Assembly: GCA_030765185.1 (NCBI GenBank) | Contig: JAVCDE010000026.1 | Location: 17,276 to 81,275 of the forward strand | From: Candidatus Aceula meridiana | Lineage (GTDB): Bacteria; Omnitrophota; Gorgyraeia; Zapsychrales; Aceulaceae | Direction: 5' to 3' | DNA: 64,000 bases | Shown: positions 1 through 64,000 of the stretch, piece by piece | How the letters are laid out: the number at the start of each line of letters is the position of its first letter | Position numbering within the stretch: the first letter of the stretch is position 1 | Program-made: the position numbers and the translations under genes | Notes under the pieces: generated by a model | What the model saw: the letters and a program-made list of their open reading frames with translations, nothing else | What the model was told of the DNA's origin: nothing | Database searches by the model: none

Positions 1-3000
1 GTAGAAAAACAACTTACTCTTTTAGACCAACTCGAAGCGATAAGGCGTCATATCTCAAGAACACTGGGTGAAGAGGTTGCTCTTAATCAGATCTTCAGCC
101 AGGTTGTTATTCCAGACTTATCTGCTAAGGCACGTGAATCTTTAAGAAATGACCCAGAGGGAAGCAGGGTTGAGATAAAAAGTAAAGCATTAGCTGAAAA
201 ATTAAGAAAAGCACTTGAGAAGGGTGAGGCACAAGTAAGCAAATACTTAGAAGGCGCACAGCCAGAGGTAACTGCGGAACATATTCAAATTTTGGAGTCT
301 CAAGGGATAGAAGTTCTTAAGGTTCCTGAAGACAAGATAACAGGAATTGATAAGAGAAAGCCTCTCTACGACAATGATTACTTAGCAACGCTTCTGCTTA
401 ATGTTGGGAAGATAACTGTGAAGAATACAGCGTCTTCCGGAAGTTTAATCAAAAAATCAACAACGCTGCTAACAACAAAGGAATTGAAGCGAATCGATAG
501 AAAGTATAAAGAAATTCTTGCTGTCTATAACGAGAAGGGCGAATTTCATGGCAACAAGAAGAGAGGGGAAATTTATAGCGAGGCAGGTAATTTTGTCAAA
601 ATAGCTGATGTTATTGCGTTCGGATCCAATGGTTTTGTTTTGCAGAGGAGAAGTAAGCCGCAATCTCCCGCAACATTGTCTGTCCACGGAGGGCATGTAG
701 AGCTTGGAGATTGTCCTGTTGAGGCCGCCGTCAGAGAAGTAGAGGAAGAAATCGGCATAGCGATAGACCCTTCTAGGTTGATCCAGGTGGGAGAAGGCGA
801 CTTGATGTTTAAGATGCTTGAAAATGATGCAGTAGAAAATCCTCATATTGATGAACAAGGGCGATATATTTCCAACTCGGGAGTGAAGGGAAGAATTGTT
901 AATCGATTTATGGCCGTTTATGTTTTATTTATGACGCGAGAAGAAATAGAGAAAGCAAAGCAATATGTCGCAAGTAGAAAGGCTAAAAATCTCAGCGATG
1001 TCGATGTCCGCAACGAAGTCAGTGAGATCGTTGAGAAGAATATAGAGGAGCTCATTGAGGATGTAGCGATTTCTCCAGCGGAGTATGCTACAGGTATTCG
1101 GTATTATTTAACGTGGCAGAGATCGTTAAGTCTTATTCAGAAAATCATTAAAGGCACGGAAACAGCAAGATTAATTAAAAAAGATATAAATTGTGATATT
1201 GCAAGACAAGCTGGAGAAGCGGAAGAGGCGTCCTCAAATATTTTATGTATATGCAATTCTAATTTTAATCGTAGTCCAGCGATAGAGCTAGTATTTGATT
1301 ATTTAATTAAAACAGCAGGCATGATTGACAAGCTGTTAGTTGATTCAGGGGCAGTAGAGCAGGAAAGCAAATTTGGCTGGGGAGGTGTTAACGAAACACT
1401 TGCTGATGCTTTTAGAGCGCAATTTAATGTTGAACCAAAGAGGATACTATCAGAACCGCTATCTTTAGAACAGATAAGAGAAGCCCATATTATTGTTATA
1501 GCAACAAATAAAATTAGACAGAAAGTACAGGGTAGATTTGCTGGTGAGTTAGGGAAGAAGAAGATATTTGTTATGGAAGAGCTAGAACAGCAGATGGACA
1601 TTGTTGAATTCAGAAATAGTCCAAACGATGATGCGTCAATTTTATTTAAATATTGCCAGATTATTGATGCGATGATTTGGCCTTTGATCATTCAGTCGCA
1701 GCAGAAACCAGGGGTATTGTCAAATGAAGATCTTGCGATAAAGGTTAAGCGCGATCGTTTATTATTGTATTTGAAGAAAACACCGTTAAAGGAGGAATTA
1801 GCTGTTTCTGAATTATCAAAAAGATTTGATATTCATGAAAATGTGATAAGAGCAATGATTCGCGAGAATTTTAAGTATCCAGAGAGCTCAGACTCTTATT
1901 TGGATGTACTGACTGAGGGTGGCAAATCAACAGATAAGGTTAAATTATTTACTGCTATCCATAGGGATGGGGATTGGCATTTAGGGATACAGGTTATACT
2001 GATAACTTCTGAAGGAGAATTCGTATTATTCAAACGCCCTAGCGGGAAATTTGGGTTTATTGGTGGACATGTTGATGTTGGAGAGGAATCAAAAGTAGCA
2101 GGAATACGAGAAACGATAGAAGAAACTTCGCTTACGGTTGTTGATCAAAAAAGGATCATTCGTGTTGGAAGATTTAAAAAGGAAGGAATTCTTGGTATCG
2201 CGGGAATTAAGCTTAATGATTTCTCAGAATTTCCAACAGTTAATATTTCGCTTAAGGGTACGGAAAAGAATGTCGATCTTGAGGATATTTATGTTTATAT
2301 GCTGAACAGAAAAGAATATAGACAATTGCAGAAGATGGCTGATGAACAAGATGCTTTGAAAGTTAGTGAAGGGGAGCTTTCTGGATTAACAACCGAGTCT
2401 TTTGAAGAAATAAGCGATGGGCTGCAGCATAGAGCTGAAAGATATTCTATTGGCAGTCAGATGGTTTTTAAGGTTGCTTCTATAAAGAAAGGTTTAAAAG
2501 ATATAGCAGGGGCACTTGTTCAGAAGGAAATTATTAATAAAGATAGAAAATCAAACGAAGATTTCTCATCGTCAATTAATAATTTAGAGAAAAATTCCGT
2601 AGGATATACAAGATTAATGCAGAAGTTCTGGTCTTTGTTTACTAATAGCATTAAGGACGGGATTTCTAAGGAAGATCTAGCCTTCTTTAAAACAAGACGT
2701 AATCTAGAAACAGGTAAGTTGATTAATATATATTGTGCTTCTTATTCTTTTTGGATTGATGCAAAAACAGAAATTGGTATTAAATTATCAGATTTCCAGA
2801 AAAAGATGATGAAGGTGCTTCCAGCTGATTTGCAAAATAAGATAGTCTTATTTAAAAATTTTCATATAACGATTGCGGTGCCACTACGCGACATAGATAG
2901 TCCTTATTCAGAAGAAACAATTAATTTTATTGCTAATGATTTAGATGGGATTGCCTCAGAAGTAAAGAGTACTGAGTTTGACATCGTAGGATTAAATGCA

Positions 3001-6000
3001 TTTCCGGGAGGCATCTTATTTGCTCAAGCTTATCCTGTTTATGATAATAATGGAGAATTTGAATTGGATAAATTCGAAGAGGCAGTGAACCAGAGAAGCC
3101 CGCATGCTTTGCATTACGAGTCAAATGTCTTTCACATAACGCTTGGTTTCTTAAAAGATAAATTAACACCCAAGCAATCAGCAGAATTTGTTGATTCTTT
3201 AGCTAAATTGCGCACTTCTCCGATAGGTAAATTAAGAGTAACCGAAATGCAGCTTGATTATTACAACAATTTACTTATTCCGGAAAAAATATTAAAGAAA
3301 TATTCGTTATCGTCATCAGGTATTAGAGAAAACAGCAAAAACTTCAAACCGTTTGAGAAAATCACGGAAGACGCAGTAACGATTGATGTCCTTTATCAAA
3401 GACCGGGTCAAAACTTTCAGCAAGTGCCCCAGGTAAAAATACCTTCTTATAAGGATACTAAGAATGGGAAATTATCGTCAGCTACTGAAGCTCTAGGCAG
3501 AGAAGGATATTCAAGAGATGAAGAATTCTTAACACAGAAAAGCAAGAACGCGGAGTCGACAGAGGAAAGATCCAGGCAAGAGCCGTTGTCTTCATCTCGA
3601 GGCAATTCACCGGTTGAGTCTGCGCCGAATATGCCTATCTCAACACCGGTTAAAATCAATGCGCCTATAACGCCGATACTGCTTATGCCATCTGTGGTAT
3701 CTAGCGCAGCATTCTTGTTGAGCCGAAACGCAAAGAACGGTAAAGCAGATATGCCGATAGGCATTTTAGGAAATGGTCTTGCCGAATGGTTCGCTGAAAA
3801 TAATAACAGTGCACCAAACGTAATCAGAAATAAAAATATTGATAAAAACGAGCCGTTGTCAGTTGCTTTTTCCTCCCGTGGCGGGATATTAAGCAGATTT
3901 AAAAAGACAGCGGCTCTTCTATTTATACGGGCGGCTCTTCTTTCTATAGAAAAGCTAGCACAAAAGCCGTTGTCAGTTGCTTTTTCCTCCCGTGGCGGGA
4001 TATTAAGCAGCTTTAAAAAGACAACGGCTTTTTTATTTATAAGGGCGACTCTTCTTTTCATAGAAAAGTTAGCACAAAAGCCGCTGTCAAGACAGCTCTC
4101 CTCCCGTGGCGGGAACGAGCTTGAGGCAGCGGCATCTTCTATTGTTCAAAAAACAATCATTGTTGCCTCAATCATCCTTTCTTTAATCTTCTTGACCCCG
4201 ACTGCAACGCCAGCACAGGCACAAACAGAAAGCTATTCTATCGAAAACGTTGACTATTTAACTGAAGCAGATGAACAAAAACTTTCTGTGGCTATTAGCG
4301 AAATAGGGTATCCGCAAGATTTTCAAGAATTTTATGCTGCTGGCTTTGAGCAAGTTCTTGCCGATATCGATGCTTATGAATTAGGTCGTAGATGGCAAGA
4401 GTCTGATATCGATGGCTATAAAGATATTATGAAAGATTTCCGAAAGCGCATGCGCAAGAATGATTACTTCCAAAGAACCTATCCTTTAAGCAATAAGCCT
4501 CGCAATCCGTTTGTACAAAAATGGGCAAATGCTTTGCGTCTAGAGGAAGGACATATCTTTGATGTTGTCAAAGCCACTGAACTCGGGCGTGTAGACCAGA
4601 CTGAACAATTTAAAGATTATCGACTTCATAGATGGCAGAATCATGTTCTCTATTTTATGTTGAAAGTGTGGGGCATCGACTTTGATGTCGTAGCAACAGA
4701 GAAATATTATGTTTACCTTATTGAGCGAGATCGAACAAAAGATACTCTTGCCCCAGAGCTAACGCATCTTTATCTTGATGGCTACGAGGGGGTTTTAGGC
4801 GCAGTGAACCTAGAAGACGAAGTCTATACTCTTAAGGGGCAGCAATGGATAAGCGATATTACTGTTTCAAAAAAGACCTTTTGCGAGAATACAGCCATGC
4901 TTGCTACGCCACCACTTAGAGGTTTCTTTTTTACTCCATATTATTTTCATTATGGCCAGAACGAATCTGACTTCTTAAAAGCAGACATGTATTTCGGTTA
5001 TGCGTTTGCTTATCTTAATGCTGAGAAATATAGTAAAGGAATTGAATATCTTACTCGAGGACTTAGACTAAATCCGTTTGTCAAAGATCGGTGGATTGAG
5101 CTTGCACGTATTTATCGATATTTAGCATGGCTAAAGACGAGAGGAAAATATCAAACTCAAGAGTCCTCAGAGTCTTTATATAAAAAAGCTGCTGCAGCTT
5201 ATAACGAAGCCATTGAGCTTGATCCATATGACTTAACAAAAGTTTTTGAATTAGCAGAAGACGTTTATTTAGAAATAGGGGAGATTGAAAAAGCAGAAGA
5301 ATGTTTTGCTAAAGCGATCATGCTCGATATGCGCGTTAAATATCGGATGGAGCGGTTAGTTAAAAAAGCGGAGAAAGATCAAAAGAAAAAAGACCAAAAG
5401 GTGAATAATAAGGCTTCATCGAATAATGAAACAAAGTTAAATCTACTTCAAGCTTTCATTAATAGCGAGGATGTTTCAAAGTTCCTCCCTCTCAAGCTTC
5501 GAAACATTGAACAAAGAAGTAACAGCGGCATCATCTCCAGCGCCTGTGAATCGCTTTCTTTGGCAATTTCAAAAGAAAAAAATAAATCTTCATCGAATTC
5601 AATTTTAAAAACTGATGTTATAATAAATTTAAACACGTCAAGCTGGGGAGATTTACCAGACCGTCTTACCTCGTCCGTGGCTGGTGGGGGGCGGTTTACC
5701 CCGGCTTGGCGTGTTTCTTCTTCAGCGGCCTCAAGTGCGCAAAACGCTAGAAAATTCAACAAAGAACTTGAGATTTTTTGGGATATTTATCAAGCACTTA
5801 TTAGAGCTGCACTAAAAACGAATAATCATATTTTGACCCGCCAAGAGATACGAGGATTTATTAACCATTATATCCTTGTTATCGATAAGGACAGAGACCT
5901 TGCTTCTGAATTTCTAAAAATTTTAGATATTATGGATTTTCGCCCGCCTCAGCTGTGGGATGCCTATCCGCCGGCTTGCCCTAAGGTTGAAAAACGTTTT

Positions 6001-9000
6001 TATGAATCTTTAATTATCAGGAATCCAGCGCCCTTTGTGGAAAAAGGAAAGTTAGATTTTAGCGCGGTCCTTGATTTACCTGAAGGAAGAAAAATTAGCC
6101 AGGATGAATATCATTTTCTTTCAAAGCTTCGTGGTGAAAGAAACAGCCTTTTGGTGGATCCTATTTTTATTGTTGCCCGCATTGAAAGACAGTGGGCGCT
6201 CTATAATCTGCAAGGCATGATTTGCAAGGAGGTTTTTAAAGAAAATCAAAAGACGGGAACTTTTAAAATTTTGCGAAACTCAAGATTTTTAAACGTTTTC
6301 GATACATGTTATTTTAAAAATCAGAACAGCCATCTGAATTTTGAGGCTTTACCAAATCTTTTTAGTTCGGGACAAGAAGTTCATCAAGAGATTTTCTTAT
6401 CAATGCGAAAACACCATCAGAAAGAGCTATCGTTCACTGAACTTTTATCTAATTATTTCTTAAAACCTTTTATTTTATCTCAAATTTATTTGTTTAGAAA
6501 CATTTTTGATATTCCCATTAAGCCAAAAAAGAAGATGGAAAAAGCCCTAAAAGAAATCAAGGCATCTTCAAATGCAAAAAACAACAAGATTTTTTCTCCA
6601 AAAGATATTATTCAAGCAATTAAGGAAACTGAAGAAGTTCTTCGGGAGATTTCTCGTTTTAAGGCGGTAAGGATTTCAGAGCCTAGGGCTTTTGGACTCT
6701 TAGGAGCAAAACTTAAAAGTGCAGGCCTTCAGACGGCATTGACCTTACAGATTCTCACAACTTATAGAGAAGACATCGAAAATAGCAAGAGGACGCCTAC
6801 TCAAAGCTTCTTTAAACGCATTCAATCTTTAAAATTTCGGGCTCAACATGAACTACAGTGGCGTGAAGGAAAGATAGATGACGCTTTTGAGTCCTTGCTT
6901 AGCGCTTTAGCTCTAGCTGTTGAAGTAGAAACACAGGAAGTTGTTGATGAGATGTTTCAAGAACTTCTAAATAAAATTATTGTTGAGGGCAAAGGGCAAA
7001 GCGAGGAGTTGATGCGTAGAAGGACTCAAATATTTTACGACGCTATTATTGCAGGAGAAGATAAAGATTTTAACGAAAAAGTCCTTCTTCGAGCATTAAC
7101 GGATCTAAGAAAGATTATATACACAGCAGCGATTAGTCAAAGCCAGAGTGCGATTAACCGGGTTATTCGGTTTGGACTTGTGCTTTTTATCGCTCAGAAA
7201 GAAATTAACCTTTTTGAAAAGAGCGTTGTCGATTCAAACAACATTGAAATACAAAAAGATGTTGCTGGGGCTTATGAAAACAGCGCCCGCGCTTTAATAG
7301 AGCTTGATGCAGATATCAAAGATCTTCAAAAGGCAGAGCAATATATCCAAAAAGCAGTTAAGTTGCAGCCTGAAGAAGATGCCTATAAATGCTATCTTAA
7401 CAATGTGTATCTTAAGCAGACGATTCACTATATTAACGAAGGGGAGCTTATCAAAGCTGAGAAGGCTTTTGAAAAAGCTGTTGCCGATGATTTAATTGAT
7501 GCCCTTGAGCGTCAAGATCTTGAAACAATCGGTATTGATCTATATTTAGGGGTTATTTATCTTCTTCAGGGAAAATCCATAGCTGAAATCGATGGCACCT
7601 TTGCGGAGGCTTTTGAGGCAACAGATGTTTCTATCTTGCTGAGTTATTCTGAGCGCTTAGAGTCTCGTGAAAAATTTCTGACATATCTTTCTGAAGCCAT
7701 TCAAAGAGATTTGTCCGTTGAAGCAAAAACTGCGATGGCAGAATTCTTAAAGAAAACAAGTTATTCTATAGGAGGAGCGATTATGGCCTTTCGCAAAAAG
7801 ATTAAAAATCTTTTCGCGAAAGGAAAATATGAAGAGGCAAAGGAGCATCTTACGGTTTATTTTAGCTTAGTTAGCCAAGACGCAGCGTTAAAGGATCTTG
7901 GGATAAAGATTGATAAAATTATAACAATATTGGCTAGGGCAAAAATTTCTGAGGGTTCAGAGAATGTGTCAAAGGTATTGGCTGAGTACGAGAAAGTATT
8001 GGCTATTAATCCTGCAGATGAAAATCTTGTTGAGAAGATTGCACAAATTAAAAAGAAAGAAATTGAGAGAATTGCACAGATTAAGGAGCAAGAAGAAAAA
8101 GACCAAAGAGAAGCTAAAAAAATTAATACGATTGGGATGCATTTAAGGAATGCCGGCAATCAGATTGCAGCTAAGAAATTTGACCGTGCTCAAAAGAATC
8201 TAGAAAAAGCTAGAGAGGTAATCGATAGTTTAGAAGAGCCGCAGGAGTCTTTATCTTTGCTATGGAAGAAAATTAGCGATGATCTTACGCGCAACAGAAA
8301 AGCTCCTAAGACAGTAGAGAAAGAGGTTGTAGGCGAGACTGGAAAGAGAAAGAAGCCTAGCCTTATTGTTGCTCCGAGTAACGAAGAAACCAAAACCAAC
8401 AAAGAGGAAACGACTCATCAGAAAATCAACGTTTATGCCATTGGAGCGGTCCGCACCTTATTAAAAGGAAAGGAAGAGCAAGAACAAAAAAGAATTTGGC
8501 AGGCGGTTTATTTCGAGAGAGACTTAAAGCCGGTTGAAGGGGCGAGCTTCAGTCTTTACACTGTCCGGTTTGGTAGTGTAAGAATTTTAATTATTCCACG
8601 AGAGGTAAACAAAAAAAGGAAAAGCTGGATTATTGCCGCAGTTGTTAACCGTGCAATATTAAACAATACAGCTAAATATGGGAAGATTATTTCAAATATC
8701 GGAAAGAGATGGGATGTTTATCAAAAAGATGCACGCCTTATTAAGCCTAAAAAAGACTGGGGATCTTCCTCTGCATCAATAGTTCAGGATAAAATAATTT
8801 GGATAGCAACCTATCAACAGATGGCTTCTTCTTTAGGAAGCGCGCAAATTAAAGATCAAGTTCAGGATATTGATTTTTCTTCTAATTTTTTAAACGCAGA
8901 TTGCCTTCTTTGTCAGTCTCTTGATAAGCAGGGGGCTGTCTTTTTTGCGGTTTGTGATAAAAGGATTATTGGGTATGTTATTTTAAAAGAAACAGGATTT

Positions 9001-12000
9001 ATTCCTCGCATCGCTGTCCATGAAGATTTTCATAGGCAGCATGTTGGAGCACAACTTTTTGAGTCCTGCAAAAAAAGAGCTTTAGAGCAAGGGATAAGAT
9101 CTCTTTTTCTGGATTTTTATAATCTAAACAACGCGTGTGGAAAAAGAAGAAAAGCTTTTTTTGAATCTTTAGGGATGAGCATATCCTCACTTAGTAAAAA
9201 GCAGTATCTTTTTCGGGCAAAGTATGAATTAAAGATTTCTTCAGGTGCACGTCTTATTAATCCTAAGAAAGCCTGGGTGTCTTCTGCAGCTAAAGCGCGT
9301 TCTCTACCCTTAGGAAGAAAAAGCTCAAGCTCTATATACCTTATAAACCTTTTAGGCGTAAGCCATGATACTTTGGCAAACACAGAGAATTTCTGGAACA
9401 AGATTGTTACGCTTCTCAAAGAGGACGGGGTCGCACCTGAGAAAATTAGTATTCTTAACAATTTATATGAACATATAAAAGGTTTTTATCAAGCTGATGA
9501 CATTATCTCGCACGGATATCATTGTTTATTGCATAGCTTAGAGGTTGCAGTAGATGGCTACATCGCTGGAAAAAATAAAGGTTATACTAAAGAAGAAAGA
9601 TTAGAACTTCTTGTAAGCGGGATTTTGCACGATCTTGACCCTCGCAACGGAGTCTTTAGAATTCCTAGGGTTGTAAACACAGTTGCATTTTTAGAGAGTG
9701 ACAAAATTATTCAAGGATACATCGAAGACTTAGAATTATCTTTTGAGAAAGTTATTATCAATATTCTTCGCACACATTATCCTTGGAAAGAGGGTGCGCC
9801 ACTTAAATTTATTCAAAGACTTAACAAGAGTATTAAGGGAGACGAAAAAAGAAGTCGGCAAAAAGAGATTGCTGAAACTTTGGCTCTTATAGACAAAGTT
9901 GCGGTTTACGCGCGACTTAATCCTTTGGTCGCTGAATATCGCGTGCGTCAATTAGCTAAAGAAACAAAATGCAATGCGGATGAGTTGGTTAAAAATACAT
10001 TGTTATTTTTAGAAAAAGAAATGAAAGATTTTGATGCAATGTTAGGCAATTTTTTACCATCAGAATTCACAAAGAATTTTGGTAAAACGAAAGCACATTT
10101 TGAGAAAAGAAGAGAAGAGCTATCCTCTTCAACGATTCGGCCTTCCAAAAGTTTTTCAGTTCCTAAAGCCAATTTCAAAAGGGTTGTTAAAAAAGCACAG
10201 ACTGTCTCATCTACCATTAAGGTTAAAGTTGATGAACAAGTCTCAAAGAGAGCAGAAACTCTTCATCTAGAAAAGACTTTGCACGAGGCGATTAAGCATA
10301 TTGAAGATTCTACTGGAACAATTATTCAATTAGGCTGGAAGCATTTGAATCTAGGCCTTTCCAAGAAAATAATAAAAATGGTTAGCATGCGTCAGCTTCT
10401 TTATAATCAGTATAATTTTTTACATTTTGTTTTGCCAGATGATTCTATTTGTTTGATTGAAATGGTTAACGTTCATGCTGATTGGTGGGATCATCAATGG
10501 AGGAAAAGCTTGAAGTGTTCTATTGAGCGTGCCTTAAAGCCTTTTATTGAGGATCAAAAAGGCAAGGATCAAAAAGGAAAAGAAAGACCTGTGGATATAC
10601 TAGAAGAGTTTGTGAAACAAAATCTTGAGAATATGAGCCTTGTAAATCTTAAAAACAGTCGTAGGCCTTTTGTGGTAGTTAATTTTCCTGTTGATTCTAT
10701 AGTTTCGCTAAAGAAGCTTCTTGCGAAAGATGGCGTGAGATTTCAGGACGCTGAAGATGATGATCAATTTGATGTTTGTTCGAAAGAAAGGCCTCACTGT
10801 CGTGTCGGAATCGATAGAGGCAAAAAGACAGTAATTTTTTCGCCTTCATTCTTTAAGGGTAAATCGGCGCCTTTCGATGTTTGGTTTACTACTAACTTGA
10901 TAAACGAATTTCTAGAAAAAAAGAAAGCCGTAGAAAAGAAAGAAAAATCTTTTCCAGGAAAAGGAAAGGCGTCGTCCACCGCCTTTCGAGCAGAAAAAAC
11001 AGAAAGCAAGGACAGGATTAATTTAGAGGACGTGGTTTTAAAAGATTATTTAAAGAACCATTCTAAAACCGAATTAAAGAAGGTCTTACAAGAGATAAAT
11101 TATGAGGCTTATATGGATTGGGAATTATTAATCACTGATTGGATTGAGGAAGAAGATGCGGCAGTAGACTACGGGGAAGGCAGTATTGTTTTTGCGCGGA
11201 AAAATGGAAAAGAGGTGGGATATTTTTTAAGACGAGGAAATAAATTTTCTTTTATGGCTGTCCGAGAAAATGAACGTGGCAATCGTATTGGGCCGGACAT
11301 GTTTATTTATGCATTGAACAAAGCAAAAGCCGATGGTTTTTCTATCGTTACATTTGATGTTGAATACACCAATGAGGAGCAATTACGGTCACTTGATCGA
11401 CTAAAGAAAGAAAAGAAGATATCTTTTCAAAAACAATATTTTTCTCGGGTTTTCATCTACACCGCTCGCCTTGTTTCCTCCTCAGCCAAGAGTAAAAAAG
11501 GCAAAGTGTCGTCTATTAAAGCTTGTGCAAGCTCATTAATTTTAACAGAACAAGATCTAAGGTTATCAAGGCAGCATGGACTTGGTATTCGTTACGTTAG
11601 CCCTGTTGGCGGAGAAATTGTTGAGGAAAATAAGCGCGTTGTTAATATTCTAAATCGTGAATATCCAAATTATCTTGATGAAAAGATTAATTTTATTGTT
11701 TTAACAGAGCAAAGAGCTAAAAAGTTTTCTTTAGATTCTAAAGAAATTAGAGTTGCTTTTAGTGGTCACCCGTCTCATGGCAGACAGCTATTTTATCCAT
11801 TAAGAAATAAGATAGATGATATTTATTTATATTTAGGCGCTAAGGGATGTGGTGATTTAGTTTCTAAATGCTTAACGCATTCTATCTCAAGATACAGGAA
11901 CAATGGACTAGCTTATTTAGATGATTTTCAGAATGCACAAGTTTTTACGGATATTCTTAGAATGAAAGGTGCTCGCGTTCCTTTGCATGTCGCGGCATGT

Positions 12001-15000
12001 AAGTTAGATTACATTCTTGATCAAGACGGAAATGTTATAGAAATTTCTGATGATATGCGCGCTTCTACTGCAGATCATCAAGTCGGATTTCAAAGAAAGC
12101 CAAGCCTGCATTTTATTCTTTATGATTATTACGATAGGTTGGGGTACTTAACGTATGCTGTAAAAAAAGATCCAGGGCTTTTAAAAATAAGAAAACAACT
12201 TGGGAATTTATCACAAGAACAATATTTTCTTCATATAATCAAAGAATTGGCTTATACAGAGGCTAAAAAAGTAGAACTAGGGGTCACAAAAGTTTCTTTT
12301 CATGAAAATGATATTACACTTTCTGGAATGGAAGTAGATTGGGATGAAGCTTCTTATGTAAAGGATATTGCTTTTGGTGATCCTTATTCACGTTTAACAA
12401 AAAATATGGAGGAAAAGAAATTTTATAGAAAATATGGATTTCTTTTGTTTGACTATAGAAGAAAATTAGAAATCTTGCAGAGATTTCAAATTTCATTAAC
12501 AGAACACGCTTTATTCAAAATTTCGAATATAAATGTGCAGCAAGAATTTTATCGTACGTTTTTAGATAGTTTAAGTTTAGATATGCGCCGCAGGGTTATC
12601 GCTGCGACTTCATCAAATATTAAAATAAAAACTGCTACAAGCGACGATATTCCATTCATTTTATCTCAATTCAGAAAAAGAATTAAGTCGTGGAGTCAAG
12701 TAAAGATGAATTATAAAAAGGATAATTCTAAGAATTTTTTCAGCTCACCATTAGCATTGAGTAATATACGAAGCGTTTTTTATTCGGTGAAAGAGATTTT
12801 TGGTGAAAAAATGCCCTGTAAAGAACAAAATCGACCAATGTTGCCTTTTGATTCAAAAAGTCTGCCTATTCTTTTTTCTGTTAGCCCCATTGTTTTAGTG
12901 CCGCTGATACTTGTTTCCGGTGTCAGCGTTGCTGTGATGGCAAAAAGTGCATTAAGTATTGCTATTATTTTTGGTATTCTTGGTTTTATTGTGTTACTTC
13001 GAGAATGGTTTGCTCAAATGAGGGCTGCACCAAATTCAAAAGAAATTTTATATGTTATGGTCTTAAATGAGCCGCTGATGCACAAATCGCCTTCCCGTGG
13101 CGGGGAGATTTCGTCAGCGGCTCATTTGTTTGCAAGGGCTTTTTCTGCAGCTTCTTCAGCCGTATCTGCTCCAAGAGCTTCTTCTACTGCTAAGCTGAAG
13201 AAAAAGAAAAACACTTTTGACTATCATTGCTTTTTTGATGTTTTAGGTATGCCAAAGTATTTTCAAGAAAATCCAGAGTCGTACAATATCATTAATTATA
13301 TGAATTACACCATTCAAGCGCTGCGTACGCCAGAGAATTTTAAAGGTAAAGTTGCTAGAATCCTTTCTTTATTGAATAGAACTTCAGAGGAATCTTTGGG
13401 TTATCTTGAGTCTGTGGCTAAGGATATTTATGCGCCTTTAGCTAATCGCGTTGGTTTTTTAGAAATTGCTGAACAGATCAAAGATTCTATTTTTAAAGCC
13501 CGTTTTCCAGATTTATGGCTTAAGTCTGAGCGTCAGATTCTTCAGGCTTTAGGAGGTATAAGCCGCGAGGAAGCAAACCGTTATCTTTTAGAAGTTAGTA
13601 ATAAGATTAAATCAAGGTTAAAGGAATTGGGTGTTGAGGTTGAAGCGGTTTATTTGAGAGTTAAAGGGGCGAGCTCTGGCTATGAAAAGGTTAAAAACAA
13701 AAGGGGCGACAAGACTTCGTATAATAAAATTGCAAGATTGCAAGATTTATTTGGTCTTCATATTATTTTAAAAAATAATGATGATTACTGGAAAGTTGCC
13801 GGACTTTTATTAGGCTGGGACAGTACTATGGCTCCATATCAAGATCTAGGAGGCGAGTTAGACGTGCAACAAACAGAAGAAAAAAGGCGCTTTAAAGGTG
13901 ATAAGTATGATGCGTATCATTTTGGCATTAAGATTCCTGTGTCTCCCAAGGCTAAAGAAAAAAGAAAATTTGTTATGATGGAGATAAAACTTTTTGATCC
14001 TGATAAGTATCTATATTTTCGATATAGTCAAGAAATTGCCGCATGGATTTATGAGCTAACCCGGCGTTATCCGAATCAAGAATTTCTTTCAGGTGGCCTA
14101 ACCCTAATGTCAAGTGATCCGGAGAAAAACTTTAAAAATCTTTATTTTTATTTTAAGAATTGGATTTATTTTTTCTTTGTTCAGGACAATAATCTTGACG
14201 ATTGCTGCATTTTAAAACCTGCAGGACTTAAAAAAGGCGTTATTATGGCAGATGTTTTGGGCTTGCTCGGAGTTGATGAGTTTTTGGCTCTTACGCAGAG
14301 TGAGCCTGTTTTACGGGAAGGTATGAATCAAAAGGATCATGCACTGCTTTCTGGTTTTAGTTTTGGACAAATGATTCGAAAAAATCAGGATCCAGATGTA
14401 AAGAAATTTAATAAGACCGTCATCCAAGAGCTTAGGGTGGGAGATTTTCTTCAGGTTGATCCTATGAGAAGGGCAGAATTTACTGATCAAGAAAAAAAGA
14501 AAATAAGTGAAAAAGCAAGACATTTAAGGACTCTCCTAAGACTCCAGCTTAAACCTGGAGATTTTTATAACATGTCTTTCCCGAGTAATGAGAGGCAGAA
14601 AAAAGCGACTCTTGGCATAATAAAGTTAACCAAGGCAGGCGAGGACAGAGTAGTGTACAAGTTTTTATTTAGAGATGAAATTGCGCAAGCCGTAGGTTTT
14701 AATGATGGGATTTATATGTGTGCTGTTTTTGGTCTTTGTGAAGTCTCTATAACGACTGAAGTTGCTAAGCAGGCGATTGAGGGAAAACCATGGCTTATGT
14801 CTAGGGTTGTAACCATTAAGGCAAAGGGTGGACAAGCTAAGAAGACTTTCGTGGAGCTGACGTTAAGCCTTGATTATGATTATTCTGAATTAATGAAAGC
14901 TGTTGTTAGCGTTGTTGCTCAAGTTGGAGCCGAGATTTTCGACAGTCAATATTTTGGAAAAAAAGTTAAGATGACGATATCGATTCTTGAAGAAAATATT

Positions 15001-18000
15001 CTAAAATTAAAAGATCTTTTAGGGAAAATTAAAGCATTGGATAAAGAAGCTAAGATTATGGATGAGAATTTTTTGAAAAAAGAAATACACATTCTTGCGA
15101 ATCTTAACAAGGACTATCAAAGTTTTTCTGTTACGCTTAATAGCATTTTATCTGTATTTGAAACTTTAAAGATTTATGTTTATGAAAATGTTAGTAGCTG
15201 GCAACCGAAAGATGAGAGATTAACGCCTAAAAAAGAAACTCCATTTCTTGTTCCGCTAAGAAGACTTCGCAAGCTAGACGACAAAGTTGTTTTGTATGAA
15301 TTTGTAATTGGAATACCGGCTACTTCAGAAGAGAAAATTTTGATAGAAAAACTTCAGCAAGTAACAAATGGCGGAGTTGTTGAAATTGTAGAGGCTTCGT
15401 CAGCGATTTCGTCTTTAGCGTTTTTTGACTTTATTCCGCAAGATGAGGATGCTGAGACGAAAAACGCGCGTCCAATAATCATTATGGAAGACGACGATAA
15501 AGAAACAACTAGGGTGATGTTGAACATATGGTTTTTTGATCGTGAGAATTTTGATGCCATGATGGAAACGTTTAAAGGAACAATGAAGGCTAAAAAGTCG
15601 GGGGTTATAAATATTAGCCTTGATCAAGAATTATCGAGACTTCATAAGATGCAGCGGAATATCCAGCGGCTGGAACGAATAAAAAAGACTATGGATCCGA
15701 ATGCGGGGAGCCTAGAATTTTTCGATAGTACTGTTGGTCTTGGACAAATTAGAATTAATAGGCTTAGAGGGGGAGCATCGTACGAAATAACAATCAGAAA
15801 AGACGATAAATTAGGGTATGTTTTAGTTTGCAAGGAGCAAGAGGGTGCTGAAGAAGTTATTATTGTAGGTCTGAAATCGACCTTGTCTCCGGGAATGACA
15901 ACCTTACCTCTTTTAGGGCGAGGCAAGACTTTTGGGGAGGCGGCTAAAAATGCGCATTCAGTCCTGACGGCAGACCAAGAGCTGGACAGAGAAATGTATG
16001 ATGTAATGATGCATATATGGTTTAAGGCTCGGAAAAGGTTTGGGCGTATGCTTAAGATCTTCAAGGTCAAGATCAGAACGAATGGCGCAGGGGAGATAAC
16101 CTTGAGTATTGGCGGGCATCGAATAGCCATCGGAAAATTAAAAAAGAACACTTTTTATACAGTAACTCTAAGGCGAGATGCTCATTTTGGATATATTTTG
16201 GTGTTGAGGACGAAAACGGGAGAGACGGCTATCGTAAAGTTAAATGTGTCATTGACGAAGAACACATATCTTTCTTCTTTGGGGCGGGGGAAAACTTTAG
16301 GGAAGGCTATGGAGAGGGTACAACAGAAATATCCAAAATCTGCGCACTCTCTTTCAAAGGGCAAGTTGAGAAAAGTCGAAATAAGGGATCTAGTCAAATT
16401 CGTTCAGGCTGGATTTGAGCCAGGGGAAGAATTGAGTTGCGCATACGAATATGAACGAGTATTGAGCTGTGGATTTCTGATGGATACCTATCGCGTAAAG
16501 GAGGGGAAGTTGGCTTCTCGTTTAAAAGAAACGATTGTTGCCGAAGCTCCTCCAGGCATACAAAAAGCACTTGATGCTTTTGAAGCTGTCTATGGGAAGG
16601 AAGTTTCTTCCGTACCGTTTACCCACGAAGGTCAAGATTATATTTTTATCAATTCTTTGTGTGACCTATCTTTTACCCAACTCTGTGAAGCCATTATTTA
16701 CGATACCTGCACTCTGGCAGGAATGTATCATTCGGGTGCTAGCCTGAAATCTCAAAATTTGATGTATGGGCATAAAAATGAAGATGAGAAAAACAGGGTT
16801 TATTTAAAGGCTATGTATAGTGTTTTGACTAACTATCAGGAAAAGGCTGATGTTATTGTTGATGATTTTTATGTGGAGGCAGAAACTGACAGTCTTGGGA
16901 TAATAGAGGTTTTTACACAGGGAACCACATTGCAGATTTGTGCCCCCAAAAGGGATACTGTCTATGAAATAACGCTTAGGGACGATAAACGATTAGGATA
17001 TGTCTTGATTTTGAAGGCGAAAGACGGTGCCCAAGAGTTTGTTATAGTCGGGATGAGACGCAATCTTAACAAAATATCAACAACCTTCCCGATCTTAGGA
17101 CAGGAGCCAACCCTTGAGGAGGCTCTTGAGAACGCAGATTTGACGATTATTGAGGAGCAAGAAGAGAGAGGTGAGATTCGGACAATGCTGAACACATGGT
17201 TCTTTTTTGATCGTGAGAAATTTGATGCCATGATGGAAACATTTAAAGGAACAATAAAGGCTAAAAGGTCGGGTTGTATTGATATTAATGTTGATCGAAA
17301 ATTATCGATGCTCAGTAAAGCGATGTGGAATGCTTGGAGGTTAAATGGAATAAGGGAAAAGATTGATTCAGCTGCCCAAAGAATAGAATTTTTGGATAGT
17401 ACTATTCGGCTGGGAAACATTAGAATTAATGGGCTCAAAGGGGGTGCCTCGTATGAAATAACTATTAGAAAAGACCGTCGATTAGGGTATGTTTTGGTTT
17501 TCACCGAACAAGATGAGGCCCCAGAAGTTATTGTCATTGGGATGAAAGAGGTAATAAGTACGAAAAAGACAACATTGCCTATTTTAGGACGAGGCAAGAG
17601 TTTTGATGATGCGATAGCAACCGCGCAGCCGGTATTAACGGCAGGCCAAGAGCTGGATTGGGAAATGTATGAAGTAATGCTAAATATATGGTTTAAGGCT
17701 CGGAAAAGGTTTGGGCGTATGCTTAAGATCTTCAAGGTCAAGATCAGAACGAATGGCGCAGGGGAGATAACCTCGAGTATTGGCGGTCATCAAATAGCCA
17801 TCGGAAAATTAGGAAAGAACACTTTCTATACAGTAACTTTAAGGCAAGATGCTCATCTTGGATATATTTTGGTATTGAAATCGGAAAGAGGAGAGACGGT
17901 AATCGCAAAATTAAACGAGTCATTGACGGAGAATACATCCTTATCTCTTGGGGGGAGGGGAAAAAGTTATTCAGAAGCCTTGGATAACGCCTTGGCGAAG

Positions 18001-21000
18001 GGGATTATTGAGGGGGTAGTAAAAACAATAATGAATGAAGGAAGAATAAAGCAACATTTAAAAGCTTATGGAGAGAAAGGAAGTCTTAGCCAAAAAGATT
18101 ATTTGGAATTAATTCAAGAGGTAAAGGGAATGAATTTTTCAGCTATTTTATTATTGAACAGTATCTTTTTAGGGAATCTTAGTGATGAAGTGCAAGAGCG
18201 GGTTATTATTCGAAAGTTATTTCGTTATCGAGCAGAAAAACATGGTCTTTTTGAGGCGTATATGAGAAATGCGATTGCCATTTCGGAATCTTTTTATAAA
18301 AAAACAATGCAAAGGTTTTCTGAGGATATTCCTGAAGATAGAAATAAATTTCTTATTGTGGAGGAGGATCTAGGCTCTTTCGTATTTGATTGGCTACAAA
18401 TTGCCAAGAGATTGCGCGGGATAAGTGAAGAAGAGAGAGCGTTATTGATCAAGTCAATCCAAAGCATAGACGCTGAATTTTTTGATGTTGAAGAATTTCT
18501 TAGCAATGGAGTTGATAAAAGAACTTTGATTCTCTTCGGAGAAGCTCTCCAGGAAGAGGGTTCGGAGGATTATCCTCTTGTCACATCTTCGGCAGTGACG
18601 GGCAGGAAAAACATTTCCTCCTCAGCCAAGAGTAAAGAGGAAAAAGCGTCGTCCACCGCAGAAGGTTTGCCTAACTTGACAAAAGGACAGTTTAGAAAGT
18701 TTGCTCAAAGATTTATAAGGTCGCAACCTTGGGATACGAGAAGTAAGTATAAAAGCTCTCTTTTTGAATACGGAGATTTATCAGATTTTGAAAATCTTGT
18801 GGAGACTGATTATCTTAAGCATCCTGCCGAGACTAATTTGAGTGGGAAGTATTTTTGCTTTGAAGATTATAAGATTTTTAGCCTTGGCCAGTCTCAGATA
18901 GGATTTCTAAGGAATGCTACAAATTTTTTAATTTTTATGCCTGAATTTACCGGATGTAAATGTTTATCGCTTCATTGCTTGGATAAGAAGCCTAGCATTT
19001 ATGCTACACATTTAGGCAGCACTTTTGATTGGAAGCGATTTTTTGAATATTTTGTTAATCTTTCAACTGATCAAAAGGAAAATATGAAGTGTTGGAGTTT
19101 ATTTTGGGAGCATCCTTTTTCTGAGAAGAGCATGGAATATCTTATTAGGATTAATAAAGAGTTGCCGCAACAGATTTTTGATATTAAAAAGAAATATAAG
19201 CACTCTTCATTATTTTTTTCTCGTCAATTTTCTTTTTTAATTCATTTTGATTATATCGCCATGTTGTCGAACAGAAGGGTTGAGAAAGTTCTTGCGCTTC
19301 CTTCGCAGCGGTCTTTTCGTCCTGATCTATTGCAAAATTTCTTCTCTTTGATTCAGCAACGGTATCCTCTTATCCCATCTCGGAGGGAAGTTGTTGATGG
19401 GATTAAGGGCATTGCGCCAACAGTCTTCCAAAAACAAGTCATCTCCTCAGCAGTAACCTCATCGGCGGTAGCGACAATGGTAGCAGACGTATCCGCGGCA
19501 ATAGCGCCTATTGCCTCGATGTGGGCGCCTATTATCGTTTTTAGCTCAATAGGTGGATTATTGCGATTTGCAATAGCTAAGCATATTGACAAGTATTTTA
19601 AAGGAATTTTTCCTTATGGCACGCTGGGCGTGAATTTATTAGGTTCCTTGATGATGGGATTTATAGTCGGAGGCGTTGAAGTTATTGGTGATATTCCTGC
19701 GTGGCTTATCGGCGGATTTCTAGGCGCTTTTACAACTTTCTCAACATTTATTTTTGATATTGAAACTTTAAGAAAAAGTGGAAAATATCGAAGTCTTGCG
19801 GGATACACTCTTTTAAGCATTTTAGGAGGTTATTTTGTATTTATTTTTGGGTATTTCGCAGGGTCTTTTGGTTTAAACACGAATATGAAAATCATTTTTG
19901 TTTCATTGATCATTATTCCTCTTTTTGCTTTTCTTGCCTTTAAAAATTCAGAAAATAAAATTCCATCTTTGCGAAAAATCCCTTCCTTTGTTTCCGGGCG
20001 AGAGACTCTTTATTTGTCGATAGGAGTTACGCTTGGGGTTGTTTCAAGGATGCTTTTTCCAGGCCAAACACTTTTTGTCAATATTCTCGGATCCTTTTTA
20101 ATTGGCGCGGCTGATTTTGGCTTAGGCGATGCATCGAAAAAAAGAAAACTTCTGCTTATTACTGGTTTTTGCGGAACACTGACAACCTTTTCAGGGTTTA
20201 TTTTAAAAACTCATGGTTATTTAGCCGCGATAACGCCTTTTGAGGCAGCCGCATATATATTGGCGAGTGTCGGTTTAGGGTATTTATTTTTAAAAATTGG
20301 GGAAAAATTTAGTGCTTTTCTGCTTGGAAATAAAAAAGATACAGGATACAAAGGGCAAAATAGGAAAAAAAAGGAGGAGGTTTCTTCGGCAACCCAACCC
20401 CATGGAGCCTTAGGCGAACATTCTTCAAAGCCTTGGCGAAGAATGGATAAAAATCTTACCGCAAAGGAAAGTTCTTCCTCGACACAGCCCAAAACGTCTA
20501 AAAATGTGGCAGAGACAAAAAAAGAATATAAATTCTTTTCCCGTTTTAAAAATGGCAAGGTTATTGAAATTGAAGATTATTATGGTGCTCCAGCCGAAGA
20601 GGCTCAGGCTATAGATTTAAGAAAAGCGGTTGAGGACGCAAACCTATCTTATGCTAATGCTGACGACCCGGACGATTTATCGACTGATGATTATTTTAAA
20701 GATATCAACTTGCAGGCAGCTGAAGACATTCAGTGGTTGATTTTTGGAGGGGCTTTTAACGGGTGTCTGAAAGATGTTATGGAAAGAATCTTGCATTGTG
20801 ATGAAGTTTTTTCTGATGAATCGACATTGCGGATCACATTGCCGCTTTTTGCTATTAAGAAGCTCTATAGCCTTCAAGTGAGCAAGTACACATATGATGT
20901 TCGTAATTATCTCAACCCTGAGAGGATTCCCGAAAGAATCGCCGAATACTCTAAAGAAGGATTAGGGGTTTTAACAACAGGCCAGGAGGATGTAATCAGC

Positions 21001-24000
21001 CCTGGCTATCATTATTTTATGTTACCATACAACTCTAATTATAAAATCATCATCCGAAAAGATGGAAAAGTTTTGCGAACCATCAAGGAAGATGGTGCTC
21101 CGATAGTGATTCTTGACTTCTTTACGTCTCTTGACTCCATGAGAACTCACGCCTTTAGGCCAGTTGCCTCTTCCTCGTCTGCCAGCAAAACTATTTTACC
21201 AGCTAACAAGGGCGGATTAGAGTTGCTACGCAAGATGATACTCGATGTTTTGAACGAAAAAGGTCAGGTCAGATTGGCAATCGATGGTGGAGTCGCAGTT
21301 GGTAAGAAGTTTTTGGTCGCAGCCATTCTAGAGGGAAAATTAGGCTTGACTCGTGATGAAATTTGTATTGCTCTCTTTAATAAGTATGCTTTCAAAAGAC
21401 TAAAGGATGGTAGAGATCTCTCTAGCAAGAAATTGTTAATATTCCCTGGACACTTCTCTAGCCGTTTGTCCGATGTTGATATTAAGGTCCATTTGGTTAC
21501 TGACGGTACCACGCAGCGGTCTGATATAGTACTTAGAGGTCAGGACCTTAGCGATTACCCAGAGCTTATGAATTTTCATTCATTAGTTTTAAATGAGCTA
21601 GAAAAGAAAGAATTTGACCTAACAATCGATAATAGCCAACGGTATCGGATGCCTTTTAAGCAGATGGTAGAGCTGTTTAGCGAGCCGCGCACAAATGGAG
21701 CCTTAGGCGAATATCCTTCGAAATCTTGCCGAAGAGCGGATAAAAATCTTATCACAAAGGGAAGTGCTTCCTCGGCACAGCCCAAAACGCCTAAAAATGT
21801 GGTGGTTACTAAGCGTGAAAAGGATGACTTGAGAGATATGAAGCTCTTTAAAAGATTTTATGACGGGGATGATGATGCCTTAGGCGAGTTCTTTGAAATT
21901 CGTAGACCTTATTTTATGGGATTTTTGATAAAATGCAAACCTGGGGCTATTTCCCGCGATGACGCTGAAGATATTTACCACGATGTTTTTATCAAGGTGT
22001 TTGATAGAGAACGTACACCTTTTAAGGGAGAAGACAAGCCGAGGATTTGGATAAGAACCATTTTACGAAATGCACTTTTTGATCGCATGAAACAAAAAAA
22101 GAGCAAGAGAACAGTTCCCCTTGACCTCAAAACGTTAGAGAATTTTCTCACCCTGTCAGGTGTATTTACACCGGAAGATTGGAAGAGTAGAGAAAAAATG
22201 CGTTTGTTGATACAGAGGAGGATTAGTCAACTACCAGCGACGTATAAAAATTATTTTCTTGCCCACCATTACGATGGTTTTAAGTATAGGGAAATTGCAA
22301 AGAAGGAAGGTGTTGCGGAAGGCACCGCTAAGAGTACTGTCCATAAGGCACTTTTTTACATGATAAAGGTGTTGGCGCCGGATATAAGAGAAGATCCGAA
22401 ATTGTTGGAGTATTGCCGGGAGCACTTGAAGGATTCTCTCAAAAAGGTTCTTGGAGCAGTTGTAGTTGCGGTTTTAAGTGGCGGACTATTGGCATATGGT
22501 ATGTGTAATAATGCCGGAATGACAGAAGGGGTTGTATGCGCTTTTATCCTGCCGTTTTTCACCTACGCAAGTTATTCTAAGTTGTTAAAGACAATACATG
22601 CGTTATTCGAGGATATAAAAAGGTGCATTTCTTCATTCTTTGTTTCCTTGACCAAGGCGGCAACTTTTATTTTACACATAAGTATTTCTGGCATACGTCT
22701 TGTGTCGGGGGGTTTAAACTTTGGCACGCATTTTGCGTCGGGGGTTTTAAGACCGCTAGCTCAAAAGTATATTTCTTTACGAAAAAAATTCCGATCAAAA
22801 GATAAGCAGGCTAATCAGAGCGGTTGGGGCACAATAGCTGCGAAGGCGTCTTATTTGAAGAAACCATATCAAAATAAATCGCTAGGGAAAAGGGATGATG
22901 CGCCTAACAGTTCTTACTGGAAGAATGGTAGGCGCTATGTAAAAGAAAGAGGTTCTTGGTTTTTTAGCTTTAGCCCGGTGTTATTTTTCTTCAAAGGAGA
23001 AATTTATGCTCTGCTACAGGCCTTAGAGATTCCTTGGCAAGAGATAGGGATGACGGGATTAGTTGTCTTAGGGGTAGTGGTGATAAAGTTTTTTGCTGCA
23101 GAGAAAGGTGTTCGCATTGACACAAAAGAAAACAATAAAAATAAAAATTCTTTAGATATCACGCCGTTATCCAAAAGAAGAAATTTTTTAAAGACTGCGA
23201 CAAATGTTTTTTCTATTTTATTAGTTATCGGACTAGTGTTTTTGATACCGCTTGATGCTGTCTATGCGCAGGGTGTAGCTGACCCTGTTGAGAAGACTTT
23301 TGACCAAGAAAAAGAAATCTTTTATAAAAATTTAAAGCAATCTGCCTTGCCTTTTATCCAGCCGTTTGTTGCAACACAAGAGGACGCCAATAGGTTTGCT
23401 AATGACTTTATCTATGAGGTAGCGGGATGGAAAAGAAGCGACGGGGAACCCATTCTTTACGTCTGGAGCCAGCGGCTTAAGAATGCGCGAAGAGGGGGTC
23501 ATAATAAAGAAGTGGCTCTAGATGAGGTGATCGCCCTTGAGCTTGAAGCCATAAAAGAAATCCGCACCATTATTCACAATCGTTTTTCTCTTCATGACAA
23601 CAGTCAGGATGCGTTTCTTATTCATGAGATTTTATCGACAAATCAGGCCTGTTCTTTAGGCAGGGCACAGATTCTTTTTATCGCGCTTAATGCATTGGAA
23701 ATTCAAACATTAGGGGTCACCATGGAGGATCTTGAGGCAAACTCCCAAGGAGAGCGTGGAACATCTATTGTTGTCTCAGCTCGTTTGGCAGATTCTCGCC
23801 AAGTTTTGATAAACGTTACACTTGATTCGCCGAATTTTTTAAGCGCTGCATGTGCTTTAAGTGAGATATTTATTGCCCATGATTGCGCTGTTGAATTTAA
23901 TCCTCAGTACGCCGGAAGTCAATTTTACAGAAATATTCATATTCTTGGTATGAGAGGGCTTATCTCCGCAGCTCATACAGATTTGGCCGTAAAATATAAT

Positions 24001-24531
24001 AGAAATTGTTCTTATGCGGCCGCACTTTATCATGCTAGAGAGGCTGTTGATTTGGACTGTTGTAATGAACGGGCTTCTTTGGTTTTGGGAAATATTTATT
24101 TTAACCAAGGAGAATATGATGAGGCGATTCGTTATTTTCGTAAAACTCTTTATATCCAAGATAGCAGGGAAGGCTATTTTAATTTGGGAGCAGCTTATCA
24201 AAAAACAGGTCGCCTTAAACTAGCTAAAACTTTTTTTGGCAAAGCGATACGTGAGGATCCACTTTTTTCATTGGCGTATGCTTACCGCGGCCATATTTTT
24301 TATCAACTTGGAAAATATAAAAAGGCACAAAAGTTTTATCGCCGAGCCCTTAAGATAGAGCCTCAAAGCGTTGATGCTGCTTATGGGCGGATACTATGCC
24401 TGATGAAATCTAATCAGATTGAGCAGGCAAGACAAGAATTCCTTAAAATGCTTGAGCTTCGCTCTCTTAAAGAGTCTGTAGATGAGGAGCAGATAATCAA
24501 GCTTGCTAAAGAGCTTGGTGTAGAGATTTAA
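1..24531 (+). CDS. giant multidomain membrane-associated protein; 5' end lies upstream of the window (>=8,176 codons in window)
   Basis: Frame 1 is open from nt 1. I translated nt 1-300 by hand and found no stop; the ORF track starts at a TTG at 292 only by convention. There is no TAA/TAG/TGA for ~24.5 kb of AT-rich DNA, which is essentially impossible without selection. The stop TAA is at 24529-24531. Multiple recognisable domains are listed as separate features below. Confidence 0.85.
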   Translation, partial: VEKQLTLLDQLEAIRRHISRTLGEEVALNQIFSQVVIPDLSAKARESLRNDPEGSRVEIKSKALAEKLRKALEKGEAQVSKYLEGAQPEVTAEHIQILESQGIEVLKVPEDKITGIDKRKPLYDNDYLATLLLNVGKITVKNTASSGSLIKKSTTLLTTKELKRIDRKYKEILAVYNEKGEFHGNKKRGEIYSEAGNFVKIADVIAFGSNGFVLQRRSKPQSPATLSVHGGHVELGDCPVEAAVREVEEEIGIAIDPSRLIQVGEGDLMFKMLENDAVENPHIDEQGRYISNSGVKGRIVNRFMAVYVLFMTREEIEKAKQYVASRKAKNLSDVDVRNEVSEIVEKNIEELIEDVAISPAEYATGIRYYLTWQRSLSLIQKIIKGTETARLIKKDINCDIARQAGEAEEASSNILCICNSNFNRSPAIELVFDYLIKTAGMIDKLLVDSGAVEQESKFGWGGVNETLADAFRAQFNVEPKRILSEPLSLEQIREAHIIVIATNKIRQKVQGRFAGELGKKKIFVMEELEQQMDIVEFRNSPNDDASILFKYCQIIDAMIWPLIIQSQQKPGVLSNEDLAIKVKRDRLLLYLKKTPLKEELAVSELSKRFDIHENVIRAMIRENFKYPESSDSYLDVLTEGGKSTDKVKLFTAIHRDGDWHLGIQVILITSEGEFVLFKRPSGKFGFIGGHVDVGEESKVAGIRETIEETSLTVVDQKRIIRVGRFKKEGILGIAGIKLNDFSEFPTVNISLKGTEKNVDLEDIYVYMLNRKEYRQLQKMADEQDALKVSEGELSGLTTESFEEISDGLQHRAERYSIGSQMVFKVASIKKGLKDIAGALVQKEIINKDRKSNEDFSSSINNLEKNSVGYTRLMQKFWSLFTNSIKDGISKEDLAFFKTRRNLETGKLINIYCASYSFWIDAKTEIGIKLSDFQKKMMKVLPADLQNKIVLFKNFHITIAVPLRDIDSPYSEETINFIANDLDGIASEVKSTEFDIVGLNAFPGGILFAQAYPVYDNNGEFELDKFEEAVNQRSPHALHYESNVFHITLGFLKDKLTPKQSAEFVDSLAKLRTSPIGKLRVTEMQLDYYNNLLIPEKILKKYSLSSSGIRENSKNFKPFEKITEDAVTIDVLYQRPGQNFQQVPQVKIPSYKDTKNGKLSSATEALGREGYSRDEEFLTQKSKNAESTEERSRQEPLSSSRGNSPVESAPNMPISTPVKINAPITPILLMPSVVSSAAFLLSRNAKNGKADMPIGILGNGLAEWFAENNNSAPNVIRNKNIDKNEPLSVAFSSRGGILSRFKKTAALLFIRAALLSIEKLAQKPLSVAFSSRGGILSSFKKTTAFLFIRATLLFIEKLAQKPLSRQLSSRGGNELEAAASSIVQKTIIVASIILSLIFLTPTATPAQAQTESYSIENVDYLTEADEQKLSVAISEIGYPQDFQEFYAAGFEQVLADIDAYELGRRWQESDIDGYKDIMKDFRKRMRKNDYFQRTYPLSNKPRNPFVQKWANALRLEEGHIFDVVKATELGRVDQTEQFKDYRLHRWQNHVLYFMLKVWGIDFDVVATEKYYVYLIERDRTKDTLAPELTHLYLDGYEGVLGAVNLEDEVYTLKGQQWISDITVSKKTFCENTAMLATPPLRGFFFTPYYFHYGQNESDFLKADMYFGYAFAYLNAEKYSKGIEYLTRGLRLNPFVKDRWIELARIYRYLAWLKTRGKYQTQESSESLYKKAAAAYNEAIELDPYDLTKVFELAEDVYLEIGEIEKAEECFAKAIMLDMRVKYRMERLVKKAEKDQKKKDQKVNNKASSNNETKLNLLQAFINSEDVSKFLPLKLRNIEQRSNSGIISSACESLSLAISKEKNKSSSNSILKTDVIINLNTSSWGDLPDRLTSSVAGGGRFTPAWRVSSSAASSAQNARKFNKELEIFWDIYQALIRAALKTNNHILTRQEIRGFINHYILVIDKDRDLASEFLKILDIMDFRPPQLWDAYPPACPKVEKRFYESLIIRNPAPFVEKGKLDFSAVLDLPEGRKISQDEYHFLSKLRGERNSLLVDPIFIVARIERQWALYNLQGMICKEVFKENQKTGTFKILRNSRFLNVFDTCYFKNQNSHLNFEALPNLFSSGQEVHQEIFLSMRKHHQKELSFTELLSNYFLKPFILSQIYLFRNIFDIPIKPKKKMEKALKEIKASSNAKNNKIFSPKDIIQAIKETEEVLREISRFKAVRISEPRAFGLLGAKLKSAGLQTALTLQILTTYREDIENSKRTPTQSFFKRIQSLKFRAQHELQWREGKIDDAFESLLSALALAVEVETQEVVDEMFQELLNKIIVEGKGQSEELMRRRTQIFYDAIIAGEDKDFNEKVLLRALTDLRKIIYTAAISQSQSAINRVIRFGLVLFIAQKEINLFEKSVVDSNNIEIQKDVAGAYENSARALIELDADIKDLQKAEQYIQKAVKLQPEEDAYKCYLNNVYLKQTIHYINEGELIKAEKAFEKAVADDLIDALERQDLETIGIDLYLGVIYLLQGKSIAEIDGTFAEAFEATDVSILLSYSERLESREKFLTYLSEAIQRDLSVEAKTAMAEFLKKTSYSIGGAIMAFRKKIKNLFAKGKYEEAKEHLTVYFSLVSQDAALKDLGIKIDKIITILARAKISEGSENVSKVLAEYEKVLAINPADENLVEKIAQIKKKEIERIAQIKEQEEKDQREAKKINTIGMHLRNAGNQIAAKKFDRAQKNLEKAREVIDSLEEPQESLSLLWKKISDDLTRNRKAPKTVEKEVVGETGKRKKPSLIVAPSNEETKTNKEETTHQKINVYAIGAVRTLLKGKEEQEQKRIWQAVYFERDLKPVEGASFSLYTVRFGSVRILIIPREVNKKRKSWIIAAVVNRAILNNTAKYGKIISNIGKRWDVYQKDARLIKPKKDWGSSSASIVQDKIIWIATYQQMASSLGSAQIKDQVQDIDFSSNFLNADCLLCQSLDKQGAVFFAVCDKRIIGYVILKETGFIPRIAVHEDFHRQHVGAQLFESCKKRALEQGIRSLFLDFYNLNNACGKRRKAFFESLGMSISSLSKKQYLFRAKYELKISSGARLINPKKAWVSSAAKARSLPLGRKSSSSIYLINLLGVSHDTLANTENFWNKIVTLLKEDGVAPEKISILNNLYEHIKGFYQADDIISHGYHCLLHSLEVAVDGYIAGKNKGYTKEERLELLVSGILHDLDPRNGVFRIPRVVNTVAFLESDKIIQGYIEDLELSFEKVIINILRTHYPWKEGAPLKFIQRLNKSIKGDEKRSRQKEIAETLALIDKVAVYARLNPLVAEYRVRQLAKETKCNADELVKNTLLFLEKEMKDFDAMLGNFLPSEFTKNFGKTKAHFEKRREELSSSTIRPSKSFSVPKANFKRVVKKAQTVSSTIKVKVDEQVSKRAETLHLEKTLHEAIKHIEDSTGTIIQLGWKHLNLGLSKKIIKMVSMRQLLYNQYNFLHFVLPDDSICLIEMVNVHADWWDHQWRKSLKCSIERALKPFIEDQKGKDQKGKERPVDILEEFVKQNLENMSLVNLKNSRRPFVVVNFPVDSIVSLKKLLAKDGVRFQDAEDDDQFDVCSKERPHCRVGIDRGKKTVIFSPSFFKGKSAPFDVWFTTNLINEFLEKKKAVEKKEKSFPGKGKASSTAFRAEKTESKDRINLEDVVLKDYLKNHSKTELKKVLQEINYEAYMDWELLITDWIEEEDAAVDYGEGSIVFARKNGKEVGYFLRRGNKFSFMAVRENERGNRIGPDMFIYALNKAKADGFSIVTFDVEYTNEEQLRSLDRLKKEKKISFQKQYFSRVFIYTARLVSSSAKSKKGKVSSIKACASSLILTEQDLRLSRQHGLGIRYVSPVGGEIVEENKRVVNILNREYPNYLDEKINFIVLTEQRAKKFSLDSKEIRVAFSGHPSHGRQLFYPLRNKIDDIYLYLGAKGCGDLVSKCLTHSISRYRNNGLAYLDDFQNAQVFTDILRMKGARVPLHVAACKLDYILDQDGNVIEISDDMRASTADHQVGFQRKPSLHFILYDYYDRLGYLTYAVKKDPGLLKIRKQLGNLSQEQYFLHIIKELAYTEAKKVELGVTKVSFHENDITLSGMEVDWDEASYVKDIAFGDPYSRLTKNMEEKKFYRKYGFLLFDYRRKLEILQRFQISLTEHALFKISNINVQQEFYRTFLDSLSLDMRRRVIAATSSNIKIKTATSDDIPFILSQFRKRIKSWSQVKMNYKKDNSKNFFSSPLALSNIRSVFYSVKEIFGEKMPCKEQNRPMLPFDSKSLPILFSVSPIVLVPLILVSGVSVAVMAKSALSIAIIFGILGFIVLLREWFAQMRAAPNSKEILYVMVLNEPLMHKSPSRGGEISSAAHLFARAFSAASSAVSAPRASSTAKLKKKKNTFDYHCFFDVLGMPKYFQENPESYNIINYMNYTIQALRTPENFKGKVARILSLLNRTSEESLGYLESVAKDIYAPLANRVGFLEIAEQIKDSIFKARFPDLWLKSERQILQALGGISREEANRYLLEVSNKIKSRLKELGVEVEAVYLRVKGASSGYEKVKNKRGDKTSYNKIARLQDLFGLHIILKNNDDYWKVAGLLLGWDSTMAPYQDLGGELDVQQTEEKRRFKGDKYDAYHFGIKIPVSPKAKEKRKFVMMEIKLFDPDKYLYFRYSQEIAAWIYELTRRYPNQEFLSGGLTLMSSDPEKNFKNLYFYFKNWIYFFFVQDNNLDDCCILKPAGLKKGVIMADVLGLLGVDEFLALTQSEPVLREGMNQKDHALLSGFSFGQMIRKNQDPDVKKFNKTVIQELRVGDFLQVDPMRRAEFTDQEKKKISEKARHLRTLLRLQLKPGDFYNMSFPSNERQKKATLGIIKLTKAGEDRVVYKFLFRDEIAQAVGFNDGIYMCAVFGLCEVSITTEVAKQAIEGKPWLMSRVVTIKAKGGQAKKTFVELTLSLDYDYSELMKAVVSVVAQVGAEIFDSQYFGKKVKMTISILEENILKLKDLLGKIKALDKEAKIMDENFLKKEIHILANLNKDYQSFSVTLNSILSVFETLKIYVYENVSSWQPKDERLTPKKETPFLVPLRRLRKLDDKVVLYEFVIGIPATSEEKILIEKLQQVTNGGVVEIVEASSAISSLAFFDFIPQDEDAETKNARPIIIMEDDDKETTRVMLNIWFFDRENFDAMMETFKGTMKAKKSGVINISLDQELSRLHKMQRNIQRLERIKKTMDPNAGSLEFFDSTVGLGQIRINRLRGGASYEITIRKDDKLGYVLVCKEQEGAEEVIIVGLKSTLSPGMTTLPLLGRGKTFGEAAKNAHSVLTADQELDREMYDVMMHIWFKARKRFGRMLKIFKVKIRTNGAGEITLSIGGHRIAIGKLKKNTFYTVTLRRDAHFGYILVLRTKTGETAIVKLNVSLTKNTYLSSLGRGKTLGKAMERVQQKYPKSAHSLSKGKLRKVEIRDLVKFVQAGFEPGEELSCAYEYERVLSCGFLMDTYRVKEGKLASRLKETIVAEAPPGIQKALDAFEAVYGKEVSSVPFTHEGQDYIFINSLCDLSFTQLCEAIIYDTCTLAGMYHSGASLKSQNLMYGHKNEDEKNRVYLKAMYSVLTNYQEKADVIVDDFYVEAETDSLGIIEVFTQGTTLQICAPKRDTVYEITLRDDKRLGYVLILKAKDGAQEFVIVGMRRNLNKISTTFPILGQEPTLEEALENADLTIIEEQEERGEIRTMLNTWFFFDREKFDAMMETFKGTIKAKRSGCIDINVDRKLSMLSKAMWNAWRLNGIREKIDSAAQRIEFLDSTIRLGNIRINGLKGGASYEITIRKDRRLGYVLVFTEQDEAPEVIVIGMKEVISTKKTTLPILGRGKSFDDAIATAQPVLTAGQELDWEMYEVMLNIWFKARKRFGRMLKIFKVKIRTNGAGEITSSIGGHQIAIGKLGKNTFYTVTLRQDAHLGYILVLKSERGETVIAKLNESLTENTSLSLGGRGKSYSEALDNALAKGIIEGVVKTIMNEGRIKQHLKAYGEKGSLSQKDYLELIQEVKGMNFSAILLLNSIFLGNLSDEVQERVIIRKLFRYRAEKHGLFEAYMRNAIAISESFYKKTMQRFSEDIPEDRNKFLIVEEDLGSFVFDWLQIAKRLRGISEEERALLIKSIQSIDAEFFDVEEFLSNGVDKRTLILFGEALQEEGSEDYPLVTSSAVTGRKNISSSAKSKEEKASSTAEGLPNLTKGQFRKFAQRFIRSQPWDTRSKYKSSLFEYGDLSDFENLVETDYLKHPAETNLSGKYFCFEDYKIFSLGQSQIGFLRNATNFLIFMPEFTGCKCLSLHCLDKKPSIYATHLGSTFDWKRFFEYFVNLSTDQKENMKCWSLFWEHPFSEKSMEYLIRINKELPQQIFDIKKKYKHSSLFFSRQFSFLIHFDYIAMLSNRRVEKVLALPSQRSFRPDLLQNFFSLIQQRYPLIPSRREVVDGIKGIAPTVFQKQVISSAVTSSAVATMVADVSAAIAPIASMWAPIIVFSSIGGLLRFAIAKHIDKYFKGIFPYGTLGVNLLGSLMMGFIVGGVEVIGDIPAWLIGGFLGAFTTFSTFIFDIETLRKSGKYRSLAGYTLLSILGGYFVFIFGYFAGSFGLNTNMKIIFVSLIIIPLFAFLAFKNSENKIPSLRKIPSFVSGRETLYLSIGVTLGVVSRMLFPGQTLFVNILGSFLIGAADFGLGDASKKRKLLLITGFCGTLTTFSGFILKTHGYLAAITPFEAAAYILASVGLGYLFLKIGEKFSAFLLGNKKDTGYKGQNRKKKEEVSSATQPHGALGEHSSKPWRRMDKNLTAKESSSSTQPKTSKNVAETKKEYKFFSRFKNGKVIEIEDYYGAPAEEAQAIDLRKAVEDANLSYANADDPDDLSTDDYFKDINLQAAEDIQWLIFGGAFNGCLKDVMERILHCDEVFSDESTLRITLPLFAIKKLYSLQVSKYTYDVRNYLNPERIPERIAEYSKEGLGVLTTGQEDVISPGYHYFMLPYNSNYKIIIRKDGKVLRTIKEDGAPIVILDFFTSLDSMRTHAFRPVASSSSASKTILPANKGGLELLRKMILDVLNEKGQVRLAIDGGVAVGKKFLVAAILEGKLGLTRDEICIALFNKYAFKRLKDGRDLSSKKLLIFPGHFSSRLSDVDIKVHLVTDGTTQRSDIVLRGQDLSDYPELMNFHSLVLNELEKKEFDLTIDNSQRYRMPFKQMVELFSEPRTNGALGEYPSKSCRRADKNLITKGSASSAQPKTPKNVVVTKREKDDLRDMKLFKRFYDGDDDALGEFFEIRRPYFMGFLIKCKPGAISRDDAEDIYHDVFIKVFDRERTPFKGEDKPRIWIRTILRNALFDRMKQKKSKRTVPLDLKTLENFLTLSGVFTPEDWKSREKMRLLIQRRISQLPATYKNYFLAHHYDGFKYREIAKKEGVAEGTAKSTVHKALFYMIKVLAPDIREDPKLLEYCREHLKDSLKKVLGAVVVAVLSGGLLAYGMCNNAGMTEGVVCAFILPFFTYASYSKLLKTIHALFEDIKRCISSFFVSLTKAATFILHISISGIRLVSGGLNFGTHFASGVLRPLAQKYISLRKKFRSKDKQANQSGWGTIAAKASYLKKPYQNKSLGKRDDAPNSSYWKNGRRYVKERGSWFFSFSPVLFFFKGEIYALLQALEIPWQEIGMTGLVVLGVVVIKFFAAEKGVRIDTKENNKNKNSLDITPLSKRRNFLKTATNVFSILLVIGLVFLIPLDAVYAQGVADPVEKTFDQEKEIFYKNLKQSALPFIQPFVATQEDANRFANDFIYEVAGWKRSDGEPILYVWSQRLKNARRGGHNKEVALDEVIALELEAIKEIRTIIHNRFSLHDNSQDAFLIHEILSTNQACSLGRAQILFIALNALEIQTLGVTMEDLEANSQGERGTSIVVSARLADSRQVLINVTLDSPNFLSAACALSEIFIAHDCAVEFNPQYAGSQFYRNIHILGMRGLISAAHTDLAVKYNRNCSYAAALYHAREAVDLDCCNERASLVLGNIYFNQGEYDEAIRYFRKTLYIQDSREGYFNLGAAYQKTGRLKLAKTFFGKAIREDPLFSLAYAYRGHIFYQLGKYKKAQKFYRRALKIEPQSVDAAYGRILCLMKSNQIEQARQEFLKMLELRSLKESVDEEQIIKLAKELGVEI
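590..975 (+). other. domain within giant ORF: Nudix hydrolase fold (Nudix box 1)
   Basis: GGHVELGDCPVEAAVREVEEEIGI at nt ~688-755 matches the Nudix box G-x5-E-x7-REUxEExGU (compare MutT GGKIEMGETPEQAVVRELQEEVGI), with D substituted for the first E. Domain boundaries are approximate. Confidence 0.65.
1234..1640 (+). other. domain within giant ORF: low-molecular-weight phosphotyrosine phosphatase / ArsC-like fold (C-X5-R P-loop)
   Basis: ILCICNSNFNRSPAIELVF...SGAV...EPLSLEQIREAHIIVIAT aligns with the LMW-PTP N-terminus (e.g. YwlE IIFVCTGNTCRSPMAEALF...SAGV...SPLTEELMESADLVLAMT). The C-N-S-N-F-N-R-S-P stretch matches the C-x5-R(S/T) P-loop with the conserved Asn. Confidence 0.5.
1970..2330 (+). 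other. domain within giant ORF: second Nudix hydrolase fold (Nudix box 2)
   Basis: GGHVDVGEESKVAGIRETIEETSL at nt ~2062-2130. The G-x5-E-x7-R-E-U-x-E-E motif is present; the terminal G is replaced by S. Confidence 0.55.
2780..3250 (+). other. domain within giant ORF: possible 2H phosphoesterase (LigT / cyclic nucleotide phosphodiesterase-like) fold
   Basis: Two H-x-T-x motifs, FHITIAVPL (nt ~2861) and FHITLGFL (nt ~3131), lie ~90 aa apart. This is the hallmark arrangement of the 2H phosphoesterase superfamily. The assignment rests on this motif pair only. Confidence 0.35.
3849..4125 (+). repeat. in-frame tandem repeat (~120-nt / 40-aa unit, 2.3 copies) inside giant ORF
   Basis: EPLSVAFSSRGGILSRFKKTAALLFIRAALLSIEKLAQK / PLSVAFSSRGGILSSFKKTTAFLFIRATLLFIEKLAQK / PLSRQLSSRGGNE. 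A 44-nt block (ccgttgtcagttgctttttcctcccgtggcgggatattaagcag) is identical in copies 1 and 2. The SRGG motif recurs at nt ~13089. Confidence 0.8.
4948..5330 (+). other. domain within giant ORF: TPR-like helical repeats
   Basis: AYLNAEKYSKGIEYLTRGLRLNP...AYNEAIELDP...AEECFAKAIMLD shows the TPR-like 34-aa periodicity (W/LG/Y...A...F...A...P). Confidence 0.45.
8830..9190 (+). other. domain within giant ORF: GNAT-like N-acetyltransferase fold (tentative)
   Basis: RIIGYVILKETGFIPRIAVHEDFHRQHVGAQLFESCKKRALEQGIRSLFLD...KRRKAFFESLG resembles GNAT motif A/B (V.E.R..G.G..L...A...G...L.L...N..A...YEK.GF). The match is imperfect. Confidence 0.4.
9480..9930 (+). other. domain within giant ORF: HD-domain phosphohydrolase-like
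   Basis: HGYHCLLHSLEVAV...(~25 aa)...GILHDLDPRNG gives the H...H...HD...D metal-binding pattern of the HD superfamily. Confidence 0.45.
11110..11375 (+). other. domain within giant ORF: second GNAT-like segment (weak)
   Basis: GYFLRRGNKFSFMAVRENERGNRIGPDMFIYALNKAKADGFSIVTFDV resembles the GNAT core (V.E..RG.GIG..L...A...G). The motif is degenerate. Confidence 0.3.
13222..14000 (+). other. domain within giant ORF: RelA/SpoT-homolog (p)ppGpp-synthetase-like nucleotidyltransferase domain
   Basis: YAPLANRVGFLEIAEQIKDSIFKARFPDLW aligns with RelA LAHRLGIHHIKTELEELGFEALYP. VYLRVKGASSGYEKVKNKRGDKTSYNKIARLQDLFGLHIIL aligns with GRPKHIYSIWRKMQKK...DVRAVRIV. DDYWKVAGLLLGW aligns with DCYAALGIVHTHY. 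YDAYHFGIKIP...FVMMEIKLFD aligns with YQSIHTVV...VEVQIRT. A possible ACT-like segment follows at ~14830-15060 (FVELTLSLDYDYSELMKAVVSVVAQVGAEIF...MTISILE). Confidence 0.6.
15506..18010 (+). repeat. in-frame tandem duplication (~1.67-kb unit, 2 copies) containing five copies of a ~95-aa module of unknown function
   Basis: RVMLNIWFFDRENFDAMMETFKGT (nt 15511) and RTMLNTWFFFDREKFDAMMETFKGT (nt 17176). An 84-nt block encoding WFKARKRFGRMLKIFKVKIRTNGAGEIT is 100% identical at 16018-16101 and 17689-17772. The module consensus is x-Y-E-I-T-[IL]-R-x-D-x-x-LGY[IV]L[IV]...LP[IL]LG[RQ]GK[ST]...EA...A, with copies at ~15770, 16140, 16950, 17440 and 17810. Confidence 0.8.
19519..20300 (+). other. domain within giant ORF: fused tandem pair of CrcB/Fluc fluoride-channel domains (integral membrane)
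   Basis: Copy 1 is SIGGLLRFAI...FPYGTLGVNLLGSLMMG...LIGGFLGAFTTFSTFIFD, compared with E. coli CrcB GGGTGSVARW...IPLGTLAANLIGAFIIG...ITTGFCGGLTTFSTFSAE. Copy 2 is FPGQTLFVNILGSFLIG...ITGFCGTLTTFSGF. Both carry the GTLxVN and TTFS(T/G)F signatures. Confidence 0.8.
21850..22390 (+). other. domain within giant ORF: ECF-type sigma-70 factor (regions 2 and 4)
   Basis: Region 2 is DDALGEFFEIRRPYFMGFLIKCKPG...AEDIYHDVFIKVFD...WIRTILRNALFDRMKQ, matching ECF AEDLVQETFLKAW...WLyrIarN. Region 4 is LPATYKNYFLAHHYDGFKYREIAKKEGVAEGTAKSTVHKALFYMIKVL, matching LP...R.VF.L...EGLSY.EIA..LG.S.GTVKSRL.RAR..L. A predicted TM helix follows at ~22440-22560. Confidence 0.75.
24005..24465 (+). other. domain within giant ORF: C-terminal TPR repeats
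   Basis: ASLVLGNIYFNQGEYDEAIRYFRKTL...GYFNLGAAYQKTGRLKLAKTFFGKAIREDP...LAYAYRGHIFYQLGKYKKAQKFYRRALKIEP are canonical 34-aa TPR units (LG..Y...G.Y.EA...F..AL...P). Confidence 0.7.
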
Positions 24532-24860
24532 AAGAGAGCGCACCAACCCTTAGTTAACCCTTTCGGCTTAAGATAACAAAAAAAACGCCAATAACTCGTG
24601 CCCACACCAGCAATGGCTAGTTTGGATTTCTAAGTTATGTCGCAGGTTTCATAGCTTAAACTTTCATTAAAAGGTAGCGCTTTCCCGAAAGCACCCTTAT
24701 CCCCTTACATTCCCCCTATATATGTTCTATACTTATTGTAGATTCTTTTAATTGTAGGATGGTTCTTTGACGATCAGAAAAAGGCAAACTACCCGTAAGG
24801 GTAGGGCGCAAAGTTATAGGGTCCTTTATAGGATAGCCAACTATCAGAAAAATATACACC

Positions 24861-24900
24861 AAACCTATTTCTTTTCGCTGAAATAGGTTTTTTTGTTTTT
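24861..24900 (+). terminator. rho-independent terminator-like hairpin followed by a T-run
   Basis: aaacctattt (24861-70) is perfectly complementary to aaataggttt (24881-90), with a 10-nt loop, followed by ttttgttttt. The stem is AT-rich. It sits 330 nt downstream of the giant-ORF stop and ~118 nt upstream of the next start. Confidence 0.4.
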
Positions 24901-25017
24901 AGGCTAAAGGCCTAAAAGCATCCTTGAGCGTAAGCGAAAGGATCTCCTTTTGGAGCAGCTCTTTCCTTAATAGCATCTGATCGTACAGAAACCAAAATTT
25001 TTAGGAGAAATGCAAAG

Positions 25018-28000
25018 ATGCAATTATTTAGCAGAAAAAGACCAATTTTGAAGGCAACAAGCACTCTTGTTGTGCTTTTGGCCTTTTTGGTGAATTTTGC
25101 GCTTTCTCCATCTATTGGATATGCGGGGTTATTGGGATTGCCAAGTCCTGGAACGATGGTTCCTTTAAGTTCCGGATTCATTCCTACCATCCTACGTGGC
25201 ATTAGAATCCATCCTGATAATCCCTTTGAATTTGATTTTATTGTAGATAATGGTAACAGTGGGTTAGAAGGCGATGAGCTAAAGAAAGAAGGCGAAAAGA
25301 TTATTCGTTACTTCTTGGCTTCTATGACCCTTCCTGAAAAAGATGTGTGGGTCAACCTGTCTCCTTATGAAAAAGACCGCATTGTTTCAGATTCTCTTGG
25401 GTTTACAGAGATGGGCCGGGACATGCTTGCGCAGGATTATTTGCTAAAGCAAGTTACTGCATCCTTAATTTATCCAGAAAATGACTTGGGGAAAGAATTT
25501 TGGGATCGCGTTTATGAAAAAGCTTACCTTGAGCATGGCACAACCAATATTCCTATGAATACCTTTAATAAGGTATGGATTATTCCTGAAGAGGCCACGG
25601 TTTTCGAAGAAGGCGACACAGCATATGTTGTTGAAAGCAAGCTAAAGGTTATGCTCGAAGAAGATTATCTTGCCATGACTCAAGGCAAAAAACATAAGGC
25701 AGCCGGCAAAGAAGCTACAAGCTCTATTTCCTCGGAGATTGTTCGTGAAATTATTATTCCTGAGATTGAAAAAGAAGTTAATGAGGGTAAGAACTTTTCC
25801 GCTTTGCGCCAGATTACTAATTCTTGGATTTTGGCAACATGGTTTAAAAAGAATTTTAAAAAGTCTCTCTTAGGTCGTGTTTATAGCGACCAAAGCAAAG
25901 TAGAAGGTATTGATATTGAAGATAAAGAAGTTAGTAAAAAGATTTATGGACGATATCTTCAAGCTTTTAAAAAAGGTGTTTGCGATTATATTAAAATTGA
26001 TTACGACAAGTATTCTAAAAAACATGTTCCGCGTAAGTATTTTTCTGGTGGGGTAGTTTTAGCCAGCAGCGCTATAAAGTCGTATGAAAGAGGGTCAGAT
26101 GCTGTTATCCCTGAAAAAGCTCAGCAAGGACTTACAACATTTACAAGAAGGGCAGAGCGTGCAATTTCTAGAGGAGGCATGTTTATTTTAACAGGGGTGA
26201 TGCTTGTAGCAGGCTCGATTGCCCCAAAATTCAGCTTGGCCAAAGACGGTGGAGAAGCTGCCTCCAAGAAGGTAGTTCCTTCTGGCATTACGTATCCTAA
26301 CGAATACGGTGCGGATCAGCATATGCCAGGCCTGCTAAATATGCCAGGCCTGCCAGTAGCAGAAGGTGGGAGTGGCGATGCGCCGGCTAATCCACCGGTT
26401 GGTGAGACGGGAAAACATGATTACTTGGAGAATTTAGGGGGCCAGCATGGAATGATAGAATCAAAGTTTAAAGGAGTTGTCACAGAGGGTAGCCGTTCTT
26501 TTTATACATTTGAGAACACAAGTATTAAGACAGGAGCATCCTTAGGGGAGACCCACTTTCGAGTCACTGTAAGAGGAGGACAACCATTTCTTGAATATAC
26601 GGTTTATTCTGGAGAGGAAAGCAATAATTATTATAACAACTCTGCAAAGAAATGGTCTCGTGCAGGGAGGGGTGAGGTAACAGATCGGATAGAGCTAAAG
26701 GGCGAAGCCCAAGATGAGGGTAGGTTTTTAAAAATTCGCGAAGAGGCTCAAGCAGTTGTCGATCATGCTTATAATTTTGGTGTTGGAGCTGATGTTGCTC
26801 CGACGACACTCGGAAACCTAGTTGCTTTAGCTTATCGAAATATACAACAGCGAATCTGGGAGATAATTAAAGACGCAGGGGATTTGTTTGAAGGAAAAAA
26901 ATCTTATTCTTTAGATGTAGATTCTTCGGGAAGAGTATCTATCTCCACTGAAGGCTTGAGTTCTGATAAAGAAGTTTATGAAAAACCGACAAATTACGAG
27001 GTGACCTATAACCCTCAGCAGGATCAGTCAGTCACTTTGAGGGTTGTTCAGATCGATGTTTCAGGAACAATAGATTCAAAAGAACTTCAGCAGGAATTTA
27101 ACGCATTAACCTTTATGGTTGAGAATGGCGGCGAACAAGATTTGTATCTTATTGGTCTTTCAGGCGGGAATAATGCCGAACTTGAGAATTTGGATTTTAT
27201 GTCTAAGCAGAACGCACTTAAAACTATAGAAGAGATGGGAAGTCGTTATGATAAGGGCAATGGCAATACTCTTTATATCGAAAAGACATTGGATGTACAG
27301 AAAAAAACAAGAGAGAAGAAAGAAGAACTAGAGGCGTTAGGAAAAGAAGTAAAAGTGGAAGCTTCTGCTATTTCTGATTATCAACAAGATTCTGATGAAA
27401 TAGGTGATCAAAGATTAACAGAGGATGAATATGTTAATGGAGCAACACGTGAAGGAGGATACACCCTAGAAGGCGGTATCTATAAAAAAGTCGTTCAAGG
27501 GTGGAAAGATCTTGGGGTGAAGAATGTAAATAATTTTCATGTTGAAACAGAGGGAGAAGTGTCACCTTTAAAAGATTTAATGGAGAAGGAAGGAGGGCAA
27601 ATTTTTATTCCTGTTAAGGCAGATTTGAGCAACTTGGTTAAAGTTGTTGAAGAAAGCCAAAAGGAAGAAGTTCTTTCTATTCAAGTGCCGGCAACAGTCA
27701 ACAAAGAGAAGGTTTCTGTTTATGTTGTTAATAAAGAAGGAGGAATTCTCGAGAATTTGGTTGTCAACGGCGCTAACCAAAAACTCAATGAAAATCAAGT
27801 TTCTTATGACACAACAGGCTTTAATGATGGATTTGTCTATTTAGACCAGACTTTAGACCAGACAAATCTTATTTTTTCTGATTCGCTTAATGTAAAATTA
27901 ACTGGTGCTGAAGAAGTGACGGTTAAGATGATTCCCAGAATTAAAAAACACGATCTTCAGGCACAACAAGGGGAAAAAATTGTTGGTGTTGATGTTAGTA

Positions 28001-29163
28001 CTTCGATGACAGGGAGTACATTAAGAAAGATTCTTAAGGTGACTAAAGAGATCTCAAGCGAAGGATCATATGTCCAGTACGTCAGTGATGAGGTTAAAGC
28101 AGAAGGGGAAATCGGCGGAAACACTAATCTTCCTTTATTGGCTACGGATGTTTTTGATAAGGCACTTGAAAAGGGGGATCAGGGAGAAGTTGTTGACGTT
28201 ATTTTTATTAGCGATGTCAATTCAAACGAAGGAGATCTTTCAAGATATCTTCTGTCGAAGAGGCCAGGAAGCAGTATGTCCCGCGCAGAAGAATTTATTG
28301 AACAGGGACACAGGCTGACCCTTGTTACAAAAGACGAGACTAGGCAGAGAATGGAGTTTGCTCTTAAAAAGCAAGGGGCGGAGGGGAAGGTGCCTAGCCC
28401 TAGCGATGTCTTAAAACAAGATATGAGTGTTGTTGGTAATCGAAATTGGCATATGATTATGGCCTATCTTGTTGAACTTACAAGGGAAAATGGAAGTAAA
28501 ATTATAAGTTCAGGAAGACTTGAAGGAGCGGTTGAGAAGTTAAGCGAAAGCCATCTGCGCACAGGAGAGTTTGAAATTTCAGAAGATTTTGATGTTCAGT
28601 TTGTCGAGGTTAAGTGGACAGATCAAGACGGAGCTACGCATACTCGACGCCTAACAGTTCAAAAGACACCTGGCCATGCAAAAGATTTTAAGAATGTTAA
28701 AGAAATAACAGGCGGAGAATTTGAGAAGCTGGAGATTAAGAAAGCAGAGGCCAAGAAACCGTCAGTAGAGGAAAATAGCTCTGGTGACAAAACTTTTTTT
28801 GTTGACCCAAAAAATATCAACGATGCATATTCTGCAGAACAACAAAGAATAAGCGATCAGGCCAACAAAGCGATAAATCCTACGCCTAATGAGATTAAGG
28901 CAGGGATTGAGAAAGCGGTTAACAAAGCGTTGGGCGGCTCATCTAAGGCTTCTCCCACTGGTGGTATTGACCTTGATGCCGAAGAACTTGAACTCAAAAT
29001 AAAGGGAAGCGGTATTGATTTTACATTACCTGAAAATCTTAAGAATCTTGATCCGTCACAAATCCCTGGCCTGATTCCTACTATTATTAATATTGTTCCT
29101 ATTACGAATATTTCTAATCTTTGGGACGAGTCCTCCCCAGAGCCTTTAGCTTATCTTGATTAA
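25018..29163 (+). CDS. large (1,381 aa) signal-peptide-bearing acidic protein of unknown function (secreted/surface-associated)
   Basis: The N-terminus MQLFSRKRPILKATSTLVVLLAFLVNFALSPSIGYAG is signal-peptide-like. A second hydrophobic stretch GGMFILTGVMLVAGSIAPKF occurs at ~aa 385. The sequence is E/K/G/V-rich with an MPGLLNMPGLP repeat. I recognise no catalytic motif. Confidence 0.7.
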   Translation: MQLFSRKRPILKATSTLVVLLAFLVNFALSPSIGYAGLLGLPSPGTMVPLSSGFIPTILRGIRIHPDNPFEFDFIVDNGNSGLEGDELKKEGEKIIRYFLASMTLPEKDVWVNLSPYEKDRIVSDSLGFTEMGRDMLAQDYLLKQVTASLIYPENDLGKEFWDRVYEKAYLEHGTTNIPMNTFNKVWIIPEEATVFEEGDTAYVVESKLKVMLEEDYLAMTQGKKHKAAGKEATSSISSEIVREIIIPEIEKEVNEGKNFSALRQITNSWILATWFKKNFKKSLLGRVYSDQSKVEGIDIEDKEVSKKIYGRYLQAFKKGVCDYIKIDYDKYSKKHVPRKYFSGGVVLASSAIKSYERGSDAVIPEKAQQGLTTFTRRAERAISRGGMFILTGVMLVAGSIAPKFSLAKDGGEAASKKVVPSGITYPNEYGADQHMPGLLNMPGLPVAEGGSGDAPANPPVGETGKHDYLENLGGQHGMIESKFKGVVTEGSRSFYTFENTSIKTGASLGETHFRVTVRGGQPFLEYTVYSGEESNNYYNNSAKKWSRAGRGEVTDRIELKGEAQDEGRFLKIREEAQAVVDHAYNFGVGADVAPTTLGNLVALAYRNIQQRIWEIIKDAGDLFEGKKSYSLDVDSSGRVSISTEGLSSDKEVYEKPTNYEVTYNPQQDQSVTLRVVQIDVSGTIDSKELQQEFNALTFMVENGGEQDLYLIGLSGGNNAELENLDFMSKQNALKTIEEMGSRYDKGNGNTLYIEKTLDVQKKTREKKEELEALGKEVKVEASAISDYQQDSDEIGDQRLTEDEYVNGATREGGYTLEGGIYKKVVQGWKDLGVKNVNNFHVETEGEVSPLKDLMEKEGGQIFIPVKADLSNLVKVVEESQKEEVLSIQVPATVNKEKVSVYVVNKEGGILENLVVNGANQKLNENQVSYDTTGFNDGFVYLDQTLDQTNLIFSDSLNVKLTGAEEVTVKMIPRIKKHDLQAQQGEKIVGVDVSTSMTGSTLRKILKVTKEISSEGSYVQYVSDEVKAEGEIGGNTNLPLLATDVFDKALEKGDQGEVVDVIFISDVNSNEGDLSRYLLSKRPGSSMSRAEEFIEQGHRLTLVTKDETRQRMEFALKKQGAEGKVPSPSDVLKQDMSVVGNRNWHMIMAYLVELTRENGSKIISSGRLEGAVEKLSESHLRTGEFEISEDFDVQFVEVKWTDQDGATHTRRLTVQKTPGHAKDFKNVKEITGGEFEKLEIKKAEAKKPSVEENSSGDKTFFVDPKNINDAYSAEQQRISDQANKAINPTPNEIKAGIEKAVNKALGGSSKASPTGGIDLDAEELELKIKGSGIDFTLPENLKNLDPSQIPGLIPTIINIVPITNISNLWDESSPEPLAYLD

Positions 29164-29237
29164 CCTTTTTTATTGGATCCTTTCACTCGAACCCTCTAAT
29201 CCTTTAATCCTTTATTCCTTTCTGATATACTATTTTC

Positions 29238-30470
29238 ATGCCTTTAAAGAAATTATCTTACCATCCAGAGCTTGTTTGTCCTGCCGGAGACTGGCCGTCT
29301 TTGATGGCAGCTGCTGATTCTGGTGCTGACAGCGTATATTTTGGCGTTAAAGGAATAAACATGCGCGCACGAGCTTCTAATTTTGACATCCTTGAGATTA
29401 AAAAGGTTATTGGGTTTCTGCACGACCGCAAAATCAAAGGATATCTTGCCCTTAATACGGTTATTCAAAATGAAGAGATTAAGAAAGTTGAAAAGATTTT
29501 ATCTGAGGCTAAAAAGGCAAAAGTAGATAGTGTGATTTTGTGGGACATGGCGGTTTTAGGGCTGGCGAAGAAGAAAGGATTGCGCATCCATCTGTCAACT
29601 CAGGCGAGCGTTTCCAACATAGAAGCGGTTAGGTTTTACGTTAAGCTTGGTGTTAAACGTATTGTCTTAGCACGCGAGTGCACGCTTGCAGATATTAAGA
29701 AAATTACAGCGCAAATTAAAAAAGAAAAGATTAAGTGTGAGGTCGAAGCCTTTATTCACGGCGCGATGTGTGTAAGTGTCTCGGGCCGTTGTTTTTTATC
29801 AGAATACACTTTTGACAAATCAGCTAACCGGGGCGATTGCCTGCAGCCATGCCGCAGAGAATTTCATATTAAAGATATCAATGGTGAAAGCGAATATATT
29901 CTCGGCAGTGATTATGTTCTAAGCCCTAAAGATCTTTGTACTATTGATTTTATTGATGAGCTTATCAAAGTTGGTATCCGTGGACTTAAGATCGAAGGAC
30001 GGATGCGCTCACCGGAATATATCCGTACAGCTGCAGGCTGCTATCGCAAGGCTATTGATTATTTCTTAGAAGGCAAGCTAACTTCTAAGATAAAAACGGA
30101 TTTGAAAAAAGAATTAAAGACAGTTTATAATCGAGGCTTTTCTTCCGGATTTTACTATGGCGCCCCAGGTGCCAAGGACATGAGCCAGGGCCTTGAGCAT
30201 ACCCATGAAAAAGTTTATATAGGCGAAGTAAAGAAGTTTTATTCACGGCTAGGGGTGGCAGATATTCGTATGCGTAGCGGAACTCTAAAAAAAGGAAATG
30301 AGTTGCTTTTTATCGGGCAGACGACGCCGGCTTTAAAAGCAGTTGTTAGCCAAATGCAGAGTAATCATGTTTTTGTAAGTCAAGCAATAAAGGGAACATC
30401 GGTAGGTGTTAAGCTTCCCTTTATTGTTAAGGCAAAAGACAAAGTATTTTTATGGAAAGAAAAAGAATGA
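29238..30470 (+). CDS. peptidase U32 family protein (collagenase-like / UbiU-TrhP-type)
   Basis: EAFIHGAMCVSVSGRCFLS matches the U32 signature E-x-F-x-x-G-[SA]-[LIVM]-C-x4-G-x-C-x-[LIVM]-S exactly. The size (410 aa) and N-terminal TIM-barrel-like region fit the family. Confidence 0.8.
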   Translation: MPLKKLSYHPELVCPAGDWPSLMAAADSGADSVYFGVKGINMRARASNFDILEIKKVIGFLHDRKIKGYLALNTVIQNEEIKKVEKILSEAKKAKVDSVILWDMAVLGLAKKKGLRIHLSTQASVSNIEAVRFYVKLGVKRIVLARECTLADIKKITAQIKKEKIKCEVEAFIHGAMCVSVSGRCFLSEYTFDKSANRGDCLQPCRREFHIKDINGESEYILGSDYVLSPKDLCTIDFIDELIKVGIRGLKIEGRMRSPEYIRTAAGCYRKAIDYFLEGKLTSKIKTDLKKELKTVYNRGFSSGFYYGAPGAKDMSQGLEHTHEKVYIGEVKKFYSRLGVADIRMRSGTLKKGNELLFIGQTTPALKAVVSQMQSNHVFVSQAIKGTSVGVKLPFIVKAKDKVFLWKEKE

Positions 30471-32173
30471 GTGATTTAAATAATCTCATCAAAAACTTCT
30501 ACAGAAAAATTGTCGGATTTTTGTCTTTACCAAGAGTGATAGCAGTTTTTATTGCGATTGGGATTATTGTCCGCGCCAAGCAATATTTGGCCAACTGTTC
30601 TTTTTGGATGGATGAAACTTGGGTTGCGGCGATGATCATAAGCCAATCACCGGCTGAGTTGATTGATGGATCAGGTATTTTTTCTGAGCTTCCAACGACA
30701 CCTTTGGGATTTATGTTAATTGCGAAAGCCTTTACTATGGCTTTAGGGAACTCCGAGCTCGTTCTTCGATTATTTCCTTTTTTATGCTCGATTGCCGCAT
30801 TATTTGTTTTTAACCGGTTTTCTAGGAGAGTATTACCTTTAAAAGAAGCCGCAGTTGCTACAGGGCTTTTTGCGTTTTCGCCGATTCTCATTTCTTATGC
30901 CGCTGAATTAAAACAATATTCATCAGATCTTTTTATTGTGCTTTTGTTTTATTATTATTTTGTATTTCTTTTAGATAAAAAAATTTTATTTAGAAATTTC
31001 TTTATTCTTGCTTTTGCAGGAAGCGTTGCCATGTGGATATCGAACACATGCGTTTTTGTGTTAGCTGCCGGCGGGATAACGTTATCTGTTGCAAGCCTTG
31101 TTAAAAAACAAGGAAAGAGATTTTTTGTCTTGATTGGCGTTTATGCAATATGGATTCTTAATTTCGCTGTTCTTTATAAACAGAAGTTAGCTCCATTAGT
31201 CGGAGAAGAGTCATTGGTTGCGACATGGCCAGGGGCCTTTGCCTCAAATCCGATTTTATCTTTTGAAAATCTTTTTTGGGCTAAAGAGGTTTTTGTTGAA
31301 ATGTTTAAAGACCTTGGAGGCTTTATTTTGCCTTCGATTGCGGCTATTCTTTTTATTGTTGGGTTGGTTAGTCTTTTTTTAAAGAAAAAATATCAAGCTA
31401 TGCTGTTTGCGCTCCCTGTTGTTTTAGCTTTTATGGCTGCTGTTTTTCAGAAATATCCGTTTCGCGAACGCGTCATTCTTTTTCTTGTTCCTTGCGTTCT
31501 TATTTTTGTGGTGCAGGGCGTTGCCTTTTTTGTGGCAAAGACAAAGAAGTTTTCACTGCTGGTCTTTGCAGTTTTTGTTGTTTTCCTATTTTTTAATCCT
31601 GTAAGACAAGCTATTAAAGGATTTAGCCTCAGTCCTTGCAAACAAGATCTCAGGGCGATGATGGAATTTTTTAATGAAAATTATCAGCCGGAAGACGCTA
31701 TTTTTCTTGATTCGGTTGCCCAAACATCAAGCTGGTACTACGGAGATCTTTTAGGATTTAACAAGCGGTTTCCGGAAACATTATCTTTTAAGGACCCGCG
31801 AGACGGAAGAGTCAGTCTCCATGAAATAGGAAAATTTCATATTGGCTACAAAACCATCAGAGGCATCGACCTTCTAATTTATCGTCAAGAATTTAACGTT
31901 TATAACACAAATGGAGATTTCCGGGGTGCCCGAGTTCGAAGAGGTAATTCTGGAAAAGACTATTACTATATTTTAGAAAACATTCCACACATCGAACCTA
32001 TTAAGGGAAAGAGAGTGTGGTTGATGTTTGGTGACTCAGAGTTTGAGAAAATGGCAGACATTGCCAAAAGTTCGTTTGATAAGAAATTTTTTCTTCTTAA
32101 GGTTTTTGAAGGAAAAGGCGCTAAGGCCTTGTTGTATGATACGCGTGTAGAGAGAAAAAATCCCACCCAATAA
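30452..32173 (+). CDS. polytopic membrane protein, putative GT-C glycosyltransferase (ArnT/PMT-like)
   Basis: There are ~11 predicted hydrophobic helices. A WMDE motif sits in the first extracytoplasmic loop after TM1, as in the GT39/GT83 DE motif. The C-terminus is soluble. Overlaps the U32 gene by 19 nt. Confidence 0.4.
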   Translation: MERKRMSDLNNLIKNFYRKIVGFLSLPRVIAVFIAIGIIVRAKQYLANCSFWMDETWVAAMIISQSPAELIDGSGIFSELPTTPLGFMLIAKAFTMALGNSELVLRLFPFLCSIAALFVFNRFSRRVLPLKEAAVATGLFAFSPILISYAAELKQYSSDLFIVLLFYYYFVFLLDKKILFRNFFILAFAGSVAMWISNTCVFVLAAGGITLSVASLVKKQGKRFFVLIGVYAIWILNFAVLYKQKLAPLVGEESLVATWPGAFASNPILSFENLFWAKEVFVEMFKDLGGFILPSIAAILFIVGLVSLFLKKKYQAMLFALPVVLAFMAAVFQKYPFRERVILFLVPCVLIFVVQGVAFFVAKTKKFSLLVFAVFVVFLFFNPVRQAIKGFSLSPCKQDLRAMMEFFNENYQPEDAIFLDSVAQTSSWYYGDLLGFNKRFPETLSFKDPRDGRVSLHEIGKFHIGYKTIRGIDLLIYRQEFNVYNTNGDFRGARVRRGNSGKDYYYILENIPHIEPIKGKRVWLMFGDSEFEKMADIAKSSFDKKFFLLKVFEGKGAKALLYDTRVERKNPTQ

Positions 32174-32176
32174 TTA

Positions 32177-33709
32177 TTAAACCCACAGGCTTCTATCTAA
32201 GCTTCGGTATTGAATGGCTTCGGAGATATGTTCAGGAAGGATTGCCTTTTCGTTGTCAAGGTCGGCGATGGTGCGCGCGATTTTAAGAATTTTATCATGC
32301 GCGCGGGCTGATAAGGCTAATTCTTCAATGGCAACTTTTAGAAGGTTTTTGGATTGTTCTTGAAGTGCGCAGAATTCTTTGATTTGGCGCTGACTCATTT
32401 GAGCATTGCAGAAGATTTCTTTATCTTTAAAGCGTTTTTGCTGATGCTGTCTTGCTGCTGAAGTTCTTTTTTTAATGTCCGTAGAAGATTCCGGAGCTTC
32501 TTTAGAAAAAAGCTCCTGCGTTTTAAGAGAAGGGACTTCAATGTGGATATCGATACGATCTAGTAGAGGTCCTGAAATTTTCGCGAGATATTTTTGAATT
32601 TTTTGCGGAGGACAGTGGCACTCTTTTTTAGGGTCCGTATAGTAGCCGCACGGGCAGGGGTTCATCGCGCAAGCGAGCATAAATTTTGTTGGAAATTTTA
32701 CAGATTTATGGGCGCGGGCCACGTTGACATAACCGTCTTCGAGGGGTTGGCGCAGTGCTTCTAAAACATTGCGATTAAATTCTGGAAGTTCGTCTAAAAA
32801 CAAGATTCCGTTGTGTGCCAAGCTTACTTCGCCGGGCTTAGGAATTGTTCCCCCGCCGACTAAAGCCACATCAGATGAGGTGTGGTGCGGCGAGCGGAAA
32901 GGCCTGATTCCGATACTGGATAAGTCGGGTTTTACAAGGCCTGCGATAGAATGAATTTTAAGAATTTCTAAGGCCTCTTCGCGTTCAAGGTTTGGCAAAA
33001 TTGTAGTTAGGCGTTTGGCAAGCATGGTTTTTCCGCTACCTGGCGGTCCGATTAAAAGAATATTATGGCCTCCAGCTGCTGCTACTTCTAAGCCCCTTTT
33101 GGCAAAAGCCTGTCCTTTAACATCTTGAAAATCAATATTATAGTTATGGCGACCTTGAAAATAATTTTTTTTCGTTGTTTTAAAAGGTTTGATAGACGTG
33201 GGGTCTTGTAAAAAGTGAACGACTTCCGTTAAGGTATGTGCAGGATAAATAGCGATAGATCCGGCAAGGGCAGCCTCGGCAGCATTTTCTTGTGGCAAGA
33301 GGATACCGTCAAATTTTTCTTTCGAGGCAGCTAGCGCAATCGAAAAAGTACCTTTAACAGGACGGATTTTTCCATCTAAAGAGAGTTCGCCTAAAACAAT
33401 ATATTTTTTAGCAGCATTTGTATTGATTTTGCCATTTGAAGCCAAGACGCCCAAGGCAATGCTTAAATCAAAGCAGGGGCCTTCTTTTTTGATGTTTGCC
33501 GGGGAAAGGTTGACTGTAATGCGCTGAGCCGGGAAATCATAGTGGCTATTTTTGATAGCCGAACGTACGCGTTCTTTACTTTCTTTAACCGCATTATCCG
33601 GTAAGCCTACGATGATAACTGATGGTAGGCCATGGGAGATATCTACCTCTACTGTAACCGGAGAGGCTTCTAAGCCGCAGATAGCATAACTATGAATTTT
33701 CGAGAACAT
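32177..33709 (-). CDS. yifB: YifB/ComM family Mg-chelatase-like AAA+ ATPase
   Basis: The N-terminal Lon-protease-like subdomain is MFSKIHSYAICGLEASPVTVEVDISHGLPSVIIVGLPDNAVKESKERV, typical of YifB. The Walker A is LLIGPPGSGKTM. The C-terminus has a Cys-rich CxxC segment. Confidence 0.85.
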   Translation of the reverse strand: MFSKIHSYAICGLEASPVTVEVDISHGLPSVIIVGLPDNAVKESKERVRSAIKNSHYDFPAQRITVNLSPANIKKEGPCFDLSIALGVLASNGKINTNAAKKYIVLGELSLDGKIRPVKGTFSIALAASKEKFDGILLPQENAAEAALAGSIAIYPAHTLTEVVHFLQDPTSIKPFKTTKKNYFQGRHNYNIDFQDVKGQAFAKRGLEVAAAGGHNILLIGPPGSGKTMLAKRLTTILPNLEREEALEILKIHSIAGLVKPDLSSIGIRPFRSPHHTSSDVALVGGGTIPKPGEVSLAHNGILFLDELPEFNRNVLEALRQPLEDGYVNVARAHKSVKFPTKFMLACAMNPCPCGYYTDPKKECHCPPQKIQKYLAKISGPLLDRIDIHIEVPSLKTQELFSKEAPESSTDIKKRTSAARQHQQKRFKDKEIFCNAQMSQRQIKEFCALQEQSKNLLKVAIEELALSARAHDKILKIARTIADLDNEKAILPEHISEAIQYRSLDRSLWV

Positions 33710-33780
33710 TGCTGATAACTGTATATTTATTGTGTATAATATACTTAATAATACTTATTTAAACGTCCTGTGAAAAGACC

Positions 33781-33809
33781 TTGCTTTTTTGATGTTCAAA
33801 ATTTATAAT
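33781..33809 (+). promoter_or_regulatory. sigma-70-like promoter (TTGCTT - 17 nt - TATAAT)
   Basis: ttgctt (33781-86), a 17-nt spacer, then tataat (33804-09). It lies ~50 nt upstream of the GTG start at 33862, which is preceded by aggagg. An extended -10 (tgtgtataat, 33730-39) also occurs further upstream. Confidence 0.4.
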
Positions 33810-33861
33810 GTTAAACTAACATACTAGATGTAACACGTCAAGATAAGAACAGGAGGAACGT

Positions 33862-34317
33862 GTGAGCAGCCTTTTTCACGAAATTTCTACGAACAAAGTG
33901 CTTATGGTCACGGTTTCCGTATGGATTATTGCTCAGGCCCTTAAGGTTGTTTTCGGGTTTATCGTTGAGCGAAAATTTAACTTTAGGTGGTTTATAGGAA
34001 CAGGGGGCATGCCCTCAAGCCATGCGGCAGGCGTAACAGCTCTTGCAACAACTTGCGGGATTCACTTAGGATTTAACTCTGTCGCTTTTGCCATGGCAAC
34101 AGTTTTTGCAATGGTTACTATGTTTGATGCTCAAGGCGTGAGGCGTTCTACAGGTCAGCAGGCGCAGATTTTAAATAAAATTATTGATGATATTTATTGG
34201 CGAGGAAAGGTTGAGCCCCAGAAGCTTAAAGAACTTATTGGGCATACCCCTTTTCAGGTTTTAGTCGGTTCTTTTTTAGGGTTTGTTGTTTCGCTTTATC
34301 TTTATTATCAGCTTTAG
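33862..34317 (+). CDS. divergent PAP2 / DUF212 (YuiD-like) membrane protein
   Basis: GTGGMPSSHAA...MFDAQGVRR with ~4 TM helices is the characteristic DUF212 (acid phosphatase/vanadium-haloperoxidase-related) signature. An AGGAGG RBS sits 7 nt upstream of the GTG. Confidence 0.65.
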   Translation: MSSLFHEISTNKVLMVTVSVWIIAQALKVVFGFIVERKFNFRWFIGTGGMPSSHAAGVTALATTCGIHLGFNSVAFAMATVFAMVTMFDAQGVRRSTGQQAQILNKIIDDIYWRGKVEPQKLKELIGHTPFQVLVGSFLGFVVSLYLYYQL

Positions 34318-34473
34318 CTGTTAAGTTAAGGAAATTACGATGTATTTCGTGAGCGGGATCAACGCATGCAAGAATTATAATCATTTACCCCGCTTGCGCG
34401 GGGTAAATTCGTCCAACAAGTTTACGTTCACTGTCGTTCCGTAAACATAGGGCTCATTTAAGGAGAGAACTTA

Positions 34474-35286
34474 ATGAAAAAGAAAATTCTTATTGTTGCC
34501 GGAGTTATTGCTTTTCTCTTTTTTCTGAAAGTTTTAGCTTCGCCTAGAGGGGACACTACGCCTACTCAAGTTAAGTCTAATCCTAAAGAGGTGCAGGCTC
34601 TTTACAAGGAGGCGGTTACTGCAGAAGAAGGAAATGATTTAGCTACAGCGAAAGAACTTTACAAAAATATCATGAATGATTATCCTGATTTTTCTGAGAT
34701 GGAAGATGTTCAAAAACGCCTTGAACAAGCAAATTTGGGTATTATTTTTTCAAAAGCGCAAACACCTCAAACTGTTATTCATGTTGTTGAAAAAGGTGAT
34801 TCTTTAAGCAAACTTGGGAAAAAGTATAATTGTACTGTTGCCTTAATCAAAAAGAGCAATAATTTAAAGAACGATATCATCCGCATAGGGCAGCGCCTGC
34901 GCATTTGGGCAGAACCTTTTTCTGTCTTGGTGGACAAGTCACAAAATAAATTGATTTTAAAGTCAGGCGATGAGGTTGTTAAAGTTTATACGGTTGCTAC
35001 CGGAAAAGACAATTCTACTCCCGTTGGGACATTTATTATTGAAACTAAACTTGTTGATCCAGTATGGTTTAAAAGTGGGGCGATTATTCCTCCGGATAGC
35101 GCTCAAAATGAACTTGGTGCTCGCTGGATGGGATTTGATATTCAAGGCTATGGTATTCATGGGACCACGCACCCTGAAAGCTTGGGCCAGCAGGCAACAG
35201 CCGGTTGTGTTCGTATGCACAATGATGATGTCAAAGAGCTGTATGACCTTTTAACTTTGAACACACAAGTTACGATTGTTGATTAA
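34474..35286 (+). CDS. LysM domain-containing L,D-transpeptidase (YkuD family)
   Basis: Signal peptide, then a LysM segment (HVVEKGDSLSKLGKKYNCTVALIKKSNNL...IRIGQRLRI), then the YkuD catalytic motif HGTTHPESLGQQATAGCVRMHNDD. Confidence 0.8.
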   Translation: MKKKILIVAGVIAFLFFLKVLASPRGDTTPTQVKSNPKEVQALYKEAVTAEEGNDLATAKELYKNIMNDYPDFSEMEDVQKRLEQANLGIIFSKAQTPQTVIHVVEKGDSLSKLGKKYNCTVALIKKSNNLKNDIIRIGQRLRIWAEPFSVLVDKSQNKLILKSGDEVVKVYTVATGKDNSTPVGTFIIETKLVDPVWFKSGAIIPPDSAQNELGARWMGFDIQGYGIHGTTHPESLGQQATAGCVRMHNDDVKELYDLLTLNTQVTIVD

Positions 35287-35289
35287 AAT

Positions 35290-36258
35290 ATGAGTCGATT
35301 AGATTTTGAAAAACCGATTGGCAAGCTTGAGGATAAAATTAATGAGCTTAAGAGTTTTAACTCTGAAGAAAAAGCGAATTTAAATCCCGAGATCAAAAAG
35401 CTTGAAGAAAAACTTGGCAAGCTAAAAAAGCAGGTCTATGGAGACCTTTCTCCTTGGCAGCGCATTCAAATCGCACGCCATTCGGACAGGCCGTATACTT
35501 TAGACTATATCCGATTAATTCTTAATAATTTTATAGAACTTCACGGTGATAGACTTTTTTCTGATGACCCTGCTCTTATAGCTGGGCTTGCAACGATAGA
35601 TGGCCAGAAAGTCATGGTTATGGGACATCAAAAAGGGCGTGATGTTAAAGAAAATATTATGCGTCATTTTGGTTGCGCACATCCTGAAGGATATCGCAAG
35701 GCTATGCGTCTGATGCATTTCGCAGAGAAATTTAACCTCCCTATTGTTATTTTTATTGATACACCCGGAGCCTATCCCGGCATTGGTGCAGAAGAAAGAG
35801 GCCAGGCTCAGGCTATTGCAAGCAATTTGAAGGACATGGCTCAGATTAAGGTTCCTATTATTGCGGTTGTTATCGGAGAAGGTGGAAGCGGTGGAGCCTT
35901 AGGGATTGGCGTTGCCGATAAGGTTCTTATCTTGCAGCATGCGTATTATTCGGTTATCTCACCGGAAGGATGCGCGTCTATTCTCTGGCGAAACAGTGTA
36001 CGTGCTCCGGATGCAGCCAAGGCTTTAAGAATTATGGGCGAAGATTTAGTCGAGTTTGGCATTGTTGATGAAATTATTCCGGAGCCTTTAGGCGGAGCCC
36101 ATCGGGACCCGGAGGCGATAGCCACCGATGTTAAAAAGATAATTTTAAAGCATCTTAAAAAGATGCAAGAGATCCCTGATTCTAAGCTGTTAGACAGCCG
36201 GTATGAGCGTTTTCGTAAAATGGGCGAATTTCAAGAAACGCAACCTTCCTCTAAATAA
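35290..36258 (+). CDS. accA: acetyl-CoA carboxylase carboxyltransferase subunit alpha
   Basis: MSRLDFEKPIGKLEDKINELK...LSPWQRIQIARHSDRPYTLDY...GEGGSGGALGIG shows the typical AccA N-terminus and oxyanion-hole GG motif. Confidence 0.9.
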   Translation: MSRLDFEKPIGKLEDKINELKSFNSEEKANLNPEIKKLEEKLGKLKKQVYGDLSPWQRIQIARHSDRPYTLDYIRLILNNFIELHGDRLFSDDPALIAGLATIDGQKVMVMGHQKGRDVKENIMRHFGCAHPEGYRKAMRLMHFAEKFNLPIVIFIDTPGAYPGIGAEERGQAQAIASNLKDMAQIKVPIIAVVIGEGGSGGALGIGVADKVLILQHAYYSVISPEGCASILWRNSVRAPDAAKALRIMGEDLVEFGIVDEIIPEPLGGAHRDPEAIATDVKKIILKHLKKMQEIPDSKLLDSRYERFRKMGEFQETQPSSK

Positions 36259-36267
36259 TTTTAAAAA

Positions 36268-37323
36268 ATGAATTCTCAAAGAAATTTAAAGCCTGATATC
36301 AAGGCCTCTAGCCTCGAAGAGTTTTTGAATTATTTTTCCGACCAAGGCTTAAAATCTTTTCATGCGAAACAGCTTTTTAAATGGATTTATCAAAAAGGTG
36401 CTGAGTATTTTGAAGATATGACAGATTTGTCTGCTGATTTACGAAAAAAGCTAAAGAATGACTTTGCCTTTTCGCATTTTTCTCCCGAAAAAGTTTTAAC
36501 GTCAAAGGACGGAACAAAGAAGTTTTTGTTCGCTGTTGGGGAGAATGAATATATTGAAAGCGTTATTATCCCTTCTTCTAAGCGCACAACGCTATGCATT
36601 TCTTCTCAGGTTGGATGCAAGTTTGCCTGCCGGTTTTGTGCCAGCGGCCTTAACGGTTTTTCTCGTAATTTAACAACGGCAGAAATCCTTAATCAAATTT
36701 TATATATTAAGAATCATGAAAAAGGAGCAATGATTACGCATGTTGTTTTTATGGGCGTTGGCGAGCCTATGGATAACTATGATAACGTTTTTAAAAGCAT
36801 CAGAATAATTAATTCTTCTTCTGGCCTTAACATTGCTGCCCGACGGATAACAGTCTCAACTTGCGGCCTTATTCCTCAAATTCGGGCTATGGCTAAAGAG
36901 GGCTTGCAGATTGAGCTTGCGGTTTCTTTGCATGCGGCGAACAATACAACTCGCAGTCAGCTTATGCCGGTTAATAGAAAAGATCCTCTTGATAAACTTC
37001 TTGCAACTTGTAAAAGTTATTCAAAGGCCACAAAGCGGCAAATTACCTTTGAGTATGTTTTAATTAAGGGTGTTAATGATTCTCAAGAAGATGCCCGGCA
37101 GTTGGCTCGTCAGGTTAAAGGGATGCTTTGTAAGATTAATCTTATCACTTGTAATCAAGTTAAGGCGTTGGCCTGCTGCTCGGCAGACCGTCAGCAGGCT
37201 GTTAAATTTCAGAATATTTTATTACAAAAAGGTATTTTGGTAACTATTCGCGCTCCGCGGGGAGAGGATATTGCCGCAGCCTGTGGACAACTTCGCTATT
37301 CTCTTTCTAAGAAAAAAAGATAG
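36268..37323 (+). CDS. rlmN: 23S rRNA (adenine2503-C2)-methyltransferase, radical SAM
   Basis: The radical-SAM CxxxCxxC motif is SSQVGCKFACRFCASG. The GVGEP, size and flanking conserved blocks fit RlmN/Cfr. Confidence 0.85.
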   Translation: MNSQRNLKPDIKASSLEEFLNYFSDQGLKSFHAKQLFKWIYQKGAEYFEDMTDLSADLRKKLKNDFAFSHFSPEKVLTSKDGTKKFLFAVGENEYIESVIIPSSKRTTLCISSQVGCKFACRFCASGLNGFSRNLTTAEILNQILYIKNHEKGAMITHVVFMGVGEPMDNYDNVFKSIRIINSSSGLNIAARRITVSTCGLIPQIRAMAKEGLQIELAVSLHAANNTTRSQLMPVNRKDPLDKLLATCKSYSKATKRQITFEYVLIKGVNDSQEDARQLARQVKGMLCKINLITCNQVKALACCSADRQQAVKFQNILLQKGILVTIRAPRGEDIAAACGQLRYSLSKKKR

Positions 37324-37330
37324 AAAAATT

Positions 37331-37825
37331 TTACATATTGAGTTTTTGTCCGGCTTTATTAATAAGATTTTGAATTTTTGGATTTTGAAGAAGTTTCTGA
37401 AATTTTGGATTATTTTGCATAGCATCAAAATCTTGCGCCATGACCGCCTTCATAAAGGCAGGGTCAGAGAAGGCTTGGATGACTTCTTCATCCTGGGCAA
37501 TCGTTTGGATGTCATTCATGATGGCAGGATCGCTAACAATTTTTTGTTGATATTCTGCAATTTGATTGTTGGAAACAGGAGGGTTGTTTTGGGCCTGAAC
37601 AGGAAGGGCAGCTTGGTCGCGGCCGATACTCATAATTTTACCACCTTTTATTTCAATTTCACCAAAAGATGTCTCAATTGTATAGATATCATTCGAAACA
37701 GAGAGGATTTTTCCTTTGACTTGAGATCCATCATCTAGCGTGATGACTTTTGTTTCTTGCGCAAAGGACGGACAGGCGATAAGGAAAAAACAGCAAGAAA
37801 GCATGGCTAGAAATATTTTTTTCAT
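37331..37825 (-). CDS. small secreted/periplasmic protein of unknown function
   Basis: The N-terminal signal peptide is MKKIFLAMLSCCFFLIACPSFAQE. No recognisable catalytic motif. Confidence 0.55.
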   Translation of the reverse strand: MKKIFLAMLSCCFFLIACPSFAQETKVITLDDGSQVKGKILSVSNDIYTIETSFGEIEIKGGKIMSIGRDQAALPVQAQNNPPVSNNQIAEYQQKIVSDPAIMNDIQTIAQDEEVIQAFSDPAFMKAVMAQDFDAMQNNPKFQKLLQNPKIQNLINKAGQKLNM

Positions 37826-38033
37826 TTAAATTCTCCTTAAAATTAAAGTTTAGAAATTGAATTTGTTGCTTTAAATGGTTATTATAGAGGAAAACAAAGA
37901 AAAGCACAACATCGTTTCAGGAGCTGAAATATATAAGAAGCAAATGGTGTTTTTTTTAAAACAATTTATTTTTTTGAGTTATAATAAGGTTTAATATTAG
38001 CGGTATAAGAATATCAGGAAAGAAGGGGCCATT

Positions 38034-38441
38034 ATGGGGACAATTGAACACCGTAAACTTTTTCGCGCTGAAGCTTATTTAAAAATAAGCTATGAATCCA
38101 AACGGGAACCCATCATCAAAGGGGAATTTGTGACAGTGGATATTAGCTCTATTGGGCTCCATGTTATTGGTCCAGATAAATTAGAAATTGGTACAGATCT
38201 TATTATCAAGCTGCAGATTAAAGACAGGCCGGAGTCGGTTACAGCCCTTTCGAAAGTTGTTTGGCAGAAGCCATGCAGCTATGTTCCTGCGAGCAAAAAT
38301 GCTTATTTTGCGGCAGGCTTAATGCTTCTAGACATGTCACCTGAAGATGCTATTTTAACTTCTGATTTTATTTTTGATGTTGCCAAAGAACATCAGTTCA
38401 AATACGAAAAGAAAATCATTGATCAGCTTGAGCCTTCATAA
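38034..38441 (+). CDS. PilZ domain protein (putative c-di-GMP receptor)
   Basis: An RxxxR motif (HRKLFRAE) near the N-terminus and a D-x-S-x-x-G motif (DISSIGL) about 30 aa later are the two c-di-GMP-binding signatures of PilZ domains. Confidence 0.6.
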   Translation: MGTIEHRKLFRAEAYLKISYESKREPIIKGEFVTVDISSIGLHVIGPDKLEIGTDLIIKLQIKDRPESVTALSKVVWQKPCSYVPASKNAYFAAGLMLLDMSPEDAILTSDFIFDVAKEHQFKYEKKIIDQLEPS

Positions 38442-38453
38442 ATTATTTATACC

Positions 38454-39119
38454 ATGAATATTTCCGTTATTATTCCAGTTTGCGAGTTCCAATCTGACCT
38501 ACAAAAAGCACACGAAGTTCTTATCCGTGTATTGAGAAATTTATCTTTGGAGTTTGAGGTCTTGATATGCGACGACACAGCCTCTTCTCAGTCTCATGTC
38601 GTATGCAAATTAATTAAAGATAGAGGTGCTCATACTAAGATTTTTTTGCATGAAAAAAGACTAGGATTAGGGCAAAGCCTTAGAGAGCTTTTTACCGAAG
38701 CTAAGGGAGATATTGTTTTGTATCTGAACCCTCGCGCTCTTTTTGATTATCAGGCTTTAGCAGTTTTTCTGAACAGTGTGCGACAATGTGACGTGATTGT
38801 TTCTTCTCATTACAAGGCAAAGGAGGGAGAGAAGTTGTCCCTTGCGCTGGGAGAAAGACTTTATTCTTTTTTCTGCCGATTTTTGTTAAGAATACCTATA
38901 TGTGAGATTATTCCTAGCCTAATGCTGGTGCGTCGTAAAGTATTTGCGGTTTTGCCTTTAAAGGCGTCCGGAGAAGATTTTTTAACGGAGTTTCTTGCTC
39001 GTGCGCATGGCCAAGGATTCTTGGTTAGAGAGGTGAATTTTGGTTTTCCCCCTAAAAGACGTAATGGTTTTTTCCGTTTTTTTTCTGCTTTAAATTTTCG
39101 AAAACAAATGTCTTCTTAA
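38454..39119 (+). CDS. family 2 glycosyltransferase (DPM1/GtrB-like, soluble)
   Basis: ISVIIPVCEF...EVLICDDTAS places the GT2 N-terminal Rossmann region upstream of the metal-binding DxD motif. The gene lies 12 nt after the PilZ gene and is probably co-transcribed. Confidence 0.6.
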   Translation: MNISVIIPVCEFQSDLQKAHEVLIRVLRNLSLEFEVLICDDTASSQSHVVCKLIKDRGAHTKIFLHEKRLGLGQSLRELFTEAKGDIVLYLNPRALFDYQALAVFLNSVRQCDVIVSSHYKAKEGEKLSLALGERLYSFFCRFLLRIPICEIIPSLMLVRRKVFAVLPLKASGEDFLTEFLARAHGQGFLVREVNFGFPPKRRNGFFRFFSALNFRKQMSS

Positions 39120-39152
39120 TTTATATTTAAGTAAGTTTTAGGGTAAGGATTT

Positions 39153-39239
39153 TGGTGCTGGAGGAGGGAGTCGAACCCTCATGCCCGCGAAGACACTGGT
39201 TTTTGAGACCAGCGCGTATACCAGTTCCGCCACTCCAGC
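39153..39239 (-). tRNA. tRNA-Leu (anticodon CAA), class II with long variable arm, CCA encoded
   Basis: The reverse complement reads GCTGGAGTGGCGGAACTGGTATACGCGCTGGTCTCAAAAACCAGTGTCTTCGCGGGCATGAGGGTTCGACTCCCTCCTCCAGCACCA. It folds with an acceptor stem, D-arm, anticodon stem CTGGT/ACCAG with loop CTCAAAA, a long variable arm and the T-arm GGTTCGACTCC. Confidence 0.9.
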
Positions 39240-39295
39240 AGAAAAAAAAGCTACATCCAAGCGTAGTTTTCAAATGTAAAGCTTAAAACGAAGCC

Positions 39296-39371
39296 TGGTG
39301 GAGCTGGAGGGATTCGAACCCTCGACCCCTTGCATGCCATGCAAGTACTCTCCCAGCTGAGCTACAGCCCC
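39296..39371 (-). tRNA. tRNA-Ala (anticodon GGC), G3:U70 identity pair present, CCA encoded
   Basis: The reverse complement reads GGGGCTGTAGCTCAGCTGGGAGAGTACTTGCATGGCATGCAAGGGGTCGAGGGTTCGAATCCCTCCAGCTCCACCA. The anticodon loop is AUGGCAU and G3 pairs with U70. Confidence 0.9.
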
Positions 39372-39613
39372 AATGATTTTAATTAAAAATTAATGAATTG
39401 GGTGTGTGCTTCTTCCTCTTTAATAAGAGATAGAAGTTAACGGCCAACCCCAAACTTCTAATAAAGAATGAGTCAATATAGCATTTGTTGATATTTTTGT
39501 CAATCCCTCGGAAAACCCTCAACTTTCAACTTAAAAAGTGCATGTTTTGTTTTTTGCTCAGGAGGGAGCCTTGGACTAAAATCCAAAGCAGGCTCCGCTA
39601 AAGTTTTAGGGAA

Positions 39614-39647
39614 ATTGTCAACCTAGATACATTTTAAAGTTGACAAT
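39614..39647 (+). promoter_or_regulatory. BirA operator-like perfect inverted repeat (bioO candidate) upstream of the birA-bio operon
   Basis: ATTGTCAAC-N16-GTTGACAAT is a perfect 9-bp-arm palindrome of the TGTnAACC...GGTTnACA type seen in E. coli and Bacillus BirA sites. It ends 31 nt before the birA start. Confidence 0.6.
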
Positions 39648-39677
39648 TAAAAATAGAGAAGTTAAGATGTTTTCATT

Positions 39678-40634
39678 ATGAATGAGAAAATTATTTCTTT
39701 TTTAAAGAAAGCTGACGGATATTTCTCCGGAGAGCAAATTAGCAAAGCCCTTCGCATTAGCCGAACAGCTGTCTGGAAGCATATTAAGCAGCTTAAACAA
39801 GAGGGCTACAATATTGAAGCAGTTTCACGCAGAGGGTATCGATTAATTTCTGCGCCGGATAAGCTTTTACCCTCGGAGATTAAAAATGGACTTCAAGCAA
39901 AAATTTTTGGCCAAAAGATTGTTTATTTTGATACCGTAGGCTCAACCATGGATGAGGCTTCTGTTTTGGGTTTTCAGAATGAAATGGAAGGGACCCTTGT
40001 TTGCGCTGAGAGTCAGACAAAAGGACGTGGACGCTTAGGAAGAACATGGATTTCGTCTAAAGGCAAAGGCATTTATTTTTCTCTTATTTTGCGTCCTGTG
40101 ATACCTGTGGCAGAGGCAGCAAAGCTGACGCTTCTTTTTGCTATTTCCGTTTGCCAGGCTATTAGGAAAAGTACCGGCATTAACGCTATGATTAAATGGC
40201 CCAACGACATTATGGTCGGAAAAAAGAAAATCTCCGGTATTTTAACTGAGCTTAATGCTGAGATGGACCGCATTAATTTTGTCATTGTTGGTCTAGGGGT
40301 TAATGTCAATGAAACAAAGTCTGTGCTTTTAAAAAGCGCAACCTCTATCTATCAAGAAATAGGAAAGAAATTTTCGCGAGCTGTGCTTTTAAAAGAAATT
40401 TTAGAAAAATCTGAGGAAAATTATTTATTATTTCAAAAGAAGGGATTTTCTCCTATTGCGAGTCAGTGGAGATCACTTTCTGATACCCTAGGCAGACGCG
40501 TTAAAGTTGATGAAACCAAGAAGACAACAGAAGGCGAAGCTGTTGATATTGATACTGATGGTGGCCTTTTGATCCGCAAGGATGATGGGGTTGTTATCAA
40601 AAAAATATCTGGCGACGTTATTCATTTAAGATAA
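39678..40634 (+). CDS. birA: bifunctional biotin-[acetyl-CoA-carboxylase] ligase / biotin operon repressor
   Basis: An N-terminal winged-HTH (FSGEQISKALRISRTAVWKHIKQLKQEGYNIEAVSRRGYRL) is followed by the BPL catalytic core GRGRLGRTW...KWPNDI and a C-terminal SH3-like domain. Confidence 0.85.
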   Translation: MNEKIISFLKKADGYFSGEQISKALRISRTAVWKHIKQLKQEGYNIEAVSRRGYRLISAPDKLLPSEIKNGLQAKIFGQKIVYFDTVGSTMDEASVLGFQNEMEGTLVCAESQTKGRGRLGRTWISSKGKGIYFSLILRPVIPVAEAAKLTLLFAISVCQAIRKSTGINAMIKWPNDIMVGKKKISGILTELNAEMDRINFVIVGLGVNVNETKSVLLKSATSIYQEIGKKFSRAVLLKEILEKSEENYLLFQKKGFSPIASQWRSLSDTLGRRVKVDETKKTTEGEAVDIDTDGGLLIRKDDGVVIKKISGDVIHLR

Positions 40635-40638
40635 AAAT

Positions 40639-41811
40639 ATGAAGACAGAATTTTTAAATACATATCTTGAAAAACTTGAGAGGGACGGTTTAAAGAGGCA
40701 TCTAAAAGAGCTTTCCGGGCCGCAAGGAGCGCATGTTATTCTTGACGGAAAGCAGGTTGTAAATTTTTGTTCGAATAATTATTTAGGATTAGCTTCAGAT
40801 AAACGCCTTTTGCAAGCCGCTGCGAATTCTTTGGCTCAAGAGGGTATGGGGTCTGGAGCATCGCGGCTTGTTTGCGGTAATTTAAAGCGGCATCGGGCTC
40901 TTGAGAAAAAGATTGCAGCATTTAAGGGCACAGAAGATTGTCTTGTTTTTAGCACAGGATACATGGCCAACGTTGGCATCATTTCAAGTTTATGCGAGAG
41001 AGGCGATATTATTTTATCCGATAAGTTGAATCATGCCTCGATTGTAGATGGTATTCGTTTAAGCCGTGCGGAATTTAGACGGTATCCGCATAAGAATATG
41101 AACGCCTTAGAAGAAGAATTAAAAAAGGCAGAGCATTTTCAAGAACGTTTTATTGTGACAGATAGCGTTTTTAGCATGGATGGCGACATTGCTCCTTTAG
41201 ATAAAATTGTTGAACTGGCGCAGAAATATAAAGCTTTTGTGATGGTCGATGAGGCACATAGTTTTGGCGTGTTAGGAAAAAACGGCAAAGGAGCTGTTGA
41301 GCATTTTGGCCTTCAAGATAAAATTGATATTCAGATGGGAACTCTTAGCAAGGCCGCTGGGTCTTTTGGGGCGTATTGTTGCGGGTCAAAAAACTTAGTT
41401 GATTTTTTGATTAACAAAGCGCGGAGCTTTATTTATACGACAGGAATGCCGGCGTGTGTTGCGGCAGCCTCACTCAAAGCCGTTGAAATTATAGAAAAAG
41501 AGCCGCAAAGGCGACAAGATCTTTTGGATAATGCACATAATGTTCGACAGGCATTCCAGGAGGTAGGGTTTGATATTTTACAATCGCAAACACCGATTAT
41601 TCCTGTTGTCGTTTCGGAAACATCAAAGGCTGTTGAATTTTCAAAGCAGCTTTTTGAGAAGAATATTTTTGTCCAGGCCATTCGCCCACCGACTGTTCCT
41701 GAAAATACAGCACGGCTTCGCGTTACTGTGATGGCAACACATAATCAAGAAGACATCGCAAAACTTTTATCAGCCTTTGAAGAAATAGGAAAGAAATTAT
41801 GCCTTATTTGA
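40639..41811 (+). CDS. bioF: 8-amino-7-oxononanoate synthase (PLP-dependent)
   Basis: VVNFCSNNYLGLASD is the class-II aminotransferase / alpha-oxoamine synthase signature. The PLP-lysine region is QMGTLSKAAG. Confidence 0.85.
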   Translation: MKTEFLNTYLEKLERDGLKRHLKELSGPQGAHVILDGKQVVNFCSNNYLGLASDKRLLQAAANSLAQEGMGSGASRLVCGNLKRHRALEKKIAAFKGTEDCLVFSTGYMANVGIISSLCERGDIILSDKLNHASIVDGIRLSRAEFRRYPHKNMNALEEELKKAEHFQERFIVTDSVFSMDGDIAPLDKIVELAQKYKAFVMVDEAHSFGVLGKNGKGAVEHFGLQDKIDIQMGTLSKAAGSFGAYCCGSKNLVDFLINKARSFIYTTGMPACVAAASLKAVEIIEKEPQRRQDLLDNAHNVRQAFQEVGFDILQSQTPIIPVVVSETSKAVEFSKQLFEKNIFVQAIRPPTVPENTARLRVTVMATHNQEDIAKLLSAFEEIGKKLCLI

Positions 41812-42608
41812 CAATTAGCGAAAATAAAAAATGGTATTATGAAGTTAAGGGTGAGGGCCCGTGCTTGGTTTTTATTCATGGATGGGCGTCTAGCGGACGG
41901 GTTTTTAGTCAGCAGATAGAATATTTTTCAAAAGATTATAAGGTTTTTTCTGTTGATTTGCCCGGACATGGAAATACTCCATGGCAACAGATGGGCTTGG
42001 AAGACATGGCAAAAGATATTGTCTCACTCATAAAAAATTTAGGAGAAAAGGAAGTTTTTGTTGTTGGAAGTTCTTTAGGAGGAATGGTAGGTTTAAAATG
42101 TGCTGAGCTTCCTCAAAAGATTGTAAAGAAACTTGTTATGGTAGGATCTTTGCCTCGGTTTTTAAAAACACAGCAGCGGCCCATAGGGCTGATGCCGGTT
42201 GAAATGGCAAGGCTTCAAAAACAATTACGTGAAAGGTATCCTGCTATTTTAGATATTTTTTTCCGGTCTCTGTTTACGCTCGAGGAGAGGGAGACACAAA
42301 AGTTTAAATGGATTCATCAATTTCGAAAGACTGAAAAAAATCCTGACAAAGAGGCCCTAGAAAGCCTTTTGGACATGCTTTCAAAGGCAGACCTTACGGA
42401 TTTTTTAACAACGACACATATTCCGATTTTATTTCTAGTCGGAGAAAAAGATTATATTTGTCCGCCTTCATCTTTGGAATTTCTTAAAAATATTATTCCG
42501 GATGCACATTACGACATTATCAAAGCCAGTGGGCATTTTCCGTTCATCATTCATGCTCAGGAATTTAATGAAAAAGTCGAACGCTTTTTAGACCTGAAGA
42601 ATGTGTAA
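41799..42608 (+). CDS. bioH: alpha/beta-hydrolase, pimeloyl-ACP methyl ester esterase candidate
   Basis: The fold shows HGW (oxyanion), a GSSLGG nucleophile elbow and a C-terminal His (SGHFPF). Function is assigned by its position between bioF and bioC. Another BioH-analog family (BioG/BioK-type) cannot be excluded. Confidence 0.55.
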   Translation: MPYLTISENKKWYYEVKGEGPCLVFIHGWASSGRVFSQQIEYFSKDYKVFSVDLPGHGNTPWQQMGLEDMAKDIVSLIKNLGEKEVFVVGSSLGGMVGLKCAELPQKIVKKLVMVGSLPRFLKTQQRPIGLMPVEMARLQKQLRERYPAILDIFFRSLFTLEERETQKFKWIHQFRKTEKNPDKEALESLLDMLSKADLTDFLTTTHIPILFLVGEKDYICPPSSLEFLKNIIPDAHYDIIKASGHFPFIIHAQEFNEKVERFLDLKNV

Positions 42609-42720
42609 ATATTTTCTGTTTGCCATTTTGGGATTCTTATTTTGAGTCCCGATTCAGGGGCGAGGGAAGGATTGGGGGCCCTCGATCGGCTTGAGGTCAT
42701 TTTTTAGGATAAGATTATAA

Positions 42721-43476
42721 ATGAATATTTTAAGACAAAGCAAACCACAAGCATCTTTTTCAAAAGCCGCCTTATCTTACGAGGAGTTTTCTGATATCCA
42801 AAAGAAGGTTGGGCTTACGCTTTTAGAAAATCTTCCAACGAATATTAAGGGAGGGCGTATTTTAGATGTTGGTATGGGAACCGGGTGGCTTACCGAGAAA
42901 GTGGCTGAGCGTTTTCCTGACGCAGATATTTTTGGAGTTGATTTTGCAGAAGGTATGGTGCAGAGTGCTAGAAAAAAGAATATTGATTTTGTTATTCAGG
43001 CAGATGCGCGCGCCTTGCCTTTTCAAAAAGAAAGTTTTGACCTTATTGTGTCTAATTGTGCGTATCAATGGGTTGAAGATTTAAAAAAGACTTTTACACT
43101 TAATCGAGAGATTCTTAGAAGCCATGGCTATTTTTGTTTTACATGTTTTGGAGAAAGCACATTGAAAGAGCTGTGGGAGTCTTTAGGAACAGTGAATCGT
43201 TTGCATTGCCCGACGGAGAAGGATATCCGCGATGCCCTTAGAACTGGTGGTTTTTACTCGTTTGAGGTAAGTTCAGTGATGATGAGGCAGGAGTTTGGTG
43301 ATATGTTTGATTTAGTGCGATGGCTTAAAAGAATTGGGGCAAATCAAACTAAAAGAGAAATTTTTATTGGACGGGATGCTTTATCTTGCGCCAATGATTT
43401 TTATTGTCAGAATTTCGAAAGCGATAATGGTGTTTTTGCGACCTTTGAAATAATTATGGGAAAAACACAAAAATGA
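42721..43476 (+). CDS. bioC: malonyl-ACP O-methyltransferase (class I SAM MTase)
   Basis: SAM-binding motif I is ILDVGMGTGWLT. Size (~250 aa) and bio operon context fit BioC. Confidence 0.65.
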   Translation: MNILRQSKPQASFSKAALSYEEFSDIQKKVGLTLLENLPTNIKGGRILDVGMGTGWLTEKVAERFPDADIFGVDFAEGMVQSARKKNIDFVIQADARALPFQKESFDLIVSNCAYQWVEDLKKTFTLNREILRSHGYFCFTCFGESTLKELWESLGTVNRLHCPTEKDIRDALRTGGFYSFEVSSVMMRQEFGDMFDLVRWLKRIGANQTKREIFIGRDALSCANDFYCQNFESDNGVFATFEIIMGKTQK

Positions 43477-45512
43477 AACCTAAGGGAATTTTTATAACTG
43501 CAACGGATACAGATGCCGGAAAAACAACGGTAAGTTTTGTTCTTGGTGTTTTATTACATCAGAAGGGGATTGATGTCGGCATCATGAAGCCGATTCAGTG
43601 CGCAGGGCGCGACGCACAATTTTTAAAAAAAAATTTGAGGATTAAAGATTCGTTAAGAGAAATTAATCCCTATTTTGCTAAGGAACCGATATCTCCGCAT
43701 TTAGCCTTTGCCCGTCAGAAAATCGCTATCGACATAGAAAAAATTAAAAAACAATATCAAGCTTTAAGCTTAATCCATGATTTTGTCATTGTTGAGGGAG
43801 CCGGAGGATTGATGGTTCCCATTAAAGATAATTATTTGATGGCAGACTTAGCCAGAGATTTAGAGCTTGATGTCGTTGTCGTATCAAAGCTGTCCTTAGG
43901 AACAATTAATCACACTTTGCTGACTATTGAACAGGCAAGGTCTTGTGGTCTTGATGTACGCGGAATTATTTTTAATCAAATAAAAAAAGGCAAAGGGGGA
44001 ATTCCTGAGAAAACGAATTCGCAAGCGATTAAAAAATTTGGCCAAGTTCCGATTTTAGGGACAGTGTCGTATATGCCTAAGGCAACAAGAAACAGTGTTT
44101 TAAGGCAGTGTAAGAATAAAATAAATTTAAAACCTTTGCTAAAACAAGAAACAAAAAAAGCGAGCCAGCGTTTAAAAAAAGAAGATAGAGAATATATTTG
44201 GCATCCGTTTACACAGATGCAGGATTGGCAGAAAGAAAATCCGCTTATTATAGACCAAGCTAAAGGATGTTATTTAAGAGATAGCAACGGAAAATGGTAT
44301 TTAGATGGTGTTTCAAGCCTCTGGGTTAATTTACATGGACATCAACATAAAACAATTGATCAGGCTGTCTGCCGCCAGGTAAAAAAGGTAAGCCATTCAA
44401 CATTGCTTGGGCTTTCAAATGTTCCGGCTGTTGAGCTTGCGCGCGAGCTTGCTAAAATAACACCCAAGACTTTAAGGAAAGTTTTTTATTCCGACAGTGG
44501 TTCAACTGCAGTTGAAATCGCGATAAAGATTGCGTATCAGTATTGGCAGAATATCGGCCAAAAGAAAAAGACAAAAATTATTCATCTTGCGCATTCTTAT
44601 CATGGGGACACTTTAGGAAGCGTAAGCATTGGAGGCATTGATTTATTTCATAAGGTCTATCGGCATTTGATTTTTAAGACAATAAAATGGCCGACGCCTT
44701 ATCCGGATGCTTTTGGGGATAAGAAAATTTTTGCAAAAGATTTCTCAAGGTCTATCGATAGGCTTGAAATATTTTTAAAAAAATCAAATCAAACAATTGC
44801 CGCTTTCGTCGTAGAACCTATTGTTCAAGGTGCTGCTGGCATGATTGTTTGGCCTAAAGGTATTTTAAAAAGAATCGAGAAATTATGTCGTCAACACAAT
44901 ATTCTTTTTATTGCCGATGAGGTGGCAACGGGTTTTGGGCGGACAGGAAAAATGTTTGCGTGCGAACATGAGAACGTAACGCCGGATGTGATGTGCTTGG
45001 CTAAAGGAATAAGTGCAGGATATCTTCCTTTGGCTGCAACTCTGACAACGCAGAAGATTTATGATGGATTTTTATTTGATTATAAAGAGCAAAAGACATT
45101 TTTTCACGGTCACACCTATACGGGAAATCCTTTAGCGTGCGCGGCTGCGTTAGCAAATTTAGAAGTTTTCAAAAAAGAGAAGACATTAAAGAAGATACAG
45201 GCGAAGATTAAATTGTTAGAAGCTGAATTAAAAAATTTTAAGAATCTTTTCCACGTCGGTGATATTAGACAAAAAGGCTTGATGGTTGGCATTGAACTCG
45301 TTAAGTCTAAGAAAAAAAGACAACAGTATCCTTGGCAAGAAAAGATAGGTGTTAAGGTCTGTCAAAAGGTGCGTGAGCATGGAGTTATTTTGCGGCCTTT
45401 AGGGAATGTGGTTGTTTTAATGCCGCCTTTGAGCATCAGTCGTAGCGAGCTTAAGAAGCTTTTATCAGCCACTTATCAGGCGATTGACGAGGTAACAGAA
45501 TCTTATGTTTAG
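43473..45512 (+). CDS. fused dethiobiotin synthetase (N-term, BioD) + adenosylmethionine-8-amino-7-oxononanoate aminotransferase (C-term, BioA)
   Basis: The N-terminus GIFITATDTDAGKTTVS (BioD P-loop) with ...VVEGAGG is followed, from ~aa 230, by a class-III aminotransferase (HGHTYTGNPLACAAALANL, with PLP Lys in CLAKGISAG). It is one 679-aa ORF with a 4-nt overlap to bioC. Confidence 0.8.
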   Translation: MKPKGIFITATDTDAGKTTVSFVLGVLLHQKGIDVGIMKPIQCAGRDAQFLKKNLRIKDSLREINPYFAKEPISPHLAFARQKIAIDIEKIKKQYQALSLIHDFVIVEGAGGLMVPIKDNYLMADLARDLELDVVVVSKLSLGTINHTLLTIEQARSCGLDVRGIIFNQIKKGKGGIPEKTNSQAIKKFGQVPILGTVSYMPKATRNSVLRQCKNKINLKPLLKQETKKASQRLKKEDREYIWHPFTQMQDWQKENPLIIDQAKGCYLRDSNGKWYLDGVSSLWVNLHGHQHKTIDQAVCRQVKKVSHSTLLGLSNVPAVELARELAKITPKTLRKVFYSDSGSTAVEIAIKIAYQYWQNIGQKKKTKIIHLAHSYHGDTLGSVSIGGIDLFHKVYRHLIFKTIKWPTPYPDAFGDKKIFAKDFSRSIDRLEIFLKKSNQTIAAFVVEPIVQGAAGMIVWPKGILKRIEKLCRQHNILFIADEVATGFGRTGKMFACEHENVTPDVMCLAKGISAGYLPLAATLTTQKIYDGFLFDYKEQKTFFHGHTYTGNPLACAAALANLEVFKKEKTLKKIQAKIKLLEAELKNFKNLFHVGDIRQKGLMVGIELVKSKKKRQQYPWQEKIGVKVCQKVREHGVILRPLGNVVVLMPPLSISRSELKKLLSATYQAIDEVTESYV

Positions 45513-46599
45513 AAAAAAGAAACAAAAGACCGTTTTTGTTGCCATGAGTGGCGGGGTAGACTCCTCGGTAGCCGCTGCTTTGTTAAAGAAAAAAGGATAC
45601 AAAGTTGTTGGTGTTACGATGTGTTTTAATATTTCCTCTTCGCAGGGCAAGCGGCCGTCTTGTTGTGGCGCAGAGGCAATTGAAGAGGCAAAAAGAGCAG
45701 CACAAGTTTTAGATATTCCCCATTATGTGCTTAGCTTTGGAGACGACCTTCAAAAATATGTTATTGATGACTTTGTCAAAGAATATCTTGATGCACGGAC
45801 ACCCAACCCTTGCGTGCAGTGTAATCGGATGGTTAAGTTTGGCTCTCTTTTAAAGAAGGTAAAATTGATGGGGGCTGATTTTTTAGCCACGGGCCATTAC
45901 GCCCGTGCTGATTATAGCAAAACTCGACGACGGTTTGAGCTTAAAAAGGGCAAGGATAAAAAGAAAGATCAGGGGTATTTTCTTTATAAAATTCAGAAAG
46001 AAAATCTTTCATCTATTTTATTTCCTTTGGGAGGCCTTAAAAAAAAGAAGGTTCGTCTGCTGGCAAAGAAACTTCACCTCCCGAGTGCTGAGCGCAGAGA
46101 AAGCCAAGATATTTGTTTTATTCCAAAAGGTAGCTATCAGGAATTTATTCAAGACCGTTTAGGAAAGAAAGCTTTTAAGCCCGGAGAAATTTGTGATTTT
46201 AAAGGAAATGTTTTAGGCCAGCATAAAGGTATTGCTTTTTACACTATTGGCCAAAGAGACAAGCTTGGCATTGCCGTTGGCAAGCCGGTTTATGTTTATC
46301 GAATTGACAAGACGACAAATACCATCTTTGTCGGGGACAAAAAATGCTTGTTGGCACACGGATTAATCGCTGAGGATGTTAATTTTGTTTCTATGAATAT
46401 TCCAAAGAAAAAAATAGAGGTTCAAATCAAAATCCGATATAATCAACCTGAAGTTAAAGCATGGCTGTCGCAAGATAAAGGCGGCCGAGTAAGGGTTGAT
46501 TTTTATACGCCGCAGATGGCTGTTACGCCAGGCCAGTCGGTTGTATTTTACAGGAAAGATATTATTTTAGGCGGCGGTATTATTAAAGACGTTTTTTAA
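45505..46599 (+). CDS. mnmA: tRNA-specific 2-thiouridylase
   Basis: The PP-loop is VFVAMSGGVDSSVAA. The catalytic Cys region is NPCVQCNRMVKFGSLL, with a C-terminal OB-like region. Confidence 0.85.
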   Translation: MFRKKKQKTVFVAMSGGVDSSVAAALLKKKGYKVVGVTMCFNISSSQGKRPSCCGAEAIEEAKRAAQVLDIPHYVLSFGDDLQKYVIDDFVKEYLDARTPNPCVQCNRMVKFGSLLKKVKLMGADFLATGHYARADYSKTRRRFELKKGKDKKKDQGYFLYKIQKENLSSILFPLGGLKKKKVRLLAKKLHLPSAERRESQDICFIPKGSYQEFIQDRLGKKAFKPGEICDFKGNVLGQHKGIAFYTIGQRDKLGIAVGKPVYVYRIDKTTNTIFVGDKKCLLAHGLIAEDVNFVSMNIPKKKIEVQIKIRYNQPEVKAWLSQDKGGRVRVDFYTPQMAVTPGQSVVFYRKDIILGGGIIKDVF

Positions 46600-46771
46600 C
46601 CTGGATTTTGCATTGCAAAATCCACCCGGAGGGCCGCATCGGCGCAATTTATTGCGACTTGCGGGGTTACCCTCGCCGTAAGGCGTTTTGCATTTGAATA
46701 CTTTTATTCCGTGTTTTAAAATAGGAAAAATATTCAAATGAAAAATTCCGGTTAAAGACAGGAGAGATAGT

Positions 46772-48046
46772 ATGGATATTAAGTTTGATATAGCAAATCT
46801 TAAAGGATTTATCGAAAAGAAGGAATGGGATGATATTGTTCCTCAAGTTAAGAAGGCTCACGAGGAATTGGTTAACAAGACAGGGCAAGGGAGCAACTTT
46901 ACCGGATGGCTTGACCTTGCTTCGCGCACCGACAACGCTCTTTTAGATGAGCTTAAAATCCTCGGAGAAGAGGTCAGAGAAAATTCTGATTGCATTATTA
47001 GCTTAGGGATTGGCGGTTCTTACCTTGGCATCCGAGCAACGGTAGAATTTTTAATTGCTGATCAAAAAATTCCTATTCATTATGCCGGTAATAATTTAAG
47101 CTCCGGGTATCTTTATCATCTTTTAAAAGGGCTTGAAGACAAACGTGTAACCATTGTGGTTATTTCGAAATCCGGCACCACAACAGAGACGGCATTAGCT
47201 TTTCGTATTATTAAAGAATTTATGGAAAAGAAATATGATGCCAATGAATTAAAGAAAAGAATTATCTGTGTGACGGATCAAGAAAAAGGGGCTTTACGAA
47301 AAAGTATTAACAGCGAAGGCTATCGTTCGTATCCTATTCACGACGATGTCGGTGGACGGTTTTCTGTTTTGTGCCCGGCTGGGTTAGTTTCTTTGGCTCT
47401 GGCAGGCTTAGACATCCATCAACTTATTGAAGGAGCCCGAGATGCTGAGAAGGCCTTTGACGAAATGGACTTAGAAAAAAACATCGCCTATCAGTATGCG
47501 GCGGCACGATATCTTTTGTATAAAAAAGGAAAAAAGATAGAAGTTTTATCTACGTTTTATCAACGACTTTCCTATGTGGCTGAGTGGTGGAAGCAGCTTT
47601 TTGGGGAAAGCGAAGGGAAAGATGGCAAAGGAATTTTCCCGGCATCGCTTAATTTAACAGCTGACTTGCATTCGATGGGGCAGCTGATGCAAGAAGGCGA
47701 GCGTAATGTTTTTGAAACTTTTTTAATGGTTGAAGACTCCGGGCACAAGATGATTATTCCGCCGGCTGAAGAGAACCTTGATAATTTTAATTGCGTGGCT
47801 GGAAAAGATTTGGATTTTGTTAATAAGCAGGGTTACAAAGCAACATCGAGCGCTCATTATGAGGGTGGGGTTCCTAACATGACCATTACCTTGCCTAATT
47901 GTCAAGCGCATGCTTTAGGTCAGTTGTATTATTTTTTTCAAAAGGCGGTTGCGATTACCGGATATCTTATCGGTGTTAATCCGTTTAATCAGCCTGGTGT
48001 TGAGGCCTACAAGAAAAAGATGTTTGCGCTTTTAGGGAGAGAATAA
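46772..48046 (+). CDS. pgi: glucose-6-phosphate isomerase (short bacterial/archaeal-type)
   Basis: Two SIS-like halves are present. GGRFSVLCPAGL and FGESEGKDGKG match the conserved PGI blocks. Confidence 0.7.
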   Translation: MDIKFDIANLKGFIEKKEWDDIVPQVKKAHEELVNKTGQGSNFTGWLDLASRTDNALLDELKILGEEVRENSDCIISLGIGGSYLGIRATVEFLIADQKIPIHYAGNNLSSGYLYHLLKGLEDKRVTIVVISKSGTTTETALAFRIIKEFMEKKYDANELKKRIICVTDQEKGALRKSINSEGYRSYPIHDDVGGRFSVLCPAGLVSLALAGLDIHQLIEGARDAEKAFDEMDLEKNIAYQYAAARYLLYKKGKKIEVLSTFYQRLSYVAEWWKQLFGESEGKDGKGIFPASLNLTADLHSMGQLMQEGERNVFETFLMVEDSGHKMIIPPAEENLDNFNCVAGKDLDFVNKQGYKATSSAHYEGGVPNMTITLPNCQAHALGQLYYFFQKAVAITGYLIGVNPFNQPGVEAYKKKMFALLGRE

Positions 48047-48080
48047 AAAAGAAGAAAATAAAAAGTAAACTAAAACATCA

Positions 48081-48112
48081 AGCCCCGGACTGGATGCCCG
48101 GGGCTCGTTTGT
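48081..48112 (+). terminator. rho-independent terminator after pgi
   Basis: agccccgg / ccggggct form an 8-bp GC-rich stem with a 9-nt loop, followed by cgtttgt. Confidence 0.55.
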
Positions 48113-48288
48113 AAGGTGATAGGCCTTAAGTTGCTCTCGCTATCTTGCGACCTCCTTGATATCTAATTTAAGTATGGCATAAAAATTCTCATTTTTCAAG
48201 GTATCGACAAAAGTTGTTTCTTAAAGACTTTTGCATATTCTTCCAACTTGAATTGACAACGGTATCTGCACATGTTAAAAATAGTAAT

Positions 48289-48822
48289 ATGAGTAATAAA
48301 TTAAAAGTAATATTAGGCTTGGGCCTGATTGCGGTGGCCTTTATTTGCATAATCGCGGTTTCTTTTTCAATTGACCGTAGAAATCAGTCTTCTGTCCAAG
48401 AAATTGATGTCCTTCAAGTAGAATTAGCTAATCTTATCGCTCAGCAAAGCGAAGACATCCTTTCTGATTCGGACAAAGAAAAAGTAGAGCGCGATCCTAT
48501 TCGCCTGGAAGATGTTTTGGCTCGTGCGCAGAGCATCTATGGCGAGGCAGAACTTGAGCGTAAGAATGGAATTCTTTGGATTGACCGCAAAAGCTCCCAA
48601 ATGATGGTTACTTTAGGGGTTGTCAACGGCCTGATGCCAGGAACTTATTTAGGTGTTTATCAAGAAAAGCTTCAAGCTGATGGCACGGTTATTAATGAAA
48701 AAGTCGATGATGTTGTTGTTGAAAAAGCGTATGACATCATCTCTTATGTTAAGTCCACAAAAAAAGCGCAAGATGATTTTAACCGCGATTATTACCGCGT
48801 TAGCATGAAGGGTTCTTTTTAG
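48289..48822 (+). CDS. single-pass membrane protein of unknown function upstream of gspE
   Basis: MSNKLKVILGLGLIAVAFICIIAVSF is an N-terminal TM anchor, followed by a ~150-aa periplasmic region. The track ORF starts at a TTG at 48214. I prefer the ATG at 48289, but the start is uncertain. Confidence 0.45.
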   Translation: MSNKLKVILGLGLIAVAFICIIAVSFSIDRRNQSSVQEIDVLQVELANLIAQQSEDILSDSDKEKVERDPIRLEDVLARAQSIYGEAELERKNGILWIDRKSSQMMVTLGVVNGLMPGTYLGVYQEKLQADGTVINEKVDDVVVEKAYDIISYVKSTKKAQDDFNRDYYRVSMKGSF

Positions 48823-48847
48823 CCCTTTTTTAAGTAACCTGCAAATT

Positions 48848-50542
48848 ATGCGAAACAGATCCCCTATAGGTCAACTTCTTGTCGACAAAAAGATTATCAC
48901 TCCTGAGCAGCTTAAGATTGCCCTCCATGAACAGAAAAAAACAAGAGAACTTTTAGGGATTACGCTTATCCGCCTTGGATTTGTTGATGAAGAAAAGATT
49001 TATCTTCCGATTCTCGCCGGAGAGCTTGGGGTTGATTTTCTTAATTTAAAAGATTTTGAGATTCCTTCTGAGGTTATTAATAAAATTCCTGCCAAAGTTG
49101 CTGACCACTACAAAGTTATCCCCGTTGATTACAGAGATGATGTTTTAACCATTGCTCTCACGAATCCTTTAGACATCCATACCTTAGATGATGTTTCTTT
49201 GGTTGCCGGGTCTAAAGTTAAATCTGTTTTAGCAGCTCAAAAAGATATTGCAGAGGCTATCCGTAAATATTATGGCTTAGGAGCAGACACGATCGAACAG
49301 ATGATGGATACGGTAACGGTCTTGCCGCAGTCCACAGAAAGAGTTGAAGATATTCAGGAGTTGGACTCAGAAGCTTCTATCGGAAAATTTATCAATCAGC
49401 TCCTTTTAGAGTCTTATCAAAACCGGGCTACAGATATTCACATCGAACCTTTTGAAAATGAACTCAAAGTTCGTTATCGTGTTGATGGCATTCTCTATGA
49501 TGCTAAGGTTCCTATTAATATTAAGCATTTTAAAGATTCTGTTAGCTCGCGTATTAAGATTATTTCTAATTTGGATATTGCCGAAAAACGCCTGCCGCAA
49601 GATGGACGTTTTAAGGTGCGTGTCGGCGATGTTGATTTGGATTTGCGCGTATCGTTTTTACCGACACCTTACGGGGAGAGTATTGTTATCCGTATCTTAA
49701 GCTCAACAAAATTATATAGCTTGGCAGAGCTAGGGCTTGCTAGTGAAGAAGAAAAGATTCTCGACGGGTTAATTAAAAGGCCGCATGGCATTCTTTTTCT
49801 AACGGGCCCTACTGGCAGTGGAAAAACAACAACGCTTTATTCTTGCCTTTCCCGCATTAATAAGGTTGATAAGAAAATTATTACCATTGAGGACCCAATT
49901 GAATATCAACTTAATGGTATTACGCAAATTCAAATTCATCCAGCGATTGGGTTAAATTTTGCTGTGGGCCTGCGTTCGATGTTAAGGCATGATCCTGATA
50001 TTATGATGGTTGGAGAAGTCCGCGACACGGAAACTGCAGAAATTACTATTCAGGTTGCTTTAACAGGGCATTTAGTTTTCTCTACGCTGCATACCAACGA
50101 TGCCGCTTCAGCCGTGGCACGTCTTTTAGACATGGGGGTTGAACCATATTTGGTCGCAAGTTCAGTTTTGTGTTTTATCGCGCAGCGTTTAGTGCGCGTG
50201 ATTTGCCCAAAGTGCAAAAAACCAGTCCATGTATCCGCGGAAATGTTTAAGGAAATGGGCATTGATCCGAAGGCGCTTGAGGGCGTGACGATTTATGAAG
50301 GCAAAGGGTGTGAGGATTGCAATCTTACCGGATATAAAGGACGCCAGGGTATTTATGAATTTTTACCCATTACCGAAGAGATTCGTAATCTTATTATTGA
50401 AAGAGCATCGGCTGCAAAAATTAAAGATAAAGCTGTTGAGCTCGGCATGCGAACTTTGCGCGAGAGAGGATGGGAGAAAGTAAAGAGAGGAATCACCACT
50501 CCGAGTGAGGTTATCCGCGTTACTCAGCAAGAAGAAATTTAA
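48848..50542 (+). CDS. gspE: type II secretion / type IV pilus assembly ATPase with MshEN-type N-terminal domain
   Basis: The N-terminus has two tandem 24-aa motifs (IGQLLVDKKIITPEQLKIALHEQ and LGITLIRLGFVDEEKIYLPILAGELG) resembling the MshEN c-di-GMP-binding motif. The Walker A is GPTGSGKTTT. Asp-box, His-box and a tetracysteine CPKC...CEDC are present. Confidence 0.85.
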   Translation: MRNRSPIGQLLVDKKIITPEQLKIALHEQKKTRELLGITLIRLGFVDEEKIYLPILAGELGVDFLNLKDFEIPSEVINKIPAKVADHYKVIPVDYRDDVLTIALTNPLDIHTLDDVSLVAGSKVKSVLAAQKDIAEAIRKYYGLGADTIEQMMDTVTVLPQSTERVEDIQELDSEASIGKFINQLLLESYQNRATDIHIEPFENELKVRYRVDGILYDAKVPINIKHFKDSVSSRIKIISNLDIAEKRLPQDGRFKVRVGDVDLDLRVSFLPTPYGESIVIRILSSTKLYSLAELGLASEEEKILDGLIKRPHGILFLTGPTGSGKTTTLYSCLSRINKVDKKIITIEDPIEYQLNGITQIQIHPAIGLNFAVGLRSMLRHDPDIMMVGEVRDTETAEITIQVALTGHLVFSTLHTNDAASAVARLLDMGVEPYLVASSVLCFIAQRLVRVICPKCKKPVHVSAEMFKEMGIDPKALEGVTIYEGKGCEDCNLTGYKGRQGIYEFLPITEEIRNLIIERASAAKIKDKAVELGMRTLRERGWEKVKRGITTPSEVIRVTQQEEI

Positions 50543-50564
50543 GAGTAAGAACCAACTGATGTAA

Positions 50565-50606
50565 AAGGGCCCTGCCAAGAAATACGGCTGGGCCCTTTTG
50601 TTTTGG
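50565..50606 (+). terminator. rho-independent terminator after gspE (first of two)
   Basis: aagggccc ... gggccctt stem followed by ttgttttgg. Confidence 0.55.
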
Positions 50607-50620
50607 TAGCGTTTCCTCCA

Positions 50621-50650
50621 ACAAGGCCACAGGGCCTTGTTTTTAGTTTT
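50621..50650 (+). terminator. second terminator hairpin after gspE
   Basis: acaaggcc acag ggccttgt is an 8-bp stem with a tetraloop, followed by ttttagtttt. Confidence 0.5.
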
Positions 50651-50685
50651 GTGGATGCTATCTTTGAGTTAAGGGGCACACGATA

Positions 50686-51042
50686 ATGAGAGAGATGACA
50701 ATTCAAAATTTAACTTCAAAAGATAAAACAAGAAATGAAGTTTTGTTTTGCGAAGCCTTTGAGAGAGAAGGAATACGGCGAGCTCTCGAGAGAAGAAATA
50801 CCTGCAAGATTATCAATGTTCTTGAATTTGAAGACCAGGCCCATGCTGAAGATTTTCTAAGCAGAGAATCAAAGAAATGCCCACCTCCTGAAACGCGCAT
50901 TGTTCATCTTTTTAACAGTGATTTAGCTAAAGATGAAGTCATTTACAAGATTTCTGGCAATCAATATGTTGTTTTAGGCAATCGCCTTTTTGCCTTAAAA
51001 GTTTCCCATTCCTTGAAAAAAATCGTTTCCATAGCAAAATAA
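50686..51042 (+). CDS. hypothetical small protein (118 aa)
   Basis: Open frame between the gspE terminators and gspF. No recognisable motif. Calling it coding is tentative. Confidence 0.35.
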   Translation: MREMTIQNLTSKDKTRNEVLFCEAFEREGIRRALERRNTCKIINVLEFEDQAHAEDFLSRESKKCPPPETRIVHLFNSDLAKDEVIYKISGNQYVVLGNRLFALKVSHSLKKIVSIAK

Positions 51043-51121
51043 TTCTTACATAATATTAATATTAATATTCTATATGCGTTATCTTGCAAAGCCTTTTTGG
51101 CTATGTTAGAATGATTTTGTT

Positions 51122-52348
51122 ATGGCGAAATTTTCTTTTAAGGCTAAAAAAGGCCCTCAGGAGTTTATTGAAGACGTCTTAGAGGCAGAGAGTTTAGATA
51201 GGGCTGTTGAGAAAATTACCGCCTTAGGATATGTTCCTATTGATGTTAGTCTCTATAGGCCAACTAAAATAAAGTCTTTTTCTAAAAAAAAGAAGGTTTT
51301 ATTTTTTTATAAAAAAGTTTCCCTATCTGAGCTTGTCATGCTAACTCGACAGCTTTATGATTTGCTTGATTCCGGCGTTCCCCTTCTTAAAGCCCTAAGA
51401 TTAACATTAGAGCAGGGGACAAATCCTCATCTTAAGAAAGTTCTTGCACAGATCTATAGTTCTGTTCAGGACGGTGGTTTGTTTTCTGATGCGCTCGCGC
51501 AGCACAGAGATGTCTTTTCTCCTCTCTATGTCAACATGGTTAAGGCTGGAGAAATCAGCGGAAAATTAGACGTTGTTTTAGAGCGCCTGGCAACATTTTT
51601 AGAAAAAGATTCAGAGGCGCGCGCAAAAATACAAAATAGTCTTATTTATCCATCGCTTATTTTAGGTGTAGGAATGCTGACCATTTTTGTTCTTCTTACT
51701 TTTGTTATTCCACGGCTGACTGAGATGTTTGAAGACTTGAGCGCGAATCTTCCGCTTCCGACTGTTATTTTGATAGCGGTGAGTGATTTTCTTTCTCGGT
51801 TTTGGTGGCTTTTAGCTATTTTAATCCTGGCAGCAGTTTTTTATTTTAAAAACTTTGCATCTTCTGAAAAAGGAACGCTGCAGGTTGACCGTTTAAAATT
51901 AAAGATTCCTGTCCTAGGAAATTTTATTCAATGTATTGAAATTGCACGTTTTTCAAGGACCTTAAGCACGCTTTTAGAAAGCGGGGTCGTGATTGTCTCA
52001 GGGCTGGAATCTGTCAGCGATCTTTTGGATAATGCGGTATTAAAAAAAGAGGCCCGCGAAATTGCGCGACAAGTAGCCGCTGGAGCAAGTTTAAGTGAGG
52101 CCTTAAAAGCGAGCACGTTTTTTCCAGCGGACGCCCAAAACATGATTAGCATCGGAGAAGAGGCGGGACGGCTTGAAGCGTCTCTTTTAAAACTCGCGGT
52201 TTCTTATGAAAAGAAATCTGACGCGTTAACCAAGACGCTAACATCAATGCTCGAGCCGCTTTTAATTGTTTTTATTGGCCTTGTCGTCGGGTTTGTGGTT
52301 ATTTCCATGCTGCTGCCAATTTTTCAGATGAATTTTATTGTTCAATAG
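51122..52348 (+). CDS. gspF: type II secretion / T4P inner-membrane platform protein
   Basis: Two GspF repeats, each with a cytoplasmic domain followed by TM segments, plus the conserved C-terminal LLEPLLIVFIGLVVGFVVISMLLPIF block. Confidence 0.8.
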   Translation: MAKFSFKAKKGPQEFIEDVLEAESLDRAVEKITALGYVPIDVSLYRPTKIKSFSKKKKVLFFYKKVSLSELVMLTRQLYDLLDSGVPLLKALRLTLEQGTNPHLKKVLAQIYSSVQDGGLFSDALAQHRDVFSPLYVNMVKAGEISGKLDVVLERLATFLEKDSEARAKIQNSLIYPSLILGVGMLTIFVLLTFVIPRLTEMFEDLSANLPLPTVILIAVSDFLSRFWWLLAILILAAVFYFKNFASSEKGTLQVDRLKLKIPVLGNFIQCIEIARFSRTLSTLLESGVVIVSGLESVSDLLDNAVLKKEAREIARQVAAGASLSEALKASTFFPADAQNMISIGEEAGRLEASLLKLAVSYEKKSDALTKTLTSMLEPLLIVFIGLVVGFVVISMLLPIFQMNFIVQ

Positions 52349-52360
52349 AAAGGAACTTTT

Positions 52361-52792
52361 ATGAAGAGACGAGGTGGATTTACTTTAATTGAAATTATGC
52401 TTGTTGTCATCATCTTAGGTATTCTCGTTGCTATGGTTGTTCCGAACTTAGCCGGGCGAGGACAGCAGGCCCGCGAGGCTGCCGCCCGCGCGGACATAGA
52501 AGCTAACCTTGCAACGTCTTTGGATTTGTATGAGATGGATAATGGGAAGTATCCTAGCACGGAGCAGGGGCTGAAGGCACTTTTAGTAGAGCCGTCAACA
52601 TCACCTGTTCCTCCAAATTGGAGCGGTCCGTATCTAAAGAAAAAGAGAATTCCTCTCGATCCATGGGGCGTGGAGTATGTTTACGTTTTTCCCGGCATTC
52701 AAAATATACAAGAATATGACCTATCTTCTCTAGGCCCAGACGGCATTGAAAGCGAAGACGATATTACAAATTGGGCAGAAATCGACATTTAA
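52361..52792 (+). CDS. gspG: major pseudopilin (type II secretion GspG)
   Basis: The prepilin leader is MKRRGG|FTLIEIMLVVIILGIL (G-1, F+1, E+5). The GspG-specific C-terminal motif is LDPWGVEYVY. Confidence 0.8.
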   Translation: MKRRGGFTLIEIMLVVIILGILVAMVVPNLAGRGQQAREAAARADIEANLATSLDLYEMDNGKYPSTEQGLKALLVEPSTSPVPPNWSGPYLKKKRIPLDPWGVEYVYVFPGIQNIQEYDLSSLGPDGIESEDDITNWAEIDI

Positions 52793-53267
52793 GTTGAAAA
52801 CAAGAAAGTTTTTTTTAGGAAATGCTTTTAGCCTTATTGAGCTTCTTTTAGTTGTCATTTTAATTGGAGTTCTCGCTGGGTTGTCCCTACCACGTTTTAG
52901 TCAAAGCTATTCTCAAATTCGCCTTGAACAAACTGCTTATAACCTAGCGTCGATGATGCGCTATGCCCAAGGACGCGCTCTTTCGCGCCAAGAAGAAATT
53001 CAGCTTCAGTTTGATTCTGATTTTACGCGATATCATCTTATGGAAAGAAAAGGTGATAATTTTGAAGTGATTGAAGGCCGCAGAGGACGGGCGCAGCTTA
53101 TTCCAAAGGGAATCTCAATTGAATCAGAAGAAACAACTGTGGGATTTTCTCCAGGGGGGGCAATGGATAAGGTAAGAATTTATCTGTCTAATGAAAAAGG
53201 GAAAATATTCACCGTTACCACGAGGGAGCTAAGAGGAAGTGTTAAAGTTTTTGATTCAGAAATTTAG
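52746..53267 (+). CDS. minor pseudopilin (GspH-like)
   Basis: The N-terminal hydrophobic pilin-like helix is GNAFSLIELLLVVILIGVLAGL. An alternative in-frame TTG start at 52794 would give a short leader directly after the gspG stop; the ORF-track start overlaps gspG by 47 nt. Confidence 0.55.
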   Translation: MKAKTILQIGQKSTFKLKTRKFFLGNAFSLIELLLVVILIGVLAGLSLPRFSQSYSQIRLEQTAYNLASMMRYAQGRALSRQEEIQLQFDSDFTRYHLMERKGDNFEVIEGRRGRAQLIPKGISIESEETTVGFSPGGAMDKVRIYLSNEKGKIFTVTTRELRGSVKVFDSEI

Positions 53268-53640
53268 CCGCAGAGGGTTTGTTCTTGTTGAAGTGCTGAT
53301 GACAGTGGCCATCCTATCTGTTGTCTTAACGATGATTATACGTTCGCACATGGCAAGTTTACGCGCTTCCACATACACGGAGGAATATTCAACGGCTGTA
53401 TTACTTTTAGAAAACAAGATGACGGAATTAATCCAAAAAGGGTTTATCCGAAGAGACCTTGAGGAACAAGAAGCTTTTGATTTTCCTTACGAAAAGTTTT
53501 CTTATTTGTTTCAATCGAAAAAAAGTGAAAACGCCGAAGATTCTGACAACTTAAATGAGGTCACATTGACTTTGTTTTGGCCATCAGGAAAAGGCGAGCG
53601 TAAAATTTTAGCAACAACATATTTATTTAATTCATTTTAA
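53239..53640 (+). CDS. minor pseudopilin (GspI-like)
   Basis: The prepilin leader ...RRG|FVLVEVLMTVAILSVVL has a canonical E+5. Size is ~120 aa. Confidence 0.55.
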   Translation: MLKFLIQKFSRRGFVLVEVLMTVAILSVVLTMIIRSHMASLRASTYTEEYSTAVLLLENKMTELIQKGFIRRDLEEQEAFDFPYEKFSYLFQSKKSENAEDSDNLNEVTLTLFWPSGKGERKILATTYLFNSF

Positions 53641-53643
53641 AAT

Positions 53644-54372
53644 ATGAAAATACAAAACTCTTTAAAAGAAAATCTTAAAGCCTTCACGCTTATTGAAATC
53701 CTTATTGCCTTAGGAATTTTTTCGGTGGTCATTTTAAGTCTTTATAGCAGTTTTTGGGCGGGAATGAAGATTAATAAGCGGGCACACCAAAATGATAATA
53801 TTTATCGCCAGATCGCCTTAGGACTAGAAGAGATGGCGCATGAGCTTGAGCAGGCGGCCTCATATGATTTTTCACAATCTCAAGAGGATGCCGGTGCTTT
53901 TTATGGGACAGCAGGAGAGATCTCTTTTTTGCTCCCGACGGCGGAGGGATTGAAGCATATTCGTTATTACCTAGAGGCTGAGGAGGAAACATCTATTCAT
54001 CGTATTATTGTCGGAGAAAGTTATCAAAAAAATGTTTCTTTTACCTTAACTAATCAATCTTCACCGAGCCGGTATGCTCTTATCCGTGAAGAAAATTCAT
54101 TTGTAGACGCCATGGGAGATTCTTTTTCTTCTGACCCAGAGGTGGTTACCTTAGGAATTGCTGAAGAGGGTCTTCAATTTTCTTATGCGTTTCTGAAGCA
54201 AGAGGGCGACGGGGTAGAGATTGTATGGAAAGATGTTTGGGATGAAAACTATATTCCCGCAGGGGTGAAGCTTAAAGTGTCTTTTTTAAACGCTGAGAAT
54301 AAAAACGGTTTTCAAGAAATTGAAAAAAATATTTATATCCCAACAGGCTTTTGGGGGGAAGATGAAGTTTAA
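53644..54372 (+). CDS. minor pseudopilin (GspJ-like)
   Basis: The leader ...NLKA|FTLIEILIALGIF has E+5 and A at -1. Size is ~240 aa. Confidence 0.5.
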   Translation: MKIQNSLKENLKAFTLIEILIALGIFSVVILSLYSSFWAGMKINKRAHQNDNIYRQIALGLEEMAHELEQAASYDFSQSQEDAGAFYGTAGEISFLLPTAEGLKHIRYYLEAEEETSIHRIIVGESYQKNVSFTLTNQSSPSRYALIREENSFVDAMGDSFSSDPEVVTLGIAEEGLQFSYAFLKQEGDGVEIVWKDVWDENYIPAGVKLKVSFLNAENKNGFQEIEKNIYIPTGFWGEDEV

Positions 54373-55459
54373 TATTCTGCGATTGAGACTTCAAGATAAT
54401 TCTGGCATAATAATGATAGTCACGTTGTGGATTTTAATTATTCTTAGCGTGCTAGCCGTGGGGTTAGGCAGGCGGACGAGCTTGGATTTAGCTCTAACCA
54501 AATATAGCATCGCGAGGGCAAAGGCAATGTCTTTGGCATGGGGTGCTTTAACCTATAGTATGAATGAAATCCGCAAGGATTCAGAAGATGACGATGCGGA
54601 AAAATTTGACAGCTTTTATCAATGCGGTTTTTATCTTCCTGAAGAAAGTTCTGCCGAGGAGATTTTTGAGAATAGACCTTTAGGAGATGGGTTTTTTGAT
54701 GTGAGGTATAAAATAGAGCAGGGGAAAGGCGCAGATCGTATTTGTTATGGGTTTGAGGATGAAGAGAGACGATTAAACCTTAATTCGATTTATTCTGGAA
54801 ATTATAAAGTTCTTTACCACTTGATTGTTCTTTTAGGATTTGATGAGGCAACAGCTTTGACGATTTCGTGTTCGGTTGTTGATTGGCATGATGACGACAG
54901 CATTGTTACCGAGGCACCTCATGGGGCTGAAGATGATTATTATGTGGCATTAATTAAGCCTTATCGTTGCAAGAATACAACGTTTGAAACTATCGAAGAG
55001 CTTTTACTTGTTAAGGGCGTCACAAAAGAAATTTTCGATTCTCTTAAGGACTACGTGACAGTTTTTCCTTTAGAGGCGAGGGATTTAAAAGTAAATATTA
55101 ATACCGTCAAAGAGGATATTTTAAAGGCCATTTTTCGGGCAACAGCCGAAAGAAATCCCGGCGCCGAGGAGCTTGACGCTGATTCACTCACTCAAAAGAT
55201 TGTATCTTATCGATTAGGAGAAGATGCAATGGCCTGCACAGCTGATGACCGAATTATCGAAAAGGCCAATAGCGAGCCACTTAGCTTAAATCAGAGTGAG
55301 CAAGCGATTTTTCTTTCTGCCGTAAATCATTTTATTGAAAGCGCGCAGTATTTCCGCATTACGGTGCATGGGTACGATGAACCTTCAGGGGTTAAGGCGC
55401 AGATACAAGCTGTTGTTGACCGTGAAGACTTAACCATTTTACGCTGGCGCAGGAACTAA
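54362..55459 (+). CDS. minor pseudopilin GspK-like (no Glu+5)
   Basis: MKFNILRLRLQDNSG|IIMIVTLWILIILSVLAV is a pilin-like TM lacking E+5, as in GspK. The size is large (~365 aa). The ATG at 54362 overlaps the gspJ end by 11 nt and is preferred over the track start at 54320. Confidence 0.5.
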   Translation: MKFNILRLRLQDNSGIIMIVTLWILIILSVLAVGLGRRTSLDLALTKYSIARAKAMSLAWGALTYSMNEIRKDSEDDDAEKFDSFYQCGFYLPEESSAEEIFENRPLGDGFFDVRYKIEQGKGADRICYGFEDEERRLNLNSIYSGNYKVLYHLIVLLGFDEATALTISCSVVDWHDDDSIVTEAPHGAEDDYYVALIKPYRCKNTTFETIEELLLVKGVTKEIFDSLKDYVTVFPLEARDLKVNINTVKEDILKAIFRATAERNPGAEELDADSLTQKIVSYRLGEDAMACTADDRIIEKANSEPLSLNQSEQAIFLSAVNHFIESAQYFRITVHGYDEPSGVKAQIQAVVDREDLTILRWRRN

Positions 55460-55470
55460 CTTTAAAAAAG

Positions 55471-56895
55471 ATGAAAAAACACCTGACAACTATTATCGAA
55501 ATTACCGAAACACACGTTAAGTTTCTTGAGGCTGCTCTGTCGCGCAGAAAGCCGGTACTGTTACGGTCGTCTGTCGCGAAAATTACAGAGCCTTCCGAAC
55601 AAGGGATTTCTAAGCTTTTGACAACCATGGCTGACCCTCGCATGAAAAAAACTTATGTTGTGGCTGTTGTTCCTCGCAGGCAGGTCATGGTAAGGTATTT
55701 TTCTTTTCCGTCCCACTCAGAAGAAGAAATTAAAAAAATGATTTCTCTACAGGTTGTCCAGCAAGTGCCTTATGCGCGCGAAGACATTGTTTTTGATTAT
55801 ACAATTTTAGATAAGGACTCATCAGGCTATGCAAAAGTTTTAGCCGCTATTGCGCACAAAGAAGTGATCAGCCGGTATTTTAAAGTATTCGCAAAAGCCG
55901 GCCTCACTATCAACAGTATTGTTTTAAGTTCTATCGCAGTTGTCAATTGGCTTTCTAGTTACGAAAAGAAAGAAAAGACATCTCATGGCGTTTCTATTTT
56001 AAATATCGACACATCGACGAGCGAGATTTGTTTTTGCAAAAAGGGAAGGCTTCTTTTCTCACGCCATATTGGGTTTGGTGTAAAAGATTTAGGTGCTGAT
56101 CAAGAAGACGCTTTTGTTAGAGAAGTCGGGATGACGCTCGAGTCATATCAAAAAGAAAAGATTGGGCCGCTTCCTCAAAAGATTATCCTGCTGGCCCCGC
56201 CAGAGGCTATTGTTGGATTCTCGCAGAAAATTCAATCTGAGCTGCAGCTTAATGCAGAATTTATTGATCCGTATCAATATTTTATTGAAGCAAAAGAGAT
56301 TGCTATTCCTATCATTTCAAAAGGGGATTATTATTCTTTGGTTGTTCCGTCAGGGCTGGCTGTTAAAGGTGGACAGAAGAATTTTAATCTTTTGCCAAAA
56401 GTTGTCAGTGACCAGAGGAAGGCAAAAGCAAAAAAAAGCGCTTGGATAAAATTTTTACTGCTTGCTAGTTTAATTATTCTATTCGGCAGCGGGATTTTAT
56501 TAACAAAAGTGCAGCAGGAGAAAAATCGTTTTGATAACATTAAAGAGAAGCTAGCTGAACTTAAGCCCCGCATTGAGGAAATTAAGCGCAAAAAAGAACA
56601 CATCGAAGCTATCGAGAAATATTTGAATGTAAAGCCTTTGTCCGTGGACATTATTTATGAGTTGTATAATTTAACGCCCAAAGATGCTTCGTTTCGTCTT
56701 ATCTATGTTGACCCACAAGACAATGTAACTTTGCAGGGAATTGCAGAAAAATTATCAAGCGTTAACGGATTTCAGAGTCGTTTGGTAAATTCGTCATTAT
56801 TTACAAATGTTAATTTGCAGTATGCGACTCAGCGAAAGATTTTTCAGGGAGAGATAACAGACTTTAAAATAACGGCAGAAATCGTAAGGCCTTAA
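55471..56895 (+). CDS. GspL-like (PilM-type actin-like cytoplasmic domain + TM + PilN-like periplasmic region)
   Basis: The N-terminal ~330 aa form a PilM/FtsA-like fold. A single TM follows (WIKFLLLASLIILFGSGILL), then a coiled-coil periplasmic segment. Confidence 0.5.
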   Translation: MKKHLTTIIEITETHVKFLEAALSRRKPVLLRSSVAKITEPSEQGISKLLTTMADPRMKKTYVVAVVPRRQVMVRYFSFPSHSEEEIKKMISLQVVQQVPYAREDIVFDYTILDKDSSGYAKVLAAIAHKEVISRYFKVFAKAGLTINSIVLSSIAVVNWLSSYEKKEKTSHGVSILNIDTSTSEICFCKKGRLLFSRHIGFGVKDLGADQEDAFVREVGMTLESYQKEKIGPLPQKIILLAPPEAIVGFSQKIQSELQLNAEFIDPYQYFIEAKEIAIPIISKGDYYSLVVPSGLAVKGGQKNFNLLPKVVSDQRKAKAKKSAWIKFLLLASLIILFGSGILLTKVQQEKNRFDNIKEKLAELKPRIEEIKRKKEHIEAIEKYLNVKPLSVDIIYELYNLTPKDASFRLIYVDPQDNVTLQGIAEKLSSVNGFQSRLVNSSLFTNVNLQYATQRKIFQGEITDFKITAEIVRP

Positions 56896-56915
56896 TAAAA
56901 TAAAGGAACAAGGGC

Positions 56916-57452
56916 ATGGCCCAATTTAATCCTAGCCAAAGAGAAAAGTGGATTTTTATTTCTTGTATTCTGATGATTTGTATTTACATCGGATACCGTT
57001 TTGTTTTTATTGCGATGCAAGAGGAAGAGACATTCTGGAAGGCAAAAGTTTTAACTGCCCAACGAAAAGCAAGGAAGGACTTAAGCGTTCTTCGCGAAGA
57101 GTTCTCCGTTAATGCACGCTATGGTGAATATCTAAAAAGGCTAAAGCAAAAAACTCCAGATACTCAAGAGATGGCCTCGATTTTATCAGAGATCGAGTCT
57201 ATCGCCGGCAACATCAACTTAAAAATTGAAGATATGAAGCCGAAAAAGATTAAAAAACAAGATTTTTATAATCATTTTTCAGTTAACATCCGCATCAAAG
57301 GGGACATGGGAACTATCACAAAGTTTCTTTATGCCCTTCAAGCCAAGCCTCATTTTTTTCATATCAATGAAATGCGTCTTGAAAAACGTTCAGCCCGGAC
57401 TCAAGAAATTAAATGCGAGATTGTGGCAAGCCGCTTGCTGATCCAGCAATAG
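56916..57452 (+). CDS. GspM/PilO-like bitopic inner-membrane protein
   Basis: Short cytoplasmic N-terminus, TM helix WIFISCILMICIYIGYRFVFIA and a ~140-aa periplasmic domain. Position after the gspL-like gene supports the call. Confidence 0.45.
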   Translation: MAQFNPSQREKWIFISCILMICIYIGYRFVFIAMQEEETFWKAKVLTAQRKARKDLSVLREEFSVNARYGEYLKRLKQKTPDTQEMASILSEIESIAGNINLKIEDMKPKKIKKQDFYNHFSVNIRIKGDMGTITKFLYALQAKPHFFHINEMRLEKRSARTQEIKCEIVASRLLIQQ

Positions 57453-57608
57453 CGTTAGCCTTCCTATAAATACGTATATAAACATAAGCTACGCGTGTGA
57501 GGGGTAATTTGGACATGTGATTTACGTTACTGCCGCGGCCGTAAATCGTCTCTTTATTAAAAAATTCAGCTTTTTTCTTGTTCACCCTATTAATATTTGT
57601 TAATCTAT

Positions 57609-57640
57609 AAGTACAACTCTCTGAGTAGAGAGTTGTACTT
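57609..57640 (+). promoter_or_regulatory. perfect 14-bp-arm inverted repeat (operator / regulatory hairpin) immediately upstream of the MerR-family gene
   Basis: AAGTACAACTCTCT-gagt-AGAGAGTTGTACTT ends 7 nt before the ATG at 57647. Candidate -35 ttgttc (57580) and -10 taatct (57603) hexamers lie upstream. It is not followed by a U-tract. Confidence 0.5.
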
Positions 57641-57646
57641 AAGTCT

Positions 57647-57871
57647 ATGAAGCATATATATTTAATAAAAGATTTAGCCCTTGAAACAGGGTATTCGACC
57701 CATACTTTAAAGTATTACCTCAAGGAAGGACTTTTTGAGGAAATGGGGCGTAGCCCGTCGACTAATTTTCGATATTTCGACGAAGGGGCAATCATGTGTT
57801 TGCAGAAAATCCGCAAGATGAAAAACCGCGGGCTTTCTTTAAGCGAAATAAAGGAAAGATTGAAGAATTAA
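57647..57871 (+). CDS. MerR-family HTH transcriptional regulator (small, 74 aa)
   Basis: MKHIYLIKDLALETGYSTHTLKYYLKEGL matches the MerR N-terminal HTH (M..ytIgelA..tGvs..TLRyYE..GL). The stop TAA overlaps the next gene's ATG (TAATG). Confidence 0.6.
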   Translation: MKHIYLIKDLALETGYSTHTLKYYLKEGLFEEMGRSPSTNFRYFDEGAIMCLQKIRKMKNRGLSLSEIKERLKN

Positions 57872-58707
57872 TGAGTTATTACCAAGCTTTACGTCTTAAA
57901 AAAGAACCTTTCTCGACGTCTCCGGATCCGGAGTTCTTTTATCATTCTAGAGAACATACAACCGCGTTAAAACGGCTAGAAATTGCTGTGCGCCTAAAGC
58001 GGGGCTTAAGCCTTATCTTAGGCGATGTTGGCGCAGGAAAAACAACCTTGTCGCGTGCCTTGTTGCAAAGTTTTGCCGGTGAAGAAAAAGATTTTATTTT
58101 TCACATGATCCTTGATCCGGATTTTAAAAGCGAATATCAATTTTTGTCGCATCTTACAAAGATGTTTGGAGTTTCGCCGTTTATGCGCTCGGCTATGGAT
58201 CATCGCGAGGCCATTGAAAAATATCTTTTTCAAAAAGGTGTTGAAGAGGGAAAGACAATTATTTTATTAGTCGACGAGGGACAAAAGCTTTCTATGCCGT
58301 TTATCGAAATTTTGCGAACGCTTTTAAATTATGAAACGAATGAATATAAATTACTCCAGCTGGTTATTTTAGGGCAGATGGAACTTTTACCTCGCATTAA
58401 GAAGGTGAAGAATTTTATGGATCGCGTTGCCTTAAAGTATATTATTAATCCCTTAGACGAGAGAGAAACCGAGAAAATGATTGATTTTCGTCTTCATCAG
58501 GCTGGCTTAAACGGCAACAGCCCGTTGTTTAGTCATGAGGCGATTCGAAGAATTTATGAAATTACACAAGGGTATCCACGTCAGATTACGCTTTGTTGCC
58601 ATAACGCACTTGAACGTTTGGTAATGGATGGGCGGGAAACTATTACAGTGGAACTTATTGATTCGTTAGTTGCAGAAGAGCAAAGGTGGCTTGAACATGT
58701 CGCATGA
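57871..58707 (+). CDS. gspA: ExeA/GspA-family AAA ATPase (general secretion pathway protein A)
   Basis: GLSLILGDVGAGKTTLSRAL is the Walker A. DEGQKL is Walker B-like. Size is ~280 aa. Start chosen at the ATG at 57871 (TAATG coupling with the upstream gene) rather than the track's 57796. Confidence 0.65.
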   Translation: MSYYQALRLKKEPFSTSPDPEFFYHSREHTTALKRLEIAVRLKRGLSLILGDVGAGKTTLSRALLQSFAGEEKDFIFHMILDPDFKSEYQFLSHLTKMFGVSPFMRSAMDHREAIEKYLFQKGVEEGKTIILLVDEGQKLSMPFIEILRTLLNYETNEYKLLQLVILGQMELLPRIKKVKNFMDRVALKYIINPLDERETEKMIDFRLHQAGLNGNSPLFSHEAIRRIYEITQGYPRQITLCCHNALERLVMDGRETITVELIDSLVAEEQRWLEHVA

Positions 58708-59287
58708 GGATTTACCCGAAGACAAATTATTAAATCTTATCCGAAATGGAAAGGCGAAAGATTCTTCGGAGAAAAAGGGACTAAGCCCTTCTTCCGTTGG
58801 GCCAAAGCCTTTAAGGCCGGTGCAAGAAAAAAAAGCAAGGAACTTCTTGGGCCCCATCAATAGACTCATGCTTATTGTTGTAGCGGGATTGTTAGGGTAT
58901 CTTTGTTATGAATTGTTTTATGAAAGCAAGGCTGAAGAAAGCATTCTCGAAACCGCTGCATCTCAGCCGGCTCAACCTGTTACTGTTATTGCCTTAGAGG
59001 AAAAACCTCTTTCTTATTATGAGAATCAAATTAAAAAGCGTGATATTTTTGAAAGGCCTAAGCAAGGTGTCGTCGCAACGGCCGCAGACAACGCGCTTTC
59101 AAAGAATTTTAGGCTTGTCGGAATTGTTTTAGGCGAAACCCCGGAGGCTATTGTTGAGGATGTCCTTGGAAAAAGGACATTATTTTTGCACGTTGGCGAC
59201 AAGGTTGAAGAAGCAGAAATTATTCTTATCGAAGAGGGAAAAGTTACATTCTTTTATCAAGAAGAAGAATTTGAGTTAACGCAATAA
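58697..59287 (+). CDS. bitopic membrane protein, GspB/ExeB-like partner candidate
   Basis: Single TM (LMLIVVAGLLGYLCYELFY) after an ~65-aa cytoplasmic N-terminus, then a periplasmic region. AGGTGG lies 8 nt upstream of the ATG at 58697. Overlaps gspA by 11 nt. Assignment is by position only. Confidence 0.4.
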   Translation: MSHEDLPEDKLLNLIRNGKAKDSSEKKGLSPSSVGPKPLRPVQEKKARNFLGPINRLMLIVVAGLLGYLCYELFYESKAEESILETAASQPAQPVTVIALEEKPLSYYENQIKKRDIFERPKQGVVATAADNALSKNFRLVGIVLGETPEAIVEDVLGKRTLFLHVGDKVEEAEIILIEEGKVTFFYQEEEFELTQ

Positions 59288-59310
59288 TTGAAAAAATATA
59301 GGAGATTTTT

Positions 59311-61017
59311 ATGAAAAAAATATTAATGTTGTGCTTTATTGTTGGTTTGGGCATTTTTTGGTGTAGTGCCGGAGGAGCCCAGACTTCGGGACAAACGTCC
59401 TCAGTTGATAATGCTTTGGATTTGTTTGATCAAGATGAGCAGGCAATCATAAAAGAGGCTTTAGGCGAGCCTGTGGCTGCCCCTGAGCCTATTGTCGAGC
59501 CTGTCGCTATGTCTGTTAGCGAGCCGGCTGCAGAAAAAGAACTGGTTGCCACCAAGCAACAAAGAACAGGTCCTATTTCAAAAGAGCAACAAGGGACAGC
59601 ATCTTCTTCCGTGAGGGAGGTCGGCGGAAGGCTCGTACTTGATGTTTTAGAGCTTAAAGATATGGATATTGTTGATGTTCTAAAGCTTATTTCAAAAAAA
59701 AGTGGGCTTAATATTGTTGCGGGTGCCAATGTCCGCGGGAAAGTAACGATTTATTTAAAGAATGTTGATGTTCGTGATGCGTTAAGAATTATTCTTGAGG
59801 CCAATGGCCTAGCCTTTGTTGAGGAGAATGACATTATTAAGGTTTTGACCGGAAATGATTTTGAAACGCGTTACGGTTATCAATTTGGACGTCAGACAGA
59901 AACGCGCATTGTTCAGCTTAAAAATGCCTCTGCGGCTGATTTGGTAGCAGCATTAAATCAGATGAAGAATTCGACAGGCTCTGTTGTCGCTGATGCGAAT
60001 TCTAATACCGTCATCATGACCGACCAAATTGATAAAATTATTATGATGGAGAATTTTGCGCACCATGCTGACATTCCCATAGCCTCGGAAATTTTTACCC
60101 TTAAATACTCTAAGGCGGAAGAGGTGGCAAAGAAAATTGAAGGGACTTTGACAAAAGGCATTAGTCAGATTGAATGGGATGAGCGATCGAATAAAATTAT
60201 CGTAACTGATACATCTGAGAAAATTAAAGAAATTTCCAAACTTGTTGAGGCTTTTGACGAAAAGCAGTCACAAGTTTTGATAGAAGCTAAGATCATCCAA
60301 GTTGTTTTAAGTGATACATTCAAGTTTGGAGTAGACTGGGAAGCTATTGTCCGTGATTATCACACGCTTACTTTAAATTCGGCTTTTAATGTTATATCAG
60401 ATACGGACAAAAGCGGAACGCTAAGCATTGGTACGATCGATGACGATGATTATGATGTTTTGATTGAAGCTCTTGAGACTGTTGGAGACACGAACACACT
60501 TTCGAGTCCTCGTATTCTTGCCATTAATAATGAAGAGGCAAAAATTTTAGTTGGGTCTAACGAGCCATATATCACCAGTGAAACCATCACAACAGCATCA
60601 GGGCCGGCAACAACATCAGAGAGTGTTAATTTTATTGATGTGGGTGTTAAATTGTATGTGACTCCAAAGATTCACGGAGATGGATACGTGACGTTGAAGA
60701 TTAAACCTGAGGTAAGTTCAGTTACGCGTTACCTCACAACAAGTACTAACAATGAGATTCCGATTGTGGATACGTCACAGGCAGAGACCACGGTTACCAT
60801 TAAAGATGGGGTAACAATTGTTTTAGGCGGCTTGATTAAAGATGAAGATATCGATAATGTTAACAAGGTGCCCCTTTTGGGCGATATTCCTTTTTTGGGC
60901 GCTGTTTTTCGTAATAAGAGCCAGACGACCCGTAAAACAGAGTTGGTTATTTTCTTAACGTGTCATATCGTTGGCGGGGATGTTGACGTTGAGCCAAAAA
61001 CAACCTTTATCGAATAA
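59311..61017 (+). CDS. gspD: secretin (GspD/PilQ family outer-membrane channel)
   Basis: Signal peptide. N-terminal N0-like domain (LVLDVLELKDMDIVDVLKLISKKSGLNIVAG...VRDALRIILEANGL). C-terminal secretin domain (VPLLGDIPFLGAVFRNKSQTTRKTELVIFLTCHIV). Confidence 0.85.
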   Translation: MKKILMLCFIVGLGIFWCSAGGAQTSGQTSSVDNALDLFDQDEQAIIKEALGEPVAAPEPIVEPVAMSVSEPAAEKELVATKQQRTGPISKEQQGTASSSVREVGGRLVLDVLELKDMDIVDVLKLISKKSGLNIVAGANVRGKVTIYLKNVDVRDALRIILEANGLAFVEENDIIKVLTGNDFETRYGYQFGRQTETRIVQLKNASAADLVAALNQMKNSTGSVVADANSNTVIMTDQIDKIIMMENFAHHADIPIASEIFTLKYSKAEEVAKKIEGTLTKGISQIEWDERSNKIIVTDTSEKIKEISKLVEAFDEKQSQVLIEAKIIQVVLSDTFKFGVDWEAIVRDYHTLTLNSAFNVISDTDKSGTLSIGTIDDDDYDVLIEALETVGDTNTLSSPRILAINNEEAKILVGSNEPYITSETITTASGPATTSESVNFIDVGVKLYVTPKIHGDGYVTLKIKPEVSSVTRYLTTSTNNEIPIVDTSQAETTVTIKDGVTIVLGGLIKDEDIDNVNKVPLLGDIPFLGAVFRNKSQTTRKTELVIFLTCHIVGGDVDVEPKTTFIE

Positions 61018-62055
61018 ATGATGAGTAATTATTTCAGATATTGTTTAACTTTTAGCTTGGCAATTTTTTTGCTGACAATAGGTGGCTGCGCATCTGCGCC
61101 GAAAGGTGGCCCCGGCGTTCCACAAAAAGATCTTGTTCTTAAAGATTTGTGCGTGCGTTATGGAATTAGTTGTGTTTTAGATAGCGTGAGCCAGGTCATC
61201 ACACTAAAACGTAAAGGCGTTAAAGCCAAGGCTATTCTCGCAAGTGATGTGGTTGTTGTCGATAGCAAGAAAGTCAGATTAAGCAAAGCGGTTTGGATGT
61301 CCCGGGGGACAGTTTATGTTCCAGATGACTTTAAAAGGAAGGTCGTTCAGCCGATGTTTGCCAAAACATCGCCATTTGTGCAGAAATTCCGCAAAGTTAT
61401 GCTTGATGCCGGCCACGGCGGCAAAGACCCCGGAGGTATCGGTAACCTCGGTACACGCGAAAAAGAAATTGTTTTAGATATCGCCCAACGGATTCAAGAA
61501 TCTTTAAAAAGAAAAGGCATAGACGCTGTTTTAACAAGAAACAGCGATCAGTTTTTAGAACTAGGAGATCGAACGGCGCTTGCACAGAAAAAAGGGGTGG
61601 ATTTATTTGTTAGTATTCATGCTAATATTGATACGAGCCATAGCGCGCGTGGAATTGAGATATACCATTTAAGGCCTCTTGATACAAAATCATGGGCTGA
61701 AACGTATGCACCTAAGAATTATCAAGTATTGTTTAAAAATTTTAAGATGAAGCAAGGAGATGAAACTTTAGAAAAAATACTCACGGATATGATGTATTCA
61801 CACAAGCAGCAGGTGTCCTATCAACTTTCAAGATATTTAGCTGATAAAATTTCTAAGAAAGTCGGGACAATAGACAGGGGTGCTAAAACAGCAGGATTTT
61901 ATGTTTTAAAAAATACGCTTGTGCCGGCGGTTTTGATTGAAGTAGGATTTTTATCACATCCGAAAGAAGAAAAGAGCCTTTGTTGCCAGGAGTACCGGCA
62001 AAAACTTGCGGATAGTATTGCGGAGTCTTTGATCGATTATGCCGCCTATTATTGA
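61018..62055 (+). CDS. amiC: N-acetylmuramoyl-L-alanine amidase (Amidase_3, AmiC-like) lipoprotein
   Basis: Lipoprotein signal (LLTIGGCAS). Amidase_3 motifs are VMLDAGHGGKDPGG, ...E.. and DLFVSIHAN. Confidence 0.8.
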   Translation: MMSNYFRYCLTFSLAIFLLTIGGCASAPKGGPGVPQKDLVLKDLCVRYGISCVLDSVSQVITLKRKGVKAKAILASDVVVVDSKKVRLSKAVWMSRGTVYVPDDFKRKVVQPMFAKTSPFVQKFRKVMLDAGHGGKDPGGIGNLGTREKEIVLDIAQRIQESLKRKGIDAVLTRNSDQFLELGDRTALAQKKGVDLFVSIHANIDTSHSARGIEIYHLRPLDTKSWAETYAPKNYQVLFKNFKMKQGDETLEKILTDMMYSHKQQVSYQLSRYLADKISKKVGTIDRGAKTAGFYVLKNTLVPAVLIEVGFLSHPKEEKSLCCQEYRQKLADSIAESLIDYAAYY

Positions 62056-62102
62056 TTTTAAAGTTTCGAGAACGCTTGAGTTAAAAATAAAGGATAAAAT
62101 TT

Positions 62103-62900
62103 ATGAATAAAAAAAATTATGCGCTTGGTGTTTTTGATTCAGGGCTAGGGGGCTTAACGGTTGTCCGCGAACTAAAGCGGCAGTTACCCAAGGAAGACAT
62201 TGTTTATTTTGGGGATACGGCACGTGTTCCTTATGGGACAAAGTCAGCGCAGTCTATTGTTCAGTTTTCGGAAGAGAACGTTCAGTTTTTACTAAAACAT
62301 AAAGTTAAAATTATTGTAGTTGCCTGCAATTCTTCATCGAGTTTTGCCATTTCGGTATTAAGAAAGAAATTTTCTTTACCCGTTGTCGGTGTTATCGAAC
62401 CCGGCGCTAAAAAAGCTATTGAAGTTTCAAAGAATAAAAAAGTCGGTGTTATTGCAACGTCAGCAACCATTCAAAGCGGTAAGTATTCTAAGACGATAAA
62501 ACGGTTAAGCAAAAAGATGAAAGTGGTAAGCCAGGCCTGTCCTTTGCTTGTTCCTCTCGTGGAAGAAGGGTGGTTTGAGAAGAAGGCTACTTTTGATATT
62601 GCCAAAGAGTATCTTTTGACGATTAAAAAGTCTGGCGCAGATGTGGTTATCTTAGGTTGTACGCATTATCCGATTTTAAAGCCTGTTATCAGCCGGGTTT
62701 TAGGGCGAAGGGTGAACCTGATTGATTCTGCAAAAGAAGTTGCGTGCGAAGTTAAAGCAATTCTTAAAAAGCATAATCTTTCCCAAGACAAGAAGCGCAA
62801 GGGAAGCTGTAAGGTTTTTGTCAGTGATAAGCCGCAGCATTTTAAAAAGTTGGCAAAACGTTTTTTAGGGTATAATATAGGCCATATTAAGAAGGTATGA
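62103..62900 (+). CDS. murI: glutamate racemase
   Basis: The catalytic Cys blocks are GVFDSGLGGLTV, VVACNSSS and LGCTHYP. Confidence 0.9.
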   Translation: MNKKNYALGVFDSGLGGLTVVRELKRQLPKEDIVYFGDTARVPYGTKSAQSIVQFSEENVQFLLKHKVKIIVVACNSSSSFAISVLRKKFSLPVVGVIEPGAKKAIEVSKNKKVGVIATSATIQSGKYSKTIKRLSKKMKVVSQACPLLVPLVEEGWFEKKATFDIAKEYLLTIKKSGADVVILGCTHYPILKPVISRVLGRRVNLIDSAKEVACEVKAILKKHNLSQDKKRKGSCKVFVSDKPQHFKKLAKRFLGYNIGHIKKV

Positions 62901-62903
62901 TTT

Positions 62904-63263
62904 ATGTATAAACTAACAGTCAAAGGCGATTTTGCCGCATCCCATAGCTTGCGTAATTATGAAGGCAAGTGTAAAAATTTGCATGGCCATACCTGGAAAG
63001 TTGATGTCGGGATTTCTGGCAAAGAATTAAACGCAACAGGAATGTTGGTTGATTTTAAAGAAATTAAGAACAGCCTTAAAAACGTTTTAGAACAGTTTGA
63101 TCATCAGCACCTCAACGACCTTGAGCCGTTTCAGAAAATTAATCCCACATCTGAGAATATTGCCAAGGTTATTTTTGATAAAATATCCAAAGAAAATGCT
63201 TGTGCCGTCTCTGAAGTAACGGTTTGGGAATCTGAAAACGCAAGCGCTACGTATTCTCCATGA
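62904..63263 (+). CDS. queD: 6-carboxy-5,6,7,8-tetrahydropterin synthase
   Basis: AASHSL...CKNLHGHTW...DHQHLND is the Cys-x-x-His-Gly-His zinc/catalytic motif of QueD/PTPS. Confidence 0.85.
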   Translation: MYKLTVKGDFAASHSLRNYEGKCKNLHGHTWKVDVGISGKELNATGMLVDFKEIKNSLKNVLEQFDHQHLNDLEPFQKINPTSENIAKVIFDKISKENACAVSEVTVWESENASATYSP

Positions 63264-63931
63264 AAACAAAAAAAGCCGTTGTGCTTGTTTCCGGTGGATT
63301 AGATTCAGCGACAACACTTTATTACGCTAAGAATAAAGGATTAGAGTGTTTTTGCCTCATTTTTGATTACGGCCAGCGTCATAAAAAAGAAATCCAAAAA
63401 GCAATCCGTATCGCAAAGGTTGCTAGCTGTTCCTTTAAAGTTGTGAAGATTGCTTTTCCCTGGAAGGGCTCGGCGCTTTTGGACAAGACGACGCGTTTGC
63501 CGCAAGGGCGTCCTTTGAAGAAAATAGTTAAAGAAATTCCTTCAACTTATGTCCCGTCAAGGAATATCATTTTCTTAAGCTTTGCAGCTTCTTATGCCGA
63601 GGCCATTGGTGCGCAGGAAATTTTTATCGGTGCCAATAGTTTAGATTACTCGGGTTATCCGGATTGCCGCCCGGAATTTTTTAAGTCTTTTCAGGCTGTT
63701 TTAAAGAAGGGAACAAAAGTAGGTGTCCAAAGCCAATCGATTAAGGTTCGCACGCCGTTAATTCAAAAAACAAAAGTCCAAATTATCCGTATGGGGCTAA
63801 AATTAGAAGTTCCGTATCAGCTGACGTGGTCTTGTTATCAGGGTGGCAAAAGACCATGTGGCAAGTGTGATAGCTGCCTTTTACGCCAAAAAGGCTTTAA
63901 GCAATTAGGGCAGAAGGACCCTTTATTATGA
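63260..63931 (+). CDS. queC: 7-cyano-7-deazaguanine synthase
   Basis: PP-loop AVVLVSGGLDSAT. C-terminal Zn motif CGKCDSC. Confidence 0.9.
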   Translation: MKTKKAVVLVSGGLDSATTLYYAKNKGLECFCLIFDYGQRHKKEIQKAIRIAKVASCSFKVVKIAFPWKGSALLDKTTRLPQGRPLKKIVKEIPSTYVPSRNIIFLSFAASYAEAIGAQEIFIGANSLDYSGYPDCRPEFFKSFQAVLKKGTKVGVQSQSIKVRTPLIQKTKVQIIRMGLKLEVPYQLTWSCYQGGKRPCGKCDSCLLRQKGFKQLGQKDPLL

Positions 63932-64000
63932 TGGGATTCTTTACTCCAAAAGCAAAAATTGTCGAAGTTTTTAAGTCTATCCAGGGTGAGGGAAAATACT
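63928..64000 (+). CDS. queE: 7-carboxy-7-deazaguanine synthase, N-terminal fragment (runs off window)
   Basis: MMGFFTPKAKIVEVFKSIQGEGKY contains the E.F.SIQGEG start of QueE. The ATG overlaps the queC stop (ATGA). Only 24 codons are in the window. Confidence 0.6.
   Translation, partial: MMGFFTPKAKIVEVFKSIQGEGKY

Follow-up and report, generated by a model that had tools for sequence, protein, structure and literature searches.

Giant open reading frames (ORFs) have been described across the classes of Omnitrophota (Seymour et al. 2023, PMC10066038). West-Roberts et al. (2023, bioRxiv 10.1101/2023.11.21.568195) defined the 'Archaeovorins' and applied a size threshold of >30,000 aa, and a 'multi-enzyme metabolic cluster' class was recognised by Nielsen & Lui (2026, bioRxiv 10.64898/2026.06.07.730766), whose catalogue starts at ≥10,000 aa (779 long proteins, 552 Pfam families). 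In the latter survey such proteins are treated as membrane-anchored single chains with a transmembrane (TM) density of about one per 370-450 aa. Published giants carry a C39 or S8 peptidase at the N-terminus. Cleavage has already been proposed, with the statement that information on cleavage points does not exist (West-Roberts et al. 2023).

The locus described here opens a window of 64,000 nucleotides, the term being used for the whole stretch of DNA that was analysed. Judging by its neighbouring genes, the window belongs to Candidatus Omnitrophota: the best GTDB matches of a neighbouring U32 gene were 57-63% identical, and 12 of 16 were titled Candidatus Omnitrophota or Ca. Zapsychrus. Long relatives of the RelA-like module described below, wherever their source could be named, were likewise all proteins of Omnitrophota metagenome-assembled genomes. 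A frame scan of the window found frame +1 without a stop codon from nt 1 to a TAA at 24529-24531, a total of 8,176 codons, while the runner-up open stretch in the window measured 4.2 kb. The genetic code is standard, with TAA, TGA and TAG ending 16, 7 and 4 of the window's other genes, respectively. Given the use of all three stops and the window's G+C content of 39%, a stop-free run of 24.5 kb is the product of neither chance nor a genetic-code artefact, and since the frame is already open at nt 1 the giant gene is 5'-truncated. The scan bears out the first-pass annotation, made from the sequence alone, on both the absence of stops and the open start. Comparable ORFs were present in independent assemblies of other Omnitrophota, namely L002 (22,169 nt, open over the whole locus) and P0019 (a complete gene of 7,967 aa). 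The giant ORF is a genuine Omnitrophota gene, incomplete at its 5' end:

1-24531, plus strand: giant ORF, 5'-truncated by the window edge, from the stop-free frame and its translation

Multi-enzyme, membrane-anchored giant ORFs with NUDIX, GNAT and HD domains have already been described, and the window ORF belongs to that class; taxon and architecture agree with its earlier placement within the Omnitrophota giant-ORF phenomenon. Common to both are the phylum, one very long ORF uniting many enzyme families (NUDIX, GNAT, HD) with TPR scaffolding, multiple hydrophobic segments (here about one hit per 430 aa, or one distinct segment per ~630 aa), few close sequence relatives, and a type II secretion / type IV pilus cluster nearby, represented here by GspE, GspF, GspK, PilM-PilN and secretin genes at 48848-61017, ~24 kb downstream of the giant ORF. 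Approximately 10 distinct families tile the chain (NUDIX, LMWPc, LigT, TPR, GNAT, HD, RelA_SpoT, CRCB, Sigma70 r2/r4), none dominant by copy number. In contrast to the described giants, the window ORF, as far as it is visible, is small for the class, its 8,176 aa (5' end cut) falling under the published thresholds, and its visible part, which excludes the N-terminal region lying outside the window, contains no SecA-DEAD, C39/S8 peptidase, glycosyltransferase or methyltransferase. It combines a divergent RelA/SpoT-like module with a double CrcB channel and an ECF sigma factor. Sigma factors, CrcB/fluoride and RelA/SpoT-like domains are not mentioned in the main texts of West-Roberts et al. (2023) and Nielsen & Lui (2026). 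The protein had been called new from its domain mix; giant multi-enzyme ORFs are already published, but this specific combination may be unreported. The U32 neighbour gene was not syntenic with the giant ORFs of other Omnitrophota, and an exact counterpart in the gene collection was found for neither of the two genes that follow the giant ORF. The following domains and segments were placed along the visible chain:

604-786 (aa 202-262), plus strand: NUDIX domain 1; PF00293 and NCBIfam MutT-like matches, complete Nudix box at aa 230-253
1240-1584 (aa 414-528), plus strand: LMW-PTP-like domain; Pfam LMWPc below cut-off, C-X5-R-S at aa 418-425
1999-2139 (aa 667-713), plus strand: NUDIX domain 2; Nudix box at aa 688-711 with its last Gly replaced by Ser
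2863-3150, plus strand: 2H-phosphoesterase (LigT-like) core; Pfam LigT_PEase, two H-x-T-x motifs at aa 955-960 and 1045-1050
3851-4078, plus strand: tandem 114-nt (38-aa) repeat containing 'PLSVAFSSRGGILS'; repeat family D3, 92% identity
4141-4224 (aa 1381-1408), plus strand: internal signal-peptide-like segment, then A-Q-A|Q; hydropathy 2.16
4987-5328 (aa 1663-1776), plus strand: TPR repeats; Pfam TPR_2, TPR_1, TPR_14
8875-9174 (aa 2959-3058), plus strand: GNAT acetyltransferase; Pfam Acetyltransf_10, _1 and _7 at 44-48 bits, RimI-like match
9532-9900 (aa 3178-3300), plus strand: HD-domain-like region; Pfam HD E=0.013, H...HD at aa 3176-3213
11134-11382 (aa 3712-3794), plus strand: second, weak GNAT-like domain; Acetyltransf_1 at 20.1 bits against a cut-off of 20.7
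13192-15396 (aa 4398-5132, 736 aa), plus strand: RelA/SpoT-like module; divergent RSH synthetase region, then C-terminal domains
15706-18036, plus strand: five copies of a ~95-aa all-beta module; units 15706-15990, 16081-16365, 16888-17172, 17377-17661 and 17752-18036
19531-20301 (aa 6511-6618 and 6681-6767), plus strand: two CrcB/Fluc domains joined by an extra hydrophobic helix at aa 6629-6647
21877-22353 (aa 7293-7451), plus strand: ECF-type sigma-70 factor, regions 2 and 4; TIGR02937 and Pfam, followed by TM segments
23170-23274 (aa 7724-7758), plus strand: internal Tat-signal-like 'SKRRNFLK', hydrophobic region and VYA|Q, from sequence
24079-24465 (aa 8027-8155), plus strand: C-terminal TPR array; Pfam TPR_1 at 82.5 bits and related families

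Profile searches upheld the two NUDIX domains, the first GNAT, the double CrcB, the ECF sigma factor and the TPRs, and gave weaker matches for the LMW-PTP, 2H, HD, second GNAT and RelA/SpoT-like calls. PF00293 scored 65.5 bits over two stretches, above its curated cut-off, and together with NCBIfam confirms the two Nudix boxes read in the first-pass annotation. The C-X5-R loop it described as LMW-PTP-like is present (C-N-S-N-F-N-R-S at aa 418-425), but LMWPc reached 21.3 bits against a cut-off of 23.2, over profile positions 1-110 of 144. Both members of the predicted H-x-T-x pair were located (HITI at aa 955, HITL at aa 1045), with LigT_PEase barely over its cut-off (23.5 versus 23.3 bits). 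As to the GNAT-like segments, the first clears its curated cut-off at 46-48 bits and the second falls short. The HD motif was recovered as H...HD, and the Pfam HD profile was spanned nearly in full (positions 4-113 of 116), but at 16.3 bits against a cut-off of 22.

A RelA/SpoT-type synthetase-like domain had also been claimed, and this holds in part: the module matched TIGR00691 at 43.5 bits (E=1.4e-11) and solved Rel structures at E=0.0016, but Pfam RelA_SpoT at 21.7 bits against a cut-off of 27, and with a full-length cut-off of 499 for TIGR00691 the curated thresholds of both RSH models were missed. In an exhaustive profile search canonical RSH proteins matched positions 84-213. The catalytic motifs of RSH synthetases are R-x-K-x3-S-x3-K, a Mg-binding Asp, and E-x-Q-x-R-T. 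The module has RVKGASSGYEK (aa 4553-4563), LQDLFGLH and MEIKLF, but its sequence lacks two residues of EVQIRT (Gln and Arg) and one of AAHWxYK (His); its activity may be altered or absent.

The double CrcB/Fluc channel was confirmed by Pfam CRCB (PF02537; 116.5 bits versus 32.9, two stretches) and TIGR00494 (87.6 versus a cut-off of 80.45). Eukaryotic FEX is a fused double Fluc/CrcB fluoride channel, and the window pair resembles it in having two CrcB domains and an extra helix in one chain, a 4+1+4 arrangement. Unlike FEX, the pair is bacterial and lies inside a giant ORF between two junction motifs; its helix count comes from hydropathy alone, and an extra N-terminal hydrophobic stretch at aa 6489-6508 leaves the topology uncertain. 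The ECF sigma factor was likewise confirmed, with TIGR02937 at 60.4 against a cut-off of 42.9 (profile positions 2-158 of 165, aa 7293-7451), Sigma70_r4_2 at 43.5 bits, and Sigma70_r2 at 23.7 bits, slightly below its cut-off of 24. Some ECF sigma factors carry C-terminal regulatory or transmembrane extensions, comparable to the sigma regions 2/4, TM helices and TPR found here in one motif-bounded module, whereas the window sigma is preceded in frame by >7,200 aa of unrelated protein. The several TM helices and TPR arrays noted earlier correspond to the Pfam TPR matches and to ~13 distinct TM-like hydrophobic segments (19 overlapping hits; Kyte-Doolittle, 19-residue window, >=1.6; hydropathy only). 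The five copies of an unassigned ~95-aa module were also recovered, all five units being located with no match to a Pfam family.

A short serine-rich motif recurs between these units. Its consensus is [A/V/L/I]-S-S-[S/A]-[A/T], mostly set in a basic, Ala/Pro-rich linker, and its copies and variants were placed as follows:

1228-1239, plus strand: junction variant A-S-S-N, directly before the LMW-PTP-like domain
2566-2577, plus strand: junction motif F-SSSI
3310-3711, plus strand: junction region with four S-S-[SA] (aa 1104, 1159, 1197, 1234)
5536-5742 (aa 1846-1914), plus strand: junction region ISSA, KSSSN, VSSSAASSA
8764-8778, plus strand: junction 'ARLIKPKKDWG-SSSA', upstream of the GNAT module
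9280-9336, plus strand: junction 'ARLINPKKAWV-SSAA...K-SSSS', linking the GNAT module to the HD module
10123-10218, plus strand: junction region LSSST ... VSSTI
10972-10983, plus strand: junction A-SSTA, in DNA repeat D20
11476-11538, plus strand: junction region 'VSSSAKSKKGKVSSIKACASS', part of it in DNA repeat D5
13111-13191, plus strand: triple junction 'ISSAA...AASSAVSAPRASSTAK', preceding the RelA-like module, where L002 homology starts
15397-15417, plus strand: junction 'A-SSAISS', at the RelA-like module's C-terminus, where L002 and P0001 homology stops
18586-18660, plus strand: junction region 'TSSAVTGRKNISSSAKSKEEKASSTA'
19444-19470, plus strand: junction 'ISSAVTSSAV', directly before the CrcB module
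20383-20484, plus strand: junction region 'VSSATQPHGALGE...KESSSSTQPK', its DNA repeated at 21695-21802
21169-21183, plus strand: junction A-SSSSA
21769-21780, plus strand: junction A-SSAQ, with the sigma domain 33 aa further on

The motif was found between the annotated domains that could be placed, with the exception of the N-terminal side of Nudix-2, where there is no strict copy and the boundary with the LMW-PTP-like domain has no motif, and of two early junctions that carry weaker variants. SS[SAT] occurred 39 times in the giant against 8.2 +/- 3.1 in 2,000 shuffles (maximum 20), a ~5-fold enrichment, and SS[SA][AT] 13 times against 0.68 expected, with 0 copies in the 10.7 kaa of the window's other proteins. 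Densities of SS[SAP][APTVI] were 2.45 per kaa in the giant, 2.03 in L002 and 0.15 in ordinary Omnitrophota ORFs (64.8 kaa), where the motif is 13-16 times rarer. Annotated domains make up 27% of the chain and contained none of 29 motifs (for 15 junction regions, P about 0.009). The same held for P0019, with 0 of 21 motifs within Pfam domains and a GH77 domain exactly between two of them. The motif did not turn up in a literature motif-string search and does not feature in the accounts of West-Roberts et al. (2023) and Nielsen & Lui (2026).

Each lineage has its own variant: A-S-S-S-P-V/I in P0019 (21 copies), x-S-S-S-x in L002 and S-S-[SA]-[AT] in the window ORF, a coherence that would be predicted under co-evolution between a shared recognition factor and its sites. 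The motif is missing from a further Omnitrophota giant, P0009 (4 observed, 4.5 expected); this and the boundaries without a strict copy count against the polyprotein-like reading given below. The homology of the RelA-like module (end to end 62% identity to L002 and 42% to P0001) runs from motif to motif, with unrelated flanks and different neighbours in all three giants, and the last two motifs of the triple junction at 13111-13191 are conserved in L002. Because the motif was kept at 42-62% identity while the linker diverged, the comparison indicates purifying selection on its amino acids. At the nucleotide level the motif codons of the giant vary, drawing on both Ser codon families with third positions that carry little information; the conserved Ser codons differ synonymously between the window and L002, and P0019 uses AGY for the first Ser in 13 copies and TCN in 8.

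Viral polyproteins are found in, for example, the Flaviviridae and Picornavirales, and in flaviviruses internal signal-peptide-like segments are cut by host signal peptidase. The giant ORF is similar in that one ORF joins several protein-sized units of unrelated function, some membrane-embedded, with a short conserved motif at unit boundaries and internal signal-peptide-like segments. It differs in being a cellular chromosome gene with no in-cis protease identified in its visible part and a putative cleavage, and its units, housekeeping-type enzymes together with a channel and a sigma factor, are not replication or capsid proteins. A sigma-70 factor and a Fluc channel are hard to picture functioning inside a chain of 8,000+ aa. 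The first-pass annotation saw one membrane-embedded mega-protein; a single ORF does join enzymes, double fluoride channel, ECF sigma and TM segments, but an integrated machine is doubtful, and with modules divided by motifs and set among different neighbours in other giants, a polyprotein-like or cassette arrangement fits better.

The chain comprises at least 16 protein-sized modules, 165 to about 1,060 aa in length and putatively folding independently. They are Nudix, LMW-PTP-like and Nudix; 2H phosphoesterase; an exported-looking TPR module; GNAT; HD; second GNAT; RelA/SpoT-like; five-repeat beta; double CrcB; and ECF sigma with TM and TPRs, plus several of unknown function. Module sizes (GNAT, 169 aa between motifs; HD, 264 aa; double CrcB, 305 aa) appear to match those of stand-alone proteins. 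The modules behave as cassettes, the same one recurring in other giants with different neighbours and with homology bounded by the motif. Such a chain would be translated as a single polypeptide and anchored in the membrane through its TM segments, and the junction motifs would serve as recognition sites for a factor shared genome-wide, most probably an endoprotease. As in a viral polyprotein, its action would free enzymes, fluoride channel and sigma factor from the chain or at the minimum part them from one another; on the outer face, signal peptidase may make further cuts at internal signal-peptide-like segments. Cuts that divide the giant protein into functional parts may lie at the Ser-Ser-(Ser/Ala) motif. 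We favour this view, at about even credence: shuffled cassettes form a polyprotein-like chain, and their junctions would act as recognition sites, with cleavage as the probable, inferred outcome.

A different possibility, somewhat unlikely in our estimate, is that the protein stays uncut as a single membrane-anchored tethered enzyme array in which the Ser-Ser motif is a favoured flexible hinge. The motif is short, and junction flanks are enriched in S, A, P and K and depleted in D, Y, L and I, as is typical of flexible linkers; a passive hinge would go a long way towards explaining the pattern. Neither Pfam nor NCBIfam detected a peptidase family in the 8,176 aa that are visible (the sole HExxH lies inside the GNAT domain, and the N-terminus, which may yet carry a protease, is outside the window), hydrophobic segments at about one per 430-630 aa are within or near the published density, and the topology survey of Nielsen & Lui (2026) reads such proteins as membrane-anchored single chains. 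However, a generic linker would hardly hold a lineage-specific consensus of 4-6 residues over 21-30 junctions per protein, the linkers of two fusion proteins in the same window (BioD-BioA and PilM-PilN) are without the motif, and ordinary Omnitrophota proteins are poor in it. A sigma factor also needs access to core RNA polymerase, and the sigma module starts 33 aa past a junction. A further possibility, which we consider improbable, is that the motif is a scar of assembly, left by in-frame module recombination or by linker duplication or gene conversion and without a role in the protein. Repeated linker DNA flanks modules: a 108-nt repeat (D4, 87% identity) from the 20383-20484 region recurs at 21695-21802 and brackets a 1.3-kb segment, 40 nt of the junction region at 11476-11538 recur at 18614-18653 (D5, 88%), and 18 nt at the junction at 10972-10983 recur at 18642-18659 (D20, 94%). 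The two junctions flanking the GNAT module are paralogous ('ARLIxPKKxWxSS[SA]A'), one module has different neighbours in three giants, and TCC AGC TCG CCG is common to 8 of 21 P0019 junctions. Part of the uniformity may therefore stem from duplication or gene conversion rather than selection. Against a scar stand the mixed Ser codon families with their uninformative third positions, the retention of the motif between homologues whose linkers diverged, and the conserved core of 9-12 nt, which is too short for homologous recombination.

Were the modules instead made as separate proteins by internal initiation, which the first-pass annotation allowed for, the ORF being an operon that lost its stop codons, their stand-alone sizes would be accounted for, yet an in-frame Shine-Dalgarno plus start follows just 1 of 29 junctions (3.4 expected at random), Met occurs within 30 aa after 11 of 29 (11.0 expected), and ribosomes starting upstream, meeting no stop codon, would go on to translate every module. 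Since only ~40% of window genes show a recognisable Shine-Dalgarno, its absence is weak evidence, and we regard internal initiation as very improbable. An artefact, with the long frame the result of chimeric assembly or of decaying pseudogenes in an array that stays open by chance, is scarcely credible. Internal repeats D1/D2 (300 nt, 75-87% identity, 1,671 nt apart) could locally mislead short-read assemblers, but chance cannot produce some 15 junctions in frame and 8,176 codons free of stops at this G+C, composition and GC skew are even across the giant ORF and neighbouring genes, domain scores are those of intact domains, and the same architecture recurs in independent assemblies from other samples.

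The internal segment at aa 1381-1408 appears to resemble a signal peptide, and that at aa 7724-7758 was not reported by Tat-signal HMMs, its likeness being at motif level only. The junction region at 3310-3711 overlaps a hydrophobic spacer of ~100 aa (aa 1192-1298, nt 3574-3894), an element conserved in P0001 and L002.

The giant ORF (nt 1-24531, forward strand) is free of stop codons in frame +1 up to the TAA at 24529-24531, a span of 8,176 codons beginning at nt 1, while the second-longest open stretch in the whole window is 4.2 kb. The frame scan confirmed the 24.5-kb stop-free ORF, open at nt 1, that was described in the first-pass annotation. The G+C content of the window was 39%, composition and GC skew were even over the giant ORF and its neighbours, and TAA, TGA and TAG were all used as terminators by other genes in the window. 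Together, the stop-free length, even composition and use of three stop codons elsewhere indicate that the giant frame is a real coding sequence read with the standard code. A chance open frame or a genetic-code artefact was rejected on frame length, composition and stop usage. Since the frame is already open at nt 1, the gene extends upstream of the window.

HMM searches of the translation, as proposed in the first-pass annotation, supported most of its domain calls. The two NUDIX domains, GNAT, the two CrcB/Fluc domains, the ECF sigma factor and the TPR content (two arrays) scored at or above curated Pfam/NCBIfam cut-offs, including the CrcB/Fluc pair (TIGR00494, 87.6 vs. a cut-off of 80.45) and the sigma factor at aa 7293-7451 (TIGR02937, 60.4 vs. 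42.9, almost full length). The proposed 2H/LigT domain was barely over threshold with both H-x-T-x motifs present, and the LMW-PTP-like, HD, second GNAT and RelA/SpoT-like calls were found in the expected places with the motifs originally read, at scores below threshold. The RelA-like region (aa 4398-5132) retains R-x-K-x3-S-x3-K, Asp and Glu; other conserved synthetase residues are missing, and it is therefore uncertain that this region would act as a synthetase. Domain searches returned no family match for the modules at aa 3404-3658, 3846-4290, 6000-6482 and 6828-7257.

Hydropathy along the giant ORF gave 19 overlapping hits, which resolve into approximately 13 distinct hydrophobic segments. 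The CrcB domains (window 19531-20301, aa 6511-6767) are linked by an additional hydrophobic helix at aa 6629-6647, giving a 4+1+4 layout that resembles eukaryotic FEX channels, and a further hydrophobic stretch at aa 6489-6508 could bring the helix count of the pair to an even number. An internal signal-peptide-like segment (window 4141-4224, aa 1381-1408), comprised of a hydrophobic core followed by A-Q-A|Q and located ahead of a TPR-containing module, suggests that part of the chain may be exported. A twin-arginine signal-peptide-like segment ('SKRRNFLK', a hydrophobic stretch and 'VYA|QG') was observed approximately 7,700 aa into the ORF (window 23170-23274, aa 7724-7758); it was not reported by Tat-signal HMMs and the resemblance is at motif level.

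Omnitrophota are already known for giant ORFs, and most of their classes are reported to contain ORFs longer than 20 kb (Seymour et al. 2023, PMC10066038). 'Archaeovorin' giants, which have numerous TM helices and lie close to type II secretion genes, were described as containing NUDIX hydrolases, transferases, hydrolases and peptidases (West-Roberts et al. 2023, bioRxiv 10.1101/2023.11.21.568195), and a catalogue of 916 long proteins includes a 'multi-enzyme metabolic cluster' class with GNAT, HD, NUDIX and TPR content (Nielsen & Lui 2026, bioRxiv 10.64898/2026.06.07.730766). The giant ORF fits this class, for which it is small at 8.2 kaa visible. Sigma factors and CrcB are unmentioned in the main texts of the latter two studies, and this domain combination may be unreported so far. 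The novelty suggested in the first-pass annotation was overstated, the giant ORF being an added member of a described Omnitrophota class and not a new kind. As a member it is new and of moderate size, and the value of the finding lies in the junction motif.

This motif, [A/V/L/I]-S-S-[S/A]-[A/T], recurs between the domain blocks of the translated giant ORF, with 29 strict copies in 15 junction regions. SS[SAT] was present 39 times compared to 8.2 +/- 3.1 in 2,000 shuffles, and SS[SA][AT] 13 times compared to 0.68 expected, with 0 copies in the remaining 10.7 kaa of window proteins. The four-residue form SS[SAP][APTVI] occurred at 2.45 per kaa in the giant ORF versus 0.15 per kaa in ordinary Omnitrophota ORFs (64.8 kaa from 16 other Omnitrophota loci), and the motif was missing from the linkers of BioD-BioA and PilM-PilN, ordinary fusion proteins encoded elsewhere in the window. 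None of the 29 motifs fell inside an annotated domain, domain coverage being 27% of the chain. The 15 merged junction regions delimit modules ranging in length from 165 to 1,060 aa, among them modules with the size of stand-alone proteins (GNAT, 169 aa; HD, 264 aa; double CrcB, 305 aa). Exceptions to the pattern were the first 855 aa, which contain three domains, the junction ahead of the LMW-PTP-like domain, which is a weaker A-S-S-N variant, and the stretch from that domain to Nudix-2, where a separating motif is absent. The motif serines have varied codons, indicating conservation at the protein level; a nucleotide-level signal was rejected, given that the serines draw on both codon families and that third positions carry almost no information. 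The junction flanks have a generic linker composition.

An exhaustive profile search identified the RelA-like module as a rare family, the long members of which were all Omnitrophota where a source name was retrieved. S-S-[S/A/T] or S-S-P was enriched in six of these long relatives (P0001, P0018, P0019, P0115, P0135 and P0156), and no such enrichment was found in ordinary RelA/SpoT proteins. P0019, a complete 7,967-aa gene from MAG GCA_020057345.1, contains 21 copies of (A/G)-S-S-(S)-P-(V/I), separated by segments of 167-1,083 aa except for two close motif pairs (10 and 34 aa). All 21 copies lie outside Pfam domains, and two of them exactly flank a GH77 domain. The first Ser codon was AGY in 13 copies and TCN in 8, with third codon positions almost uninformative, and these mixed codons indicate selection on the amino acid rather than on a DNA or RNA signal. 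Each motif-bearing protein has its own coherent variant. The Ser-Ser junction is absent from P0009 (Omnitrophota MAG protein MFA6358535.1, 5,805 aa), which has five copies of a ~110-aa spacer with 'ILYHELISHI' (HELISH = HExxH) between enzyme modules; this spacer has no Pfam match and could be an embedded metalloprotease.

The motif also bounds regions of homology between giants. JGI metagenome contig Ga0307990_1000078, a locus of which the whole 22,169 nt is one open frame with 25 strict motif copies, encodes a RelA-like module 62% identical to that of the window. Homology between the two starts at a double junction, 'SS(A/P)AVSAxxASSxAK', and stops at '(A/V)SS(A/S)I', with unrelated sequence outside, and the conserved junction serines show synonymous codon changes. 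The same motif-bounded pattern was observed in P0001 at 42% identity, and the downstream neighbour of the RelA-like module differs in each of the three giants. Beyond this module, what the window shares with the metagenome contig is limited to a hydrophobic spacer of ~100 aa and a TPR-like stretch. A profile of the hydrophobic spacer had 0 matches in a search of 5.8 billion proteins, P0001 was the sole match to the C-terminal 5,000 aa of the giant ORF, and all matches to the C-terminal 1,697 aa (CrcB, sigma, TPR) were unrelated TPR proteins. A GTDB genome scan with the RelA-like module yielded no confirmed loci.

Linker-coding DNA is repeated within the giant gene in pairs of 87-94% identity, as listed here.
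20402-20509 and 21695-21802: 108-nt linker repeat, flanking a 1.3-kb two-module segment
11474-11513 and 18614-18653: 40-nt linker repeat
10965-10982 and 18642-18659: 18-nt linker repeat
Furthermore, the GNAT module is bracketed by paralogous 'ARLIxPKKxWxSS[SA]A' linkers. For the repeated DNA pairs, a recent duplication or insertion of modules is one possible origin, and gene conversion between linkers is another. Other repeats include a tandem 114-nt (38-aa) repeat at window 3851-4078 (92% identity) that contains 'PLSVAFSSRGGILS' and is followed by a degenerate third copy. A related 'SPSRGGEISSAAHLFARAF' is present at aa 4362-4380, and P0001 has elements that resemble these, 'P(L/V)S...(A)GR..L(T)(S/P)AFL'. 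Window 15532-16193 and 17203-17864 form a duplication with a spacing of 1,671 nt and 300-nt blocks 75-87% identical, which gave rise to two repeat-module pairs of the five-repeat region.

The giant gene is a chain of protein-sized modules with motif-marked boundaries, as in several independent Omnitrophota giants, and the motif is selected at the amino-acid level. We infer that it would serve as a recognition site. The coherent lineage-specific variants point to a factor shared across the genome, for which a protease would be the simplest candidate, favoured since it is difficult to see how a sigma factor and a channel would work within a chain of 8,000+ aa. Signal-peptidase cuts would also be possible at the signal-peptide-like segments aa 1381-1408 (A-Q-A|Q) and aa 7724-7758 (VYA|Q), a parallel to flavivirus polyproteins. 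Processing of the giant product at the junctions is plausible, at best an even call. In a more specific proposal, offered tentatively, the Ser-Ser-(Ser/Ala/Pro) junction would be recognised by a dedicated endoprotease that co-evolves with it in each lineage, and Omnitrophota giant multi-enzyme genes would be true cellular polyproteins; enzymes, fluoride channel and sigma factor would then be cut from one giant precursor and reshuffled as in-frame cassettes.

No peptidase was found in the visible part of the giant ORF by HExxH scan, Pfam or NCBIfam, which counts against processing and led to the rejection of a protease in cis for that part. The motif may instead be a passive hinge between modules, a somewhat less likely reading with which the flank composition, typical of generic linkers, is consistent. 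Linker DNA duplication could explain part of the motif uniformity. That the motif is an assembly scar is improbable, given selection at the amino-acid level. Production of the modules by internal initiation is unlikely, as neither in-frame SD-plus-start sites nor Met are enriched after junctions, and an open frame created by misassembly is very unlikely.

Whether giant Omnitrophota genes yield a single chain or cut-up products is a recognised puzzle. Cleavage was suggested by West-Roberts et al. (2023), who noted that cleavage-point information was lacking, and long proteins were handled as membrane-anchored single chains by Nielsen & Lui (2026). The junction motif, unmentioned in either study, provides residue-level candidate cleavage points testable at named residues. 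A literature search with the motif strings returned nothing relevant, and no paper was found linking Omnitrophota with 'polyprotein'. If the motif is a processing site, giant ORFs could be split computationally into real products for structure prediction and annotation, the presence of a sigma factor and a channel in one ORF would be explained, and polyprotein expression of core cellular functions would be established for a bacterium. If it is only a linker, the giant ORF is unremarkable, one of the smaller members of a class already known.

The remainder of the window is ordinary bacterial chromosome, encoding a U32 family protein, ComM, YkuD, AccA, RlmN, BirA, biotin genes, MnmA, PGI, a type II secretion / type IV pilus cluster, AmiC and MurI. 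The best matches of the U32 protein were 57-63% identical, with 12 of 16 titled Candidatus Omnitrophota or Ca. Zapsychrus (GTDB species genomes), and substantial relatives of the giant ORF were found only among Omnitrophota MAG proteins. The two genes that follow the giant ORF both lack an exact match in the public gene collection. The organism is accordingly an Omnitrophota bacterium for which these collections hold no closely related sequenced genome. No giant ORF was present in 10 Omnitrophota loci that each covered as much as 10 kb ahead of a U32 orthologue; two large ORFs found there (1,910 and 1,943 aa) had no motif enrichment. Other features of the window are as follows.
24773-24848, forward: c-di-GMP-I riboswitch (RF01051, 60.8 bits, full length)
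39156-39239 and 39299-39371, reverse: two tRNA genes, flanked by the 38454-39119 ORF and birA
39678-45512, forward: biotin set (BirA, BioF-like aminotransferase, BioD-BioA fusion)
48848-61017, forward: type II secretion / type IV pilus-like cluster (GspE, GspF, GspK, PilM-PilN fusion, secretin)

The secretion/pilus-like cluster lies ~24 kb downstream of the giant gene, the same proximity as in West-Roberts et al. (2023). In its biotin genes this lineage may differ from the Omnitrophota collection of Nielsen & Lui (2026), in which 'notable deficits in biotin' were listed among partial cofactor pathways. The riboswitch sits in the 487-nt gap from the stop codon of the giant ORF to the next gene (25018-29163). 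The product of that gene is 1,381 aa long, begins with a hydrophobic N-terminus resembling a signal peptide and matches no Pfam family. At the P0019 locus, two PilZ (c-di-GMP receptor) genes follow the giant gene (24419-25191 of that locus).

Follow-up and report, generated by a model that had tools for sequence, protein, structure and literature searches.

A Rel-like cassette and other enzyme modules strung along a mosaic giant gene of Candidatus Aceula meridiana (Omnitrophota)

The region at 590-15060 of the window, by which we mean the whole 64-kb stretch of DNA that was analysed, is probably the first two thirds of a mosaic giant gene of the Omnitrophota/PVC type made of independent cassettes. 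About 20-25 protein-sized cassettes, among them a Nudix-phosphatase-Nudix block, a 2H, an HD-like and a Rel-like unit, are concatenated in-frame and linked through short Ser-Ser-(Ser/Ala) junctions, some of which carry conserved RNA hairpins. Each cassette would be an enzyme in its own right, not part of a wired alarmone circuit, and could function either as a bead along a membrane-anchored chain or once freed at the junctions, the latter option being favoured for the Rel-like, sigma-factor and CrcB-pair cassettes.

The region sits wholly within a single forward-strand open reading frame (1..24531), which is open from nt 1 to a stop codon at 24529-24531 and comprises at least 8,176 codons, its 5′ end lying beyond the window edge. 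Frame 1 contains no stop codon in nt 1-24528, compared with 338-803 in each of the remaining five frames and about 600 per frame predicted from base composition; the probability of 8,176 stop-free codons at the local base composition is about 1e-272. The initial annotation was thus right to place all of its modules on one chain. Codon usage of the giant ORF is native, correlating with that of the downstream genes at r=0.95. Its neighbours are AccA, RlmN, BirA, Bio genes, MnmA and type IV pilus genes, with PilB, PilC, PilM/N and a secretin at 48.8-61 kb, downstream of the giant ORF; these are chromosomal housekeeping genes, and no phage or conjugation genes were found beside it in the 64-kb window. 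The stop-free length, the neighbour-like codon usage and the housekeeping neighbours together establish the ORF as a real, native chromosomal gene. It exceeds 20 kb, and carries multiple enzyme families and several TM helices on one chain. Its content is heterogeneous; nucleotide-acting modules account for 5-6 of the approximately 20-25 cassettes.

The two Nudix domains named in the initial annotation were recovered with Pfam NUDIX (67.6 bits over two stretches, GA 21.1). Domain 1 (601..1020, forward strand as all features below) has its Nudix box at 691-759, GHVELGDCPVEAAVREVEEEIGI, in which the first Glu is replaced by Asp and the remainder is intact, and domain 2 (1990..2400) has its box at 2065-2133, GHVDVGEESKVAGIRETIEETSL, which retains REtiEE and ends in Ser in place of the final Gly. 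The REUXEE glutamates of the consensus GX5EX7REUXEEXGU are intact in both boxes. Between the two domains lies an LMW phosphatase/ArsC-like domain (1240..1584; 21.1 bits, slightly under the GA of 23.2) with a CX5R(S) motif at 1252-1275. The 2H (LigT/ThpR-like) phosphoesterase cassette at 2760..3309, flanked by SSS junctions at aa 856 and aa 1104, was called from a profile match together with a pair of HxT/S motifs, for which a spacing of some 80-90 residues was required. These are HITIA (nt 2863-2871, aa 955) and HITLG (nt 3133-3141, aa 1045), and Pfam LigT_PEase gave 25.6 bits against a GA of 23.3, which passes at threshold, with no stretch passing alone; the 2H assignment therefore stands.

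The HD assignment is weaker. A tentative HD-like cassette (9328..10125) contains the H...HD...D pattern inside 9511-9981, but its Pfam HD match (E 0.012, 16.3 bits) is under the GA of 22, and searches returned neither sequence homologues nor PDB sequence matches. A single-sequence AF2 model (pLDDT 64) had the HD-superfamily structures PDE5A, SAMHD1 and 3djb as its top Foldseek matches, all at E>=0.15 and not significant, and we keep the HD identity of ~9511-9981 as tentative.

The long-RSH (Rel/SpoT-like) cassette occupies 13192..15396, encodes 735 aa between SS junctions on both sides, and starts about 60 aa past a pair of hydrophobic TM-like segments identified by hydropathy (12868..13014). 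Its parts are a residual HD C-terminal half (~13192-13560), the synthetase (~13560-14090), TGS (~14150-14480), a helical region (~14485-14736) and ACT-like domains (~14743-15393). Pfam RelA_SpoT (PF04607) scored 23.5 bits, under its GA of 27, and NCBIfam TIGR00691 matched with E 8.5e-12. A single-sequence phmmer search of the PDB matched solely Rel/RelA chains (E 1.3e-3), the family profile matched B. subtilis Rel (6yxa, E 4.8e-40) over Rel residues 101-537, and Foldseek aligned the AF2 model (pLDDT 71.8) with full-length SpoT (7qpr) at E 3e-12 over 685 columns. The initial annotation had aligned 13222-14000 block by block with the RelA synthetase core; these matches bear it out, and the case had been understated, because 13192-15396 is the equivalent of a whole long-RSH protein minus the N-terminal HD hydrolase half. 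That half, with its H...HD...D pattern, is absent from the cassette, the profile alignment beginning at about Rel residue 101. The C-terminus is predicted to form beta-alpha-beta repeats and its tail matches are tandem-ACT proteins, which supports the ACT-like module on predicted structure.

We take R241, K243, K251, D264, R269, Y308, H312, E323, Q325 and IRT of RelSeq to be the synthetase catalytic motifs. The cassette retains R4553, K4555, K4563, D4582 (nt 13744-13746), Y4636, H4640 and E4661 (nt 13981-13983), and differs in an altered Syn4 motif, where EVQIRT reads EIKLFD (Q325 to Lys, IRT to LFD), and in His for R269 (RelSeq numbering). Substituted catalytic residues, which the initial annotation had named as counting against it, are thus present in part of the RSH motif set, and because of EIKLFD and the missing hydrolase N-terminal half, any activity is putative. 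The cassette appears to be under moderate purifying selection (dN/dS against its closest relative, L002, of 0.46 for the whole cassette and 0.22-0.37 for its catalytic half). The subfamily is divergent (consensus EFQFxT), is often embedded in proteins of 1,000-8,000 aa, and HD_4 was found in 10 of 17 relatives. Judged from sequence, the cassette is most likely a hydrolase-less homologue of RelA-style pyrophosphokinases.

The remaining modules extend along the entire chain. They include a TPR block (4987..5328, a Pfam-level domain match), a GNAT (RimI-like) acetyltransferase domain (8875..9207), a second, weak GNAT-like domain (11182..11346; E 0.003, under GA), and a repeat region with an internal duplication spaced 1,671 nt (15397..18585). 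A fused double CrcB/Fluc unit at 19459..20382 consists of 4 TM, a linker TM and 4 TM (TIGR00494, 90 bits, cut-off 80.45). The ECF sigma factor of the initial annotation was recovered with regions 2 and 4 at 21877..22353 (TIGR02937, 60.8 bits, cut-off 42.9), followed on its 3′ side by TM segments and then a C-terminal TPR block (24079-24471); the claimed membrane segments were likewise found by hydropathy. For many modules the searches gave no detectable homologues. In the TM map, which is a hydropathy heuristic, the only hydrophobic stretch separating the Rel-like and sigma cassettes is the 9-TM CrcB unit, so that an uncut chain is predicted to hold these two on opposite sides of the membrane. 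This predicted topology argues against a single uncut chain. No protease was identified in the giant chain or in the adjoining genes.

Cassette borders are marked by a peptide motif that is specific to these giant proteins. SS[SA] occurs 33 times in the giant ORF, compared with 6.3 +/- 2.9 expected, and none of 2,000 shuffles reached 33; none of the 33 sites falls within a domain envelope. The motif is also enriched in L002 and in P0001, P0020 and P0004, and is not enriched in the ordinary proteins encoded by the same window (z 0.4). In all three chains with the entire RSH cassette (window, L002 and P0001) it borders both cassette ends, and in P0004 it lies at the cassette start. Thus Ser-Ser-(Ser/Ala) delimits cassettes.

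Some cassette junctions also have conserved, covarying RNA hairpins. A long-type hairpin at 5633..5715 with an invariant 24-nt core (5666-5689) folds at -46 kcal/mol (z -4.8) and shows compensatory pairs at 13 of 28 across three genomes; it matched no Rfam family, and its core had no match among viral contigs. Three tandem short-type hairpins (3848-3918, 3962-4032 and 4078-4135, within 3848..4135) have the apical decamer CCGTGGCGGG and folding z of -3 to -6. Another short-type hairpin (13064..13128, z -4.9) lies directly 5′ of the RSH cassette, and in L083 an analogous hairpin is likewise found upstream of the RSH cassette.

The closest relative of the RSH cassette, at 63% identity, is in L002, a 22-kb and entirely stop-free stretch in which the RSH cassette, there adjoined by WD40 and GDPD, is the sole part in common with the giant ORF of the window. 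In P0001 (4,759 aa) the cassette is surrounded by GT5, GT1, NUDIX, radical SAM and DUF1152, and the gene is followed by one encoding 7,858 aa. The only named relative locus comes from a MAG that carries the label uncultured Planctomycetales (PVC group). NUDIX, LigT and sigma-70 domains were all absent from 17 further long proteins that bear an RSH. Within this small comparative sample, made up of a single DNA locus and some dozens of cluster representatives, the giant genes appear to be mosaics whose cassettes have been shuffled among genomes, and the co-occurrence of Nudix, 2H, HD and RSH does not appear to be conserved, which may still be compatible with functional coupling in the window's own protein.

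These comparisons bear most on the proposal of the initial annotation that the nucleotide-acting modules and the ECF sigma factor form a self-contained stress-signalling machine, in which a single membrane protein would synthesise (p)ppGpp or (p)ppApp with its RSH unit, break down or modify that product with its Nudix, HD and 2H units, and use its tethered sigma factor as the readout. (p)ppGpp can be degraded by Nudix and HD enzymes, all of the named domains are on a single ORF with mostly intact motifs, P0001 too pairs NUDIX with the RSH cassette, and an RSH unit that lacks its own hydrolase half would fit a hydrolase acting in trans. We nevertheless consider such a machine unlikely. The association is not conserved, L002 having the same cassette among unrelated neighbours; the modules are up to 21 kb apart with unrelated cassettes in between, and the chain also has GNATs, an LMW phosphatase, TPR arrays, a fluoride channel pair and many further modules. 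NUDIX, HD and GNAT have been published as generic components of giant ORFs, Syn4 of the RSH unit is altered, the HD call is under threshold, and the RSH and sigma units are predicted to lie on opposite membrane sides if the chain is uncut. With 5-6 of some 20-25 cassettes and an unconserved co-occurrence, the nucleotide-alarmone theme may not exceed chance.

We find it quite improbable that the chain is a MARTX-like array of exported effectors (Nudix, GNAT, toxSAS-like RSH and 2H), delivered by a predatory or episymbiotic bacterium to its prey or host and processed there. Toxins with an RSH fold and with a GNAT fold exist, a link with predation has been drawn for this lineage's giant ORFs, which have type IV pilus/secretion genes close by, and cassettes that are shuffled and evolve fast (dN/dS 0.46) recall polymorphic toxins. 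However, the fluoride channel pair and the ECF sigma factor with its membrane/TPR partner point to self-directed housekeeping functions, the RSH unit is of the long, ribosome-type with TGS and ACT and not a small toxSAS, and the search turned up neither a secretion signal nor an autoprocessing protease nor an immunity gene. It is hardly credible that the ORF is an assembly chimera, or a read-through of once-separate genes that no longer functions: with their terminator-like hairpins and their linker repeats, the junctions do resemble former intergenic DNA, and many modules are without detectable homologues, but such stop-free length would not arise by chance, catalytic motifs are intact, dN/dS is below 1, codon usage is native, and equally long stop-free ORFs with the same RSH cassette occur in independent genomes.

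The mosaic giant gene that we favour resembles those of Omnitrophota and the PVC group. In Omnitrophota, NUDIX, GNAT and HD have been listed among the generic components of giant multi-enzyme ORFs (West-Roberts 2023 preprint, 10.1101/2023.11.21.568195; Nielsen & Lui 2026 preprint, 10.64898/2026.06.07.730766, 'class 1 multi-enzyme'), and such ORFs with type IV pilus genes nearby have been described in the same two preprints and in Seymour 2023 (PMC10066038). Like them, the giant ORF of the window exceeds 20 kb, is tiled by Pfam families including NUDIX, GNAT, HD and TPR on one chain, has several TM segments, is poorly conserved, and has type IV pilus/secretion genes nearby; the content of P0001 (GT5, GT1, radical-SAM) is likewise typical. 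Pilus/secretion genes are usually upstream of giant ORFs (West-Roberts et al., 10.1101/2023.11.21.568195), whereas in the window they are downstream. The content of the window's ORF also differs, being regulatory/housekeeping (long RSH, double CrcB, ECF sigma) and not carbohydrate/adhesion: RelA/SpoT, ppGpp and CrcB are unmentioned in the three papers (PMC10066038, 10.1101/2023.11.21.568195, 10.64898/2026.06.07.730766), which do not describe the SS junction motif or the junction hairpins either, and one of which states that the cleavage points of giant ORF products are unknown.

With Rel/RelA/SpoT, the RSH cassette shares the order of HD C-terminal half, synthetase, TGS, helical and ACT/RRM-like parts, a similar length at 735 aa, and the Syn1 R-x-K...K, Syn2 Asp, Y...H pair and catalytic Glu. 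It differs from them in its lack of the N-terminal HD catalytic half, in EIKLFD for EVQIRT, in His for R269, in its sub-GA Pfam score, and in being embedded in a giant ORF. The polyvalent proteins of phages and conjugative elements, reportedly described by Iyer et al. in 2017, are likewise long chains in which numerous enzymatic domains of different families are combined, Nudix- and RSH-type ones among them. Unlike those, the present locus lies among chromosomal housekeeping genes, with neither phage nor conjugation genes beside it, and includes channel and sigma modules in addition; the housekeeping neighbours and native codon usage rule against such an origin. Viral/eukaryotic polyproteins and MARTX arrays resemble the giant chain in having protein-sized units in one frame and recurring junction peptides in unstructured linkers, whereas the cassettes of the window are cellular housekeeping-type proteins on a bacterial chromosome, and their cleavage is putative. 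The junction motif and the hairpins make this polyprotein reading testable.

The interval at nt 590-15060, which the initial annotation had read as a single chain, lies wholly within one reading frame (frame 1), and this frame is free of stop codons from nt 1 to a stop at nt 24529-24531. The resulting giant ORF comprises at least 8,176 codons and extends past the left edge of the window, so that its 5′ end is missing. Base composition would predict about 600 stops in this frame (probability of none, ~1e-272), and the other five frames contain 338-803 stops over the same 24.5 kb. Codon usage of the giant ORF agrees with that of the ordinary downstream genes (r = 0.95), as does GC3 (0.33 vs. 0.35), and these neighbors are typical Gram-negative chromosomal genes (U32 family, ComM, YkuD, AccA, RlmN, BirA, BioF/A/D, MnmA and PGI). 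Thus the giant gene is native and the one-chain observation stands. A phage polyvalent protein was rejected on genomic context. Internal translation starts were not borne out, as a Shine-Dalgarno-like motif is present at only 14 of 136 in-frame ATGs and these do not coincide with the starts of modules. Between the stop of the giant gene and the next ORF, a c-di-GMP-I riboswitch (RF01051, 60.8 bits, GA 35) was found at nt 24773-24848 on the plus strand; the ORF starting downstream of it (nt 25018-29163, 1,381 aa) has no Pfam domain. The window is otherwise almost all plus-strand, the exceptions including two minus-strand tRNA genes (nt 39156-39239 and 39299-39371).

Most of the other enzymatic modules proposed for the chain were recovered by profile searches, all on the plus strand. 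Two NUDIX domains (67.6 bits) retain the REUXEE glutamates in their boxes (nt 691-759 and nt 2065-2133), and a LigT-type 2H domain (25.6 bits, GA 23.3) has both HxT motifs (nt 2863 and nt 3133). The chain also includes the proposed ECF sigma factor (TIGR02937 above cut-off). The HD assignment is tentative: the H...HD...D pattern is present at nt 9511-9981, but the Pfam HD match is below GA (E 0.012), no PDB sequence match and no homolog by word search were obtained, and a fold search with a low-confidence single-sequence AF2 model returned HD-superfamily proteins as best matches, none of them significant. Additionally, the giant ORF encodes a weak low-molecular-weight phosphatase match, supported by profile and by a CX5R(S) motif at nt 1252, two GNATs, one RimI-like and the other weak, TPR blocks including C-terminal TPRs, and two CrcB domains at nt 19459-20382 (TIGR00494 above cut-off). 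An uncharacterized domain pair is internally duplicated (nt 15532-16193 vs. 17203-17864, 75-87% identity). Word-based homolog search gave nothing for the Nudix-PTP-Nudix-2H block or the Rel/SpoT-like (RSH) cassette, PDB sequence searches with modules of unrecognized type were likewise negative, and about half of the giant chain has no detectable homolog.

The RelA-like segment, which had been said to align block by block with the synthetase core, proved to be larger than claimed. It forms a unit of 735 aa (nt 13192-15396) bounded by the junctions at aa 4394 and aa 5133. Its Pfam RelA_SpoT match scores 23.5 bits, below the GA of 27, and TIGR00691 spoT_relA matches with E 8.5e-12. A profile built from the unit and 11 relatives matches B. 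subtilis Rel (6yxa) over Rel residues 101-537 with E 4.8e-40, and an AlphaFold model from the same alignment (pLDDT 71.8) matches, in order, full-length SpoT, Rel and RelA, small alarmone synthetases, and tandem-ACT proteins, the last agreeing with the proposed ACT-like part at the level of the predicted fold. Because of the match to 6yxa and the model matches to full-length SpoT, Rel and RelA, the unit is a whole long RSH, consisting of the C-terminal half of the HD domain, synthetase, TGS, helical region and ACT-like domains; the N-terminal HD half, which bears the hydrolase metal site, is absent. The catalytic residues are conserved in part. R4553, K4555, K4563, D4582, Y4636, H4640 and E4661 correspond to RelSeq R241, K243, K251, D264, Y308, H312 and E323, while R269 is replaced by His, Q325 by Lys and 'IRT' by 'LFD'; the consensus of the wider subfamily is EFQFxT. 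HMMER, run exhaustively against 1.84 billion representatives, yielded 57 relatives, many of them embedded in proteins of 1,000-8,000 aa, with ordinary Rel/SpoT proteins of 700-750 aa as the weak tail. The best relative is a 4,759-aa protein (P0001), 45% identical across the whole unit. A metagenome scan with the pattern YAPLAxRxG (profile A1) returned ordinary Rel/SpoT genes only. The cassette and its relatives represent a divergent long-RSH subfamily, found mostly inside very long proteins, and a putative new alarmone-enzyme lineage relevant to surveys of such enzymes.

From several nucleotide-acting modules residing with an ECF sigma factor on one membrane protein, the initial annotation had suggested a self-contained stress-signaling machine. 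The RSH neighbors in other giant proteins do not bear this out. The only close genomic relative, a locus in a metagenome-assembled genome labeled uncultured Planctomycetales (L002), carries an RSH cassette 63% identical to that of the window within 22,154 nt that are all one stop-free frame. Beyond the cassette, the two giant proteins have in common only a short low-complexity stretch and TPRs; according to Pfam, the L002 cassette is preceded by WD40 and followed by GDPD, and no Nudix, HD, 2H or sigma domain was found there. In P0001 the cassette is surrounded by starch-synthase GT5, GT1, two NUDIX, radical SAM and DUF1152. A second giant gene (7,858 aa; nt 14380-24279 of L083, the P0001-bearing locus from GCA_028693815.1, contig JAQUUP010000018.1; weak HD, Response_reg and TPR matches) is located directly downstream of P0001, so giant genes occur in tandem in that genome. 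Among 17 further RSH-bearing long proteins, RSH-type HD_4 was found in 10 and RelA_SpoT in 9, whereas none had NUDIX, LigT or sigma-70; the rest of their domain content is idiosyncratic, with HAD, AIR synthase-like, guanylate kinase, GNAT and phosphorylase. In this small comparative set there is thus no conserved alarmone theme. With nucleotide-acting modules making up 5-6 of some 20-25 cassettes in the window chain, and with neighbors that are not conserved, their co-residence is the default outcome of a mosaic chain; an integrated alarmone machine is therefore unlikely, and co-occurrence of domains on giant chains should not be taken as functional coupling. At the DNA level, the cassettes of the window (nt 13151-15375) and L002 (nt 9960-12142) are 78.6% identical although the giant ORFs are otherwise unrelated, which suggests that cassettes were exchanged recently or that giant genes are rearranged very fast.

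Membrane topology also bears on whether the chain could act in one piece. The CrcB unit comprises four TM helices, a linker TM helix (aa 6631-6647) and four more TM helices, nine in total. Eukaryotic FEX channels have the same layout, their linker helix serving to invert the second repeat, so that the window encodes a FEX-like single-chain fluoride channel layout, which is unusual for bacteria. An odd number of helices places the flanks of the CrcB unit on opposite sides of the membrane, and the stretches that link this unit to the Rel-like cassette on one side and to the sigma cassette on the other contain no further hydrophobic segment. Since pyrophosphokinase and sigma factor both need the cytoplasm, their placement argues, on a TM map that is a hydropathy heuristic only, that the chain is not functional uncut and that channel and sigma modules are incompatible on an uncut chain. 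A PilB/C/M/N/Q set and an amidase are also encoded downstream of the giant gene. We regard a secreted multi-effector array as quite improbable. An artefact or a decaying fusion is hardly credible: the frame is free of stops over at least 8,176 codons, and dN/dS of the RSH cassette against L002 (0.46, with dS 0.51; the first 400 codons give 0.22-0.37, those nearer the C-terminus and the linker 0.56-0.93) indicates moderate purifying selection, as estimated from this sequence pair.

The modules are separated by a recurring Ser-Ser-(Ser/Ala) peptide, after which Ala or a hydrophobic residue is frequent. The giant ORF has 33 such sites, for example at aa 856, 1104, 2922, 3094, 3375, 3826, 4394, 5133, 6206, 6482, 6795, 7057 and 7257, about five-fold more than the 6.3 ± 2.9 expected from composition, and none of 2,000 shuffles reached 33. 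No site is inside an annotated domain envelope, although envelopes cover 26.5% of residues, and the pieces between junctions (~170-1,060 aa) have normal protein sizes. The motif is likewise enriched in the giant proteins L002 (z 7.4), P0001 (z 5.6), P0004 (z 6.2) and P0020 (z 4.7, as SSSP[VI]); ordinary window proteins (9,357 residues, z 0.4) and more distant giants show no such enrichment. In all three whole-cassette chains (window, L002 and P0001) the motif stands at both ends of the RSH cassette, and in P0004 at the cassette start. Six different Ser codons encode it, which places the constraint on the junction peptide; reassigned or former stop codons as the source of these serines were rejected on the same codon usage and on the normal ends of the downstream genes. 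DNA repeats inside the gene include two linker pairs (nt 20402-20509 vs. 21695-21802, 87%; nt 11474-11513 vs. 18614-18653, 88%), both preceding unrelated modules. The peptide is a candidate cleavage or linker signal.

Some junctions also carry RNA hairpins. Within unrelated flanks, three giant ORFs (window, L002 and L083) have an identical 24-nt core, TTACCTCGTCCGTGGCTGGTGGGG (window nt 5666-5689). It is part of a sense-strand hairpin of ~83 nt (window nt 5633-5715, L002 nt 18045-18127, L083 nt 20970-21052) with folding z of about -5 in all three genomes, compared to -2 for the opposite strand, and compensatory changes in 13 of 28 pairs; no Rfam family and no match in viral contigs were found. 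Shorter hairpins (window nt 3848-3918, 3962-4032, 4078-4135 and 13064-13128; L083 nt 3191-3250 and 6959-7018) have in common the apical decamer CCGTGGCKGG and an outer stem AGCCGnUGUCA/UGACAnCGGCU, and are located in frame at module junctions; in the window and in L083 alike, one of them immediately precedes the RSH cassette. A 114-nt tandem repeat (nt 3851-3964 vs. 3965-4078) carries short hairpins. All five exact copies of the decamer in the window are on the sense strand of the giant ORF and, the frame in short hairpins differing from that in the long one, are read as ..SRGG.. and ..SVAGG.., indicating a constraint on nucleotides. As in intrinsic terminators, A-rich sequence lies 5′ of the short hairpins and a U-rich tail follows them; a simple terminator scan misses the hairpins because their loops are complex. 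A by-eye comparison with integron attC core sites gave no match. Former terminators, attenuators, processing sites, pause sites and recombination joints are candidate roles.

Taken together, the locus is probably a giant mosaic gene of the kind known from Omnitrophota/PVC, its cassettes being functionally independent and the Rel-like one a RelA-style enzyme or sensor that lacks the hydrolase. Within this reading, a bacterial polyprotein processed at the Ser-Ser junctions is a tentative extension. Some 20-25 ordinary cellular proteins would be translated as one chain and freed at the Ser-Ser-(Ser/Ala) junctions, among them a RelA-like enzyme, Nudix hydrolases, a FEX-like fluoride channel and an ECF sigma factor; with such processing, the sigma, channel and ribosome-type RSH modules would become compatible. 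The conserved CCGUGGCKGG hairpins in the mRNA could serve as processing, pausing or attenuation signals at some junctions, and cassettes might move between giant genes via recombination at the junctions.

ORFs exceeding 20 kb that encode numerous TM helices and have few annotated domains are reported from most Omnitrophota classes, and peptides of one giant ORF were detected in V. archaeovorus (PMC10066038). West-Roberts et al. described giant proteins that bear NUDIX, methyltransferase, glycosyltransferase and peptidase domains and are encoded close to type II/IV secretion genes (10.1101/2023.11.21.568195), and Nielsen & Lui defined a 'multi-enzyme' class as well as a community of regulatory domains to which GNAT, HAD and HD belong (10.64898/2026.06.07.730766). 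NUDIX, GNAT and HD are listed as common contents of giant Omnitrophota proteins (10.1101/2023.11.21.568195; 10.64898/2026.06.07.730766), and none of these three reports mentions RelA/SpoT, ppGpp or CrcB. The locus belongs to a known, unexplained kind; the long-RSH cassette type, the junction motif and the hairpins are new. Whether the giants of Omnitrophota and PVC are cut or remain single chains is an open question in the literature, where cleavage was posed as a question and cleavage points were stated to be unknown (10.1101/2023.11.21.568195). The giants-specific Ser-Ser-(Ser/Ala) motif, bounding a recognizable whole-protein cassette and lying outside known domains, gives this question a concrete handle, together with the topological argument.

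Follow-up and report, generated by a model that had tools for sequence, protein, structure and literature searches.

A module array within a giant reading frame

The 64,000-nt stretch of DNA analysed here (the window) opens inside a giant multi-domain ORF on the forward strand. The reading frame runs uninterrupted from window nt 1 to a stop codon at 24529-24531, and the repeat region described below is part of it rather than a separate gene. The domains recognised in the ORF comprise NUDIX (two copies), LMW phosphatase (LMWPc), LigT, TPR, GNAT (two copies), HD and a RelA/SpoT-like domain, together with the five-module array, CrcB (two copies), sigma-70 regions 2 and 4 (Sigma70_r2/r4) and TPR, many of these Pfam calls scoring below the gathering score. 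A U32 peptidase encoded nearby shares 57-63% identity with its counterparts in Omnitrophota MAGs. Among its best 16 genome matches, 12 carry an Omnitrophota label (Candidatus Zapsychrus is one of them) and the other four are assigned to Planctomycetia, uncultured bacterium, Aminicenantes and PVC group, which places the encoding genome in Omnitrophota at phylum level only. At the U32-peptidase loci of other Omnitrophota no giant ORF was found upstream, and these loci gave no usable synteny.

The array and its surroundings are as follows (all on the + strand).

1..24531, +, giant multi-domain ORF, at least 8,176 codons, frame open at the 5' end of the window
13189..15411, +, upstream unit with a RelA/SpoT-like alarmone-synthetase domain (aa 4456-4555; TIGR00691, E 3e-12)
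15397-15417, +, upstream junction motif site EASSAISS, matching the cluster at 18586..18660
15505..15987, +, module A1, 161 aa, A type with the 38-aa helical insertion (HMM)
15988..16350, +, module B1, about 113-121 aa (HMM; AlphaFold2 model pLDDT 88)
16351..16776, +, spacer X, 142 aa, non-module, resembling nothing found
16777..17172, +, module C (HMM match 16813-17166)
17173..17658, +, module A2, paralogue of A1 with 61% aa identity (HMM)
17659..18003, +, module B2, paralogue of B1 with 73% aa identity (HMM)
18004..18588, +, 195-aa tail of the array's unit, without family assignment (Pfam, NCBIfam)
18586..18660, +, junction motif cluster TSSAV...ISSSAKSKEEKASSTA closing the array's unit

The whole array lies within one unit of the giant ORF of ~1,060 aa and has the layout A1-B1-X-C-A2-B2, in which X is unrelated to the modules. 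An HMM built from the copies recovers five modules (domain E 1e-50 to 6e-57) and only these five in the six-frame window, in agreement with the copy number of the original prediction. The module is longer than the ~95 aa first proposed: it measures ~115 residues, with about 113-120 aa in the B and C types and about 155-160 aa in the A type with its 38-aa helical insertion. BLAST hinted at one more, degenerate module preceding A1 (E 0.01 over 42 aa), but the HMM did not detect it and the idea was rejected. Spacer X and the tail show no similarity to one another or to the rest of the ORF and so are not diverged copies; the tail is probably helical, judging by its sequence character. A hydropathy scan found hydrophobic segments in the giant ORF and no transmembrane-like segment at aa 4230-6392, the one peak above threshold (aa 4649-4667) being discounted as membrane-spanning because it contains three acidic residues. 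The array is predicted to be cytoplasmic, with no transmembrane segment separating it from the RelA/SpoT-like domain.

As a separate observation, the motif [VILA]-S-S-[SA]-[AT] is strongly enriched in the giant ORF, which it splits into protein-sized units. The idea that this motif is general to large Omnitrophota ORFs was dropped, since 11 of the 12 other large ORFs that were examined show no enrichment. Only P0006, one of the module's relatives introduced below, departs from this, with 3 matches observed against 0.4 expected; these lie inside its module repeats and not between units.

Family and predicted fold of the module

Searches of Pfam and NCBIfam gave nothing significant for any of the modules, for spacer X or for the tail, and sequence and profile searches of the PDB with the module returned no match below E 0.04, bearing out across these three resources the earlier view that the module has no assignable family. 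Four true relatives (P0003 to P0006) were found among 1.84 billion representative proteins. These are full-module matches that include the LGRGKT..EAL end, they form tandem arrays of 2-4 modules within large proteins, and the other domains of those proteins are XRE-type HTH (HTH_3/HTH_31), Sigma70_r4 and TPR. A word-indexed collection of 5.8 billion clusters returned none for the 833-aa region, for an 18-module alignment or for the P0004 and P0005 arrays; because P0004 and P0005 were missed despite coming from public data, the method is taken to be blind to this family and its null result is not read as absence. No module relatives came out of scans of genome, metagenome and viral contigs, and an orthologue of the giant gene was not found in any collection searched. 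Judged by these searches, the module is an unannotated domain of ~115 residues and probably represents a new domain family.

The AlphaFold2 model of the module, computed with the 18-module alignment (pLDDT 88.1, pTM 0.81), has 3 helices and 8 strands: two helices at the N-terminus are followed by an antiparallel beta-meander of eight strands, and the third helix lies at the C-terminus. The meander is predicted to include a hairpin, 'L-x-x-x-T-x-Y-x-[IV]-T', like that of fibronectin type III (FN3) domains, and a Gly-rich 'LGRGKT' turn precedes the last helix, which opens with a predicted T-x-x-E capping box. No significant structural match to the model was found among the structures searched with Foldseek, where the best match has E 0.02 and TM 0.28. 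The LGRGKT motif is not invariant, reading LGQEPT in module C, the most diverged copy, and S-A-x-G-E-N in the P0006 modules, and may for that reason be purely structural, serving as a glycine turn and helix cap.

The resemblance of the hairpin raises the question of whether the module is simply a divergent FN3 (Ig-like) domain that has drifted below detection thresholds. The top PDB profile matches are all FN3 domains (fibronectin, tenascin and monobodies), drawn in through the strand E-F hairpin at E 0.04-2 and aligning on module profile positions 41-64; the search of representative proteins also drew FN3-repeat proteins, via positions 33-68, and hhalign against FN3 repeats gives a probability of 68% over 59 columns. 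The strand E-F tyrosine-corner motif 'L.P.T.Y.[IV]' is present, with Tyr57 nearly invariant in the 18-module alignment. Matches to Pfam fn3 occur in 2 of the 18 family modules (best E 0.02), and P0003 as a whole protein scores E 4.8e-7 and 30.3 bits against a cut-off of 25, without any single passing stretch. Against this, none of the five window modules matches fn3 even at E up to 10, so that all of them fall short of the PF00041 gathering score, and the similarity spans only about half of the module. The predicted fold is not a seven-strand Ig-like beta-sandwich: 3-4 extra strands and a helix stand where FN3 has only strand G, and the Trp that aligns with the FN3 strand B Trp falls in a predicted helix. 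Bacterial FN3 domains are typically extracellular, whereas the array is predicted to lie in the cytoplasm. Compared directly with FN3 (PF00041), then, the module shares the strand E-loop-strand F signature 'i.i..L.P.T.Y.I.V', the tandem arrangement and a weak profile similarity, but it sits below every curated threshold, differs in predicted location, adds N-terminal helices, 3-4 strands and a C-terminal helix bearing LGRGKT..EAL, and does not retrieve FN3 structures with its predicted fold. We consider an FN3 origin unlikely; the consistency of the FN3-like signal across searches nevertheless leads us to reserve some weight for the module being a strongly derived FN3 domain and not a new fold.

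An old block duplication and a probable gene-conversion tract

The A-B pair is present twice, and part of it is far more alike between the copies than the remainder.

15520..16300, +, duplicated block copy 1 (A1-B1), partner 17191-17970
17191..17970, +, duplicated block copy 2 (A2-B2), partner 15520-16300
15961..16209, +, putative gene-conversion tract of ~250 nt, partner 17632-17880, 91% identical, dS 0.23

The original prediction of an in-frame direct repeat holds, with an offset of 1,671 nt (3 x 557), whereas the two ~1.67-kb tandem units into which it had been divided do not. Only about 780-830 nt are duplicated, identity at this offset dropping to ~30% past 16300, and ~0.87 kb of non-duplicated sequence with spacer X and module C lies between the copies, which are thus not adjacent head-to-tail units. 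The blocks are 76% identical overall at the nucleotide level (dS 0.54, dN 0.23) and 70% identical outside the converted tract, where dS is 0.73 and dN/dS 0.43; on these values the duplication is old and not recent as had been proposed. Between module types A, B and C, dS exceeds 1.8 and synonymous sites are saturated. The three types are anciently diverged. The in-frame block duplication of the A-B pair came later, and since then both copies have diverged under purifying selection (dN/dS about 0.4).

The perfect run within the tract is real, although its length is 90 nt (16013-16102 = 17684-17773) and not the 84 nt first given: it was matched by 0 of 20,000 permutations in which sites or codons were shuffled (p<5e-5). 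The tract spans the A/B boundary, and its dS of 0.05-0.23, with a minimum of 0.05 at 16045-16134, compares with 0.73 outside. Identity falls off gradually on both sides, from 97% to 84-86% and then to about 65-70%, a graded decay expected of conversion tracts of different ages. From a comparison of the two copies with each other, the ~250-nt tract appears to have been made alike again after the duplication, and intragenic gene conversion is the simplest way to account for this. Conversion had been suggested before, as an ongoing process; it is the best explanation of the perfect block given the permutations and the mosaic identity, but a single tract in otherwise old repeats points to occasional conversion, and neither to continuing concerted evolution nor to phase variation in copy number.

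The 90 nt might also have been kept identical by selection at the nucleic-acid level, through an RNA structure, an internal start site or a regulatory element present in both copies. This would suit both the very low dS at its minimum and an in-frame ATG that lies in the block ~9 nt past AAAGG. The folding energies of the identical block are, however, like those of shuffled sequences (z = 0.39, -0.79, 0.36), for which reason an RNA-structure explanation was dropped; the decay of identity on both sides is that of a conversion tract, and no comparable element is seen in the relatives' modules. We regard such selection as improbable.

A very recent in-frame tandem duplication, still near its original identity, would account for the in-frame offset and for two perfect runs, one of 90 nt and one of 20 nt, but is scarcely credible given the divergence of the copies, their separation, the mosaic rather than uniform identity along the block and the fact that Tandem Repeats Finder reported no tandem array. 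An assembly artefact, in which the second A-B block or a join at the 90-nt stretch came from mis-assembled strain variants, is just as hard to sustain: a short-k-mer assembler could in principle be misled by an exact repeat of 90 nt, but both copies stay in frame within an ORF exceeding 8,000 codons, the ~24% of sites that differ show a synonymous excess at the level of paralogues and not of strains, the identical block is bordered on both sides in both copies by sequence that is homologous yet diverged, and the relatives also carry such arrays. Exact look-ups of two neighbouring proteins returned no record of the source contig or of an independent assembly. The high risk of assembly collapse that had been anticipated is likewise unsupported, with about one quarter of sites differing and the 90-nt run as the sole identical stretch, and sequencing error is an unlikely source of the high divergence, given the intact frame and a dN/dS of 0.43. 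Overall, this is real but fairly ordinary repeat evolution in what is probably a new domain family.

Proposed role and comparison with known systems

The explanation we favour as a whole, and think reasonably probable, combines a five-module orphan array, an old A-B duplication, partial conversion and a role as a cytoplasmic adaptor repeat. Its domain neighbours and motif suggest that the module may be a non-catalytic binding or adaptor repeat, located in the cytoplasm, on regulatory domains. This adaptor reading follows from the lack of a transmembrane segment between the array and the RelA/SpoT-like domain and from the relatives' fusions to HTH, sigma-70 region 4 and TPR domains. A ligand (anion, nucleotide or nucleic acid) would most likely be contacted by the basic, Gly-rich loop that is conserved where the last helix begins.

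A more ambitious two-part reading is doubtful when its parts are taken jointly. In the first part, the modules would form an undescribed cytoplasmic signal-coupling fold family occurring only in very large multi-domain proteins of bacteria that resemble Omnitrophota, in which the conserved G-R-G-K-T loop at a helix N-terminus would bind a phosphorylated ligand (for example, an alarmone made by the adjacent RelA/SpoT-like domain) or nucleic acid, and the module would couple the bound signal to the accompanying HTH and sigma-factor domains. In the second, the flanking [VILA]-S-S-[SA]-[AT] motifs would be processing sites that divide the ORF into ~17 proteins of conventional size. If the junction motif does mark processing sites, the polyprotein question becomes testable by N-terminomics.

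This confidently modelled, unannotated repeat domain could become a family model for annotating some of the 'dark' stretches of giant proteins. The regulatory company of the module (alarmone synthetase, HTH, sigma-70 region 4) and its predicted cytoplasmic placement suggest that the giant proteins, at least in part, act as regulatory assemblies inside the cell and not as adhesins on its surface.

Intragenic gene conversion and concerted evolution occur between the repeats of large bacterial repeat proteins, and the present array shares with them its mosaic identity and a short perfect tract within diverged in-frame repeats. It differs in that homogenisation is confined to a single ~250-nt tract; elsewhere the repeats are old, and each is conserved in its own right.

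The closest setting is that of the giant multi-Pfam ORFs reported in Omnitrophota (West-Roberts et al. 2023, bioRxiv 10.1101/2023.11.21.568195; 10.64898/2026.06.07.730766; Seymour et al. 2023, PMC10066038), for which the length criteria are >20 kb (Seymour et al., PMC10066038), at least 10,000 aa (10.64898/2026.06.07.730766) and >90 kb (10.1101/2023.11.21.568195). According to these papers, such ORFs are poorly annotated, 65% of the long proteins repeat a Pfam domain, the nucleotide similarity of the repeats has mostly decayed, and whether or where the products are cleaved is stated to be unknown; in the parts of the two giant-gene preprints that were consulted no cleavage or junction motif is defined, and one of them calls the cleavage points unknown. 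The ORF described here shares with these genes its Omnitrophota-like neighbours, a visible length above 20 kb (24,531 nt), many unrelated and divergent Pfam domains tiling one polypeptide, and interspersed transmembrane segments. Its visible 8,176 aa, cut by the window edge, fall under the 10-kAA and 30-kAA thresholds of the papers; it differs further in carrying CrcB channels and a sigma-70 factor. The duplication illustrates how such ORFs grow: a block is copied, the copies diverge for a long time under selection, and conversion probably acts on them now and then. This agrees with the published view that the repeats of these genes are mostly old. The locus is set apart from these systems by a repeated domain that is not a Pfam domain, by a putative residual gene-conversion tract and by a strongly enriched [VILA]SS[SA][AT] junction motif.

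Anatomy of the repeat array

The array is built around a direct repeat with a start-to-start distance of 1,671 nt (3 x 557), in frame, and a base-by-base comparison confines the similarity at this offset to about 15520-16300 versus 17191-17970; past 16300 identity drops to a random level of about 30%. Searching the whole window in all six reading frames with an HMM of the five module copies returned exactly those five, as in the original prediction, and no others. The picture of tandem 1.67-kb units built from a module of ~95 aa had to be revised, since only the A-B block recurs at this spacing, Tandem Repeats Finder reports no array in the region, and the module spans ~113-120 aa, or ~155-160 aa in the A type, which carries a 38-residue insertion. 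The observation was confirmed in part, and its interpretation is partly supported. The parts of the array, all within one uninterrupted giant frame, are as follows.

15505-15987 (+), module A1
15988-16350 (+), module B1
16351-16776 (+), spacer X (142 aa), unrelated to the modules, between B1 and C
16777-17172 (+), module C
17173-17658 (+), module A2
17659-18003 (+), module B2

Amino-acid identity is 61% between A1 and A2 and 73% between B1 and B2, with the remaining pairs at 29-40%. Antisense ORFs overlie the array in both duplicated blocks and in matching relative frame, at 15642-16151 (-) and 16962-17741 (-) (169 aa and 259 aa; 274 codons stop-to-stop). Such open stretches have p ~0.017 under codon-order shuffling and probably reflect chance, given their low-complexity translations and the sense-frame dN/dS of 0.43.

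A repeat family and its predicted fold

The modules were originally said to have no assigned family, and this holds: there was no meaningful Pfam match for any window module at E up to 10, no NCBIfam match and no phmmer match among PDB sequences. A HMMER search of 1.84 billion representative proteins with the five-copy profile gave nine matches. Five were rejected as eukaryote-type FN3/cadherin-like repeat proteins, which align only to profile positions ~33-68 in many weak stretches. The other four are true relatives that contain the full module, including its end, (L/I)LG(R/K)GKT..EAL.

P0003, 273 aa, JGI metagenome
P0004, 3,173 aa, JGI metagenome contig, preceded by a gene of >2,960 aa
P0005, 2,383 aa, NCBI assembly GCA_016783385.1
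P0006, 987 aa, JGI metagenome

Each relative carries two to four tandem modules. P0004 and P0005 have four diverged modules in conserved order, from which it follows that arrays of this kind are old and stable; in both, XRE-type HTH_3/HTH_31 domains come after the array, and in P0006 it is flanked by sigma-70 region 4 and TPR repeats. TPR aside, the array is the only part that the relatives have in common with the window's ORF. By eye only, a transglutaminase-like pattern, C...H.WV.V...D, can be seen ~80-100 aa upstream of the array in P0004 (locus L017, 8942-18463) and P0005 (locus L018), with an SSAV or SSTS site between the two. The module is a new repeat-domain family within a known kind of gene, the giant multi-enzyme ORF of Omnitrophota.

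AlphaFold2 produced a moderate model for A1 from an alignment of the five window copies only (pLDDT 74.6) and a confident one for B1 from A3, an alignment of 18 modules (pLDDT 88.1, pTM 0.81). In the B1 model residues 2-12 and 18-24 are helical, eight beta-strands lie within 26-101 and a last helix spans 104-112; Tyr57 and Gly101 (B1 numbering) are nearly invariant across the family. The module ends with a strand leading into G-R-G-K and then T-x-x-E-A-L. T-x-x-E forms the classical capping box of a helix N-terminus, so the end motif is partly structural, while the conserved Arg and Lys in the Gly-rich loop at the helix N-terminus of the model may form a putative anion-binding site.

We keep the module outside the FN3 family, and treat derivation from, or convergence on, the FN3 E-F hairpin as a less likely rival reading, raised by a weak but consistent FN3-like signal across searches. 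P0003 reaches E 4.8e-7 against Pfam fn3, yet no single stretch of it passes; two of the 18 modules match fn3 (best E 0.02); hhalign of A3 with FN3 repeats drawn from the spurious matches of the representative-protein search gives a probability of 68% over 59 columns (module 10-69 versus FN3 17-77); and the best PDB sequence matches of the A3 profile are all fibronectin, tenascin and monobodies (E 0.04-2), at the strand E-F hairpin. However, the window modules meet no curated threshold, about half of the module is without an FN3 counterpart, and the confident B1 model retrieves no FN3 folds.

Divergence of the duplicated blocks and the 90-nt identical run

Divergence between A1-B1 and A2-B2 (codon alignment, 276 codons, Nei-Gojobori)
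Whole A-B block: 76% nt identity, dS 0.54, dN 0.23, dN/dS 0.43
Tract 15961-16209: 91% nt identity, dS 0.23, dN 0.07, dN/dS 0.30
A-B block outside the tract: 70% nt identity, dS 0.73, dN 0.32, dN/dS 0.43

The dS of the whole block, and of its part outside the tract, does not support the recent duplication first proposed. The identical block is real, and its length is 90 nt (16013-16102 = 17684-17773) rather than 84; a second perfect run is 20 nt long. Within 16045-16134 dS is 0.05, and synonymous sites are saturated (dS >1.8) for A versus B, A versus C and B versus C. This pattern across types, block and tract points to a history in three layers, in which an ancient split gave the A, B and C module types, the A-B pair was duplicated as a block later, yet still long ago, and ~250 nt spanning the A/B module boundary were re-homogenised. 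Gene conversion, as originally suggested, is the simplest explanation and a likely one: permuting variable sites or codon columns 20,000 times never produced a 90-nt run, identity in the alignment tails off gradually on either side of the block, and the RNA folding energy of the block and its surroundings is not unusual (z = 0.39, -0.79, 0.36). An assembly artefact is unlikely, since a quarter of the sites differ between the copies, for the most part synonymously, and the reading frame is intact in both.

The giant ORF and its junction motif

The ORF listing places the giant ORF at 292..24531 (+), 8,079 aa. Its frame is free of stops from window nt 1 (8,176 codons) and nt 1-291 look like ordinary coding sequence, so the gene probably starts upstream of the window and has a true length of at least 8,176 codons. 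Many of its domain calls score below the gathering threshold; they comprise NUDIX x2, LMW phosphatase, LigT, TPR, GNAT x2, HD and RelA/SpoT-like (TIGR00691, E 3e-12) before the array and CrcB x2, sigma-70 r2/r4 and TPR after it. The two CrcB fluoride-channel domains (19459-20385) are integral membrane domains, and 21772-24531 holds an ECF-type sigma-70 with regions 2 and 4 and, after it, hydrophobic segments and TPR repeats, an unusual combination on one translation product.

The remaining window (25-64 kb, ~39% G+C) holds ordinary-sized genes, including those for a U32 peptidase, Mg-chelatase-like ATPase, AccA, RlmN, BirA and an aminotransferase. Neither of the ORFs immediately downstream of the giant gene, of 1,381 aa (25018-29163 +) and 573 aa (30452-32173 +), matches Pfam at E <= 1e-5. 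U32 peptidases of Candidatus Omnitrophota MAGs share 57-63% identity with the neighbouring one, and none of these MAG loci has a giant ORF upstream.

From the TM pair near aa 4193-4250 up to the first CrcB helix (aa 6392), a hydropathy scan found no TM-like segment; the sole above-threshold peak in that span, with three acidic residues in aa 4649-4667, was not counted as transmembrane. With no TM segment between it and the ATP/GTP-using RelA/SpoT-like domain, the array is predicted to share the cytoplasmic side of the membrane with that domain. Given this placement and the HTH and sigma-factor neighbours in the relatives, the module is best read, from context, as a cytoplasmic repeat joined to regulatory domains, with a binding or adaptor role rather than a catalytic one. 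The finding would gain interest if the module proved to be a fold that binds a ligand and is linked to the control of alarmones or of transcription.

The giant ORF is also rich in SS[SAT], with 39 overlapping occurrences against 7.9 +/- 2.9 in residue shuffles and 4.83 per 1,000 aa against 0.89 in the window's 29 other ORFs, at similar serine content; [VILA]-S-S-[SA]-[AT] is enriched about five-fold. V, I, L or A precedes the motif in 21 of 28 cases (31% background, p = 1.6e-6), and 67 of 73 motif serines are TCN-coded compared with 337 of 516 elsewhere (p = 1.3e-6), a bias that fits small-residue runs interconverting by single first-position changes while third positions vary freely. Seventeen clusters break the ORF up into stretches of 55-1,063 aa, mostly 170-1,060 aa, and by domain coordinates all 17 fall between detected domains. 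Several of the resulting units correspond to single domains, as listed below.

Motif examples (+): 8764-8775, 9280-9291, 11476-11487, 13111-13191, 18586-18660, 19444-19470, 20383-20487, 21169-21186, 21769-21780
aa 2825-2997, motif-bounded GNAT unit
aa 3012-3278, motif-bounded HD unit
aa 3561-3729, motif-bounded second GNAT unit
aa 5036-6099, motif-bounded module array
aa 6390-6698, motif-bounded CrcB pair

Among 12 other large ORFs (Omnitrophota MAG loci and module relatives) 11 show no enrichment, so the motif is specific to this giant ORF or its lineage; the exception is P0006, where the matches lie within module repeats. The clusters are candidate polyprotein processing sites or linkers, and the finding would matter more should the motif prove to mark processing; cleavage points of giant Omnitrophota proteins are given as unknown by West-Roberts et al. 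(10.1101/2023.11.21.568195).

Other short repeats occur in the same polypeptide. A 54-aa linker-like segment (GALGE..SK..RR.DKNL..K.S.SS.QPKT.KNV) appears twice at 56% identity, flanking two different units (20365-20526, aa 6692-6745; 21658-21819, aa 7123-7176), and near-identical short linkers, SSSAKSK, at 11476 and 18616 have the nucleotides TTTCCTCCTCAGCCAAGAGT in common. SSRGG or SRGG occurs four times, at 3830-4150 (aa about 1180-1290) and 13090-13110, two of the sites lying within a ~40-aa repeat (PLSVAFSSRGGILS.FKKT). The double-glycine sites of the ORF may resemble C39-peptidase substrates, which have been mentioned for giant Omnitrophota proteins in the literature. ORFs >20 kb with few, divergent domains, including a 'multi-enzyme' class, are documented for Omnitrophota, and internal repeats with decayed nucleotide similarity are reported as their rule (PMC10066038; 10.1101/2023.11.21.568195; 10.64898/2026.06.07.730766). 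The window's ORF conforms to this known kind of giant multi-enzyme ORF.
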